NCBI RefSeq assembly: GCF_000150275.1
Contig: NW_002060959.1
Coordinates: forward strand, 618,371-682,370
DNA from: Trichoplax adhaerens
Taxonomy: Eukaryota; Animalia; Placozoa
Length of the DNA: 64,000 bases
Direction of reading: 5' to 3'
The first letter of the stretch is position 1. The number at the start of each line of letters is the position of its first letter. Positions 1 through 64,000 of this stretch are shown in pieces. The notes below the pieces were generated by a model that was not told the origin of the DNA, ran no database searches, and was given only the letters and a program-made list of their open reading frames with translations. The position numbers and the translations under genes were made by a program.

Positions 1-609
1 ATAATAGCTATTCATATTTCCTTCCAAAATAGCTTTCTATAACACTTTAGAATCTCATGTTCGATGAAAAGCTACTGTTTCTTAAACAGATAAAAGGTAA
101 GTTTTAATAAACCAGACCTGTACCAAGGATTATTGATATTACAAATTAGCTCTTTTTGACCGATAAAATATTATCCCTACGGTAAGATAAACATAATTTG
201 TCGGTTTATCGATTTAATAAGTATATTAAATGTTAATAATATAAGTATTTATGTATGTGAAATAGAAAATTAATATAAAAGCTACTACGAAAAAATATTC
301 TATAATAAAGTCAAAAACTTAAGCTATATCGGGTAAATTATAATTAAATACATTGATTAGACTACTAAAATAATTTTTCCAGCAAAATCCCCATTTACGT
401 GGCAGCAAAAAAAAAATTGATATATAAAATCGTACATTAAATAATTGGCTTATAAACCATTTTAGTAAGGATATTTTAGGGTAAGTGCTTAAATCGGTAT
501 GACAAATAAAATATTTCTTCATTTCCAAAACTCTAATGAAGTTCTTACCTATATCCAGTGAAAGTACTTCCATAACATTCATGAATAGTCACGTCAATTA
601 ACGCAAACC

Positions 610-2613
610 ATGAGTAAAATGACAACTTTTGACTGGTTAGGTAAGGTACTGCTTTGTTTAGGCTAAATTAGCGGCAATTTCAAAGCGTTTATTTGTCGAA
701 GTAATTTGTTAGCAAACAACTTTAAAGTAATGTTAGCGATTTCGAACCACATTAACCATTAAATGCAGTCGTTCAAGTTTTCAAATTGAATCAATACTTC
801 CACAACAATTAACCAATTATTCGTAATTCATTACATAGTCTCTATTAATCCATTATGTGATATAGTAATCATCTTTCGACAACAAAGTTGAATTTCTACT
901 ACGGAAATATTTCTTTTGCAACATTTTTATTCACTAATTACTGAAGTTACTTAAAGTTATATTGTTGCCTATTCTACTAGTGAAAAGAGCATGGCAATAG
1001 TAATTTTACTTGCTTTAAAAAAATTTAAAATGTCAGATGTTACAATATTTAGAATGATAAATTAACGTTGGTATACCTCGATGGCGAAAAGTTTTTCTGA
1101 AACATGAAGAAAAAAATAACTGTTAGAGTAATAAGTCTAACAATTAAACATAAAATTTCAGCAAACTTGCTTGGATACAATGAGAAACGTGGAAAATAAA
1201 TCATCGATCATAATTATGAAGGTGAATTCACCTTCGAAATGTATAAAGCGATCTGCACGATTGATTCCTAAGGGATTCTAATTTAAACTTGCATATCAGA
1301 ATTTTAGTTACTTATATTTTAGTTTCAATAAAATTCTAATGTAGATATCACTCATTGTAAAGATTTAATTTGAACTTTACCACATTTACTTTTACCTAAT
1401 TTAATTCTCTGTTGGTGTGAATACTTGCAACAACTTAAAGTATTCCTTATTTTCTTTAGCAGCTATAAAAGGAAGTAAAAATAATGGTGTTGAATATTAT
1501 AATTATTTAAGAAACTTGACTGGAAACATGGGCCAAGTTGCTGCTAATTGCGGTCTCCTAGATCAACTTACTATTTGCCAGATAGCTACTAGGGGAAATA
1601 TATTTCATCATATTAATGAAGTTAGGCATCACTTTGGCGAATTAATGAGTAACTTATTTCTCTTAGTAAGATTAATATCATTCGTAATTTATTTACATGC
1701 TTCTTATGCCATCCAATCATTTAATCTATTAAAGTTTCTCATCGTACTTATTTTTGCCCGTAAACTTCACGTTGTAGTAGGCACTAGTATAGATATTGTA
1801 GGCAATAAATTACAGTCAAATGTTACAATAACGTCTCTTGCTGCTACGAAATAAATTGAAATCTAGCATTGGATTTGTTGAAAATTAACCAGGTGGCTAC
1901 CTTTCTGGCATTTAGATTAAAGGTCTAAAAAATCCGAAATGCGACGATCAGTCCCATAACATATCCGATACTGCTCTAAATTTAAATTTTAATAAGAAAA
2001 TTTTTTGATTTACAACCATGATCTTCTGTTTGTACTGTAAGTAAACTTCGTAAATTTGGGCAAACTACGATTCAATCAAAGTAGGGCATTCATTTTCTCA
2101 CACGTACGCTATACATATTATCGATTTCAAGAATAATTGCATCAGTTTGGGAGAAAGGTTGAAGTGCATTAAATTTATTTACCAGGCATAATATAAGAAG
2201 TATGAGTACTGCATTGATCATGATCTGCACAGAAGCAGATTGCTTAGTTGTCATTATAAGGGTTAAATTTATTAATTTATTACTGAATTATAATTGACAT
2301 CACTGATATAAATAGTATAGCAAAAAATTAGGGATTGATACAACGCAGTATAATGACGCAGCATAAAGTATTTATTCTAAGTTTTTAGGATCTTCAGGAT
2401 TATTTTTTATTAATACGCCTACGTGCAAATTAAAATGATAATTCATACTTTTTTTATTGCATGATTCTGGTATTGTTCATACTAATTCGTTGGATTATAA
2501 TATAGATTGCGTTTATATCATGGATTTGCAACCCTCCAAAAGAAGCGGAAAACGAGCTTTTCAATGGAAATGACATCCAGGCTAGCAACCTTATGAATGA
2601 CATCGAATCTTAG
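610..2613 (+). pseudogene. Paralog 1 of the secreted helical (cytokine-like) family, decayed. Exon remnants: e1 610-640, e2 ~1001-1221, e3 ~1460-1665, e4 remnant ~2333-2390, e5 2506-2613
   Basis: e1 ATG...TTAG|GTAAGG (phase 1). e2 fragments VILLALK / NMKKKITVRV / QTCLDTMRNVENKSSIIIMK|GT align with paralog 3 (VILLISLK / NIKEKISLTV / DFCENSLRDVEYRSPIILMK) but need frameshifts and cross stops. e3 YLRNLTGNMGQVAANCGLLDQLTIC...HFGELMSNLFLL|GTAAG is open. The e4 remnant CAACGCAGT has lost its Cys and carries a TAA. e5 IAFISWICN...SNLMNDIES* matches paralog 3 e5 (FTHWICQ...CNMINDT). Confidence 0.75.
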
Positions 2614-2705
2614 TATTACCGAAAATTAAAATATTTGCCAATAACTAAGCAAATTGCGAATAAAACTGTTACCTTACCTCTTTCTTAACCAATATAATTT
2701 GAGGC

Positions 2706-3255
2706 TGTAATGAAACTAGTATTGTGATTGTAGACTGTTAGCCATGTGTAGTATAATGTACGGTAGATGTTTATCCTAAGAGATATTTGGTAGCTATAAC
2801 TATAGACTGTAGTGGTATAGACTCTATGCTAGAGTACATATGACTATATACAGTAAGGTGTTGAGTTATTAATAAGGCTATAGGTAAAAATAGAACTGTA
2901 AATCTTACATTAGGATATGGTTAATTCATTGTACTTTGGCTGGTGTGAATAATGTCTACGTAAGTACTGTAGTCTTATCCATATTGGATTAATGATGGTC
3001 CGCAGTAGAATTGTGTTACTAAGAATAATTTACTATGTGTAAAATAAGGTAAAAGGTTGCCATGCAGATTGTAGCTGCGAATGCTACGAAAAGTATAAAA
3101 GCATGCAACTTTAGATTATTCTGTTAGTTCGTTCTAGATGTCTTTAGTAGTAGTATTAGGCTAGTGTAGAGCTGTGCGTAGTTAATCTTTGTATAAGATT
3201 CAATAAAACCCTTGTTTTTCTAAAATTTGGAATCTCGTGATCGGTATATATCACA
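2706..3255 (+). mobile_element. Solo LTR family A, copy 1
   Basis: TGTAA...TCACA, internal TATAAAA and AATAAA, flanks GAGGC/GAAGC; related copies elsewhere in the window. Confidence 0.85.
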
Positions 3256-3563
3256 GAAGCAGATAGATTAGGCAAGCTAGGCCGACTCTTTGAAAGTAAA
3301 TGAAGTATTACAGTTATGACATGATGGCAGCAAATAAATCCGATTTTGAATATCCTAGTATTTTACAAAGCTAAATTAAAGGACTGCTGAAAATAGTGTT
3401 AACAGCACATCTCTCTTATTTTCAAAGTGGCGTAAACTAAAAATTTATAAATCAATAAAAATGCATAAAGCAAGTCAGTAATTCATGCCAAATGTATAGG
3501 TTTTTCATAAAAAATTTTTAATATAACAGAGATTTTGTCCAGCGTAAATTCAGATAATGGTCA

Positions 3564-4592
3564 TGTGATAAAATCCGATCAAGAAAATTCGAATTTGTAG
3601 AAAATTAGAACTTTTATTAGATCTAATGTGATGGAGGGTTCGATATCTCAGAGGATTGAGATTTAGTCGCCATTTACAATTATTACAACAATGGGTTTAT
3701 AAAAGTTATGCATTATTGTAGGTTAGTAATGTGAAGTACAGTGAGGTAGTTACGGTAGATCAGCGTGCAAGCTGTCGTGAGTAACGAGTAGAAGTATTAG
3801 ACTGTGAGAGACTACCAAGAAGACTAACTGAGAGGCTAATGAACTCTGAGATAGAAATCGCCGGTATTTATAGTTTTAAAGATAGAGCACATGCAGAGAA
3901 TAGGATTGTGGAATTAGATACAACATATACCATAACAGGTTACAAAATAGCAGATGATTGTAGAAAACAGCGAGTACCGTAATAACTAAATACAGTAGTC
4001 TATATATGAATGTAGAGTAAGCGGACTGTAGATCTGTCTAAATATAAGAGCAATACAACATGTCTATATTCAAGAGTAGAATATAGTTACAGTATATTCT
4101 AAATACACTACATGTAATACAAAGATTAGCTACACACAGCTCTACTCTAGACGAATGTAACCACTAAAAGACTTCTACAAAGAACAGTCAGATATTCTAA
4201 TATCGCTTGCTTTTTATATTCTCCCTAGCTTTGTAGCTACAATAAGCATAGCAGCATTTTACCTTATTTTACATATAATCATATTATTACTAGCAACACG
4301 ATTTTACAGCGGACCATCGTTAATCCAATACGGAAACAATTACAGTATTTGCATAGACATTATTCCTACTACTCAAAGTACAATGAACTAACCATATCCT
4401 AACATATGACTTACAGTTCCACATTTTATTTCTAGCCTTACTATTAGCTCAACATCCTGCTGTATATAGCTATCTGTCCTTTAGCATATAGGCTACCATT
4501 ACAGTCTATAATTAAGAGCTACTGTTAGCGATAACGATATATCATACTAAACATGGGTATAGTCTACAATCACAATACTAAGTTACTTTATA
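3564..4592 (-). mobile_element. Diverged family A solo LTR interrupted by a nested LTR
   Basis: 3564-3626 and 4113-4592 align to the reverse complement of family A; flanks GGTCA/GGCCA. Confidence 0.75.
3627..4112 (-). mobile_element. Solo LTR-like insertion nested in a family A copy
   Basis: TGTGA...CTACA, flanks TCTAA/TGTAA, minus-strand TATAAATA; host sequence is contiguous once the insert is removed. Confidence 0.7.
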
Positions 4593-6245
4593 GGCCACTT
4601 CTAAGAATCTGCATATATTGATAAGTTCCCTAATAATATAATCATTTAGAACTAGTGGCGGTGTGAAAATATCTAGCAGGCAAGATTTCATGAAGCCAGA
4701 AAGAAGAGCATCATTCAAATAGCAATTGAATTGAAATGAGACTAAGTAGTGTTCACGTTATCAATTCCCTTTGATATCGTATTGTAAGAATCGCAAAAGA
4801 ACGAATCTAATATTTTCAGAGTCTTATATTTTTACTGCAACTTTATGCCAATACTCATATAGCATAAACACGTAGTTGTCCTTAAATCCATTGCAATATC
4901 CATCGTCATCAAGTAATATGGAATGTAGTTTTATTATCAGCCGCTAATTTATCGCGCTGCGACTACTTTAAATGAAATAGAATTGTATAATTTTCGAAAT
5001 TAAAATAGCAATGCCATGATTTCTGTTACCTAATCTGCTGTAATAGACATCATATTATTACCTGGTAATACGTTATACGCTATAATTTTTTTTAAGTCAT
5101 CGATGTATTCCTTTCAAATGTCAAGCAAATCGGTATACCGAATTACATTTAAATCTTACCGCCTTTTCCCTATATCATGTAACCGATAATTGATATGGAC
5201 GTATAATTAATGCACTTAAATTAGTTTTACGTCCCTGCAACGTCATGAAATACGATATGATAACAAGAAATTTAATTTATTAAAAGAAATATTTTAATTG
5301 CGCTTCAGTCGCCCACTTCGAAGGAAATGGATAGCTTGGACAATTATCCAAACAAAACTTTTTATTCGTTAATGAGATTATCTGACGATAACTGCATTTA
5401 GTGATTTGAGAATTCAAACTGTTTCTTGGCTAGAATTTGATCAACGATCATTATCTTAGCTATCTACGCGACTGTTGTGTAAATAAAAGATTTTACGGGA
5501 ATTAGCTCATATATTTCTTAATCGACCGAAAATCTCCCGTTAAGTTCATGATTTTGCCAAGATAACTCAAATTGCCGCTGCTACGTATGAGCCATTACCA
5601 GAAGTTTAATAACGCGTATTTTGTAAGCCAACGTCAAATGAAATATTTTAATCTCCCTCGCTTTCAATTTACAACAATGGCATTAACCTTTGTGTAAAGC
5701 AACAATATTAATCTTTTTATTATTTTACATATTCAACTTAACATTTTAACAAGATTCCATTGTGAAGCATTTTCAGAATTTTGGCAGTAAGATAAGAAGG
5801 ATGCTAGTTATCATCACCGGCTAAATCTTGAAAGGGTATTTCCGTTTACCAATGTCAATAAATTAGTTACAGGTATATCTTCGTAAATTAATAATAATGA
5901 ATTTTTAAAGCTGATGATACCCATAATAGTTACTGACTTGCATATTTTTTGGATTTTTTATTATTAAATGGTGCAAAGCAGTTTTCTAAAACGGATCTTA
6001 AATACTCAAACGTTATGATTAATAGAGCAACTTTCGTTTTTCTTTCTACTAAGTAGCGGAGAAATCGGCTAAAATATCGAAATGAAGTTATAAGCACAAT
6101 TAACTGATTCATCCGCATAAATTTAAAGATTGCGGCCAATACAACCAACTACTTAGTACAATAAATCTTTAACGATATTGCCAGTAATTTAATAAATTTG
6201 AAATTGAATGAGATAAAAAATCAGCACCTAATTTAACAAACCATT

Positions 6246-6620
6246 TTAAATACTCTAACTGCTTTATAATGAAAGATGTCAAAGGTGAAGAAAATAACTA
6301 AAACAAAACATCTATTCAATGCAATAATTCTGTAGCGATATCATCAGTCATTTCATATATTTGAAACTGAGAGAAATAAAAGTCAGTAATTTAATACGTC
6401 TTATTTAGCAGTTCAGCTGCTGTATAATGTAGCACGCCTTCTTAAATACTCCAACTGCTTTAAATAATAAGAACTGTCAAAGGTGAAGATTATAACTAAT
6501 ACAAAGCATCTATTCCATACAATAATTCTATAATCATATCATCAGTCATTTTATAAATTTAAAACCGAGGGAAGTCAGTAATTTAATACGCCTTATTCAA
6601 CGTTACAGCCGCTATATAAT
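6246..6620. repeat. Diverged tandem duplication, ~196-bp period, 2 copies
   Basis: TTAAATACTCYAACTGCTTTA...GTCAAAGGTGAAGA...TCATCAGTCATTT...AAGTCAGTAATTTAATACG occurs at 6246 and 6442. Confidence 0.8.
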
Positions 6621-6794
6621 AAGAGATGTCAAATTTTCAATGCAGGCAACGACGTAGAGTGACTGTGCAAGCTTTTGTGTTACTACTATATTAAAGCTAT
6701 TGAAAGGTGTTTACTCGCAATTTCTTATTATTTATGTTTGTGTTATAATTAGAAACATTGCAAATTTATTTTTATTAACCTAACAAAACCATGT

Positions 6795-7200
6795 CTTAAC
6801 CGATAACTACCCATGAGTAATTTTTATTTACACTCGCTTACAAAATAGCATTTATCATAATGTGAGTAATGAAAATAATAAAAGTCATTGGTAAAATCAT
6901 TGCAAGCCTACTAGTTCTGCGATGATTTAACCAATAATAACCCGTAAATTATCTCTTCATATTTACTTGCATACGGAATAGCGTCTATCATTATGCGAGT
7001 AACGCAAATCATGAAAGTCATAGGTAAAAATTGCTGAAAGTTTACTAATTCTGTAATATTTTAACCGATAACAACCAATAAGTAAACTCTCCGTTTGTAT
7101 ATCATTGATACGCTTGTATACTGAATAGCGCCTATTATGCAAGAGTTAAAAATTATAAACATCACAGGTAGAAACCGTTGAAAATTCACTAACTCCGAAC
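6795..7200. repeat. Diverged tandem repeat, ~130-135-bp period, 3 copies
   Basis: TTAACCRATAA..ACC...AATAGC...GGTAAAA motifs recur near 6797, 6927 and 7061. Confidence 0.7.
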
Positions 7201-8269
7201 TTAATAAGGAATAAAGGCTACAGCCGACTCTATCATTTCACTCTGTTGAGAACAATTACTTTATTATCATACTATCAGTCGATATAGAATTTCCAGCTGT
7301 AGTTTGCTAAGAATTCTATTTTATCAGGTGATACTTCCCTACCTGTCTTGTAAATGACATGCCACATTTCTAAGTTCATATTATTTGTAGTAAATGTAAT
7401 ACCTTAAATTAGTATCATACTGCTATGTAAACTACGTGTTAAAGTATAGCTATGCTATATGTACTTAATTTAGAATTAATTTATTCCAACAGAAAGAAGA
7501 ATGATGGCTCCTCCCTTAGTAATCAGTAGGCCTGCTAATCATGTTGCTGTATTGTTTTCATTTAATTCTATGAAATCTTTTTCATATCTATTGCTAGGAA
7601 AGAAATAAGTATCTATATAAAATAGATTTAAAATTCATTAGCATACCCCAAAGCTAATAAAATAAAAGTTTATACTAACAAATACACTATTTGCTATATT
7701 TTTGTGATTTATACTGTAATTTAAGTATTAATAATGATTTTTGTCTTTACGTTGTCTTGAAACGACTATGCAAATATATTGATTTTCAGATAAATATCCA
7801 TCAAGCTCTAAGCAATCATCATTGATATTGACTTCAAACTTCATAATTTAATTACAGTTTAAATTATTATAACTATTTCAAATTTTCATTTAGCATTAGA
7901 TTAAACTATTTTGACTGAAGATGGACTTATTAGTTTGAGCCATAACACTTCGGAGTCAGCACTGGTTAGAAATTGTAGATAAGACGATATAAGCAACGTG
8001 CTAGTAAAATTCTGATTTCTATTAAACAGAATTTGATCGATAATAATATATATACACAAAGTTTAATTTTTCAAGTCGTCATAGTCTACCGTTTGTACTT
8101 ATATAAAGTAAGTTTCCGAAACCTAAGAAAATAACAACATGTCAAATTGTAGAATCAAAGCTGTAGTCAGCATAGTTTAGCAATTACAGGGTAATTCAAA
8201 GCAATGACAAATATGCATATTTCTCAAGCAAAAATCAATCCAAAATAGATCATCTCGATCTACTAATAA

Positions 8270-8640
8270 AGTATAAAAGATTATTGCGACTCTATGATGC
8301 TTCAAATATGCTGAAAAACACAGAATCAACTCAAAATGCGTAGGACAGACCACTATAGTTTCATTTCTTGGAAATAAATAAAAAGCTAAGACGAATCCCT
8401 AAAAAATAGCACTGGAGAGTTTCAATTCTGGCCAATGGGATTCGATCATGACTCATTTGACATATACAGGGATAGATATGATAAAATTCGAGGATTTGCT
8501 ATTGTACCGAAAAGAAGCGGACAAACCATTTTTCCCATTATTTTTTACGCATTTAAATATTGAAAAAGACGCTATTTCATTTCATTAAACGATATTGAAT
8601 TTTCAAATTAAATTTAGTCTGCAATTGCTCAGTGGTCTGA
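8270..8640 (+). pseudogene. Possible highly decayed intronless relic of the cytokine-like family
   Basis: QWDSIMTHLTYTGIDMIKFEDLL aligns ungapped to paralog 3 QSEKILSNLTYNIGKIIMTGGLL (8/23 identical). Upstream KDYCDSMM resembles SDFCENSL; IKF lies downstream. Several stops and frameshifts. Confidence 0.3.
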
Positions 8641-10135
8641 TAGTGTAGGATATATAATTACAGTAAGCGTAATTCCCACGTTTTTGACATAGCACAAAAA
8701 GACTTGGTTTCCATTTTTAATGTTATAATATATTTTAAAATAGCTTCGGCATAGAAACATGGAAGACAAATCAATTATAGGCGTAAATCTCTTCCACACT
8801 ATTGTATGCCTCTATTGCAGAATAACCTACTCACTACTGTTTAAAATCTATTAGACTATTGTTGTCTGGCGTGATGAATTACAATAACTTGCCAAATAAG
8901 GATTACATATTCTTACTTATTTGCGTATAAATTGTAAAACTTATTTAATAAAACTATCAATACAATCAATAATTTCACTTTTTTACTAATAATTATGCGT
9001 GAAGCTTAATTACTTATGGCGTCATTTGGTATAGGTAACGAAGCTATCGATCTGAAAGTGTTGATTTAGGTAATCAAATCATGTGATGTAAATTAAATAG
9101 ACTTAAGGTAATCTCTATTATCCTATCAATCTCTGACGTTACTTCATTCAATTTTGTTTTATATTGCTAGATAGTAATTATTTTACATTAACAAGCCTAC
9201 AACTATCAACAGCTTTTTACTAAGTATATTCCAATTTTTATGAACATTTATGTTAGACAACAACTACAGCATAACTAAGCTCCATAGGTAATGAAATCAC
9301 ACTATTGCGAAATGAATTGCATCTCACCATAAACTCTGTGAACGAAGAGGTACGTAGGGCTAGTACTATAATTGCTAATGGGAATTTGCTAAATCATGCA
9401 GTATTATGATTTGCCTACTGAGGCACTTATAATTAATTCACGTTAATGTGCTTTGGATATCGTAATAACAGGGAAGCAAATATATAATAAGCTAAAATAA
9501 CAACTTGGCAACTAATTTAAATCATCTATAACTAATAGCATTGCAGCCTACATCTGGTGATATATATTAGTATGTTAAAGTAGTTCTTTCTTCAGTTTTC
9601 TTGTTACATAGATAATAAAAAATATTCAGTGACGCACAAAACACGTCACATATACATCTGCTAATCAATAAATCAACAAACCATCAATACCAGATCTCAA
9701 CTCGAACTACCTAACTTGGTAAATAAAATTTGTTCTGACAATGTTTAGGCGCCTTTGAACCTTAAATTTTAATCGGAAATGCGATATCTTGATACCACGC
9801 TTAGGTAGAGGCTATATTATTACGCCTACTGCTAGCATAATTATGTCTTCAATGTCAATAACAAAGATGCAATTCCAAAAATAGCTGCAACAGTAGTTTA
9901 ACGTCTTAATTGAAATCTACTCCATTTCCAATACTTTATTCCGGAAAAAAGATGAGGTATTAAGGCAGTCATCATGATAAAATGAACGTGTATCAATTTT
10001 AAATCTGGCTAAACAAGCGCACTCATATTAGTAGATGCTATTTTCATTACTTGTAAATTACATTTTGCGGACAATGTTTCACAATTTGCAACCTACAGAC
10101 ATCTGTATGAATTACATGTGTTCCTTTGTATATAG

Positions 10136-10566
10136 CGTCCGTCAGAAAATTACTTTGTGATAATTAGTAACACTTTATTGCTTTCAAGTTGCATCTTGCA
10201 GAAAAATGTTTATTATTTGCAATCTATAGAAATGATTGCAGGTATTTTTATGAAGATAGCGAGAGCCAGAGAAATTACCTTACTGTATTTAGTGCTATTG
10301 TCATTTCTAAATTCAAACCAAATAATTGTGATACAAGCGTAATTAGGTTAATAATTATCACTTGGTATTCAATTTGACACAATCAAACGGAGAATTTCTT
10401 TCTTCTAATATCAGCCAAGCTTGTGTACCCTTGTTTTGCCTATTAATTATTTGCATTAGGCATATTTAGTTTTCCCTAACTGATATACAATCAATTATCA
10501 CTATCAATTAATATTCTGGAAGAAGCAGTAGTTTCCAGTGAATGGCAAATTACAGAGGATATATAA
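10136..10566 (+). pseudogene. Possible decayed intronless relic of the cytokine-like family (exons 3-4-5 contiguous)
   Basis: One frame reads RNDC...VISKF-KPNNCDTSVIRLII...*HNQTENF...VYPCF...LIYNQL..INILEE. This is collinear with spliced paralog 2 (RNC...LIKF-LYPYRCHEYIARRLL..HHQTGNY...C...YLFNELEE). In-frame stops present. Confidence 0.4.
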
Positions 10567-13500
10567 GCGGGGATATTTTGTTAACAAAATTAAATTACCA
10601 GAGAAAACGCAGCAATATCTGCTTTCCAATAGCGAAATCAATTCACCAATACCAAAGCAATAAAACATTCAGAAAAATGCGCGGTTACTATGCAGGTACT
10701 GAAAAATTCAATAACTGTAGCGGATTTCGAGCATTGGTGTAAAAAATTTTAAATATTGTTATCATAACATTTACAATAGTAATCCATGTCTACTCTTAGA
10801 TGTAAAAATATATATGTAATAGCAAATAATAAGAAAATAGGTTTACTTTTAATTTATTTAGTAAAGCTGAGTTAAACTATTAATCTGACTTTCATTATTC
10901 TGGGGCTGCGTAAGACCTTAATATTACATAGTATGTCTGAATTTCTAACAATTACTAAAATTTTTAGTCGATTGCATAGTTTGAACCGTAGATAAAATCT
11001 TGGTACAATTACGCTATGCAGTTCCTCCTTAATAATATTACCACGCCGCCATATTGCAATATTAACAGTCGTTTAAAGTGATTAGCTTTCATAATGCATG
11101 ACAATTGTATGTTTTTCGATTCAATTTTAAGATACACATTAATTTCATGTCTAAAGCCATGATAAACATGTACCTTTTCCACGTTTATCTTCTATGAAGG
11201 GCAACAAAAATAGAGATTGTTATGCTGCATTCTTCAATAAGTTAGAATGAAATTCGAACTTTTATGTTACTCGGGAACATTAACAGACAAATGTAGTATG
11301 ATACTAAGAGCTATATTTTAGCTTTACTTGAACTAATTACCGAATTTTTTTCTAAAATTTTAAGTTATAAGTAAAATATATTACAATTATCATCATGAAT
11401 AAAATAATACTGTGACCTTTAACTTGTAACTAAATCCAATAGTATACTTTACACGCTTTTTAATCAGGAAGTAGGATTCAATACTTACACAATACAGAAT
11501 GTTATTAAACAATTATCAATAATACCTAGCTTAGCAAATGTATTCATTCCCGATTACGTCATTTACCAAATTTGATCTAAAGAATAGGCAAATTTAGGTA
11601 ATAGCCGGTATGCGTAAATTAATTATCTTAATTAATATTGGAATACTGGTCACTGCCTCTAAGACATTGAAATTTTTAGAAGACTAAAATAATTACAAGC
11701 GAACTACTACATTCGTTTTATATCATAGCAGTTTAAATGCTTAACTTTGCTAAAAGATTGTCAGATTTACTCGATTAAGTATAACATTATGCCGTTACTG
11801 CGCATTATATTTTCACCGTCTAATTGATACCGTCTATAATAAGGTGAAATTAATTAAGTATTAAACTAATTAGCGCTTTAGTTGATTAATCGATATTCGA
11901 AACTAGCGAAGCTTTATGGAAAGTAAATCACTAAATTGTGCTAGGTATCTCACTTGCTGGATTCAGTCTGAAGACATGCACTATTACCTAGCAGCTATGC
12001 ACTTTTCAAGAATGTAATATGAAGTTTTGGAATTTGAAGTACTGTAGTGTATTTCAAAAGATTATATCGACATAGCATAATAGAGTTCATAAATCGTCCC
12101 TCACATTAGTTGGCTGTATTGTTACGTGTTCACCAATTTGGCAAGAAAGTACAGATAATATTATCAGCCACATTTTGATTAATATTTACCGTTTAGAAAC
12201 AACAGAATAATTTATGATGCTGTTTAAGCATCATCAATTAATGTTAGCTGAGTAAAGTTGCTCCTTACAATTCAAAAAGTTTTATAAAACCATAATATAA
12301 GCTGTTACGGCACCAAGTTGCCTAAATTTTAGAGTTTAAGAAAGTATTGTTACAGACTGTGTTTCAGTATTATAGTACAGGAAATGCTAGGATATATTGT
12401 ACTCATGACTGTAGGAGTTAACATCCTATATTAAATCAATATCACTCTAGCTTTATTCGAAAAATGAAAGCTTTGAACGATATTTGTAATGTGATACATT
12501 TATTGGCCAACAAGAATTTACGATTACGTCCATAATTTATATAAGATTATTCTTTATAAATAAGTTTATCTGTTTATCTAATTATATCATTAAGGTATAT
12601 CTGGTATTTCTTTGTTAAGATAAACTGTCATTTACGATTTTTTATTGGTTTAAATCAGTTGATTTTGAAAGAGAACAGTGAGTAGTGAGTTATTAAATAA
12701 AGCTGTTTTGTAGATTACAGTACAGGGTGTCTACTAGTGGTGAGCCTTTTAGAAGGGTAGCCCTTAGGCGTTGTAGTAGTAGTACTATATTCTTACTAGA
12801 TCTTTCGGCAGATAAGGTAGTAACCTGTAGAAGCAACTCAAAATAAGTGCTTTACATTAGACTTAAATAGCTAGAATTAAAATACTCAATTAGGCAACAA
12901 ATCTTTGAAAATAAATAAAAAAAAAACCTATAGCGACGAAATCGTGGAATAATTGCAACTATTGAGTTAAATTTCATATCAATTTTTGATTTACTTAAAC
13001 ATTTCACTGTTCCCAACATACCAAGTAAATCTGGGAAAATACCACGTGCGATTTGCAACTTACTAATCCTCAAAATCTTTCACTGTGCCAGATTTAGGAA
13101 ATATCACTAGAAAGTAAGAAGTTACTTTCGTTTAATCTGAATCTTCGGTATTTTTTCAATACTTAAATGAATCAACATGGAACTCATCCATGTACATTCT
13201 ATTACTCATTTTATTTCAAGATATCTATTAGCGTGTACAGCATAGTACTATATTCCCGAATTAGGCATCTAACAAGGACATTGATGAGGTTAAACTTCTT
13301 ACTATAGTTGAATAAACCAGCAACTTTTCTACTTTGGTTAATTGTAGACTTGAAAAATTAATGCATTGATAAAACTTTATGCATCCAATTGTTTACATCT
13401 GAAGTTGATGGTGCACCAGATTGTATATGCAAATCACTATTTAAGATATTTATTATAGTTAAAAAATTAGCAGTATGAGTGTCTGGAAGCAGTCTCAATA

Positions 13501-16169
13501 CGTCGTGAATTATTAATTACTCTTTTAAAAAGTACTGCAATAAATATTTATTCTAATCTTTATTCCAAAATCCTAAATGTGATCCATTCCACAGCAAAGT
13601 TGCAAGGGCTTATTAATGAAAATCCTAATTAAAATTTAGAATACAAAAAAATTACTTTCGATGAATGTTTTATCTTAATTTTTTCGTGGCAATAGAACAG
13701 GATAAAAACGTATATGAATTTTACTTTGAATGACAACAGAAAATAATAACACTTCATGACAATAAAGGATAGAAAATGCATAATGACAAATTTTAAATCT
13801 TCTTCAGCTGTATTCTGAATATATATTCATTATACGGTATGATTTACGATCTAGCAAAACAGATTGCTAAACATTTCACGTTCATTGAATAGGGTCAATT
13901 AATGAATGTAAGAATCATCACCCACACTCGCATCGATAATATTTTAAAAATATAATTTTAAACATTTTATATCATTGAAAGCCTATCAAACTCCCTACTC
14001 TGCTAATTATAATTAGTTATAAAGGACGAAAAATTAAGATTACAGCATTAGTCAGCAAGTATTTGATAAAGAGCAAAGTCGTATAATTGTTACTTTGTAA
14101 GCATCATTTCGCAAGAAGACCAAGGTTGTACCATGATCTCCTTTTGAGGGTATTGAACTGAAAAATATCTTTTGATGTTGCAAACGCAGAAAAAAAAAAC
14201 TAATTATTACCAGCTCTAATTTAAAATTAAAAATTAAAAGGGTAAGCAGAAATTTAATCCTTATCCTAAAATCGACCTGTACAAATATTACGATCAATAT
14301 CCATAATACTGTCATAATGAATAATCAAAAAAGTTCTGGCAATAAGGCAAAAGGCTTTCAAAGTTATTACATATCGATTCAACATTAATGTAAATATGTT
14401 TAATTATTATACTTTCGCATTACTTATGTAATGAATCTCCTAAGGATTACCAAATATGTTAATAACATTAATGATGGCTTTCAGCTATCTAGAAATTCTT
14501 TCTTTTAATGCCTTTAATTAGTAGATTACGATAGATGTGATATTTGATTATACAGTACCGTAGGCCAATATTAACAAATTCCAGCGGATTCTGAAATTTT
14601 AAGATTGCATTCTGCTACTGTACATGATTCAAATAATGTAATTTTGATTTGCAATCTCGGAACTTTGAATTTGCTGACGAATTTAAATTTTATACCTAAA
14701 ATTAGACATGAATCTAGGCTAAACGCATAAATTATGGCATGTTAAGTAGCTAAAAAGATAACGTGATGAAATAATAGAAACGCTTTACAAGCAATTTTAC
14801 AGATTTGATTAGAATTGGAATCAGTATTAGGATGTTTCACGGTTAACATAAAAATTATCGGTAATATCCATCTCGGATGATAAACTAATATTGGTATCTA
14901 GACAAAAACAGGTACAAATACAGAAGATATGAATCAAAAAAAAATTAAGCGTAATTGTTATAATTCATTCCTAGCTCCCATTCCTTCCCGATTGTACTTG
15001 ATCATAACAATAGTACGTATAGATACGTAAGATATGGATCAAATTAATTATTTACAACAGCGTTGTATTAAGACTGCTAGAGGGAATTGTGGTTAAATGC
15101 TTCCGTCAAATTGTGGCTCTATCCAATAATTTATTGTTTGTAACGCAATGAAAACGAGGGTTTTGTATTTTCAAAACATTATTTAAATGATGACCATTAG
15201 AAGAATTGTTAGGGTTAAAAGTAAAGTAATAAACTTCTTAACAGTGATGAAAATTTAATATTATGTTGAAAAGAAAGGAGGAATAAATATAAATTGAAAT
15301 CAAATTGATATTTATTTCACTTCTAAGCATTTGAACCAAGTTGTGTGTGCAACTTCTAATTCTTGAATATTGAATAATGCCATCCAAAAGTTTGCGATCT
15401 GCAACTCGTGGTAACTTTGTATATTTGAACTTTATTTAATATCCTGAAAAGTAACATTATATTTCATTTTCACTATCGATTAGTAGTAAAAGTGTATCTT
15501 ATGAATATAACTTTCTTGCAGTGGTCTAAGCGACTACCTAGCTCTAATTTAATCAGTAGATGGGAATTACTAAATTATATATGTATTTGTAGATTACACT
15601 TGCTTGCAAAATTTAACACAGAACTTTACATATTATCACTCTTACAAAGAATGGTAAAATTATAGAAGATTTCTCTCATAGTACCATTGTACTCCATTGT
15701 CACACACCACTAGTGACAAAGTAGTCTACACACGCCAATCTTTGCGGAGAACGCCACTTACTAACTTAAAGAGGCGAGATTAGCTATATCACCAAATAAT
15801 TCAGTTCCAACGACCGAATACTATGTTATAATTATAGCGTCACAGATGATGTAGACGAGATAGTCAGAGATTTACTATCATTTATTACTGAAGGAATCTT
15901 GGCACCCAAGATTGTAGTCTTTACAATTAAATATCAATTGAAAAACTAGTTGACTATCTAACCGACTAACGAACTAAAAAGGAATCTTCAGGCACCAGCC
16001 TTTTATAGTCTCGTCAGAAACTCCTCAGCCAAATGCAATTGTAAATTCTAACTCTAAAATTCAGCTAGATTCGTATACAGTAAAGAAACCCCTTGAAAGA
16101 AATATAATAAAACTGAGAAAAATTTTATCTCGCCAGATTGTCGTTATTCATACATTTCTTCAGTAGAAC

Positions 16170-16803
16170 TGCGATAGTGTTATATACTGTATTAGAGTAG
16201 AAATATTTATTTTAGGATAATTCTGTTAGACTATCCTTATTTAGTTAACTTCTAATTTGGATATACTGTGTTTTAATATAGCACTGACTTTTTATGACAG
16301 TGACACATATACACATACTGAAATTAATAGTTATAATAGGGAATGCAAATCATCTACTTACAGTTCGAATCATTGTGATTGCAACTTACTTATGGTAGAT
16401 TGAAAATTATCCTGGAAATGTTCCGTGATCGGACATATCGTGGTCTGACTATTCTGTATTAGTCATTACATGTCTATGTTCGTAAATACTGTTGTCTGCA
16501 TTAAGGGAGCAGTAGCTAAAATTGATATCTAATTCAGTGAATGATTCCAAAGTTAACCGTACTAACTATGACTCATGAACTATTGAGGAAGAGTATATAA
16601 ATGCAGTATATCGTGTAATAAAGTTAATTCTTAAACTTAGTGTTTAACGTAAAATACGAGGCGTCTAAGCCTTTGTATAGTCTGCTAGTAGAGCAAAAGT
16701 GTTTCTGATAGTGCAGATATCGTTCCTTGATAAGTGGTTCAAGGAATTGACTTATTGATCGTACATTACGTACGTTATCTTGTTGCAAAGCTGTTTATTG
16801 ACA
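16170..16803 (+). mobile_element. Solo LTR family B
   Basis: TGCGA...TGACA, perfect TSD AGAAC, TATATAAA and AATAAA; highly similar to 28567-29197. Confidence 0.85.
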
Positions 16804-17431
16804 AGAACATATTTGAAACTGTAACAACGCGAGCTCCAATTTTAGAAATAACTTCTTGTTTTTAGACTTTAAAGATTGATATTATGCATTAAATCAAAAT
16901 ATTATGCTATTTTACTTCTACGCGGCGCGCTGTATATAGGATCGCTACGTACGGTAATTTTTACTTTAGCAATTCTGTATCAGCACTGATATGGTACAAA
17001 TTTTCCTGGAAACTTAATGATTTATTGTAGCATCGAAATTGTTAACCAATGGTTTGAAGCATGCGCTTCACAAGCTATAATTCACTATTCGTACGATACG
17101 CTAGTTATTTTGATGTTTATATATATTACTAGACTTATTGCAATGCTAGGAGATCACCATTAAAGCCATGTTGGCTTGTAACTTGAATTTTATTTTACTT
17201 AAAGATTAGATATGCGTACGGTGAAAGACAGTAATTTTTACAAATTTAACAGGTAAAAATTTAATGACAAACGATATATTCTGCTGACAAAAATCGGTCA
17301 AACTATCAGTTTTAAAGCTGGCTGATTCTTATCTCAGCTTTAAGGTGTATACCTGGTGCAGTTATGTTATGGAGGAGATACGAGTGCCCTGAGAAAACAC
17401 TTATCAGTGCATATTTAAATTACTGTGGTTC

Positions 17432-17437
17432 TATAAA
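17432..17437 (+). promoter_or_regulatory. Candidate TATA box of paralog 2
   Basis: TATAAA 94 nt upstream of the inferred ATG, nearly the same spacing as in paralog 4. AT-rich background lowers specificity. Confidence 0.4.
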
Positions 17438-17525
17438 GCCAATTTTTTTTATTTAGTGGAGGTACTTTAAAATTTATTCAAAACAGATAATATTGCACAT
17501 TAATGAATGAAAGATACTTGCTTGA

Positions 17526-20500
17526 ATGATGAAAATAATTGAGTCAGGTATGACTAATCTTTCTAAAAGATAAATTAGCATCGCTTAGGCACAGTAAAAT
17601 TGCCAATGAGAAATTTATCGCTTCCTTAATGAACAATCATAAAACTATAGTGATGGTTATAATATCAATATTGAAATTATGTTGTTTTCTGTTCATACTT
17701 AGCCTAGTAGATCGTCTTACAGCAAAGCTACTGTAATAAAAGATGTCTTAAATTGCAATAATATTTTCATGTATAAGTAATCAGAAATTTCCAAGTTCGC
17801 TTTCAAGCTTAGATTATTTAATTGTTTTCATTAACATTTAAAATATTGCATAATTACAATCAAGTATTAATTCGATGCACTTATATCGCTATCAAACAAA
17901 TCGGTATCATCAAACTGAAGCATATTAGTAAACATATTAATGATTAGCCTTAAAATATTGCCAATTAATACCATAAATCTAGTCACCATGGCTATCAAAG
18001 ATAGCTTTTAAGATGAATATAATGGCCTTTTCAATATCACTATAGGCAATCATCGAATAACAACACCTCGAATTAATCTTTAATTTTTCAGATATATTCT
18101 TATTAACGATCATTGGATACTCGTGTTTATGGACTGAGGCTCATGATCATGCTTTTGATCATTTGCCGGATCAATTTTGCAACGCAAACGTGTTCGAAAA
18201 TCGGTTATCTGAATGCATCCGCGATAAAGTCACCAAATTGCAAAAACGCTTAGGCCAAATTGAATGCGACTATGGTTACGTAGAGCGTGTGACGTTCGGA
18301 ATTTCTGCCTTGCCAAGGGAGATGGTAAATGTACCAAGCTATTTGTAGCGATAACTTTTTACGATTGCGATAAAGCAGCCAAGACTTAAATTTAGTTTTT
18401 GCCTAGCTATATGTAGTAAATATAAATCGTACAAGAAACCCATGAATTATGATTAGTTATAAAAAGTGACAGTCTATAATAATAAGCCTACGTACTCGGG
18501 TCATAATTAATTCCAACAAAGCCTGGGGAATTAAAGTTTAAGATTATTCATCTACAATAAGATCCATCATTAGTAGCATAAATAGATTTATATTACTGTG
18601 ACAGCAAATTATGTAAATGATTAAAGATAGATATTATAGTTGCTTGGTAACCAGTAATGAAAGCAAGCAAACGAAATTAAATAATCAAATGGAATTATAT
18701 TCAGATTAAAAATATTACAGTTAGACAAAGGTACGAAATAAAAATAGAGCTCATTAACAAGTTGTGATATATACCAATCACGAAATTCTAAATTTTAGAA
18801 AAATAAGGGCTTTTATTGAATCTTATACAAAGATTAACTACACAGCTCTACTCTAGCCGAATACTACTTCTAAAGACATCTAGAACGAACTAACAGAATA
18901 ATCTAAAGTTGCATGCTTTTATACTTTCCGTAGCATTCGCAGCTATAATCCGCATGGCAATCTTTTACCTTATTTTACACATTGTTAAATTATTCTTAGT
19001 AAGACTATTCTACTGCGGACCATCATTAATCCAATATGGATAAGACTACAGTACTTACGTAGACATTATTCACACCAGCCAAAGTACAATGAATTAACCG
19101 TATCCTAATATATGATTTACAGTTCTATTTTTACCTATAGCCATATTAGTAACTCAACAGCTTACTGTATATAGTCATGTGTACTCTAGCATAGAGTCTC
19201 TACCACTACAGTCTATAGTTACAGCTACCAAATATCTCTTAGGATAAATATCTACCGTACATTATACTACACATGGCTAACAGTCTACAATCACAATTCT
19301 AAGTTACATTACACAAGCTTATGATCAAAATATTCTTATAATACAGTTAATACTCTGCCACTTAGTTAGCGTTACGAAATGCATTCCGAATATTAAATAA
19401 TTGCAGGCTTTGTTATATAGCAAATGCGGAAATAAATAATGAATACTTTAGAGATTCTGTCTTGCGTAATTGTGCGCATTTTAAACGAAATGAATTAAAA
19501 TTATTTAAAAACCCTAAGTATAGATATTTTAATCCGTATTTATTATTAGTGAAGGAGTCTGCTTTATCAAATTAAAATAAAATTATATAATGCTTTACGA
19601 AGTAAAAGTAAATTACATATAAATAAGTGTATAATTTAGTCCAGTTGTTTCTATGCTCAAAAAAAGCTTTGAAATTACTTTTATTAAGCTTATTATATTT
19701 TAATAACATTGACTATCGGCTAAACTACAACTAGGTAGCCCCCCAAATTTATTGGAACGTTGGCCTGTATGAAGAATTCTTGCGTAACATCACCTATAAT
19801 GTTGCTGCAACACTTTCAAAAAATGGTATACTAGATAAATTGGTAAAGAAATCAGAATCATTTAGTCGATCAAGGAATTGCAAGCTTAATGGCACAGAAC
19901 TAAAGAGCGCTTTCTATGATTTTTACATAGGTTTAATCAAATTTGTAAGTTATTTTATTGGAATACGTAAGCTTATTTTAATATGTGTGCCTAATCAATT
20001 CATTGTAAAATGTATAGTGAGTATAAATTGATGAACACCAGTGTCGTGTATTGAATACTGCATATTTTAGTAAACTCTACTATATGTTCTGAACTTTTCT
20101 TTGATTAGCTTTCGGCTGTGTAATAAATTTCTTCTTTGTACTGGGATATAGTTGTATCCTTACCGATGTCACGAATATATTGCAAGGCGCCTATTACACC
20201 AATTTCAGGTATTTAGTGTGATAGATAATAATCAAAGTCCAATCTGTTTAACCGCAAAATTAGTGGCAAACTCATGGTATAACCGATAAAATTGTTAAAC
20301 ATTAATCATATCGGAAGTTGAAATTAAAATAATTTGCATTTGCTATGACTTGCTAGTTAGCTAATATACTATAAATTGCTGTAATAGTAATCATATGATA
20401 ACTATTTTTTAGCATCACCAAACTGGAAATTATTGCTATAAATTGCAATATCAGAATTCAAACGGTAATGTGATTAATAATGCCGACAACAGATGCCCTG

Positions 20501-20595
20501 ATTTAAAGAATACCTTGCTTTTAACAACAAACTATGCGAATTACTTGTTCAATGAATTGGAGGAGTTAAAAAAATATAAAATTGGAAAAATGTAG
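17526..20595 (+). CDS. Paralog 2: intact 5-exon secreted protein, 234 aa, putative four-helix-bundle cytokine-like. Exons 17526-17547, 18092-18324, 19735-19944, 20152-20208, 20413-20595
   Basis: All introns GT-AG with phases 1,0,0,0. The 705-nt spliced frame is open: MMKIIESDIFLLTIIGYSCLWTEAHDHAFDHLPDQFCNANVFENRLSECIRDKVTKLQKRLGQIECDYGYVERVTFGISALPREM/VAPQIYWNVGLYEEFLRNITYNVAATLSKNGILDKLVKKSESFSRSRNCKLNGTELKSAFYDFYIGLIKF/LYPYRCHEYIARRLLHQFQ/HHQTGNYCYKLQYQNSNGNVINNADNRCPDLKNTLLLTTNYANYLFNELEELKKYKIGKM*. Hydrophobic N-terminus; exon-by-exon similarity to the other paralogs. Exon 1 is the least certain. Confidence 0.85.
18763..19313 (-). mobile_element. Solo LTR family A in intron 2 of paralog 2 (antisense)
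   Basis: Reverse complement of 2706-3255; flanks CAAGT/CAAGC. Confidence 0.85.
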
Positions 20596-21840
20596 TACTC
20601 TTATGCCTGCAAATATTAAATTGGTGAACCATCATGATACTTGCAGGTGATAACTGTTTCGAATAGGCATACTATAGTAGACCATAAATTGTCTACTGAT
20701 TTTAAATAATAAGAAATTAAGCATCATTGGTCTTAAATAACTTGATTTATTCTTAGCTTTCGTCATTAGCACCAGCTTATACTTCTTTGTAAACTGCAGC
20801 TTCCGGGTTATCATAATACTTGTAATGAGTTTGCTGCATTCAGTTTTAATTATTGTTCAAACTTATATTAATTTATTCACATTCGCTGCTATAATAAGGC
20901 GAAGCAATAGATTTGATCTTTTTATATAATAATTGATTTTACCTAGAAATGTGCATCAAATCATTCATAATTCTTAGAAATTTGTTAACATAGGTGTAAA
21001 GGCTAGATACTTAGAGCTGAATTTCTTCGGCAGTCGAAAATTTTGATCGTTTCTACTTATCACTATTAATGCCTGTGATTATTCTCGACTTCATCTAAAA
21101 TCTTGCGTATTTTAATATATGCTAGTAGTACTATTCAGTTATGCAAAAATAAACGTACAGTTGCTGGCATATTAAGCGTTTCATATAAGTATGAAATCCA
21201 AACTAACATCAAATTTTAGATAAAATCTTATGATTTTTAAGTCTAAAATTTCAAAATACTGGAACCAATACAACTATTAGGAGATACGAATACTTCTAGT
21301 AACCTTTAGTAGGACTGATCGACCATGAACAGATTTAATTACAATGATTAAGGGCTACTAGCCAAACCCGTTGGGTATCGCGGAAGTGGCATTAAGAATA
21401 AGCAGTCAATTAGTTCACATTGTCAGTTAGTGTACAGTAAACATTAGTTACAACACCCTTTTTATTGGATAAATAGGTAAGTCCTGTAATATTAGCTTCC
21501 TATAGGAATCTGGTCATAGATTCGAATGAATCCATTATTTCTTGAAACAGGATACAATAGAATAATACAGAATGATTCTAATTACTAAATATCAAATATA
21601 TTTTAATCAGTATAATTTAATATTATGACCACAAGAACAGTATCAGTACATAACTCGTATGATCCATTAGTAGCTTCTAAGTTGTGAACTTGCTTTCGGC
21701 AATTCTATGAATTAAGCGGTTATCATTATCAGTTTTAGACAAAGCCTAGTATTCTATTAGGGTTGAAAACGTTGAATTATTATAATACGAACAATTATAT
21801 GAAATGGGACCTAGCACTGCGGTAAACTTGAGTAAATAAT

Positions 21841-22362
21841 TGTCACAAAACGGCTTTATGATAAGATTATGCAAAAATAAATCTCTAAATTTCTTAAGTC
21901 TCCGGCATTTAGTATCCCTTGACAACTTGAAAGAACTTAGACGACGTTGCTCCTAGGTTATAAAGCTAGATAAAACTAGAAGACTGACTTAATTCTATTA
22001 TCTATCGAGCTTATATACCCTTTGGCAGCAACTAACATTAGTCGATCATCTTACAATCATGATTATGGGTATAGACATCTACAGATAAATTTTACATAAT
22101 CGGAATACAATATATCCATTCACAAAATTATCTCAATTCACCTAGAGTCCGCCATTAGTCAGAATTATATTCAAAAGATCTTGTGCTACAATTTATTGCT
22201 ATAGTGTATAAAAATTATTGAACAGCACGACATAAAATTTACTCTAATGTATTATGTCTACTGTGATTTCTGCTGTAAGTAATTGATTGTATCCATCATA
22301 TATAAGTTATTAAATTTGTTAAATTTAGTCATTTAATTCTTTACAGTAATCTTACCGTGAAA
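21841..22362 (-). mobile_element. Solo LTR family C (diverged)
   Basis: TGTCACAAAAC...CCGTGAAA with TSD ATAAT; similar to the 23073 and 40607 copies. Confidence 0.75.
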
Positions 22363-23072
22363 ATAATATAGGGTAACCAAGAGATCTTTCCATTTACTTT
22401 ATTGATAACTACAATGTCAAAGATGGATAATTGATTAATTGAGATCGATCTTGAGCAATACAATAATTAATTAATCACTGGCGCATTTTTGAACGTCGTA
22501 TATCGACCAAAGAATTATTTCGATTAATAATTATAATAAAAGTAAAGGCTAATTTAAAGTAACTTTCGAATGATGGTGTTAAGTATTGCTTGTATGAACA
22601 GTCACATTGTGAGTTTGCGATTATGTCCTTGAATGAGCCAGTTTAAAAGTTTACGCTAATCTGTTAATATAGTACACATATTAATTCGAGACTATAAAGC
22701 TCGATTTAAAACTTTGCTAAGGTATACCGGATAATAGTACTTTAACTCTTATATGGGAGACTGCTAACGTAATCTTATATTTAATTATTAGTTACGGTCT
22801 TAACTGGAGAATGCCAGTTTCGTACTAGAACCAGTACAAGTACGCCATTCCATCCTATTAGCTAGATACTGTACTACTATAATCATCAGAGATCATCACT
22901 TTGAACTTCAACGTATACGCGTATAGAACAAGCATTTAATCAGTGGGAAAGATGCATAAGTTTACTAATATCAGATATCGATATATTGCCTTTGAAGACT
23001 GATAATAATGTAAGCACATAATAAGACAGCAAACGGTAAAGCTTTAATATTTCAACCTACACCATAATAGCC

Positions 23073-23986
23073 TGTCACAAACCAACTTCGTGACAAGGAT
23101 AACGTAAAACAAATCTCTAAATCTCTATAGTCTCCGGGATTCAGTATCCCTACTCACAAGAATTTAGACGCCTTTGATTCTACGTTAAAACAACTATACA
23201 ATTGAGAACTGCTTTATTCAACTATCTGACGGGTTTATATACCCTTCTACAGCAGCTAACATTCACAAGTCATCTTATAAAAATACTTGGGTGAGAACAT
23301 CTACTAACTAGTTTTTCACAGTCGGACTACAATATGTCCATTCACAGAATCATTTCAGCACACATTACAGCACAGCAATAAATTTACAGTAACACATTTA
23401 TAATTAGATGTCACAACCGAGATTGTAACACAAGAATTAAACGGGATTCTTTCCTCTAAAGTAGACTTAACTATCTAAGCAACTAACTCTAAGCACTCTT
23501 TAATCAACCAAACTTAGATTCGAGTCTTAGACGATAGATTACTCACGTTAAGGACCAAAACTTTATTCTAGAAGCTATTTTATTAAAATGTCCGATTGAA
23601 CGCACAACTTACAATTACGACTAGCAACTGATAACCATCTGTCATCGACTAACGTAACTAACTCTCAATTAAGAACTTTGAGACTTTATATATCCTCACC
23701 AACTTCGTTGGTGCAAAAACAGTAATTAATTAATAACCCAGTCTACATACTTATTATAGCTAGAATCACAACACACTTTCTATGACATTTAATATTAGTT
23801 AATTAGTAGCTAGGTGTCAACATATGATTCATCACACAACAAAATTATAATATTGATGATGCATTAATTAATGAATGTCACATTAGAGTAATTCCTATTG
23901 TAAGTAACTAGTTGTAATATAATATCACTATATTATATTAACCAAATTTAGATATCTATTTCTTCACGGTAGTTCGCACCGTGACA
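23073..23986 (-). mobile_element. Solo LTR family C carrying a nested family E insertion
   Basis: TGTCAC...GTGACA with TSD TAGCC; matches 40607-41048 once 23409-23887 is removed. Confidence 0.88.
23409..23882 (-). mobile_element. Solo LTR family E (young), nested
   Basis: 474 bp, TSD TTAGA, near-identical reverse complement of 31038-31511. Confidence 0.9.
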
Positions 23987-24003
23987 TAGCCACATTAACC
24001 ATA

Positions 24004-24492
24004 TGTAGTGCAGCCCCAAATATAGCCTAGATTACTATTATAAGACGGTACGAGAGTAACTTAACTTGTAAGCTAGAGTGTAAGATTGTGTAAGAGTCTA
24101 TTTGTAGAAGATGTTTCAGTACGTATTGTATCGAATCTATTAAGATGTTTATATAAAGATCTGAGATATAAATAGATTTGCGCTAAGTATGTTAGTACTG
24201 TAAGTATTGTATTGTAATGCTTTAAATAGACGCGCGAATTATGAATAGATTGCGCGATGGTAAATTTAGATCTGATCTTGCGACTTAATGGGAAAGATAA
24301 AATTAGTTACAGTAAAGGCATTCTGTAACTAATCGTATATAAATCGTGAATTTTGCTATAATAAGTAGATTGTCAGATTGTCAGATAGTCCGTTAGTCCT
24401 TGCTAGTTAGACGAACCTAACTTCTGTAATAAAGTGAAATTTGCAAGAAACTGTAGTTCTTGATTTATTGTTTTGAAGATCACATTATCACA
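24004..24492 (+). mobile_element. Solo LTR-like element (single copy here)
   Basis: TGTAG...TCACA, flanks CCATA/CCATT, TATATAAA and AATAAA in LTR-like positions. Confidence 0.7.
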
Positions 24493-25340
24493 CCATTCTA
24501 TATACTCTATTAAGCTACTGTAGTCCTACTTAAACAAATAAATTAAATCTAACATACCCATGATTACTCCGGCTGTATAAAATTTGAGCTGTAACATAGT
24601 TGATCTATATCTATTGTCGAAAAATTTTTATATTTAGCTACTCCTTTTATAAAGTATATCGGAAATGAAGTGGAAATTGCATAAACGTTAATATCTTATA
24701 AATCATCTGAACTATAGTAAAATACAGACTTAACAATTGATAGCTTCAAAGCAAAAGAAATATTCTCACTTATAGCACATCATAGCAGTAAATTTTCACC
24801 TCGCAGTCATGTTAAAATATTAATTTGCTACTTAGCGATTATTATATCTCATGTAAACAACCATTTCATAGTTTCTTTTATTTTAACATTGTCTGCCTAC
24901 AGCTTTATTTGGGTTCAAATTGTTGTAAAGCCATAGGGTAAAACCAATTATACATAAGACAAAGGAAATCTATCAGGGATGAGTAAATAAACAATGAAAT
25001 ATGAACTACACCATAAAATTATTGAAAGCCAAATAACATGCAGTTTGAAATTCGAAACGTAGAAATTTAAAAATTGCACTAATTAGAATAACTATAATAT
25101 AATTTAAAGCTTACACTATTTGTATTAACGTATAGCTCAATTTGTTTACGAATTATATTTTAAAACACTAAATGAGATGCTATTAAACTAAGCTGTATGG
25201 AATTGGAGCTACACAATAAGGTTCCAGTACAATATGTGAATGAAAATTTGGGAAATATTGATGAAGGCTATGGTTGGTCTTTATCATTTAAGTTTTTTGT
25301 TGCAATTATGCACATATGCAGTAGACTCGTATTGATAATT

Positions 25341-26642
25341 ATCCCACCCACCCTCCCTTGAAATGAGCAGCGCGGGGGTATTTATACTACTGTTAAATGA
25401 CTCTGATTATGGGTTCATTTCAATAGGTCAGTATAAGATTCTTACAGTACTTTTAACCTCAAGATTTCTTCATGTAAAACGAATAGCTCTAAGGTAGTAA
25501 TTTCTGCAGAGTACTGATTATTAAAATAGTATTCGTTATATCGCTAAGGGTGGCCACTGGGCCTTTAAATTTTGATTTCATGTAATATTCTGATGAAAAT
25601 TGAATAAACATAGAATCTTTATTGAGTTTTCTATACAGCCATTTTGATTGTTACATTTTCTTATAACGGTTGTTATCGACAGAGCAAGCTTTGCTTGCAT
25701 ACGACAGCGATCCTTAGACACATTATAATGATTGGTATAGAATTGACCACAGTACGAAGGACATTCTACCGCACTGTAGATATCTTACAGTACCTGCTAA
25801 TCTTAACTTGGTATGTCCATCACCGTACATTAGTTATCATAATGTGCTCTGGACCATTAACTAATCTTAATATAGCATAGTATATTACTGTTACTAGGAT
25901 ATATATAATATCCAATGATAATACTATCTGTTAATTTTATTAACAAATTGACCATAAACGTATATTTGAAAGTTTCGCTCACCAACCTTAACATAGCATT
26001 AATACCGTATATAGTAACCATCCTTATTCAGTAAACATACTAATACGAAAGTTACTTAACGAAATTTGAATTGGTATAGAAATGAATGATCTGTAGGGTT
26101 TATGTAAATATTATTGAGAAGGTAGAAGTGATTGATACACATCAGTAGGTACTATTAGTTCTATTGCTCTCTTACAATTCGTAGTGTTATCCTACTGTAG
26201 TTCCCCTGTCCCGATTACTAATATGAAAGTTACTTAACGAAATTTGAATTGGTATAGAAATGAATGATCTCTAGGATTTATGTAAATATTATTGAGAAGG
26301 TAGAAGTGATTGATACACATCAGTAGGTACTATTAGTTCTATTGCTCTCTTGCAATTCGTAGTGTTATCCTAATGTAGTTCCCCTGTCCCTATTACTTTT
26401 GATTTCTATACTGTATATAGTAACCATCCTTATTCGGTAAACATACTAATACGAAAGTTACTTAACGAAATTTGAAAAGTGATTGATACACATCAGTAGG
26501 TACTCTTAGTTCTATTGCTCTCTTGCAATTCGTAGTGTTACCCTACTATAGTTCCCCTGTCCCGGTTATTTTTGATTGCTATATATCATATTACAAAAAG
26601 TATTTCTAAGAGGATAATGTTCGTTAGTCAGCGATCTGATAG
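25341..26642 (-). repeat. Non-coding repeat D, copy 1, with an internal tandem triplication
   Basis: Reverse complement of 41745-42702; 178-bp units at 26041-26218 and 26219-26396 plus a deleted third unit to ~26570. Confidence 0.85.
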
Positions 26643-26965
26643 TTACTGAACCTATGTTAAATGAGCACATTATCGTAAACCGTCAGTAAAGCGATGGGAG
26701 TTTGCACTAGTAATTATAAAAATTTAGCTTAAAGGATTGTAAATATGCAGTACGACTAAATGATACTATTATTTATTACGATGAGCGCATACGGAAGCTT
26801 AAAGTCTTTAATTAATTGTCTAGACATTGCAACTATTTTTAAATTGGATCAATTTATTATTTATCATTCCTTTTAGCCATAGCATGAAACTGCTGAGTAA
26901 GAATTTGGTAGTTTCATACTTACCTGCATACTGTGTTCACTAATATTATTGATTAAATAAGAATT

Positions 26966-27530
26966 TTTCACGGTTAGAACCACCGTGAAGACTAAATGAC
27001 TAAATTTATTGGTTAACATTTATATATGGAAACAACTAATAATAACTTGCGGTAAGAACTACGTTAGTTATTACTTTGTTACTGTAAATTATGCTGCACT
27101 GTAGTACAAGTTCTTACACGGCGAATAATATTAATTGATTATAGTTTTATGTCTTTTAACGCTTTTGATTAACATCCTCAAGATATTCAATTGTCAATGA
27201 TACTATAAATAATTCTGTGCATGGATATACTGTAATCTAATTATCTAGAATCCTTCAGTACATGTCTAAGATTATGAATAATTTCTATATTAATTTAGCT
27301 ATTCAATACGAACTAAATTTTATGAACTGGTATGACTCATGCATGATAGCAGCTGCCGAAGAGTATTTAAGCTCGGCAGGTAGCTGCAAAAAAAGAATTC
27401 TATTGCTGTTTAACGTTGAATCAAGGTATCTAAATTCTTGTGAGATAGTTTAGGGATACTGAATTCTGAAGACTGCAGTAATTTAGAGGTTCGTTTTACG
27501 TTATCTTTGTCACGAAGCTATTTTGTGACA
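26966..27530 (+). mobile_element. Solo LTR family C (long subfamily)
   Basis: TCACGGT..ACCGTGAAG start, TTTGTGACA end, flanks GAATT/GAAGT; similar to 39810 and 58199. Confidence 0.8.
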
Positions 27531-28566
27531 GAAGTCAATAGGTAGTTTATGCCAAATGAATGAAATAGCTAATTTCCTTCTTTATGATGAATCTCAATCG
27601 CATTTGCACTTATAAATTATTACCGATGTTATTTATTTACAATGTATAATAATCTTTTATTAGATAGTTTTTCTCAGTCTTAATTTAATGAATAATTATA
27701 AAACTTAAAACATTATAAGAGAAAGGTATTGAAGAACTTAAGTAACTAAACAGTCTTCTGTTTAGATCACTTTATTTGTTAGCGAATATTAAATTAATAA
27801 AATTTACTAGCTATATCCATTTGGTTTGAATATTTGAAGCATTTATTGTATTTAAAAAAGAAGATTGATGTTTTTCGTATATATAAATACACAGTAATTT
27901 GAAATGAAGTAACTCAACCCAATTGAAAGCACTGAGATTAAATAAGCGAAGCAGGATAACTTAGCGATTTTAATACGAATTTGTTTATCATTTCTCAGTT
28001 AATATTCAATAAACTTGCCTTAGCTTTTTCGAAAATTCGCATTTCAATAAAGTAATAAATCACTGTTATAAATTGTTCTGCAAGGCACAGTAAACCATGT
28101 ACAGCGGATCCCTATTGTCTCCTTGGACCTTCAGATTTTAAGAAAGTGCCTTCAAAAGAATATTATTTAGTAATAACGTTGCACCTTAATATACAAACAA
28201 TATAACTTATATTGGACTGCTTATTAAAATTGCAAGCTCTGTTTAGGCAAGTTTGCAATAGTGCTTTTACAATCTGTCACTTTCATTATATACAGATTCT
28301 CTGCTCGAATATTTTAAAGCATAAGCAACATAGTGCCAAATTACTATTAATGGTAATAAAAAATCTCGATAAATACTGTAATTTACTTATTTGGTTATGA
28401 ATCATCGTCCACAGTGTAACTAGCAGGAGATAGTATCTTCAGAGACACAATAGCTGCACGTAATACATTTTCTTTGATTATGCAAAAGCTAAGGCTTGAA
28501 GCAGCAATTATTAGCTCAAAATTTCACACCCTTTAATTTACGACACTTGATTATTAACTTTCTAGT

Positions 28567-29197
28567 TGTTACAGTGTTATATACTGTATTACAGTAGAAA
28601 TATCAATGTTAGGATAATTCTATTAGACTATCCTTATTTAGTTAACTTCTAATTTGGATATACTGTATTTTAATATAGCACTGACTTTTTATGACAGTGA
28701 CACTTATACACATACTGAAATTAATAGTTCTAATAGGGAATGCAAATCATCTGCTTACAGTTCCAATCATTGTGATTGTAATTTACTTATAGTAGACTGT
28801 AAATTATCATGGAAATGTTCCGTGATAGGACATATCGTAATCTGACTATTCTGTATTAGTCATTATATGTCTATGTTCGTAAATACTGTTGTCTGCATTA
28901 AGGGAGCAGTAGCTAAAATTAATATCTAATTCAGTAAATAATTCTAATGTTAATTGTATTAACTATGACTCATGAACTATTGAGGAATAGTATATAAATG
29001 CAGTATATCGTGAAATAAAGAAGAATTGTCCAACTTAGTGTTTAACGTAAAATACGAGGCGTTTAAGTCTTTGTGTAGTCTGCTAGTAGAGCAAAAGTGC
29101 TCGTGATAGTGCAGATATCGTTCCTTGATACGTAGTTCAAGGAATTGACTTATTGATCGTAGATTACGTTATCTTGTTGCAAAGCTGTTTTGTGACA
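28567..29197 (+). mobile_element. Solo LTR family B
   Basis: TGTTA...TGACA with perfect TSD CTAGT. Confidence 0.85.
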
Positions 29198-29928
29198 CTA
29201 GTATATATCGTAGCCGGTCAAATATTTGAATTGATTATAATTTAATGCAGAGTCAAATGGACGAAATCGAATTAAAATCCAAATTGAGATATTTAGCTTA
29301 ACATACAATGCACAAACTAACGATAGCAAAGAGTATAAAATGTTAAACAATACACTTTCCTTCATTGTTTACAATGGTTCTCAAACTTTGTTGATAATTG
29401 AAATATGCTATCAATACTAATATTTTGCAGCGAAAGATTAGACTATCAGGTATATGTAAGGTGTCGTAAACATTTCGATTATATTATTGATATTCTGTTT
29501 ACGCTACTGAAATGCTTAATACAATCCAGTTGAATATATTATTGAACTTTAACTATGGGAAAGTGGAAACAATAAGAGAATGCAATCTGTATATTAATTT
29601 AAATATTTAGTATAAATATTATAGATGAAATAATCGAAATAATGAGATAAAATTAGAGAAATTCTTACTAAAAAGTGCTCTCTTTTCAAGATCACTTAAG
29701 GCAATAAGACTTATGAATAACTATTGATTAATTTCCTCTTAACTACAAGCCTACAATATATCAATAATCTAAAGATCCTAAAGCAAAACAAAATTTATTC
29801 AATAGTACTCTTACATTATCATAGGAATAATTGTGATTTATCATATTAATTTCAGAATACTGATAATTATAATACGCACAGAATGGTGCTATGTACTACA
29901 ATAGCAATTTTAAACTATTGTCATTGCC

Positions 29929-29965
29929 TAATTATTAATTATTAATTATTAATTATTAATTATTA
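29929..29965. repeat. (TAATTAT)5 microsatellite
   Basis: Direct reading. Confidence 0.85.
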
Positions 29966-30850
29966 TCCACAATTTATACTGTATACGCCCATAATATAGT
30001 CGTAACAACCATAAGCTTGAAGGTTGTTTGCTAATAATTGATAAGTAATAACTTTTGTCGAATTGGAAACGCCTGCAAACATTTAGCTTAAGCTGTCTCT
30101 CTTCTCAGAAATGAATCGATCCCGCGATGGTCTTGCAATTACTTTGAAAATATCCATTTACTTTCTATTATAGCATAAATTTCTTAACCAATTAAAAGTA
30201 TGATTACAATGAAAGAAAAATTATTGTATTACTTGTCAATAGATTTGATGGCTGGCAAATAAACACTAATAGTATAAGGTATAATAGCAGTGTATACTTC
30301 ATTTCATAATTTTTCTTATCATTACTTTAGCTTATCCTCATTGACATCTATATTGTACCATAAAACTATATAAGTCGGCTCAAACTTGTTTACATCATTT
30401 TGATTTCAAGATTTGGCAAGATATTCAAACATCTCAGTAGCAAGCTTCCAACACTTTGATTTAATAATATTTGCAATGAATTTATTAAACACAATCATAG
30501 GTACGGCTAATACTTAATTCTGCTCAAAAGTACGTCAGGGTACCGTTTCTTTTCTGTAAATTTCACAAGTTTATCATTAAGCTAATTTATGCAAATATTA
30601 AATTGAGTGTTAAAGTTAAGCAAGAGAACTAGCCTCTTATAATATTTCATACCATTAGATTCCTTGCCAGGCGGAAACTAAATTATTTTAAACTCATTTT
30701 GAGCTACCACTTTAAGAGATTTTCATATCGTCAGCAAAATTTTTTTTGGATAGAAATAACATTGAAAGATCAAAGCTAACGTTACAGGTGCAGAAATTTG
30801 CAATCGAATTTGAATACAGTTTCTTGTTAATTTTTATTGTTGCATGCCGG

Positions 30851-31744
30851 TATAGTAGTGTGAGGTAGATAGATCAAGAATCTTCAAAACTTTAGAAAAA
30901 TTAAGATTTATTGAACAAAACCTCCTTTACGAAGATACAACGTAATCGATTAGCTGAGGAGCTCTAACGAGAAAGAACTATCTTACTATACTAAACTACT
31001 CGCTTATATACTTTTCCGCCTTTACAGTCTTAGCACCTGTGACATTCATTAATTAATGCATCATCAATATTATAATTTTGTTGTGTGATGAATCATATGT
31101 TGACACCTAGCTACTAATTAACTAATATTAAATGTCATAGAAAGTGTGTTGTGATTCTAGCTATAATAAGTATGTAGACTGGGTTATTAATTAATTACTG
31201 TTTTTGCACCAACGAAGTTGGTGAGGATATATAAAGTCTCAAAGTTCTTAATTGAGAGTTAGTTACGTTAGTCGATGACAGATGGTTATCAGTTGCTAGT
31301 CGTAATTGTAAGTTGTGCGTTCAATCGGACATTTTAATAAAATAGCTTCTAGAATAAAGTTTTGATCCTTAGCGTGAGTAATCTATCGTCTAAGACTCGA
31401 ATCTAAGTTTGGTTGATTAAAGAGTGCTTAGAGTTAGTTGCTTAGATAGTTAAGTCTACTTTAGAGGAAAGAATCCCGTTTAATTCTTGTGTTACGATCT
31501 CGGTTGTGACAGCACCTTACTTACTACACATTTCAGTATTATCATCTCAAATACAGGATAGTTTATACCTTTCATGTGAAGCTCTAGTGTGAGCACTGTA
31601 GCGCTTCTCTTCAAAAGGATTACAGTTACTAAGCTAGCTATATTTAATACTTAAGCCTCTAACGAGAATATCTATCATATGTTGAACACAACACCTACGG
31701 TAGACATTACTAAATATATCATCAACTTAGAATACAATATTACA
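30851..31744 (-). mobile_element. Older LTR-like element hosting the family E insertion
   Basis: Minus-strand TATA and AATAAA; left end resembles the family A terminus; boundaries approximate. Confidence 0.5.
31038..31511 (+). mobile_element. Solo LTR family E (young), nested
   Basis: TGTGACA...TGTGACA, TSD GCACC, TATATAAA and AATAAA on the + strand. Confidence 0.9.
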
Positions 31745-32122
31745 CTGTCTTACAAGTAGTAATAAGGTGAAACTGCTACATAAACGATTTTCCTATAAAT
31801 CCTGGTTAAGTGCAGCTGGTGAGGTTAGTCAATATCGTAGCCTATTATTGTGACCTAGATAAGATAGTTGCTTATTTAATAATAGACCTATATTTCATCT
31901 TGAAAAGTTAAAACTCCAGCAGCAAAGATTTGCAAAACAAAAATATCTGTTGCAGCAGTAAATATGATTCGATAAGGTTAACAAAGTGACATCCCTCATT
32001 AATTAAACCTTCAATTCAATTGTGCACTTTCAGTAAATTTTACACTTCATTGAACGGATACCTTAACACTTCGGTAGCACTCTTAATTTCTCATAAATCG
32101 AGCCACTTTTACCATCTAATTC

Positions 32123-33899
32123 ATGATTGCATTACTGCTTATATGTAGGCTGCATTACATCAATACCGTATAATCTTCAATCATTAAGTAACTTGAAATT
32201 GGCTATGGAACCAATTTTTACAATAAGTGTTTCAATCCTTAGCGTTCTAATTTGTTTTATTATTGACATGAAATATTAACTCCAACGAAACATCAGTGGA
32301 CAGTACGTTAGTAGCAAGAAAGAAACATTAATTTGTTGCGTTAGCAACGATATTTATATTGCTTTTAGATTATACTCTTATTACATGCTATTTCATTGCC
32401 ATAAAATATTTTAATGTCGATTAGAAAATTCATTAAATTAATTTTAAGTTTGGTTTTAAGCCGATAATAAAGTATTATTGTTACAATCTCATGGAAAATT
32501 ACTTGGTATGCACTTTGTCTCAGTCATATTTAAATTCTTTAGGTGTCATCTTGCTCATCTCTCTGAAAATTTATAGCTGTCAAACTATGCCGACACCAGA
32601 TGATAGACTTGATGCTATTGATAACATAAAAGAGAAGATAAGTTTAACAGTTCAAGAATCAGTAGAAATTTTAGGAGGAATGATTAGTGATTTTTGTGAA
32701 AATTCGCTTCGTGATGTTGAATACCGTTCTCCAATTATACTTATGAAGGTTAGCGAATATAAGCTGCTACACAATACTATATAAATTTAATTTCATTATG
32801 TAGGTATTTATTCATAATTTCTTAGTGAAAGAGCATTCTTCAATATGATAGAAGAATCAAAGAGTAGCTATAGCTTTGATTTGAAACTACTACTACATCT
32901 AGTATCATAATAACAATGCAGTATTAATTTTAATTTCTGAAATATTATATGTCAATCAATCATAACATAATAATGATAATTAAGGAATATCCACATCTTT
33001 CTAATTGATAAGCATTTAATACGAATTATCGTATTTGTAACAGGGTACGAAAAGAAATCATGGCCCTTTACTTCCTCAATCTGAGAAAATTTTATCTAAC
33101 CTGACATACAATATTGGAAAAATTATTATGACTGGGGGTTTACTTGATCAACTAACAACCTGCTCTATGTCAGCATCGAAAAACAAAGCCTGTTCTTTTG
33201 TCAAATTGCATCATAATTTTCATAAAATATTGGCTAATCTACTTCCAGTGGTAAACTTTTAAATTGATAACTAATCGGAAAGCAAATAGCTAGTAGAAAA
33301 TAGATAACGCATGTATAAAAAAATCCCGTGCATATGTCAGCACGGAATTTTCATCCATTTCTGGCAGATCTTGTTCTAAACAATTACTATTATGATACAA
33401 ATTAATTAACTTTCCTGACATTGCAGTTATATCCAACGCAGTGCAAAGAGAGACAAATGAAGCATTTCAAAGAAGATGGAAGGTATGTCATATAGTAATA
33501 TTGATAANNNNNNNNNNNNNNNNNNNNNNNNNNNNNNNNNNNNNNNNNNNNNNNNNNATACGAGTATACTATACACACCGTATCTTTCCATAATCATTGC
33601 TCAGAAAGTTGTTAGTCCATTAACTATAAGAATTTTTTGAGGCAATTTTAAGTGAAATATTACGGTAAAGCATAGTAATTGCGTTATATTTTCTTTTAGC
33701 TCTGTTAATACCATATCATATATTACCATAACTAATATATTTGCATTAACAGCCTTCCTTTACACATTGGATTTGCCAACTGTCTCACTTACTGCAAAAT
33801 AATAAAAAAGGAGAAATGAAATTTAACGTCTTAATATGTAACATGATCAATGATACAATGTCAGTTGCACTAAAAATTCGTGAATTTCTCGGCATTTGA
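32123..33899 (+). CDS. Paralog 3: 5-exon secreted cytokine-like protein (~225 aa). e2 32543-32748, e3 33044-33250, e4 33427-33482 (1 nt short), e5 33753-33899; e1 uncertain (32123-32144, 32205-32226, or read-through from ATG 32491)
   Basis: VILLISLKIYSCQTMPTPDDRLDAIDNIKEKISLTVQESVEILGGMISDFCENSLRDVEYRSPIILMK/GTKRNHGPLLPQSEKILSNLTYNIGKIIMTGGLLDQLTTCSMSASKNKACSFVKLHHNFHKILANLLPV/LYPTQCKERQMKHF.../PSFTHWICQLSHLLQNNKKGEMKFNVLICNMINDTMSVALKIREFLGI*. Canonical splice sites. e4 is 56 nt versus 57 nt in paralogs 2 and 4 and ends 25 nt before an N-gap. Confidence 0.75.
33508..33557. other. Assembly gap (50 N) inside intron 4 of paralog 3
   Basis: Run of N. Confidence 1.
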
Positions 33900-36165
33900 A
33901 AGTAATTATGGTAAAATTAAACCTTGCTTTCACCAAGATTTTATTATCAGTTTGATTTGAACGCATTGCTGGCAGATACTACAGATATAAAATTAACCGA
34001 TTAATAACCTAAAAATTACGGTAACCTAATTGCTTCAACAACAAAATACTAATTTGCTTACTGCAGCATTCATGAAGTAAAAATCATGATATCATAAAAC
34101 GTATACGTGTTCATTTATACGGTATTAAGGATGCTAGCTTTACCATTATGCCTAGACTTGGGGACAGTTTTTCTCCATAACTTTTAGTAGTATGTAATTA
34201 AAGTTCTACATGCTATTAATCTCAAGTCTTTTTCCTCACTCTATTGCGTTAATCAAATAAGTGGTCATCATTAAATCTGAAGATATTGAGCTGTCTCTCA
34301 ATCGGAGAATCCCAATCACAAATCAATTACCGAATTGCGCAAAATTTTTCATGCAGCAGTTCTTTAGCTATAGCATGGCAATGCGATGATGTTCGCTATT
34401 AATTATATTAAACCTAACAGTTTGATGTACGAATAATAATTTCTTAATGTACTCGTCAGCGCTAATATAGACGGTAATTTGCTTGATAATATTGCATTTA
34501 CTAACCTAAAAATCGTATTTATGATGTTTTGGGTATCTAACTTGGACTACGTATAGTAGATATTTTGAATGTGTTAGACTAATTTAAAATACTTGAATTC
34601 TCATTTTGGCAAATGCAAATAAAAACTTTAATGCATTACAGTATATCATTATTAGTTTATCTGTCTTCATTTTACGTAATGTATTAGCACAGATCCTGAA
34701 GTAAATTCTAGCCTTTAGCTGAAGATCAACTGTATGGCTATCCTTTATTATAACTTTGTTCAGTATGAATAAAAGTATTCATTGAGATCATATTATAACC
34801 AAAAAGCTTTTATTGAATCCATTATTACCGACTAATTGTTCCTTTAGGAGTATTATATGTGTTTCTAATCGAAATACTTGGCGATAATACTTTCTAACTT
34901 GTCTCCAACTTCCATAGGCAACTAATTTTCAAGCTACAATTAAAACGAAAATACAGTTTATGAATACTTTGATAAACTACATGTGTTAATAAGAGCTCGC
35001 TTGTGAAACAATATCAGAGTAACAAGAGTCAGCATAAATAATTTAGAATTCTTAATATTCATTAAATTTTAGACTGTCTTCCTCCAATAGCAGAATCGCA
35101 ATGATTCAGTAAATTACTTTCAATAATAGTATTCATTGAACCGATACCATAGCATTGTACCTAATTTTACTGATATACGAGATATACGAGTAGTTAGAAT
35201 AAGGTACTATTTATGCATATAATACTTTATGTAGCATTGGAACCAATAGACTCTTTTAAGCTTTCCAGTGCCATAAAGAATTTGAATTTATTTATTGTTC
35301 AATATTTAACACATTCCTAGGTATAAAAATATGAAGAATGAAATCATAAAACAAGAACTTTACATTGTGGAAGGCAATCTGCCATATTTGTCGATATTAG
35401 TTAAATCATAGAATAGAATCAATAGTTACTGCTCACTTTCATTTGTATCAGCAAGTTAGCTTAGTGATGTTATCAATTCTGATAACGATGGACAATTCCG
35501 GTCATTAAAAAATTCTTCGTTGCTTCCTAGAATGTGAAATAGACGAGCATTGATCCGCTTATTTAACTGATTAGGTGATTTTCTTGTAAAGACAACTTAC
35601 TTTGCACGCAAAATATCTCGAAAATAAAAACTTCATTACTGAACTTTTAATTAGCCTACATCAATTTTTTCATTTATGTTTTAACAATTTTATTCATCTT
35701 TTATGTTTCTGCATGATAGAGTTACCTTAAGCATACGCAGACGTAACAATAATGAATTTTCAAATGTGTATAACAATTAAACTCTTTGATCTCTTTTATA
35801 TAATACGGTCAAATTAAAGAAAGTTCTAGAGAAATCAATTATATTGCTTGACTTGATAGCTCCTCATTGTCACTTTACATAAATATGATGGAATCCCTGA
35901 AATGATGTTTTAGAAACTGTGGACTTCAAAACAATTCTGGAATAAGGAACTATCATCGAGCTCTTTCAATTATATTTTATAGGGTTGCTTCTGAACAATA
36001 GTGTCAATTAGTTCATGGAAAAAGCTACTTCAGCATAAATTTCGAGTATTGAATGATAGAGTAATGCATAATTAATATAAACCAATGTCTTAAAAATTTT
36101 ACCAAGCATGTCAAACATTTAGCAATCCAAACCTTCACATATTATTTTAGTTTAAAAAATATTAC

Positions 36166-36720
36166 TGTAGTGTAACTAGTATTGTGAATGTAGACTGTTA
36201 GCCATATTTAGTATAATGTACGGTAGATATTTATCCTAAGAGATATTTGGTAGCTATAACTATAGACTGTAGTGGTATAGACTCTATGCTAGAGTACACA
36301 TGACTATATGCAGTAAGCTGTTGAGTTACTAATAAGGCTATAGGTAAAAATAGAACTGTAAATCTTATATTAGGGTATGGTTAATTCATTGTACGTTGGC
36401 TGGTGTGAATAATGTCTACGTAAATACAGTAGTCGTATTCATATCGGATTAATGATGGTCCGCAGTCGAATAGTCTTACTAAGAATAATTTAACTATGTG
36501 TAAAATAAGATAAAAGGTTGCCATGCGGATTGTAGCTGCGAATGCTACGAAAAGTATAAAAGCATGCAACTTTAGATTATTCTGTTAGTTCGTTCTAGAA
36601 GTGTTTAGTAGTAGTATTCGGCTAGAGCAGAGCTGTATGTAGTTAATCTTTGTATAAGATTCAATGAAGCCCTCCCTTACTTTTCTAAAATTTAGAATTT
36701 CGTGATTGGTATATATCACA
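36166..36720 (+). mobile_element. Solo LTR family A
   Basis: TG...CA with perfect 5-bp TSD ATTAC. Confidence 0.88.
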
Positions 36721-39700
36721 ATTACCTATTATCCTTTATTAATCGTGATGGTAGTTAAGCATGATAGAATCTTACGCGATAGAATACGGTAAGATTATAA
36801 GTTAAAATTGTTAAATTTGATGAAGACAATAACAAATCTGAAACAATACTAGATAATAATAGAGCTGAGCTAATTTCTGATTTTTTATTCAGTACTTTAT
36901 GAAGTATGCAAATCGGCCTTTATTTCTTAATGTTACATAATGTAGTAAATCTTGTAAAGTAGTCTAAAAGATCACTAATAGGTTTTTATTCATTTTACAT
37001 CAAATTTGTAATTTGGTCTTTATACAATATATCTTAATCATAAATGAAGTACTGTTGGAAATAAATTATACTAGATAATGATTGATTACATAGCATACTA
37101 CGACAAATCACCAATTAATACGTACACTTTACCAGTCATTATGTAATCCCTTTCAATCAGTTCTATTCTCCATCCAGCTGTCACTTTGAACCTTACTTTT
37201 ATTCAAATAATAATTATAATAAATTACTTTCGATTTATATTGATAGAAAAATCCCTAATAATGTACAGATAAATAATGAAAAACTTCAATATTGAAATTT
37301 ATAATATAGATACATTATATTCACAATAATGATTAATAATCATCTACGCAGCCATTCAAATATATCAACCATCATTTTTCCTCTCTTTAAAGCAATTTAC
37401 TGGAAAATGATGAAATTATCCGTTATTATACATTGTCATGAATACCTTCAACAAAACATCACAACTTTTCATAAAAATCTATGTTTATCAGGCCTTACAA
37501 ATTCATAAAGATATTAGTTTCTTTTCCTAATTTATAATGAAAATTGTTTTTAACCCATTGATTTTTCAATGCGGTCAGAAATTTAAAGCTTTTATCTATA
37601 GCAATAAAGCCTTAGAGAAAAAAAATCAAAATCAGCTTTGAAATTAATACTTTTAGATCATTTCTGAACTGTAAACAAGCGAAAGATAGAAGATTTTGCT
37701 TAAGATAACTTTTCTCGAATAATCCTATTATTTCGAAATCCCAAATAGCTCATTAGCCATGGACATTCTTCATCTAAATTATGAAAAATCCAATTTTAAG
37801 TCTTTATTGGCTAGCATTGAATTAATGGTAACAAATATTTTTAATTTTAATTTCTTTATACCAATATATTTCGTATAAATGCATTTGATACGGTGGTTTT
37901 ATTTATAAAAATTATAGCAATTCGATTTATATTGAGAATTATTGATGGCGATTTTTCTTGTAAAACACAATTTACAACTCATAACAAATGAACTGCTTCA
38001 GTATTATCATTACTAATTATCAGTATAAAATTCATTAATAAATGTTAATTGTGGATTACCTTCGAGTCTAGAGTAGAAATAGAAATCAAAATATTGGCAT
38101 ACTTTGACAAAAATACTGCTTTAAATAGGTTTCATTACTGTAGCAAATATCACCTGTCTTTATTTATTAGAAAATAGCCCAATATCTCTAAATTAAATCA
38201 AAAGAAGTAAAATTTTATAAGTTGAGCACAGATTAGCACTTGGAGTATTGAACTAAAGTTAAATAGAATTCCAACTCTGACCATGCTAACTGCAAAACAG
38301 AAGAACCAGATAACTTACGATCATGCTTAAAAATCTCCTATACTTTTTGTTTACTTTTTTCTTAACTTTCATCGCATTAAATTTAAATGGATAGACGAGT
38401 TAGTTCCGGACTTGATAGTCTTACAACATAAAAATTCTTTTAAAACATCACTAATATTCTATAGATTCTGATTACAAAGTTATAGCCTGTTACTTTCATA
38501 ACCTTAAACATTACAAGCAGAATCATGAACATAAATGAACAGCAAAATAACTCAACCACATATTTTTGAAATTAATTTATGAATTATTTATAAAATTTGG
38601 GGTCCTTTGCTATTTGCAATCTATTCCCTGTTTTACATCAGTAGCATCATCTCAGTAATGAAATATGCTTTTAATATGAAAGTAATAACAAAATTCTAAT
38701 ATCTATAAAACTGTCATTGATTCAGCCAATTTTTAGGTTGTAATCGCTTATGTTGACAATAGGTGATCTATACAGCCGGCTAACATTGCTTTAAAATTAA
38801 TATTTCCGTCGTACAGTGCTATTTGGCTGTAGCAACGTAAATATGTAATTAAATTGTATCCAAAACAAACCCAAAATTTAAAGAAAGGTAATTCGAAATA
38901 AACTGAGTCATATTATTTTCTGGTTACTGGCCACGTTATGCCCCAAACAATGCGGAGAATTACTAACGCTAAAGGAGGACTAGCACCAGAACATACATAC
39001 TCCAATTAATATGCTAAGTGTTAATAATTTTTACGTTATATTTCAGTAAATCCGTTTAATCATAGTTGAATGATACAAATTAAGGCACTTTCTACGAAAT
39101 TTAATTCTGTTATCCTTATGCAAAAAATTAAATTACTAAATCGCACAAATTCCAGTAACTAAGATCACAATACCACCATACATTTAATCTCATTTATTGC
39201 AACAAAAATTTAAAATCAGAAATAAGTTATGATAAATGCTGTTTAATACAGGTAACTCTTATTTTCCAATTGCCCTTTAATAAATAATTGATCAATATAA
39301 GTAGCTGAAACTGTGAGAAATATTGATTGTGCTTGCATTATTAAGTTTACATCAGGCAAGCTTTTGCTTCGCTCTACTATACAACTACGATAAGAAGATC
39401 ATATGATTCCAATATATCAAATATGATCATGAAATAACGTTATAAAATCTATTCTGGATCATAGTCAACTCCAAACGAAAATTCATTTAATAGATCAATA
39501 GAATAATAAGATGTGAATAGAACATTGCTTACAATAATGAAGACTTTAAGCTTTACCCGGCTTTATGCGAAATTATCTAGACTGGTAATAAGTTTAATTA
39601 AAATTTAACTGTAATCAAGACAATTCTCTCTTACCTGAAAGGGTTTTAATCTTATTAATTAGTATGTGCAACAATCATCAAAATAACTTAGATATTTGTA

Positions 39701-39809
39701 AGATCAAATATGTTAACAACAAATTCTACAATAGCGATTATTTAAATTATTTTATCAATCCTTTACTATGAATGAATAAATCAGCTATAAAAATTTAAGT
39801 TTTTCGTAC

Positions 39810-40362
39810 TGTCATGGTACGAACCACCGTGAAGAGTAAATGACTAAATTTAGTGTTTAACATTTATATATGGAGATGACTAATGAGGACTTACATTAAG
39901 AACTGCCGCAGTTATTATTTTACTACAGTAAATTATGTTATATTGTAGTAAAAGTTCTCATATGGTAACTAATATTAATTGATTATGGTGCAATGTCTTA
40001 CAACGCTTGTGATATTCAATTATAGATGATCCATAAATAATTCTGTGTGTGGACATATTTTAGTCTAATTATCTAGAATTGTTCAGTAAATGTCCAAAAT
40101 TATGAGTAATGTCTGTATTAATTTAGCTATCCAATACGAGCTAAACTTCATGAATTGTTATGACTCATGCAATATAGCTGCTACCGAAGGGTATTTGAGC
40201 TCGGCAGATAGTTGAACAATAGAATATTTGAAAAGATGTTGTAACGTAGAAGTAAAGATATCTAAATTCTTGTGAGGTAGTTAAGGGATACTGAATTCCG
40301 AACACTATAATAATTTCGAGATTTATTTTACGTTATCTTCGTCACGAAGCTGTTTTATGGAA
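39810..40362 (+). mobile_element. Solo LTR family C (long subfamily)
   Basis: Collinear with 26966-27530; 3' end degenerate. Confidence 0.78.
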
Positions 40363-40606
40363 TACATATAACAATGGAATGTACGCTAAGATTTTTGATA
40401 TAAATTGCTGTTTAAAATAAACCAGCAAAGAATTAAAAGCACAGACGCCTACGTATTTGTGTTACAAAAACAATCGATGAACAGCAAATTAACTGCCAAA
40501 AGTGAAAATTTTTAATTAAATTATTGGTTTACAACTGAAATTACCAGAACAAATCAAGATTAAACGACCTTCCGTAAACAATCAAACTAGTAATAGAAAA
40601 TCTTGG

Positions 40607-41048
40607 TGTCACAAACCAGCTTCGTGACAAGGATAACGTAAAAAAAATCTCCAAATTACTATAGTCTCCAAGATTCAGTATCCCTTAACTACCTCACAAG
40701 AATTTAGACGCCTTTGATTCTACGTTAAACTCAATTAGACAATTGAGAACTGCTTTATTCAACTATCTAACGGGTTTATATACCCTTCTACAGCAGCTAA
40801 CATTCATGAGTCATCTTATAAAATTACTTAGGTGAGAATATCTACTAACTAATTTTTCACAGTTGGACTACAATATGTCCATTCACAGAATCATTTCAGT
40901 GCACATTACAGCTCAGCATTAAATTTACTGTAACACATTTATAATTAGAGTAATTCCTACTGTAAGTAACTAGTTGTAATATATTATCACCATATTATAT
41001 TAACCAAATTTAAATGGCTATTTCTTCACGGTAGTTCGTACCGTGACA
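40607..41048 (-). mobile_element. Family C LTR with adjacent polypurine tract (3' LTR remnant)
   Basis: Minus strand reads AAGCGAGGGGAA-TGTCACGG...; no matching TSD, as expected for a 3' LTR still attached to internal sequence. Confidence 0.8.
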
Positions 41049-41744
41049 TTCCCCTCGCTTAAAATTTAGCTCAGGGTTACAAATTTTAATCATAAAATTT
41101 TAATTACCTCATACGGAAGTAATTTTAAAATTATTTACAATTAATTATATTAAGAGGAAATTACGTAACCTTTTCACGATATCAAGGCAGAATTAAAATG
41201 CGATCTCTACGCTAATGTTAGACACTACATTATAGAGACTAGGATAGGAATATCTTTATTAGGACAATTTTGGGGGTTACCCTTATTTAGTCAGTTTCTA
41301 ATTTAGATACACTAGTATAAACTCCCGTCACTTTGCTGACGGTTTACGATAATGTACCAGATATTTTATTAAAGGTATAATATAAATGAAATTTATTGCT
41401 AGATATTGGTATAGTACACTGTAGAGTCATGGACTACTCAATAAGTATAGCAACATTATTTTCGTATTAGATATTTTAGTAAAGATATAAATGAAGTATA
41501 TCGCTAGATATGGGTATAAACTACTGTATTCACACATTACAAAATCATCGATTGTTGCTATGGAGTCAATATCACCTAATCTTCCTATTCGATGTAATTG
41601 GCGATGATGATAGTTTCTCCTTAGATTACCAGCTGACTGATTCTGATCTCTAGGAATACTATCTACTTCAGAATTCCTAATATTATTAGAGATTGATTTA
41701 ATGTACGTACTGATCGTGCATTTTCACGTTCATTTCGCTTTCGC

Positions 41745-42702
41745 CTATCAGATCGCTGACTAACTAATATTATCCTCTTAAAAACTTGTTTGCTTTATGA
41801 TATATGGCAATCATAAATAACCGGGACAGGGGAACTACAGTAGGGTAACACTACGAATCGCATGAGAGCAATAGAACTAATAGTACCTACTGATGTGTAT
41901 CAATCACTAATACCTTCTCAATAATATTTACATAAACCCTGAAGATCATTTATTTCTACAGTATACCAATTCAAATTTCGTTAATTAACTTTCGTATTAG
42001 TATGTTTATCCGAATAAGGATTGTTACTATATATAGTAGTATTAATGCTTTGTTAAGGTTGGTAAGCAAAACTGTTAAATATACGTTTATGCTCAATTTG
42101 ATAATAAAGTTAACAGATAGTATTATTATTCGATATTATATATATCCCGGTAATAGTAATGTATTATGCTATATTAAGATTAGTTAATGGTACAAAGCAC
42201 ATTTTGATAACTAATGTACGGTGATGGACATACCAAGTTAAGATTAGCAGGTATTGTAAGATATCTGCAGAACGGTACAATGTCCTTAGTGCTGTGGTCA
42301 ATTCTATACCAATCATTATAATGTGTCTAAGGATCGCTTGCGTTTGCAAGCAAAGCTTGCTCTGTCAATAACAACCGTAATAAGAAAGTATAACAATCAA
42401 AATGGCTGTGTAGAAAACTCTATAAAGATTTGTGTTTATTCAATTTTCATCTGAGTATTACATCAAATCAAAATTGAAAGGCCCAGTTGCCACCCTTAGC
42501 GATATAACGAATACTATTTCAAAAATCAGTACTCTGCAGAAATGACTACCTTAGAGATATTCGTTTTACATGAAGAAATCTTGAGGTAAAAAGTACTGTA
42601 AGAATCTTATACTGACTTATTGAAATGAACCCATAATCAAAGTCATCTAACAGCAGTATAAATACCCCCGCGCTGCTCGTTTCAAGGGAGGGTGGGTGCG
42701 AT
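41745..42702 (+). repeat. Non-coding repeat D, copy 2 (probable internal 3' region of an LTR element)
   Basis: Homologous to 25341-26642; ends in a GC-rich tract plus PPT abutting a family B-like LTR. Confidence 0.8.
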
Positions 42703-43244
42703 GTTCTGATATAGCATTGGCTTTTTATGAGGCAGTGATATTTATAAAATTATATTGAAATTAATAGTTAAATAAGAGAATTTAGAACAATCTACTTGCA
42801 ATTTGAATCACTATAATTGTACCTAACTTAAGGTAGATTGTATATTATAATTATCAAGGTGATGTTCTGTGGTAAGACACAATGTAATATGACAAAGTTA
42901 TATTAATCATTAGATATCTCATATATTCGTAAATAATGTTATCCTCATTGGTAGCGATAGGTAAAATTAACTCGTGAATCATTGAAAGGCTATAAAGTAA
43001 TACTTTTAAGTAACTAGGCTCATAAGTTATTGTAGAAAAGTATATAACTCTTGTATACCGTATAATAAAAGAAACTTATGAAATTTGTATTTAACGAAAA
43101 TTACGAGGCGTCCAAGCCTTTGTATTATTAACCAGTAGAGAGAAAGTGCTCCAGATAGCGCACTAATTGTTCCCTAATACATGATTCATGGACTAGACTT
43201 GTTGATTATAATTTATGCTATCTCATTATGAGATGTTTATAGCA
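42697..43244 (+). mobile_element. Family B-related LTR preceded by a polypurine tract (probable 3' LTR)
   Basis: AAGGGAGGGTGGG directly before TGCGAT; body aligns loosely to family B. Confidence 0.65.
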
Positions 43245-46200
43245 CACTAATATCTAGTACTGATCAATGGCTTTTAGAATGAATTATCCAATTGAGGAAA
43301 CAGCTGTTATTACAGGGATTGATATAATTAATAAAACGTAATAACCGTAGACAACAATCTACTTTCATGGTAATAGGTTACTACGCGCTGTCAGGCTGTT
43401 CGCTTAAAATCATTCAAAATTGCTGCCATTTAATAAAATATGATCATGATCTTGCACGTAATATTACGACAAATCACCAGCGTTACCAAGCATCTGTTTT
43501 CCCATGTCAATTTTTTTCTATGGTTTATTATAATGAAGTCATAATAGTAAGAAAAACAGAACGTCTGGGATAGTAAACGGTGAAAATGTATCATAAATTT
43601 TCTATAAGCCCCGTTTAGTCATTAGTTACAGAGAATATTGTAATACCTATAGCTCTTTTTAGAATTATACTGTAATAGGTTCAATTTAGTATTTAAAGCA
43701 CTGCTTCTTTGGTAAGTAATCTTCTTAAAGTTAAAATTTTAATTGTTATATTCCAGCTTTAGCTTGATATATATCGATTTTGCTGGCAATAGCGTACGAA
43801 AGTATCAGGAACTATTTAATCAATTTAAATAAATTATGGATTGGCAATCATTGTTAGCTGGAATAATGAAACTTACGATATAATTATATAGCCGAGAACC
43901 GTTACTTGTACATCTTCATATTATTTCATACCCGTACATTTACTATGATTTGAGACTGGGGAATTACTAATCCAGATACTGAGTTTAGTAAGATTTTCAA
44001 TATATATGATAAGCTTTTATGGATTATCTATATCTTGAAATCTTTTAATAAAGAAATTACTACCACAATCTATCACTATCATTATAAATCGTTGTACTAT
44101 GCCAGTTTTTTATTGGATGTAGTATTCTATACAATGAATATTAATTTATGTTTAAAGTTCCAATAGTGTGAATCTACCAATAACTATAATATAACAATAA
44201 AAGGTATACTTCAGGTAGATGATATTATTCAATAGATCAATATGCCAAAGAACTGATAGTAAAGTAAATTTAATAACCAAATTTTGGAACTACTTTTCCA
44301 TTCTAATTTTTGGAATTGTTTTAGAGAAATTTTGTTTTAACTATTTAATTGATGACTTTACCGCAATTTCTACAACTAGTGTGAATATAGTATGTGTTAC
44401 GATTCTTAGGTTCACTACATTGTTTTCTTTGGTAGCAAAGTATCATATGCACGATTAGTTAGTCATGTAGCATTGTTATGTAAATCTTTAAGGATATAAT
44501 TGTGTTATGGTTGTACAGTTTACAGTACGCACAAGAGTATCACAGATAGCACTGATATGAGATGGAATGCATCGGAAATACTAGGAAAACATATTATATA
44601 TAAGATGGCGATATTAGAAATGAAAAGCGTATTGAACACATACATTTAGACGAAGTCTAAACATTTTAACAGTATGACTGGAGTTAGTGCGGAGCGATAG
44701 TAACCATATTAGGTTTTCCTATAACATTATATTCCATTAAATTTAATTGCAATATATTCTTTCAAACATGAACAATAAATTTCCTATTTATAATTTGCAC
44801 GTAAAATTTTATAAAATAATCTGTCAACTGATCTATGCTGTTGAATGAAATCCCTTTTTTCTGTCATTTTTTCTAGTTTTTATCGAAATTAATGAAAATG
44901 CTTCTTAATTATTAATATTCGACTTCTCTTAATTATACTTAATCTTGAATAGCTGTTTATTAGACTCGAACAGAATTTCTATTTGTTGCAAAATACCCAG
45001 CACTTCACTCGGTTTTGTTTATTTCTGTATGAAAGATTATATCATATGAACAGTCGAGTATTAACTTGAATATGCTCAAAGTTCATAGTCGACCATTTGT
45101 TGTAGACTTTATTCCCATTCATCAATGATAAGATGTTCTTTTGTCAACTTCTATACGTGACTGTAATGTCATTACATAATACCTTATTTTGATATTTTGT
45201 GCAACGTGAATGACTAGTGCATATACGTGTAAATTATACTCAGACTTTGGGTTACCCTGTAATTGTCGTGCTTAAGGGGTGAAGATTCTTCTTATTGGGT
45301 AGTTACTTACTGTGATAGTACAAATGTTAGAACCTTATTGTTGACTTATTTTATGAAAATGTCAGTGTCTAGCTATGGTTTGTATGAGATATTATAATTT
45401 ATATGAACTTTAAGACTTAAATATTATAGTACTTTAATGTCTGCTGTCTCAGGGTACATATTTGTAGTGCAGCGATAGATAACGTGGCAATATAATTTGA
45501 CTAGAATATTGCTAGAGGTCGGAAAAAGTCTAGAAGCCAAAAGGAATCGGAGAAAACCCATTGAAAGTTAGAGAGGATAGTAACTATTGAAATATTTTAA
45601 TCCAATCATTTCTTAAGTAGAGAAATAAAATTCCCTTGACTAAGCTATCGAATAGTCTTCCAAATTATTTTGAAATCAGAACCCAGCTAGCTTAGTTAAG
45701 CAGTATCGAGTTTCTTTACAGTGACTTTATCCTTATTAGCTAAATTGCCAATAAAATTAAAATAAGATGATATCGAAAAAAAAATCGCCATTACTCATGG
45801 CTTGAAGATAGCACACAAACAAGATATAGAGAAATCTTCCTATCTCTTTCTCTATTACTTAAGTTATGTTATTGTCGAGATTTTTTAGCAATGGTGATAA
45901 ATATATTAATATTGAAATACTTGATCGCCAGACGTGGCCAATAAAATTCAATAAAACTATTCTTTATTTTATTTGAACATAAGAAGAATTTAGGAAGTGG
46001 CCGTCAAAGACTACTCAATAGGAATACAAACTGAAAAGTGCCGTCACCAATAACGAAGTAAACACTTATCATTGCTTTTAACATTTCATATATCACCATT
46101 TATAAACTATCTATACTACTGATTGTAGAGCTACTTACCAAATATTAATTAAAAAAATATACCAGACGGATAATGCGCTTCATCGCTTTTGTACTATGAA

Positions 46201-47035
46201 ATCAATATAGCACACGTATAAATACCGTAAATAACTAGATCCATGGGCCAGTTATTAATTTTACAGATCTTATTAACAACTTAGCTATCAAGCTAAGAGA
46301 AAAGATAAACAGGGTGAGTGATAATATTGTATTTTCTGATTGCGCAGCGCTAATATTTTAAATTTGGCATTAATACTATGATAACTAAAACCTATCATTA
46401 AATTATTAAAGCACAACGTGATTCTTAAGTTTGTTGAATTATTCAAATATCTCCGAGAATCGAAACAGTTAGATCTACAGTTCCATTAGTGATAATACTT
46501 GAAAATCTTAATGTTAGCGTCAATTTTTTACTATCTACATGATCTATTAAGATGTCAACGCAGTCTCAACGGCATCATTCGATATCTGGATTATATTTTT
46601 ATGGTCACTATCGTGATTGGCTACATACGCTAGTTCTTTTATTTTACTAAATTAAATGATATACTTATAAATATAGAGTCTATAATAGAGAGAAATATAG
46701 GCAAGGCTCCATATATTTTATCACATCTAATGGAATTTTTGAATCGAATAATTAATTTTCTATTGATTCATATATAATAAATCCTTGAGTATTTTATTTT
46801 GCGCTGCTAATATAGTAATCAACTGATAAAATATATTAATGAGTATACAAGTTGTATATAAGCAAATATAAAAAATAAATTCATAATTGTGTTGATTACT
46901 TCGAAAATAAATGCCGTCATGTTTAGGAATTGCAACAATAATGTACAACGTGTATTACTACAAATCGATTTTCCCTTTTAAACGAACTGAATAAAACGTC
47001 GGTAGTACTTTATTGAACACTATCGTTGAATTTAA

Positions 47036-47172
47036 NNNNNNNNNNNNNNNNNNNNNNNNNNNNNNNNNNNNNNNNNNNNNNNNNNNNNNNNNNNNNNNNN
47101 NNNNNNNNNNNNNNNNNNNNNNNNNNNNNNNNNNNNNNNNNNNNNNNNNNNNNNNNNNNNNNNNNNNNNNNN
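47036..47172. other. Assembly gap (137 N)
   Basis: Run of N. Confidence 1.
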
Positions 47173-48637
47173 AATATGACGTATGTGTTCTTTAAAGGAT
47201 ATTATCAATGTTATAGTAGTAAAATATCTTAAAAACTCAGGTGCCTCAGCTTAATTATTTTTTAACGATTTACTAGCAAATTACATACAGCATTAAGTAT
47301 TTTTTTGAAGCAAAATCAAATCTAATACCTGCTACTGTTAAAAATCATCTAATTCTTAAATAAAGATTTGATTAAAGCCTCAATAAGTTTACATTAAAAA
47401 TTACATAACTTCAAAAATATTTTCATTAACAAACAATTTTAATTTTTGTGGATATCTTACGTCAAACACATTGAATGAATTTAAAAATTTAACCGATTTA
47501 AAGATACTTAGATAGATATAAATAATGTGCTAACAAATTGCGTGGTTAGATCATTTTCATTCGAATTAATTTTCTATGTATTAATTTCATAACAACAACT
47601 TCATTTCAGCACATATGTTCTGCTATATGCTCGTGAATATGAATTTTAAAGCATGGCTCCGATAATATTTTAAATTTTAAATTAATCCACAATTGCGGTA
47701 ATATGAAGCTGCAAGACCGATGAAGTGGTCTTAGAAACTAAAATCTTTAGTAGGAAAACAGTATTTAATTCAAGTTAACAATACTCGCAATTCTAACGGT
47801 TATAACATTTTCAATTTAGCGATATACACTAAAGAGCAGAATATTCTACTCGATTTTAAGATTAGCTGTTGTAACTTATGGTCTTGAAGCGGCACATTAT
47901 TATTTACATAACTCATTGCTTATTACGTAATAGTTGTAGATATGCGTCGATACCCTACGGGAACTGCACGCGTGAACCGATAATTCAGTCTTTGACGTCA
48001 CGAAGTTATTCTTCGCTAATTGAGAAGAATTTCGTTCAGGAGGCAACCAAACGCAATATTCGTGTATAGGACGTAGCTTTGAAAGCTATAAATGACCTTT
48101 TGACAATTTGCTTACGTATTTTGGTCGTAAAATCATGATATAAATCACTACCATCTGAACATTTTTTATCCATTTATTGTTTCTGGTTCTTTTTAATGAT
48201 ATTTGATCTACGACTTACATTGCCAAGAAAAGATAGAATGCAAGGCTAGAATTTCGGAAGCATATGTTTCCTGAGGCTCTCACCTGACTATTAAATACTT
48301 ATTAAAAAGTGTAATTAGCACTTAAACAACGGGTAAATTGGCAGGTGGTTCCCATGGAGTGATTCTCTACTGATTTATATGTGACTGTATATACGTGTTA
48401 CTACCTTGGAACTGTGAAAATTTGGAACAATACTTTTATCACTTCTTCTGAATTATCCCTTATAACCCATAATTAATAATTTATCGATAATAGCTACGTA
48501 AGATATAATAAAAATAATTATCGCATCGTAGGATTAAATCATGCAGTACGTAATAATTAGGTTCGTAAGTACTAACTTATTTGATGGCTTACAAATGCCA
48601 CTCCCTTAAAGCACAGGTGAGGATATATTGCAATAAA

Positions 48638-49203
48638 TGTGATATATAACGATCACGAAATTCCAGATTTTAGAAAAATAAGGACTTCATTGAATCTTAT
48701 ACAAAGATTAACTACACACAGTTCTACTCTAGCCGGATACTACTACTAAAGACTTCTAGAATGAACTAACTGAATAATCTAAAGTTGTATGCTTTATACT
48801 TTTCGTAGCATTCGCAGCTATAATCCACATGGCAACCTTTTATCTTATTTTACACATGGTTAAAATATTCTTAGTAACACCATGCTACTGCGGACCATCA
48901 TTAATCCGATCCGATATGAATAAGACTACAGTATTTACGTAGACATTGTTCACACCAGCCAGAGTACAATAAATTAACCATATCCTAATATATGATTTAC
49001 AGTTCTAGTTTTACCTATAGCCTTATTAGTAACTCAACACCTTACTGTATATAGTTATCTGTACTCTAGCATAGAGTCTATACCACTACAGTCTATGGTT
49101 ATGGCTACCAAATATCTCTTAGGATAAATATGGAAGTTGCGCTACCGTACATTATACTAAACATGGCTAACAGTCTACAATCACAATACTAAGTTACATT
49201 CCA
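48638..49203 (-). mobile_element. Solo LTR family A
   Basis: Reverse complement of family A with small insertions; TSD degenerate. Confidence 0.82.
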
Positions 49204-50915
49204 ATGAGCTAAAGGATGTGACTAATGGGCAAGTTAGTATGCAATGACTAGCCACATTTTACGCAGATATTCAGAATAAGGCTACAGTATAAAATCGGAA
49301 TGGTATACAATGACCTAAGTTGTAGAAATGAATGTTTATGAGAGATTGCGAAAAGTAGGCAGATACAAATGCTATGATTTTTATATACCGTTTTTAATAT
49401 TTCAGTTTGCCTGCTACTACCGTACATTTAAGGCTATTAGTTTATTTGACAAATACTATTATTGAACATTTGTGCTTGTTAAATGTATTTGCAAACGCTT
49501 AATCTCAAGAATGCCATTGATAACAACACATATTTTAAATAGAATCACCGTAAATTTTAGGTACAGGACAGAAAGTATAATTCAAATCTGTGTCCATCAT
49601 GCATGGGAAAGATTACAGTATGCTAGTCATTTTAAGTATCAAAAACGACTCTTGTAATGCACTGTTACGCAGCTGATGCTCCTCGGTTATGGCTAGTATT
49701 TATTTGCGAGTATCAAATGACTTTGCTAATTAGTACCTAAGATTAAGAAATTAACGTCATTTGATTAGAAATACTGTTGAAGATTATTATGTACTTAGGG
49801 AATCTCTTAAAGTTAATCAAAGATTAAGTAGAGTAAGTAGACCAGTTTAGGTTCGATCACAAAACTGGTTTGCGATATGTACTTATTACACATAAAATGG
49901 CGCTTTATAAAGGAAATGAAGCTGCAATGATACGGCAGGTTGTATTAGAAAAGAAGGAATCTGTCAATAGTAATGACAATTTTTAGCCACTATCATAAAC
50001 TGAGAATTCTTCTGATTCACACTCTCGAAGAAATGCTAATCTAGGTATTAAAGGTAGAATCTAATAGTATTCCTAGAGATTTTTATCTTTCTAATTAGAG
50101 TTCTTAGAGACAGATATAGAACAAAACTTCAACAGAGCAACTGCATTCACAATATGATAATATCATGCACATGATTCAATGCACATTACCTCATATCAGA
50201 AACAATCCCATTAACCTGTCACGATAAAATGAAGCTTTTACTGTAGTGAACTATTTTTAAAAGCATGATCATGAAATCTCGTAAACATAGTTCATTATAT
50301 CACGAAAAGGTACAATAAAATATTAGAGACGAAAGGAATCCTCTATTATATTTATTCTAACTTATTCTTTAAATTTATTTGGTATTTTTAACGAATTAAG
50401 TACTACTGAAAATTATACTGCTAAGTAAACGTTAGCTTTCGTATCTATTTGGTTTTCAATAATAACATCTCAGCATCTCAGAATTTCAAACTAAACTCAC
50501 AGGATGTTTACCAATGTTCTTATCTATATTTTAGAAGAGAATATAATTTAAATAATACAGCAAGTATTTCGCTAAACAATACATCTTATGTATGAAAGTC
50601 AATGCCACCTTTACGCTACTAGTAATGAAAAAATGTAACATACATATGCCTAGCGTTTACAGCTTAAAAATCATACCTAAAAAGTTTCTAAAATATTGGT
50701 ATGAAATACAATTTAAATACTGCATTTATTCTCCTACCTATACAATAGCAAGGTACATTATATCTTTAACAGAAATTATTTAAAATAAAATATCGACTTC
50801 AAATTGTGTGTTTTGTAATGTAGAAATAAGGAGATAAGGCTAAGCAGTAAAACACATCAAATTGATAATCTTAATAATCTAGTAAATCTTTCTCCATATT
50901 TTCATTAATCGGTAC

Positions 50916-53900
50916 CTAAGTTCTGTTTTAGTGGTGGAACTCTTTCAACAAGTGAGCATTGGAAGACATTTTTCTGAGTTTGTAGGCTTCTCTTCATTTC
51001 TCCAATATATTCTATATTATCTGAAAAAATTTTAGCAAAAAATTATAAGCAATACAAAAACGGAGGCATATTACTAATTTGCATGTACTGTACAATGTAC
51101 TACTTTACCCTACCCGAATTATTCTAGTAATAGCATCGAGTAAACCATCCTGATAATTCTTGTATCTTTCTGTTAGTTCATCAGTGTATTAAGCGATCTA
51201 TGAAGTAATTGGGAAAACTTTGTATCCCGTCATTGAAAGTAATTCAATCAAAATACGTGTTTAGATTATATAATTTAATGTATGCCTTTTGTACTTATAA
51301 TAATTTCAGATGAAGACTTATTGTAGACTTTTGAAATAACAATAGTCTGTGCTAGACTAGCTGATAGCTGGCATTAATATTATTAATATTAGTATTTACA
51401 AGCATGAAGCTTTATTGTCAGCAATAACTTCAATTATGCGCTAGGGTAAAATAATGTGATTGCCTTGAATTGATTATACCTGTAAAGTACCTTAAAAAGA
51501 AACACTGTCACAATGGCAGCTGATGTTAATTTAGATGTCCAGTTCAATAGATGCTAGAGATACTACCGCCCATTCTGTAAAACTCAATTCTAAATGAATC
51601 TTTCATTCTTCTAATTTACTTCCTTCTCTGTTTCGCCAATTTTAAATCTTACCAAATAATTTTAGTCAACTGTTATCGAGTATTTGGCAGTAAGAAATTG
51701 AAACAGAAAGTTTCAATTATTTCTAGACGGCTACGTTACGTCAATTAATAAAAGACCATTTATACCACTATTTATCTGTAAACTCTGTTACTTAAGGGAG
51801 AGTACAGATGCTTTTGTAAGATAGAAGTCTGTCATGCTATCATTATCTAATACAAGAATTGTATTACGAAAAGTAATGATTACTTTCGATCTTAAAATTC
51901 GAAAGTTATTGAGAGAAATTGATTGTTAACTGATTAGTATTCAATTTTAAGTATAGAATTAACATTAATTGCTAATGTAATCGCTTGTTTGAATTATCTT
52001 TGCTTATTCCATCTATTAAGCAAAATAACTGCGACGCAATTTCGCGTACTCATGTAATTTTTTCATTGCTAGTTTTTATTCTGATTTACGGAACCTTCTA
52101 ATTTGCACGGAAGTACCAGCAGCACTCACTTCTATATGGTGCCGCAATTCGGCGTCACTAGCTGACTCCGTTAAAAGACTGCATCTAAGCACGGTCTCAA
52201 AGATAACTCTCGTTTTTCTCTTTCTTTAACGATCTATAATTATACTTAATACAATAAAGATTCTCTTATCGTGTTTAGAATATTAAGTTACCTTAATAAT
52301 GATAAATTTAGTTTAGTATCGTTTTAAATAAAGATTAATAGGCTCAACCAACGGAAATTGCGAAATATGTCCATTCACTGCTTATTACATTTAGATTAAA
52401 GAACCGTTTCTGAATAGAAATACAAAGTTACCTATAGTAAGAGAAATATTTATGTGCTGTCCTTTTCAATTTAATGGATGTAACATAATTCTAGCAGTAG
52501 ACTTAACTGCTTTGGTATAAGTCATCAATACAATTGATAATAGACGAATCACAATTGATCAATTATATTAAATCGTTAATTTTAATTATTATTTCGAGTG
52601 TGCTTTTAGCCCATGCAGTACGTAGTATTTATTGCAAGACTAACTAATTGCTGGTTATAAATTCATGATGACACTATCTGCACCATCACATATTTGAAGA
52701 AATCAAGTACAAATTTGGAGTGAAGAGCCAATTGATCAAAATGATTTTAGTAATAAAATTTAGGGACGTTGATACACAACGCTATTGTTTCTCCTCCATT
52801 ACCACTAAAATAGTACTTTAAATAGATGCATTAATAATAATTTAAACTAAGCTTGAACATTACTTACTATTCCCTCTAAATCCAGTTGTAGAAGTTGTCG
52901 TGACAGCAATATAAAGAATAAGTGTTGTTTCAATTTAATCAGATATTCAGTAAAAATAATATACATCAAAGAATCTATTCGCATCTGATAATAATTTAAA
53001 TTAAATCTCAGCACACATACCGGTGACAGTTGTTGTAGTCTCATATTATATAATTTGGTCGTGCGTACTGTAGTTTCCATTAGTAATGGTATAAGGACTT
53101 TTATTAATTCAGGATAATAACCTATATTAATTCCAGAGGTGAAAAATTCGTTCAAATGTTATATTTTGCAAAATGTAAATTACTTTTTGCAGTACTCTCA
53201 ACAAGCTTGGGTTCAGTTACCGTCGCACTATATTATTTTTCTCAGACAATATTAGCCTAAAAATTGTTGACTGCCAATTAACAGAACCGCGATATATTAC
53301 CTTGAATTGTGTGTGCATAGGCACAGCCATGTGCCGTAGCAGGAATTAGATTTGGCGATTGGAATAATACCAGTATGTTAGCCATTAAGTTGTACTCTTA
53401 AAATAGCTTAATTCTATCAATAAATCGAAGTATTTAGCTTTAGGTTAATTTACCTTGTATTATTAATTAGATTTATCTAATTCAGTAAAATAATTATCTT
53501 AGCCTTGACAAGATTTGATTCAGTACAAAATATATTTTTTATCAAATTATTTTTATTTGTATAAAATTTCAAGGATAGAATTATGGTTTGCACTAATTGC
53601 AGGGAAAATGGACTATCGTTATGAGACATTTAATTTAAAATGATAAGTTAATTATAAATTTGTATTATCATTTAAGAATTTGAATACTATTGAATTGTTG
53701 ACGACCTCGAAATTTGACATTTGGCAGGATGTACGCGTACAACATATATTTACTTGAAACTACTTTGACAAATTAATAGATTTTATAGTAGCTTTTTCTC
53801 TTTCGCTTAAGTGCTCCTAACAACTGAACATACTAGAAATGATTGCATCAGCCAGTATATCACATCAATTAAAAGCATTGCATACATAACAAATTTATTT

Positions 53901-54516
53901 AAACGACACTAGAAATACTATTTCAAGTCTACAGTACTCTCATTAATTAATTTTTAATAGCTCAAAGTGTGAAATCAATAGTTCAATTCAATTATCGTAC
54001 AAATAATACTCTTCATTCTTATGTATTCAGTTTTATATTAAATTCTAATATAGCATCAGATTAATGAATTACTTAACAATAATTTAATATTTATAATTGT
54101 TCTAATATTAAAAAAGGCCAAAGACGGAAGCTACAATGACTTTAGCATTAATGTCTGACCAATATTACTAAGAAGAATATCATTAATAACTTGAACAGGA
54201 GTTTGATAGCTATCTACAAGTATATTCAAATAAAGAGTTTTTCTTGGTTCTTAAGTCTTTTCTATCGTCACCTTGTTCACCTTGCTGTTTTACTTTTAAT
54301 AATAAATATTTGATAGAGTTATACTGAAGTTTATATATTTATCGCCCAATCTGGTATATTTTATTCTACTCTATCATCGTTACCTTTAAGCTATTTGCTT
54401 TACTAACTCGACTACAATTAGAAAAATGAGCTAATAGACTCAATATATCGCCTTGTACTTTTCATTCCTTTTATTACTACTCATGTTTTCTATAGCTAAC
54501 TAGACTTACCTTTCAT
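50916..54516 (-). pseudogene. Possible decayed multi-exon gene on the minus strand, unknown family
   Basis: Clean 105-nt exon-like block 51020-50916 (TTTTTTCAG|..NIEYIGEMKRSLQTQKNVFQCSLVERVPPLKQNL..|GTAC). Donors GTAAGT after 52868 and 54510 (ATGAAAG|GTAAGT) and GTGAGT near 52130. Intervening coding-like blocks carry stops or frameshifts. Confidence 0.3.
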
Positions 54517-56137
54517 AAATTTTTGAAAAATATCTAAAGAAAAGTAAATGAAACATATTAAAATATTATAATATGTAGTAGTCATTATACCTTTACTATA
54601 GTTATAATCAGTTTAACTTGTCTAATACTTATTTCTTTTCAACATAATCAGCATTCTAGTTGAAACTAATACAATTAAACGTAATTTTACTTCAACTGTA
54701 AATGATGCCATAGAATTAAAGTTTTCATTCATATTTCTATCATTTTTATTTTCTATACCGTTAGTATTTACTTTTTTTGATGACAATATGTACATTCTTA
54801 AAACAAATGATACATTAAAATAAACCCAACCTATTTTTTAACTGATTAATGTAAATGCTATAAATTGTCGGCAAGTGATAGCTATTTTCATACAGGTTTA
54901 TAGCCCACCTGCTTATAATTTCAATCTAAAATTAATTTCCGCTTTTAATAACAGTTTGATGTTATTTTTGAATAAACTCAAGATAATCGGTCTATATTTG
55001 GATTTAAATTTATCCTACAAGCGGAAGTAAAATGCCGTTGCTAAAATGTTTGCAACTATCTACTTTGCACAATGATATAATTTATTGCACTAAAGTTGTC
55101 CACTTCAATAATAAGGTGTGGTGTGTTCACCTTCATTATTTTAAAATTTCAATATCGTCAGTTCTTTCTACTATTATCTTGTACCAATATAATAATGATT
55201 TTATGTCAATTAAGAAATAGCTTTAGAGTATTAATATATCTATTATATATTAAAATACAATTTCTTATTTTACGATAAGGTTGTACTACATATAAATCAT
55301 CACTATTATCTTATAATACTATTTTTATTAATATAAATATTATCTATCAAACAATCGGCCTATGCAATTGCGAGGTTTTAATTGACATCTTTACATTCAA
55401 TTAACGTTATTGAAATTGCTATATTCCAACACAACTAATTAATAGTTCCTAAATGTGATTAACGATAACGATTAGAAAGAGACCAGTATGCATAACTTGT
55501 AATAAATGTTTTCAATGACGATCACTATTTTAATTAAAAATTATACGAAAGCATTGTTGGTAAGCACTTAATTTAATTAATTGTCGTAATTGTTGGAGCT
55601 TAATTTCACAAAAAATGATAGATTCCTGTTTCAATTAAAAATCTACGATAGTCTTTAGCTGGTAACTTACGGTAACAGTCTCTACTAGTAAATTACTGAT
55701 TACAGTATCCATTTAAGAATTTGCCAGAACTAATTATTAACAATTTATCTTGTGCTTATCTAATTATCTACTGTCATAGTACTGCAATACAAACTAATCC
55801 AACCAAAGCAACTGCAATTCTTTCATACGTAAGAGTATAAATCCAGAATATATATAGACTTGATCTGAATAGGTACATTTGCAGTTCGTTCTGAAGCACA
55901 CGAATACTTGATAGTTTCTTTCACTTAGCTTATAGACTAAAATATCCTGTATTGAAGCTTATAAGTAATGCATATAACAATGGAATGATGAGCTAGCATC
56001 CTGTTTATCAACCATCAAATTTCAGCGACCAATCACTTCCTTAGCGATTCTAGCAACTTTTGTTATTAAAGTGATTCTAGTGCCTATAATATTAGGAGTA
56101 CTATTGAAGTGTTAACAGTATGGTAGATGCAGCTAAC

Positions 56138-56153
56138 CCAATTGCTATATAAA
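56138..56153 (+). promoter_or_regulatory. Candidate CCAAT/TATA promoter of paralog 4
   Basis: CCAAT then TATATAAA; the TATA starts 96 nt upstream of ATG 56242. Confidence 0.5.
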
Positions 56154-56241
56154 TCCAGCGGTTATCATTAATCCAGTTATCACAATTATTTCTTAGTTGC
56201 TACATAAAGGACGAAATCACCAAATTGTCAAACTAAGAAAC

Positions 56242-59200
56242 ATGGCTTACGCTATTTCAAGGAAAGGTAATTAATAGATATAAATGTATGTAGTGTAACT
56301 TCTTATAATTATTCATAATAATCGTAATATTATAAATTCGAATTAGATCGTAATCTACAGTACATAATCTAGCAACAGTTATAGTGTCCTGGATTAGCTA
56401 TATGGAATCTCAAGTTTAGGCAAAATAATCTTAATGCATTTCTATTTCTCACTTATAAAGAATTCTCACCACGGTAGTCAAATAATATCTGTCGAGCCAT
56501 GTAATATTTCTTTCTTGATTAGAAGTAGTAATAGATCAAATACTAAACTAAATTATAACATGATCTTTGCATGCATTTTTCACTGAAATCTAATTAGCTT
56601 AAAATTTAATCTAGTCAATACAAAATTCACGTGCAAATCTTCTATTAGATGAGACGTACTGAACAATAGAATACGCTACTTATAAATATGCATGATAAAC
56701 ATGTCTTAGGATAACGAGAGTACTATTCACGTTTGTATTGAGCAATATTAATGTATTGTAATATTCTATTTTGCTGTTGATGAATCTGCAAAACTAAGAC
56801 AGCCAAATTTTATCTGTTTAAATAAGATTCACCTTCTGTACACTAAAATAAATTTTGACAAGCCATATTCTCTAGTTATAAAATTGTATCACATTTGACT
56901 GTAATAATTATTTTTAGTAATTTAAGATATTCTCAGGTCAACTAAAATGCAGTCCAGCATACTACATATTTGAAATCATTAAAGTTAATCCTTCTTCGTT
57001 ATACCAACCCATGATGATCTTAATATATTTTGATTCTCAATTTGCTAGATTACCTCATTACTGTGCTACTGATTAAGTTACTAATGCCATCGACGATGGC
57101 CTTAGACCATAATTTGGATTATCAATTCACAAATTCTCAAGGCAAAGATCAGTTGCTCTATGAATTGAACGAAAACGCTCAAAAAAGTCTTCATGCTTTG
57201 AATAATTTGACGAGAACATTTACTCAAATATGCATCCAAAAACATGGAAACTCATATAAAAGTAATCGATCAAATAGAACAACCGCGAAAACAGTCATAT
57301 TTGGAGTTGCTTCTAGCACAAAAGATATGGTAACTCGACTATTTTAATGTTAATTGTCTGGTATTTAAGTCTTTATGTCCCACACTAAATCATTTAGTAT
57401 TATTGATCAAATAGAAATTCAAAGTTTATATCTTATCGATTGCTTAGCGATGTTTTATAGAAGATTAAGTTATGGTTCTGATTTATATCGAAATGTAACT
57501 GTTCTAAGAAAGTGCCTTTAAGGATTAAATTAGTTACAATCCTTTTTACTTATTAGTAAATATACCATAAATAATTAAATTGACTTATAATAAACGCTTT
57601 ATTCTAGACCATGTTAATGATTCTTATCTATAATTGTTTACTATTTTTTGAGTTGATTTATTATAAATATTGAAAAAATGAAACAAATATCAACTAAGTT
57701 TCGGAAATACAGAATAATATTAAAGTTTTTCAAATTTTTAAAATGGTCTTCATACAGTTATTCCATCTTATACTTCCGAAAATTAACTGTAGTAATGCTT
57801 TAGTTGTTTAATTCATGTCAAATCTGTAATTGAATTACTTACATTTATCTTATTATTCCCCTATCATTTCTGAGATAATATTTCTACTCTAGGAGTGTTT
57901 TCAAATTTTTCTATTATTATAACAGGATCCTCCCAAAAATCCATTCAAGGTACATCAATTTTTGAAGTTTGTGTCAAATATTACACATAACGTGGCCGCA
58001 GCTATTGCAAATGGTGGAATAATTGATCAAATTGTACTAAACAAAGCATTTGCTGACGGCAGTGAGATCTCTCATTCCTGCCAATCAAGCCAATTGCTAT
58101 CCGGCTTGCGAACTAACTTTGAGGAACTATTCAATCGTCTAGTAAAATTTGTAAGTCTTTGATAAATAGATTTTCTTATAAGACTATCTTATAAGACTAG
58201 TCACGGTACGAACCACTGTGAAGAGCTAATGACTAAATTTAGTGGTTAACATTTATATATGGAGATAAATAACAATGGCTTACAGTAAGAACTACGGTAG
58301 TTATTATTTTGATACAGTAAATTATACTGTACTGTAATAAGAGTTCTTATACGTTAACTAATGTTAATTGATTATAGTGTTATGTCTTGTAACGCTTGTA
58401 ATGAATATCCTGAAGATATTCAATTATCGATGATACTATAATTAGTTCTGTGTATAAACATACCGTAATCTTATTATCTAGAATCGTTCGGTATTTATCT
58501 AAGATTATAAATAATTATTATACTAATTTAGCTATCCAATATGAACTAAATTGCATAAGATTCGTTTTACGATATCTTTATCACGAAGCGGGTTTGTGAC
58601 AACTATGATGCAATAATCTATCCTAATATTTTATTTATTCTATATCGTAATTTTGGCCACATATCATTTATGAGGCAAGGAAAATGACAGCATCTTATAT
58701 ATATCAATTTATCAAGGTTTTTGACCGTAGAAACTAAACTCTTTTTACGTTCATTTGATACCGTAGATTCACCCTTACCGGTGCCAGAATCAGACAAAAA
58801 TGCACATGCTTCATAATCTCCAGGTATAATTGAAATTTAGCTAGCTATTATGCTATTATATTCAGCTTTTTATTATAAACCAGATGAAATTCACTTTTTG
58901 TTTATTTCTAATTTTAGTTTACAGTAAACGCATTAGATTTCACGATGGGTACTCTTTGTCAGTGTTACACTTTAACAGTTAGCCATGTAGATATTAAGTA
59001 ATTAACATATTTTCATTCCCGTTTTATTTTAACTTACTTTGTTTACCATCAGCTTTAATTTATGTATAACCCTGATTTTGTATCCAATAGCTTCAAAAAA
59101 AAAGCAACTGGAATTGCTTCGTTACATCATCAACTGATTCGGAATACAATGGGAAATACGGTCCCTGCTACTTAGAAATACAACTATCTTCCATTGTATC

Positions 59201-59243
59201 GGCGCTAAATTCCCTATCAGATCGAAATCAGTCATTTCGATAA
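56242..59243 (+). CDS. Paralog 4: intact 5-exon secreted protein, 246 aa, putative four-helix-bundle cytokine-like. Exons 56242-56266, 57049-57329, 57926-58150, 58767-58823, 59091-59243
   Basis: GT-AG introns with phases 1,0,0,0. The 741-nt frame is open: MAYAISRKDYLITVLLIKLLMPSTMALDHNLDYQFTNSQGKDQLLYELNENAQKSLHALNNLTRTFTQICIQKHGNSYKSNRSNRTTAKTVIFGVASSTKDM/DPPKNPFKVHQFLKFVSNITHNVAAAIANGGIIDQIVLNKAFADGSEISHSCQSSQLLSGLRTNFEELFNRLVKF/IHPYRCQNQTKMHMLHNLQ/LQKKSNWNCFVTSSTDSEYNGKYGPCYLEIQLSSIVSALNSLSDRNQSFR*. Closest to paralog 2. Confidence 0.88.
58199..58601 (+). mobile_element. Internally deleted family C LTR in intron 3 of paralog 4
   Basis: Same termini and 5' body as the 26966 and 39810 copies, with an internal segment missing. 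Confidence 0.8.
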
Positions 59244-60857
59244 TATTTCAATTTTTTAATTCTTCACCGCCTTTGTTTTTGCGAGTAATAGATAAAATAC
59301 CCTCTAATGTGCCAGTTATGTGGCTTAGAAAGTGAAAATTAAATTTACCGTTCGGCTCATTCTACTATTAAAGCAATATAACTTAAGTTATCATCATAAA
59401 AATGCATTAATTTTTCATTTTGTCATACCTTATTGTGTGTGTTGATTGATTGAATAGTACGATGATAATAGTTCATTAAGCTAATAAGGACATATTTCTA
59501 AAGATTGAAAGCAATTTTAACACATTTTATGATCTATAAGTAGATTTCTTCCACGGTAGTCTTGTGTCTTTGACTTGATTCGATATCTTCTTACTTCTAA
59601 AGATAACGGTATTTAAAAAATTACTGTTATTATTATAAAAATGCTAAAACAATTCCAGTTTTCTTCGTCAGATTTTCGTTCTTATTGCTTTCAGTTTAAA
59701 ATTGTGAGATTAATGGAAAATTCCTAACTTAGTAGTATTCTATTAAGTTCAACAATTCTGAAATAAGAAGTCCACAAATGTCTACCATAAAATGAAAACA
59801 TTAACTATATGTATGCTACCCAATAAATTCAAAATCAAATTCATGCAAAAATTCAAAGTTTCTCGATTTACTTGACGATTCTTCGCTTATTTCAACAAAA
59901 AATTATTATAAGCTTAATTATTTGCCAATTACTTTACAAAAAAATAATACAAGTATATTGAATTCGTGCAATCAATACGTTTTTATTGAAAAATATTGTT
60001 GCTGGAGTAATTAGGGAATAAATCTCTGAGATCATTCATCGGTTTTAGTCATCTCCTAGGGTTGGTTTAATAATGATTATTACAAGTTGTAGCACGAATC
60101 ATAATATCATTAGTATGCTATTGCGATGATCAAGATTGCCACACAAGGAGATGATGTGAAATAAGGCTACTTTTCCCTTGTTGATTTAGCTATTCTACTA
60201 TTTAACTTGTTGTTAATGAGAATTATGCTCCTAATACTTGTTTTTGAAAAAGTATTATTAGTACAACTATAAAGTTTTTCTTAAAATAATATTTTGATTA
60301 AAGCGTACTATCGCATTTTGACTAGTTATAATAGATTAATCTAATGCCGATCAATTATTCTGTATTTAGAAATTGCCTCTTATGCTGCATATCTATTTCC
60401 ATTAAGTATTCATAAATAAATATTTCTTAGTATAAACATAAGCAAGAACGCGTTGATTCAGTATAATCTATCATTTTAATTACCAAAAACTCCAATACTA
60501 TTAAGAGTCCAATCATATTGAAGATGCTGACGTAGAATTAATGAAATTTCATAGCACTCGTGTATGGGTCTTTCGCTTATGCAACTATATTCAGCAAAAC
60601 CAAGTTAGATTATACGATGTGCGACATAAGACAAATAATGACGAATCATTCATGTCAAAGCAGTTAGTTCATTTTATTACTGAAAATCGCAGTAAAAATT
60701 TCCCTATAGTTATATTTTTGATTTCAAATTGTTTCCTTTTTTTTTATTTTCAGATGTTATTAATTTGAATCATTATACGCATGTACGAAGAAATCTTTAT
60801 CCTGAAAATATTTAAGAACAAAATAAAATATCATCCATGGATAGTTAACGATAATCC

Positions 60858-61412
60858 TGTAACCGACCGATCCGATAAGTGATTTTTATGATGCATCAAT
60901 GTCACTTACAGGAGTAATCCCACTGTCTACTCTCTTCTAATGTGAGTGATCAACTTAACTTACTAGCTACTTAGTCACTCCAACTAGCTACGGAGAGATT
61001 CTGTAAGTAAGACTAACAACTTCCTCACAAGTATAATAAGCGGCTTGTTGTAAGATTAGTTTTATGAGTTTTTACTGCTATTCGTACGACGAAAGTGTAG
61101 TGCCTTGTCGTACACGAGAGAAGTATCAACTGAGCGATAAATTTTCTGCTCGGGCTTATATACAGTCGGCACACGTATAGCTGAAGAAATAATGTAGGGT
61201 GAAAAGTTGATAAAATCACAAATATCATCATGATTTCAAAAAACTATCTTAAATAAACTTATAAAATAAGTATCGGAATAGTATGAAATACAATTATATG
61301 GGTTTTAGACAAATGAGAGGATTGTATGAGTTGAGGTCTTCATAGTGATATAAAATTTCAAATAATCACATCGTATTAGCGATAGTGGTAATACAGTATA
61401 ATAACTTTTACA
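60858..61412 (-). mobile_element. Possible solo LTR
   Basis: TGTAAC...TTACA, minus-strand TATATAAG, locally higher GC, imperfect flanking repeat (AATC). Confidence 0.4.
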
Positions 61413-63519
61413 AAATCGGAAATAAATTAAATAAATACGATTAGTTCACCTATAAACGTCTGGAACTAGTATAAAAAAAAACAGATAAAATAAAGTGTGC
61501 TAAGCTAATAGCTCGCTAACACATTATTGCTCGTATTCGAAAGTATCATAAACAAAAATAAAGAATAATAACAGTAGCTCACACCCGAAACTAAAGCACA
61601 GTACACTATAACGCAAACATCTGTATCTTCTCTAGTGTAATTAATTATATTACAATATCAGGGTAAAATCGTACCATGACAGCCGTTAGTACATTAAACT
61701 GTACCTAGATGATCCACCGGAATATATGTTGCCAATTTTAATGTTGCAGTTGTAGAAATAAGGGTAGTATGTTGTTATGATGATCAAAATTGCAGATGGC
61801 ATGGCTGCAACTATAGATGATTCAATAATTCTTTTAAGATCTCCTAGTAACTATTTTAGGCTAGAGAAGAGGGACGTAGCATATCTTTGTATCACAATCT
61901 AATAAAATTTCGAATTTTCTCCAATTCTTGAGAATTTGTGATCCATTTCATACCTGCGTAGTTACAGCTCTATTTATTACTATGTTCAAGGTTTTTCGCC
62001 GACAGTAACAGTTTAGACTTGAAAATTAATACCTATCCGTTTCATAAGTCACAATCTAATATAACATAAATTGATGAGTTCCGGATTATTTTAGTTGTTA
62101 AGAATTTCACGATTATTTTTTCTATTTCAATTATTTTCCCGTAGTCCTTCTCTAACAGTATGGCATACTAGATTACATCGCAAACAGTTGCTATATATCT
62201 AATACATTCTCGTAATAATTTTACTGGTCATGACTTTCTTTTAACTTCAGTACGGTAATTATCAAGCTATTAGAACGAATATTAAGAGATATGGACTCGT
62301 TCAAACAATACTTTAGAATGGTTTAATAGATCAAAAATACATTATTTTAATTATCAGAAGCTTTTAATCATTGATCTCATTCTTACTGTATCTTTTACTA
62401 TCATTAATCAACGGTACACTGTTCTATCTGGCTATTCTAATCGTTCCTAGTAATTGATAATCAGTTACATAAAACGAAAATTAATGCTATTTGTTAAGTT
62501 ATACGATAAATTGTGCGTTTTAATTGAAAATAAATGTTAATAAAACAAAGGGATCTACAAGAATTAAAACTCCGCCATAATTTAACAAAACACCTCTATA
62601 AATCAATTTAATAATAAGAAGAAATCTTGTATCTTTAATTGTATCTTGATAAAATAGTCGGATTTGCATGATATGCAGTAATAAAGAGAATTGAAATATA
62701 GTAAAGAATAAATACGTACAAATTATTAATATCAAAAATAAATACGCGTATACTGATAATAGTTTCTGCCAAGTTGACAATAACAAGCTACATACTGTAT
62801 GTACATGACCAGTTACATATGATCTTTCTAAGCGAATGAATGCCCTACGTTAGGACGCACCTGTACTTAAGTAAAATTCAATTGTTAAGCTATAAAAATG
62901 ATACTTTACAGTACAAACATTTTAATCTCGATCATAGAAAGCCCTTTAAATTTATTATATTCTATCTATGAATTCCAAGTTACTGCTACGATAATTTTAA
63001 CAAATTTTCAGGGAAAAATTCGTTTTATACTATTTAATCCCCAATTTTCAAATTAGATAAGAATTAGTACTGAATTAAGTTTTTCATACATTAATTAAAT
63101 AAAGGACTAATTTGAACTCGAAAATCATATCCGCACATCAAAATACCATGAAACTTATTTTTTAAAGTTGATTAAGTTAAATTGAGAAATCGATCGGCAA
63201 TGATCACAATTTAAATTAGTACAATTTTACAGTAGATTCTAATGCCAACAAAACAGGACCAATTATATTGTTGGTCCAGCCTACAATTCTTTTATTGTAA
63301 ATGTACCAACAAAAATATAGTAGAGTTAATATAGCAATTTATTATTTGGCAAATACACGATATTGAAATCATGTACTAGTTATTAAATGGTGCACCATTT
63401 ACGTAATTGTAACAGCATGACATTTTACGCTTAATCTTTACGGGTATTCAAATTAGAATACGATATAAGAATTGGGCCAATGCTCAGTCAAGTGATATCG
63501 AAAAGAACTGGTCGAAGAT

Positions 63520-63840
63520 AGATAAATAATCTTGAAAAAAGTCATTTATTTGACTTCGATATCGGCATAATTTATAGTCCACCCCTAAGATCAACACTAA
63601 TCAATTGTCTAGCCGGTATAGCACTCTGAAGTATTTAAATCAAACAACTTCTAGTTACGCAATAATTACCGTTAGTTTCAATTTTGAAGTACGGAGATTT
63701 ACAAAATGAACTCACTCATGTCAGTCACTTCCAGCTACTTTCCTGGCGTTGCGATGACATGGGTCTGTAGCCATGATATTGATGATGTTCAATGCCAATA
63801 TACATCGAAATCTTGCGCTTTAGTTGCTCCGTTTTAATCA
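63520..63840 (+). pseudogene. Possible very decayed intronless relic of the family
   Basis: Frameshifted fragments LT-FDIGII...DQ-LINC, LRNNY and TWVC...QC occur in the order of paralog 3 LTYNIGKII..LDQLTTC, LHHNF and HWIC...IC. Confidence 0.2.
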
Positions 63841-64000
63841 TTTATTCATTTCTTTTCTTTGCTTTGGCTGTCTGCAATACAACAGACAGATCTGACTACT
63901 GTGATCTGAGTATTACATCAATTAGACAGAAATCTTACTTGTCCTTAAAACAGATACTATAATTTATTTCGTTAATAACCAAACGAACTTCAAATATGAA

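What the first reader, a model, noticed from the sequence alone, without database searches (positions are those of the whole stretch)
610..59243. Tandem cluster of an unrecognised secreted protein family with the architecture of long-chain class-I helical cytokines
Seen: four co-oriented 5-exon paralogs, invisible in the ORF track as whole genes, encoding ~230-250 aa proteins. They share a signal peptide, an N-[IL]-T-x-N sequon, G-[IL]-[LI]-D-[QK]-[LI], [YH]PxxC and [WY]xC...C motifs, but overall identity is low by eye. Amphipathic helices read as A (exon 2), long loop, B and C (exon 3, short linker), long loop (exon 4 to start of 5), D (end of exon 5). Established: that spacing gives the up-up-down-down four-helix bundle of GH/PRL/EPO/IL-6/G-CSF/leptin and Drosophila Unpaired, ligands that diverge too fast for BLAST. 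Inference: this is an invertebrate cytokine/hormone-like ligand cluster. If the host is a non-bilaterian such as a placozoan, it would extend helical cytokines beyond the lineages where cytokine receptor-JAK signalling is known.
Basis: partly seen in the sequence, partly recalled or inferred. Interest (0 to 1): 0.92.

Follow-up and report, generated by a model that had tools for sequence, protein, structure and literature searches.

The report
Placozoan secreted cytokine-like helical gene cluster
A tandem cluster of uncharacterised Trichoplax genes encodes secreted, sugar-tagged, all-helical proteins; the best structure model of one member looks like IL-6/prolactin-type cytokines, a ligand class not described outside bilaterian animals, but the model is of low confidence and no receptor is known.

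Summary
The window is Trichoplax adhaerens scaffold DNA and holds four co-oriented, diverged paralogs.

- p4 (56242-59243) is TRIADDRAFT_60733, 246 aa. Spliced RNA contigs from three studies confirm all four introns: five exons, phases 1-0-0-0, and a 25-nt first coding exon.
- p2 (17526-20595) has the same layout.
- p3 is intact except that exon 4 reads 56 nt instead of 57, 25 nt before the assembly gap at 33508-33557. The gap itself lies in intron 4.
- p1 (610-2613) has no public model, and I could not close its frame. It is not a clean five-exon gene.
- Two more members lie outside the window.

The family has no Pfam, PDB-sequence or literature match, and I found it only in Trichoplax.

An AlphaFold2 model of p4 (pLDDT 54.5, pTM 0.58) has long-chain helical cytokines as its nearest solved structures. 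These fill the top 12 of 48,161 representative chains (Z 8.0-9.9) and the top 48 entries on a second look (prolactin Z 10.5). They cover the whole mature protein. The p2 model failed (pLDDT 41), so the fold is not replicated.

Exon-level searches found no JAK-specific domain and neither of the two cytokine-receptor modules tried, but did find STAT.

Verdict: a real secreted family with a plausible cytokine-like fold; homology and function are unproven. The scan has noted three other cytokine-like candidates elsewhere in this genome.

The parts
56242..56266 (+). p4 exon 1 (25 nt, MAYAISRK + 1 nt; phase-1 donor)
   Evidence: RNA joint 56264(+2)->57047(+2) in X4 and X7; exact mapping of P0008
57049..57329 (+). 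p4 exon 2: rest of the signal peptide, helix A, start of the AB loop
   Evidence: RNA joints; mapping; DSSP helix 38-77
57926..58150 (+). p4 exon 3: conserved NIT sequon, GGIIDQI, helices B and C
58767..58823 (+). p4 exon 4 (57 nt, IHPYRC...)
   Evidence: RNA joints in X4, X7 and X8
59091..59243 (+). p4 exon 5: CD loop with two Cys, C-terminal helix D, stop codon. RNA contigs run on to about 59690 (3' UTR).
17526..17547 (+). p2 exon 1 (22 nt, phase 1). Inferred; the H2 public model uses another first exon.
18092..18324 (+). p2 exon 2 (signal peptide core, helix A)
   Evidence: tblastn of P0001; splice sites
19735..19944 (+). p2 exon 3 (NIT...GILDKL)
20152..20208 (+). p2 exon 4 (LYPYRC..., 57 nt)
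20413..20595 (+). p2 exon 5 with stop codon
32543..32748 (+). p3 exon 2. Acceptor at 32543 in phase 1, with the upstream micro-exon not located; alternatively one open frame from the ATG at 32491.
33044..33250 (+). p3 exon 3 (NLT...GLLDQL)
33427..33482 (+). p3 exon 4 (LYPTQC...). It reads 56 nt here against 57 nt implied by the H2 ortholog, which breaks the frame into exon 5.
33508..33557 (.). Assembly gap inside p3 intron 4, 25 nt after the exon-4 donor
33753..33899 (+). p3 exon 5 (HWIC...LIC, C-terminal helix, stop codon)
610..640 (+). p1 candidate exon 1 (31 nt, phase-1 donor). Inferred.
1162..1221 (+). p1 60-nt exon piece homologous to the end of p3 exon 2 (QTCLDTMRNVENKSSIIIMK)
1441..1665 (+). 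p1 exon 3 (NLT...GLLDQL). The phase-0 acceptor is at 1441; a stronger-looking acceptor at 1460 is in phase 1.
2198..2261 (+). p1 exon-4-like piece (KYEYCIDHDLHRSRLLSCHYK), 64 nt, out of phase
2506..2613 (+). p1 exon-5-like piece (SWIC..., short, with stop codon)
47036..47172 (.). Assembly gap in the intergenic stretch between p3 and p4; no family exon nearby

Best explanation
The cluster encodes a Trichoplax-restricted, tandemly duplicated family of secreted proteins of about 230-250 aa.

Shown:
- The genes are real and related to each other.
- At least p4 is transcribed and spliced as five exons.
- All members compared keep an N-x-T sequon at the start of helix B, a GG[IL][IL]D kink motif, and about five conserved cysteine positions.

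Inferred from the sequence:
- The proteins enter the secretory pathway, are N-glycosylated and are disulfide-bonded.

Inferred from one AlphaFold2 model and from the helix and loop spacing in two models:
- The mature protein folds as a long-chain up-up-down-down four-helix bundle like IL-6, IL-11, CNTF, prolactin and GH.

Most likely mechanism (inferred): the proteins are diffusible extracellular signals that bind and cluster a single-pass surface receptor. JAK-specific domains and the two classical cytokine-receptor modules tried were not detected, while STAT is present. Any STAT output would therefore need another kinase, or the receptor may be of another type, such as a receptor tyrosine kinase (as for IL-34, SCF and M-CSF) or CRLF3.

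Whether the fold reflects common descent with bilaterian cytokines or convergence is open.
For: Family and expression:
- Motif scan, tblastx and BLASTP.
- A profile search of 1.84 billion proteins returned only Trichoplax models, one unnamed 94-aa Logan ORF and one doubtful 1621-aa match.
- Spliced contigs show all four p4 junctions in three studies.
- The p4 product is identical to TRIADDRAFT_60733.

Secretion:
- Hydrophobic N-terminal cores in p4 and p2 (Kyte-Doolittle 2.8 and 2.4).
- An invariant N-x-T sequon and conserved cysteines.

Fold:
- AF2 model of p4: pTM 0.58, helices at pLDDT 65-78.
- Foldseek's top rows are prolactin, LIF, IL-6, IL-27, IL-11 and leptin, though all at E > 0.6.
- In the exhaustive VIA-align search of 48,161 chains, the top 12 are all long-chain cytokines (Z 8.0-9.9) spanning model residues about 35-246. 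Generic bundles align only to 38-180 at Z <= 7.5.
- On the second look, the top 48 entries are helical cytokines, all but one (interferon-tau) of the long-chain class-I group. Prolactin scores Z 10.5 with 168 of 186 residues aligned.
- Both models give the same order of elements: A, long loop, B, short link, C, long loop, D.

Gene structure:
[quoted passage not shown] This is as described for IL-6 genes (PMC13081863) and unlike the 0-0-0-0 phases of class II cytokines.

Pathway:
- STAT_alpha matches above Pfam's cut-off at two loci. STATdb lists a Trichoplax STAT lineage (PMC4144846).
Against: - Only one of five AF2 models reached pLDDT 54.5, and the alignment behind it had five rows.
- The p2 model (pLDDT 41.4) was not compact, and its neighbours were generic helical hairpins.
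- The ESM Atlas model of p4 is poor (pLDDT 0.40). Language-model features gave no cytokine neighbour for p4 or p2.
- There is no Pfam or PDB-sequence similarity to any cytokine family.
- Z values around 10 are within the range the tool warns is common for helical bundles.
- The introns do not fall between the same helices as in IL-6. Phase 1-0-0-0 is also a fairly likely pattern for any secreted protein.
- No JAK FERM, PH-like or SH2 domain, and no EpoR or IL6Ra ligand-binding module, was found in the genome.
- The expressing cell type is unknown.
Confidence: 0.45

Rival explanations
1. The family is a lineage-specific secreted helical glycoprotein with a non-signalling role, for example a granule, mucus or matrix component, or a membrane-active or antimicrobial protein. 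On this reading the cytokine-like topology is an artefact of a low-confidence model, or a default packing for helices joined by long loops.
For: - The model confidence is low and the fold was not replicated in p2.
- There is no sequence or language-model link to cytokines.
- No canonical receptor module or JAK was detected.
- Trichoplax secretory cells are known to express many orphan helical secreted proteins (PMC11452194).
- The tool itself warns that Z below about 13 is common for helical bundles.
Against: - The hit list is not generic: 12 of the top 12 and 48 of the top 48 are helical cytokines, aligned over the whole mature chain. Ordinary bundles align to only three helices with lower Z.
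- The long-short-long loop pattern that forces crossover connections is seen in two independently modelled paralogs.
Confidence: 0.35
2. The proteins are true homologs of bilaterian class-I helical cytokines (the IL-6/GH/EPO superfamily) that predate Bilateria. They would signal through a fibronectin-type receptor such as CRLF3 to STAT.
For: - The cytokine-only structural neighbours.
- The five-exon layout, with a tiny first coding exon in phase 1 and then three phase-0 introns, as in IL-6 genes. That GH, PRL, EPO and IL-6 have phases 1-0-0-0 is from my own knowledge and was not checked here.
- STAT is present.
- CRLF3 is reported in T. adhaerens (PMC12026705).
Against: - No sequence-level signal of any kind links the family to cytokines.
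- Intron positions relative to the helices differ from IL-6.
- JAK and classical receptor modules were not detected.
- IL-6-family ligands have been reported only from vertebrates (PMC13203501).
- Convergence on a four-helix bundle is easy.
Confidence: 0.12
3. The copies are mostly decaying pseudogenes or annotation noise rather than a working gene family.
For: - p1 cannot be closed in frame and has no public model.
- p3 has a 1-nt frame break as assembled.
Against: - p4 is fully spliced in RNA from three studies, with an open 246-aa frame.
- p2 and p4 keep open frames and their motifs.
- The p3 ortholog in Trichoplax sp. H2 is in frame.
- The motif exon showed no substitutions in a divergent strain.
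Confidence: 0.05

Closest known systems
Long-chain class-I helical cytokines (IL-6, IL-11, CNTF, CLCF1, LIF, OSM, G-CSF, prolactin, GH, placental lactogen)
   Same: - Secreted and about 200 aa when mature.
- Helix A, a long AB loop, helices B and C with a short link, a long CD loop, then helix D.
- These are the nearest solved structures to the p4 model: Z 8-10.5 with 135-170 residues aligned.
[quoted passage not shown]
   Different: - No detectable sequence or profile similarity.
- The conserved N-x-T...GG[IL][IL]D and [YH]PxxC motifs are, as far as I know, not cytokine signatures.
- Helix C is kinked at the exon 3/4 border, and helix D is short.
- Intron positions relative to the helices differ.
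- The host shows no JAK-specific domain and neither of the two cytokine-receptor modules tried.
Drosophila Unpaired (Upd1-3)
   Same: Invertebrate, glycosylated, secreted ligands that are predicted to be helical and are undetectable by BLAST from vertebrate cytokines. The genes lie in a tandem cluster. (Own knowledge.)
   Different: - Upd acts through Domeless, Hopscotch (JAK) and Stat92E, and neither Domeless-type modules nor JAK were detected here.
- No Unpaired sequence was on hand, so no comparison was run.
Helical ligands of receptor tyrosine kinases (IL-34, M-CSF, SCF, Flt3L)
   Same: They are four-helix-bundle extracellular ligands that need no JAK. IL-34 appears among the structural neighbours at Z 6.8.
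   Different: They are short-chain, dimeric bundles, and they match less well than the long-chain cytokines. No receptor candidate was tested.
Other orphan helical secreted proteins of Trichoplax noted by this scan (s1-766204, s1-752961, s1-785604)
   Same: Same genome. They are secreted, all-helical orphans that earlier notes also read as cytokine-like.
   Different: - They lie on other DNA.
- The exon-3 profile found only six loci in the genome, so they are not detectable members of this family.
- Their folds were likewise unproven.

Membership tests
Long-chain class-I helical cytokines | Secreted protein with a cleavable N-terminal signal peptide | tested here: met
   p4 and p2 have hydrophobic N-terminal cores (Kyte-Doolittle 2.8 and 2.4) followed by small residues. 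The N-x-T sequon is invariant. This is heuristic only: no SignalP run was available, and the N-termini of p3 and p1 are unresolved.
Long-chain class-I helical cytokines | Up-up-down-down four-helix bundle with long AB and CD crossover loops | tested here: inconclusive
   The nearest neighbours of the p4 AF2 model are only helical cytokines. However, the model has pLDDT 54.5 and pTM 0.58, and the p2 model failed to fold compactly.
Long-chain class-I helical cytokines | Sequence or profile similarity to a cytokine family (Pfam IL6, Hormone_1, LIF_OSM, CNTF, EPO_TPO, Leptin) | tested here: not met
   No cytokine family appeared at E <= 10 in Pfam. The PDB profile search returned nothing relevant. 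Language-model neighbours were uninformative. HHpred could not be run.
Long-chain class-I helical cytokines | [quoted passage not shown] | tested here: met
   p4 is proven by RNA to have phases 1-0-0-0, and p2 has the same. The IL-6 layout is taken from PMC13081863. Intron positions relative to the helices are not the same, so this is weak evidence.
Long-chain class-I helical cytokines | Binds a class-I cytokine receptor (cytokine-receptor homology module with WSXWS) | not testable with these tools
   No receptor candidate was in hand. Exon-level searches for EpoR_lig-bind and IL6Ra-bind found nothing, which is weak negative evidence. CRLF3 is reported in T. adhaerens (PMC12026705).
Long-chain class-I helical cytokines | Signals through JAK and STAT | tested here: not met
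   The JAK-specific domains Jak1_Phl, FERM_F1 and FERM_F2 gave no match. SH2_1 gave only matches below the cut-off. STAT_alpha matched at two loci above the cut-off. These are six-frame, exon-level searches, so absence is not proven.
Neuropeptide or prohormone precursors | Conserved dibasic cleavage sites flanking repeated short peptides | tested here: not met
   The dibasic pairs are few and are not aligned between paralogs.

The most novel reading that the evidence does not exclude
These genes are genuine pre-bilaterian helical cytokines. On this reading the four-helix ligand class arose before the cytokine-receptor/JAK module and first signalled through another receptor (CRLF3, another fibronectin- or Ig-type receptor, or a receptor tyrosine kinase) to STAT or other outputs.
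Probability: 0.13. Interest if true: 0.92.

Novelty: new variant of a known kind. Interest (0 to 1): 0.7.

Why it matters
Helical cytokine ligands evolve too fast for sequence searches, so where they first arose is an open question. IL-6-family ligands are reported only from vertebrates (PMC13203501). As far as I know, the only accepted invertebrate ligands of this type are bilaterian, such as Unpaired.

A secreted, expressed, multi-copy family with this topology in a placozoan would push the ligand fold back to before Bilateria. The animal has no nerves, has STAT, and shows no detectable JAK.

It would also supply concrete proteins for two experiments: receptor fishing, including for the orphan receptor CRLF3, and asking how such ligands signalled before the JAK-coupled receptor existed.

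Even if the fold is convergent, this is an undescribed placozoan signalling or secretory family with a defined motif set and confirmed gene models.

Tried and rejected
- Word-indexed protein search with the p1 exon-3 open frame found nothing. Searches with P0001 and with the family alignment returned only the known Trichoplax records.
- Pfam, the PDB-sequence profile search and the ESM Atlas (both calls) gave no informative relatives.
- The second AF2 job (p2, nine-row alignment) gave pLDDT 41.4 and only generic helical-hairpin neighbours. This is uninformative, not negative.
I therefore could not read the neighbourhood of TrispH2_012010 or the source of the unnamed Logan ORF P0004.
- Papers: no hit for any of the gene identifiers. 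There is no paper on helical cytokines in placozoans. The supplements of the placozoan cell atlas (PMC10580291) do not contain 60733 or 60732, so the cell type remains unknown.
- p1: I looked for an exon 4 with P..C and for a terminal exon in the required phase. Neither was found.
- Prohormone reading: rejected, because no dibasic sites are conserved.
- Complex prediction was not used, because I had no receptor candidate available by reference.
- Joined spliced models of p1, of the T. adhaerens version of p2 and of p3 were not sent to any search or folding tool. Only window references and the public proteins P0001, P0003, P0006, P0007 and P0008 were used.
RNA support for p1, p2 and p3, and the base call at 33478-33483, are therefore untested.

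Full report
**What the window is.** The DNA is AT-rich (26-33% G+C) and has few long ORFs. The RNA-derived product of the last gene is identical over 246 residues to TRIADDRAFT_60733 of Trichoplax adhaerens. The window sits on contig C1398 of a 105.6-Mb, 1414-contig assembly. Earlier scan notes also name the genome as Trichoplax.

- tblastx between the four regions aligns these exons at E 2e-4 to 5e-5.
- A profile of the four exons (A1) was run over 1.84 billion representative proteins. It returned only six proteins at E <= 0.001: four Trichoplax gene models, one unnamed 94-aa ORF from a Logan contig (P0004), and one doubtful 1621-aa hit matched only over profile positions 7-24.
- The full proteins are clearly related. 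P0008 vs P0001 gives E 5.6e-18 with 29% identity over 119 residues; the other pairs give 1e-6 to 1e-10.
- In the genome itself the profile finds six loci: the four in the window, a fifth 27 kb upstream on the same scaffold (C1398:591452-591655), and a sixth on the small contig C1259, which is the ortholog of TrispH2_012010.

**Gene models.**
- p4: Spliced contigs from runs X4, X7 and X8 (three studies; X7 is on record as RNA) show four GT..AG joints. These give exons 56242-56266, 57049-57329, 57926-58150, 58767-58823 and 59091-59243, with phases 1-0-0-0 and a 246-aa open frame.
- p2: It maps as 17526-17547, 18092-18324, 19735-19944, 20152-20208 and 20413-20595, with the same phases. Its first exon is inferred, and the Trichoplax sp. 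H2 public model uses a different one.
- p3: Exons 2-5 are at 32543 (or 32491)-32748, 33044-33250, 33427-33482 and 33753-33899.
- p1: It has a possible 31-nt first exon (610-640), a 60-nt remnant of exon 2 (1162-1221), exon 3 (1441 or 1460-1665), an exon-4-like piece reading KYEYC (2198-2261) and a short exon-5-like piece (2506-2613). These cannot be joined in frame with canonical splice sites, and there is no public model. In short, two copies are clean, one has a frame problem and one looks degenerate or is built differently.

**The gaps.** The gap at 33508-33557 lies in p3 intron 4, only 25 nt after the exon-4 donor.
- As assembled, exon 4 is 56 nt. The JGI model TRIADDRAFT_60732 follows the shifted frame into a short foreign tail.
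- The Trichoplax sp. H2 ortholog (P0007) reads ...EDWK|PSFTHWIC..., which implies 57 nt and an intact frame.
- A base lost at the end of a sequence contig and a real frameshift cannot be told apart without reads.
- The gap at 47036-47172 is in the 22-kb stretch between p3 and p4, which holds no family exon.

**What the proteins look like.**
- p4 and p2 begin with hydrophobic cores typical of signal peptides.
- All members compared keep the N-x-T sequon, the glycine and aspartate of the GG[IL][IL]D motif, and cysteines in the B-C link and in [YH]PxxC. The full-length members also keep a pair of cysteines in exon 5.
- Dibasic sites are not conserved, so a prohormone reading is unlikely.
- A divergent strain (run X7) differs from the window at ten coding positions, six of which change the residue. 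Nine of the ten lie in exon 2 and none in exon 3. The counts are too small for a selection test, but they show that exon 3 is the constrained part.

**Fold.**
- AlphaFold2 on p4 with the five-row family alignment gave pLDDT 54.5 and pTM 0.58. Its helices are 38-77, 111-129 plus 134-145, 150-178, 184-201 and 229-245, with long loops at 78-110 and 202-228.
- Foldseek found nothing significant (all E > 0.6), but its top rows are prolactin, LIF, IL-6, IL-27, IL-11, leptin, CNTF and G-CSF.
- The exhaustive, Foldseek-independent VIA-align search of 48,161 representative chains put twelve long-chain cytokines in the first twelve places: IL-11 9.9, CLCF1 9.8, CNTF 9.6, placental lactogen 9.3, LIF 9.3, IL-27 p28 9.0 and 8.8, OSM 8.9, IL-12 p35 8.5, IL-6 8.2, GH 8.2 and IL-23 p19 8.0.
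- Each of those twelve aligns across residues about 35-246. Generic bundles follow at Z <= 7.5 and align only to residues 38-180.
- The second look at Foldseek's list gave 48 helical-cytokine entries in the first 48, all but one (interferon-tau) of the long-chain class-I group. The best was prolactin at Z 10.5, with 168 of 186 residues aligned.
- The model therefore has long-chain cytokine topology without doubt. What is in doubt is the model itself. Only one of five models reached this confidence. The p2 job gave pLDDT 41.4, no compact bundle and only generic hairpin neighbours. The ESM Atlas model is poor, and feature search gave no cytokine.
- Both DSSP strings nevertheless show the same order: A, long loop, B, short link, C, long loop, D. 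That order is the physical reason for expecting crossover connections.

[quoted passage not shown] Class II cytokines are 0-0-0-0. The p4 and p2 layout fits the former: a tiny first coding exon in phase 1, then three phase-0 introns. From my own knowledge GH, PRL, EPO and IL-6 are 1-0-0-0; I did not check that here. The introns do not separate the same helices as in IL-6, and the phase pattern is not rare for secreted proteins. I count this as weak support.

**Pathway context.**
- Exon-level Pfam searches of the genome found no Jak1_Phl, FERM_F1 or FERM_F2, and only sub-threshold SH2_1.
- They found no EpoR_lig-bind or IL6Ra-bind module.
- STAT_bind gave nothing, but STAT_alpha matched two loci above the cut-off. 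STATdb lists a Trichoplax STAT lineage.
- CRLF3 is reported in T. adhaerens.
- A 2026 survey finds IL-6-family ligands only in vertebrates and did not screen placozoans.
- These negatives come from six-frame searches without a eukaryotic positive control, so they are indications and not proof.

**Conclusion.** The cluster is a real, expressed, placozoan-restricted family of secreted helical glycoproteins. I found no paper about it. Homology to bilaterian cytokines, a receptor and a signalling role are inferences.

This scan has already noted three other cytokine-like orphan candidates on other DNA of this genome. The exon-3 profile does not detect them as members of this family.

Noticed in passing
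G000:C1398:591452-591655 (locus L006:860-1063 and 1504-1707): A fifth family member lies 27 kb upstream of the window on the same scaffold. Its exon 2 and exon 3 are closest to TrispH2_012010 (39% identity in exon 3). Exons 4 and 5 were not located within the 3.2 kb fetched.
   Followed up: partly
G000:C1259:7311-7472 (locus L005, minus strand): A sixth member lies on a small contig and is the T. adhaerens ortholog of TrispH2_012010 (97-98% identity in exons 3 and 5). The contig may belong to the same region.
   Followed up: partly
protein P0004 (Logan contig of 8,280 bases): A 94-aa ORF reads through a p1-like exon 3 (NLTENVGQVIVDGGLLDQL). It is not encoded in this assembly, so a p1-type copy exists in another placozoan strain or species.
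   Followed up: no
window 58201-58624 (p4 intron 3); copies at 26968-27391 and 39812-40219: An interspersed repeat inside p4 intron 3 is covered by many short contigs at high depth (61-123) in runs X4, X5 and X8. It is therefore abundant in those runs independently of p4.
   Followed up: no
window 2705-3212 and 36165-36673: A repeat of about 500 nt (93-94% identical) lies downstream of both p1 and p3. Further repeat pairs are at 4230-4426 / 18936-19132, 16176-16475 / 28573-28872, 19029-19251 / 48909-49131 and 23191-23408 / 40732-40949.
   Followed up: no
window 26038-26566: A tandem array of three 178-nt units (97% and 60% identity to the first unit).
   Followed up: no
window 2521-2670 and 59808-59957: A weak translated similarity (30% over 50 codons) lies downstream of the stop codons of p1 and p4. 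It may be a shared repeat or a conserved 3' element.
   Followed up: no
G000:C1414:9845024-9845248 and G000:C1413:8995512-8995727: Two exons match Pfam STAT_alpha above the curated cut-off, while STAT_bind found nothing. Trichoplax has STAT-like genes, but no JAK-specific domain was detected.
   Followed up: partly
window 57049-57329 vs 57926-58150: In the divergent strain of run X7, nine of ten coding differences (six of them changing the residue) fall in exon 2 and none in the motif exon 3.
   Followed up: partly
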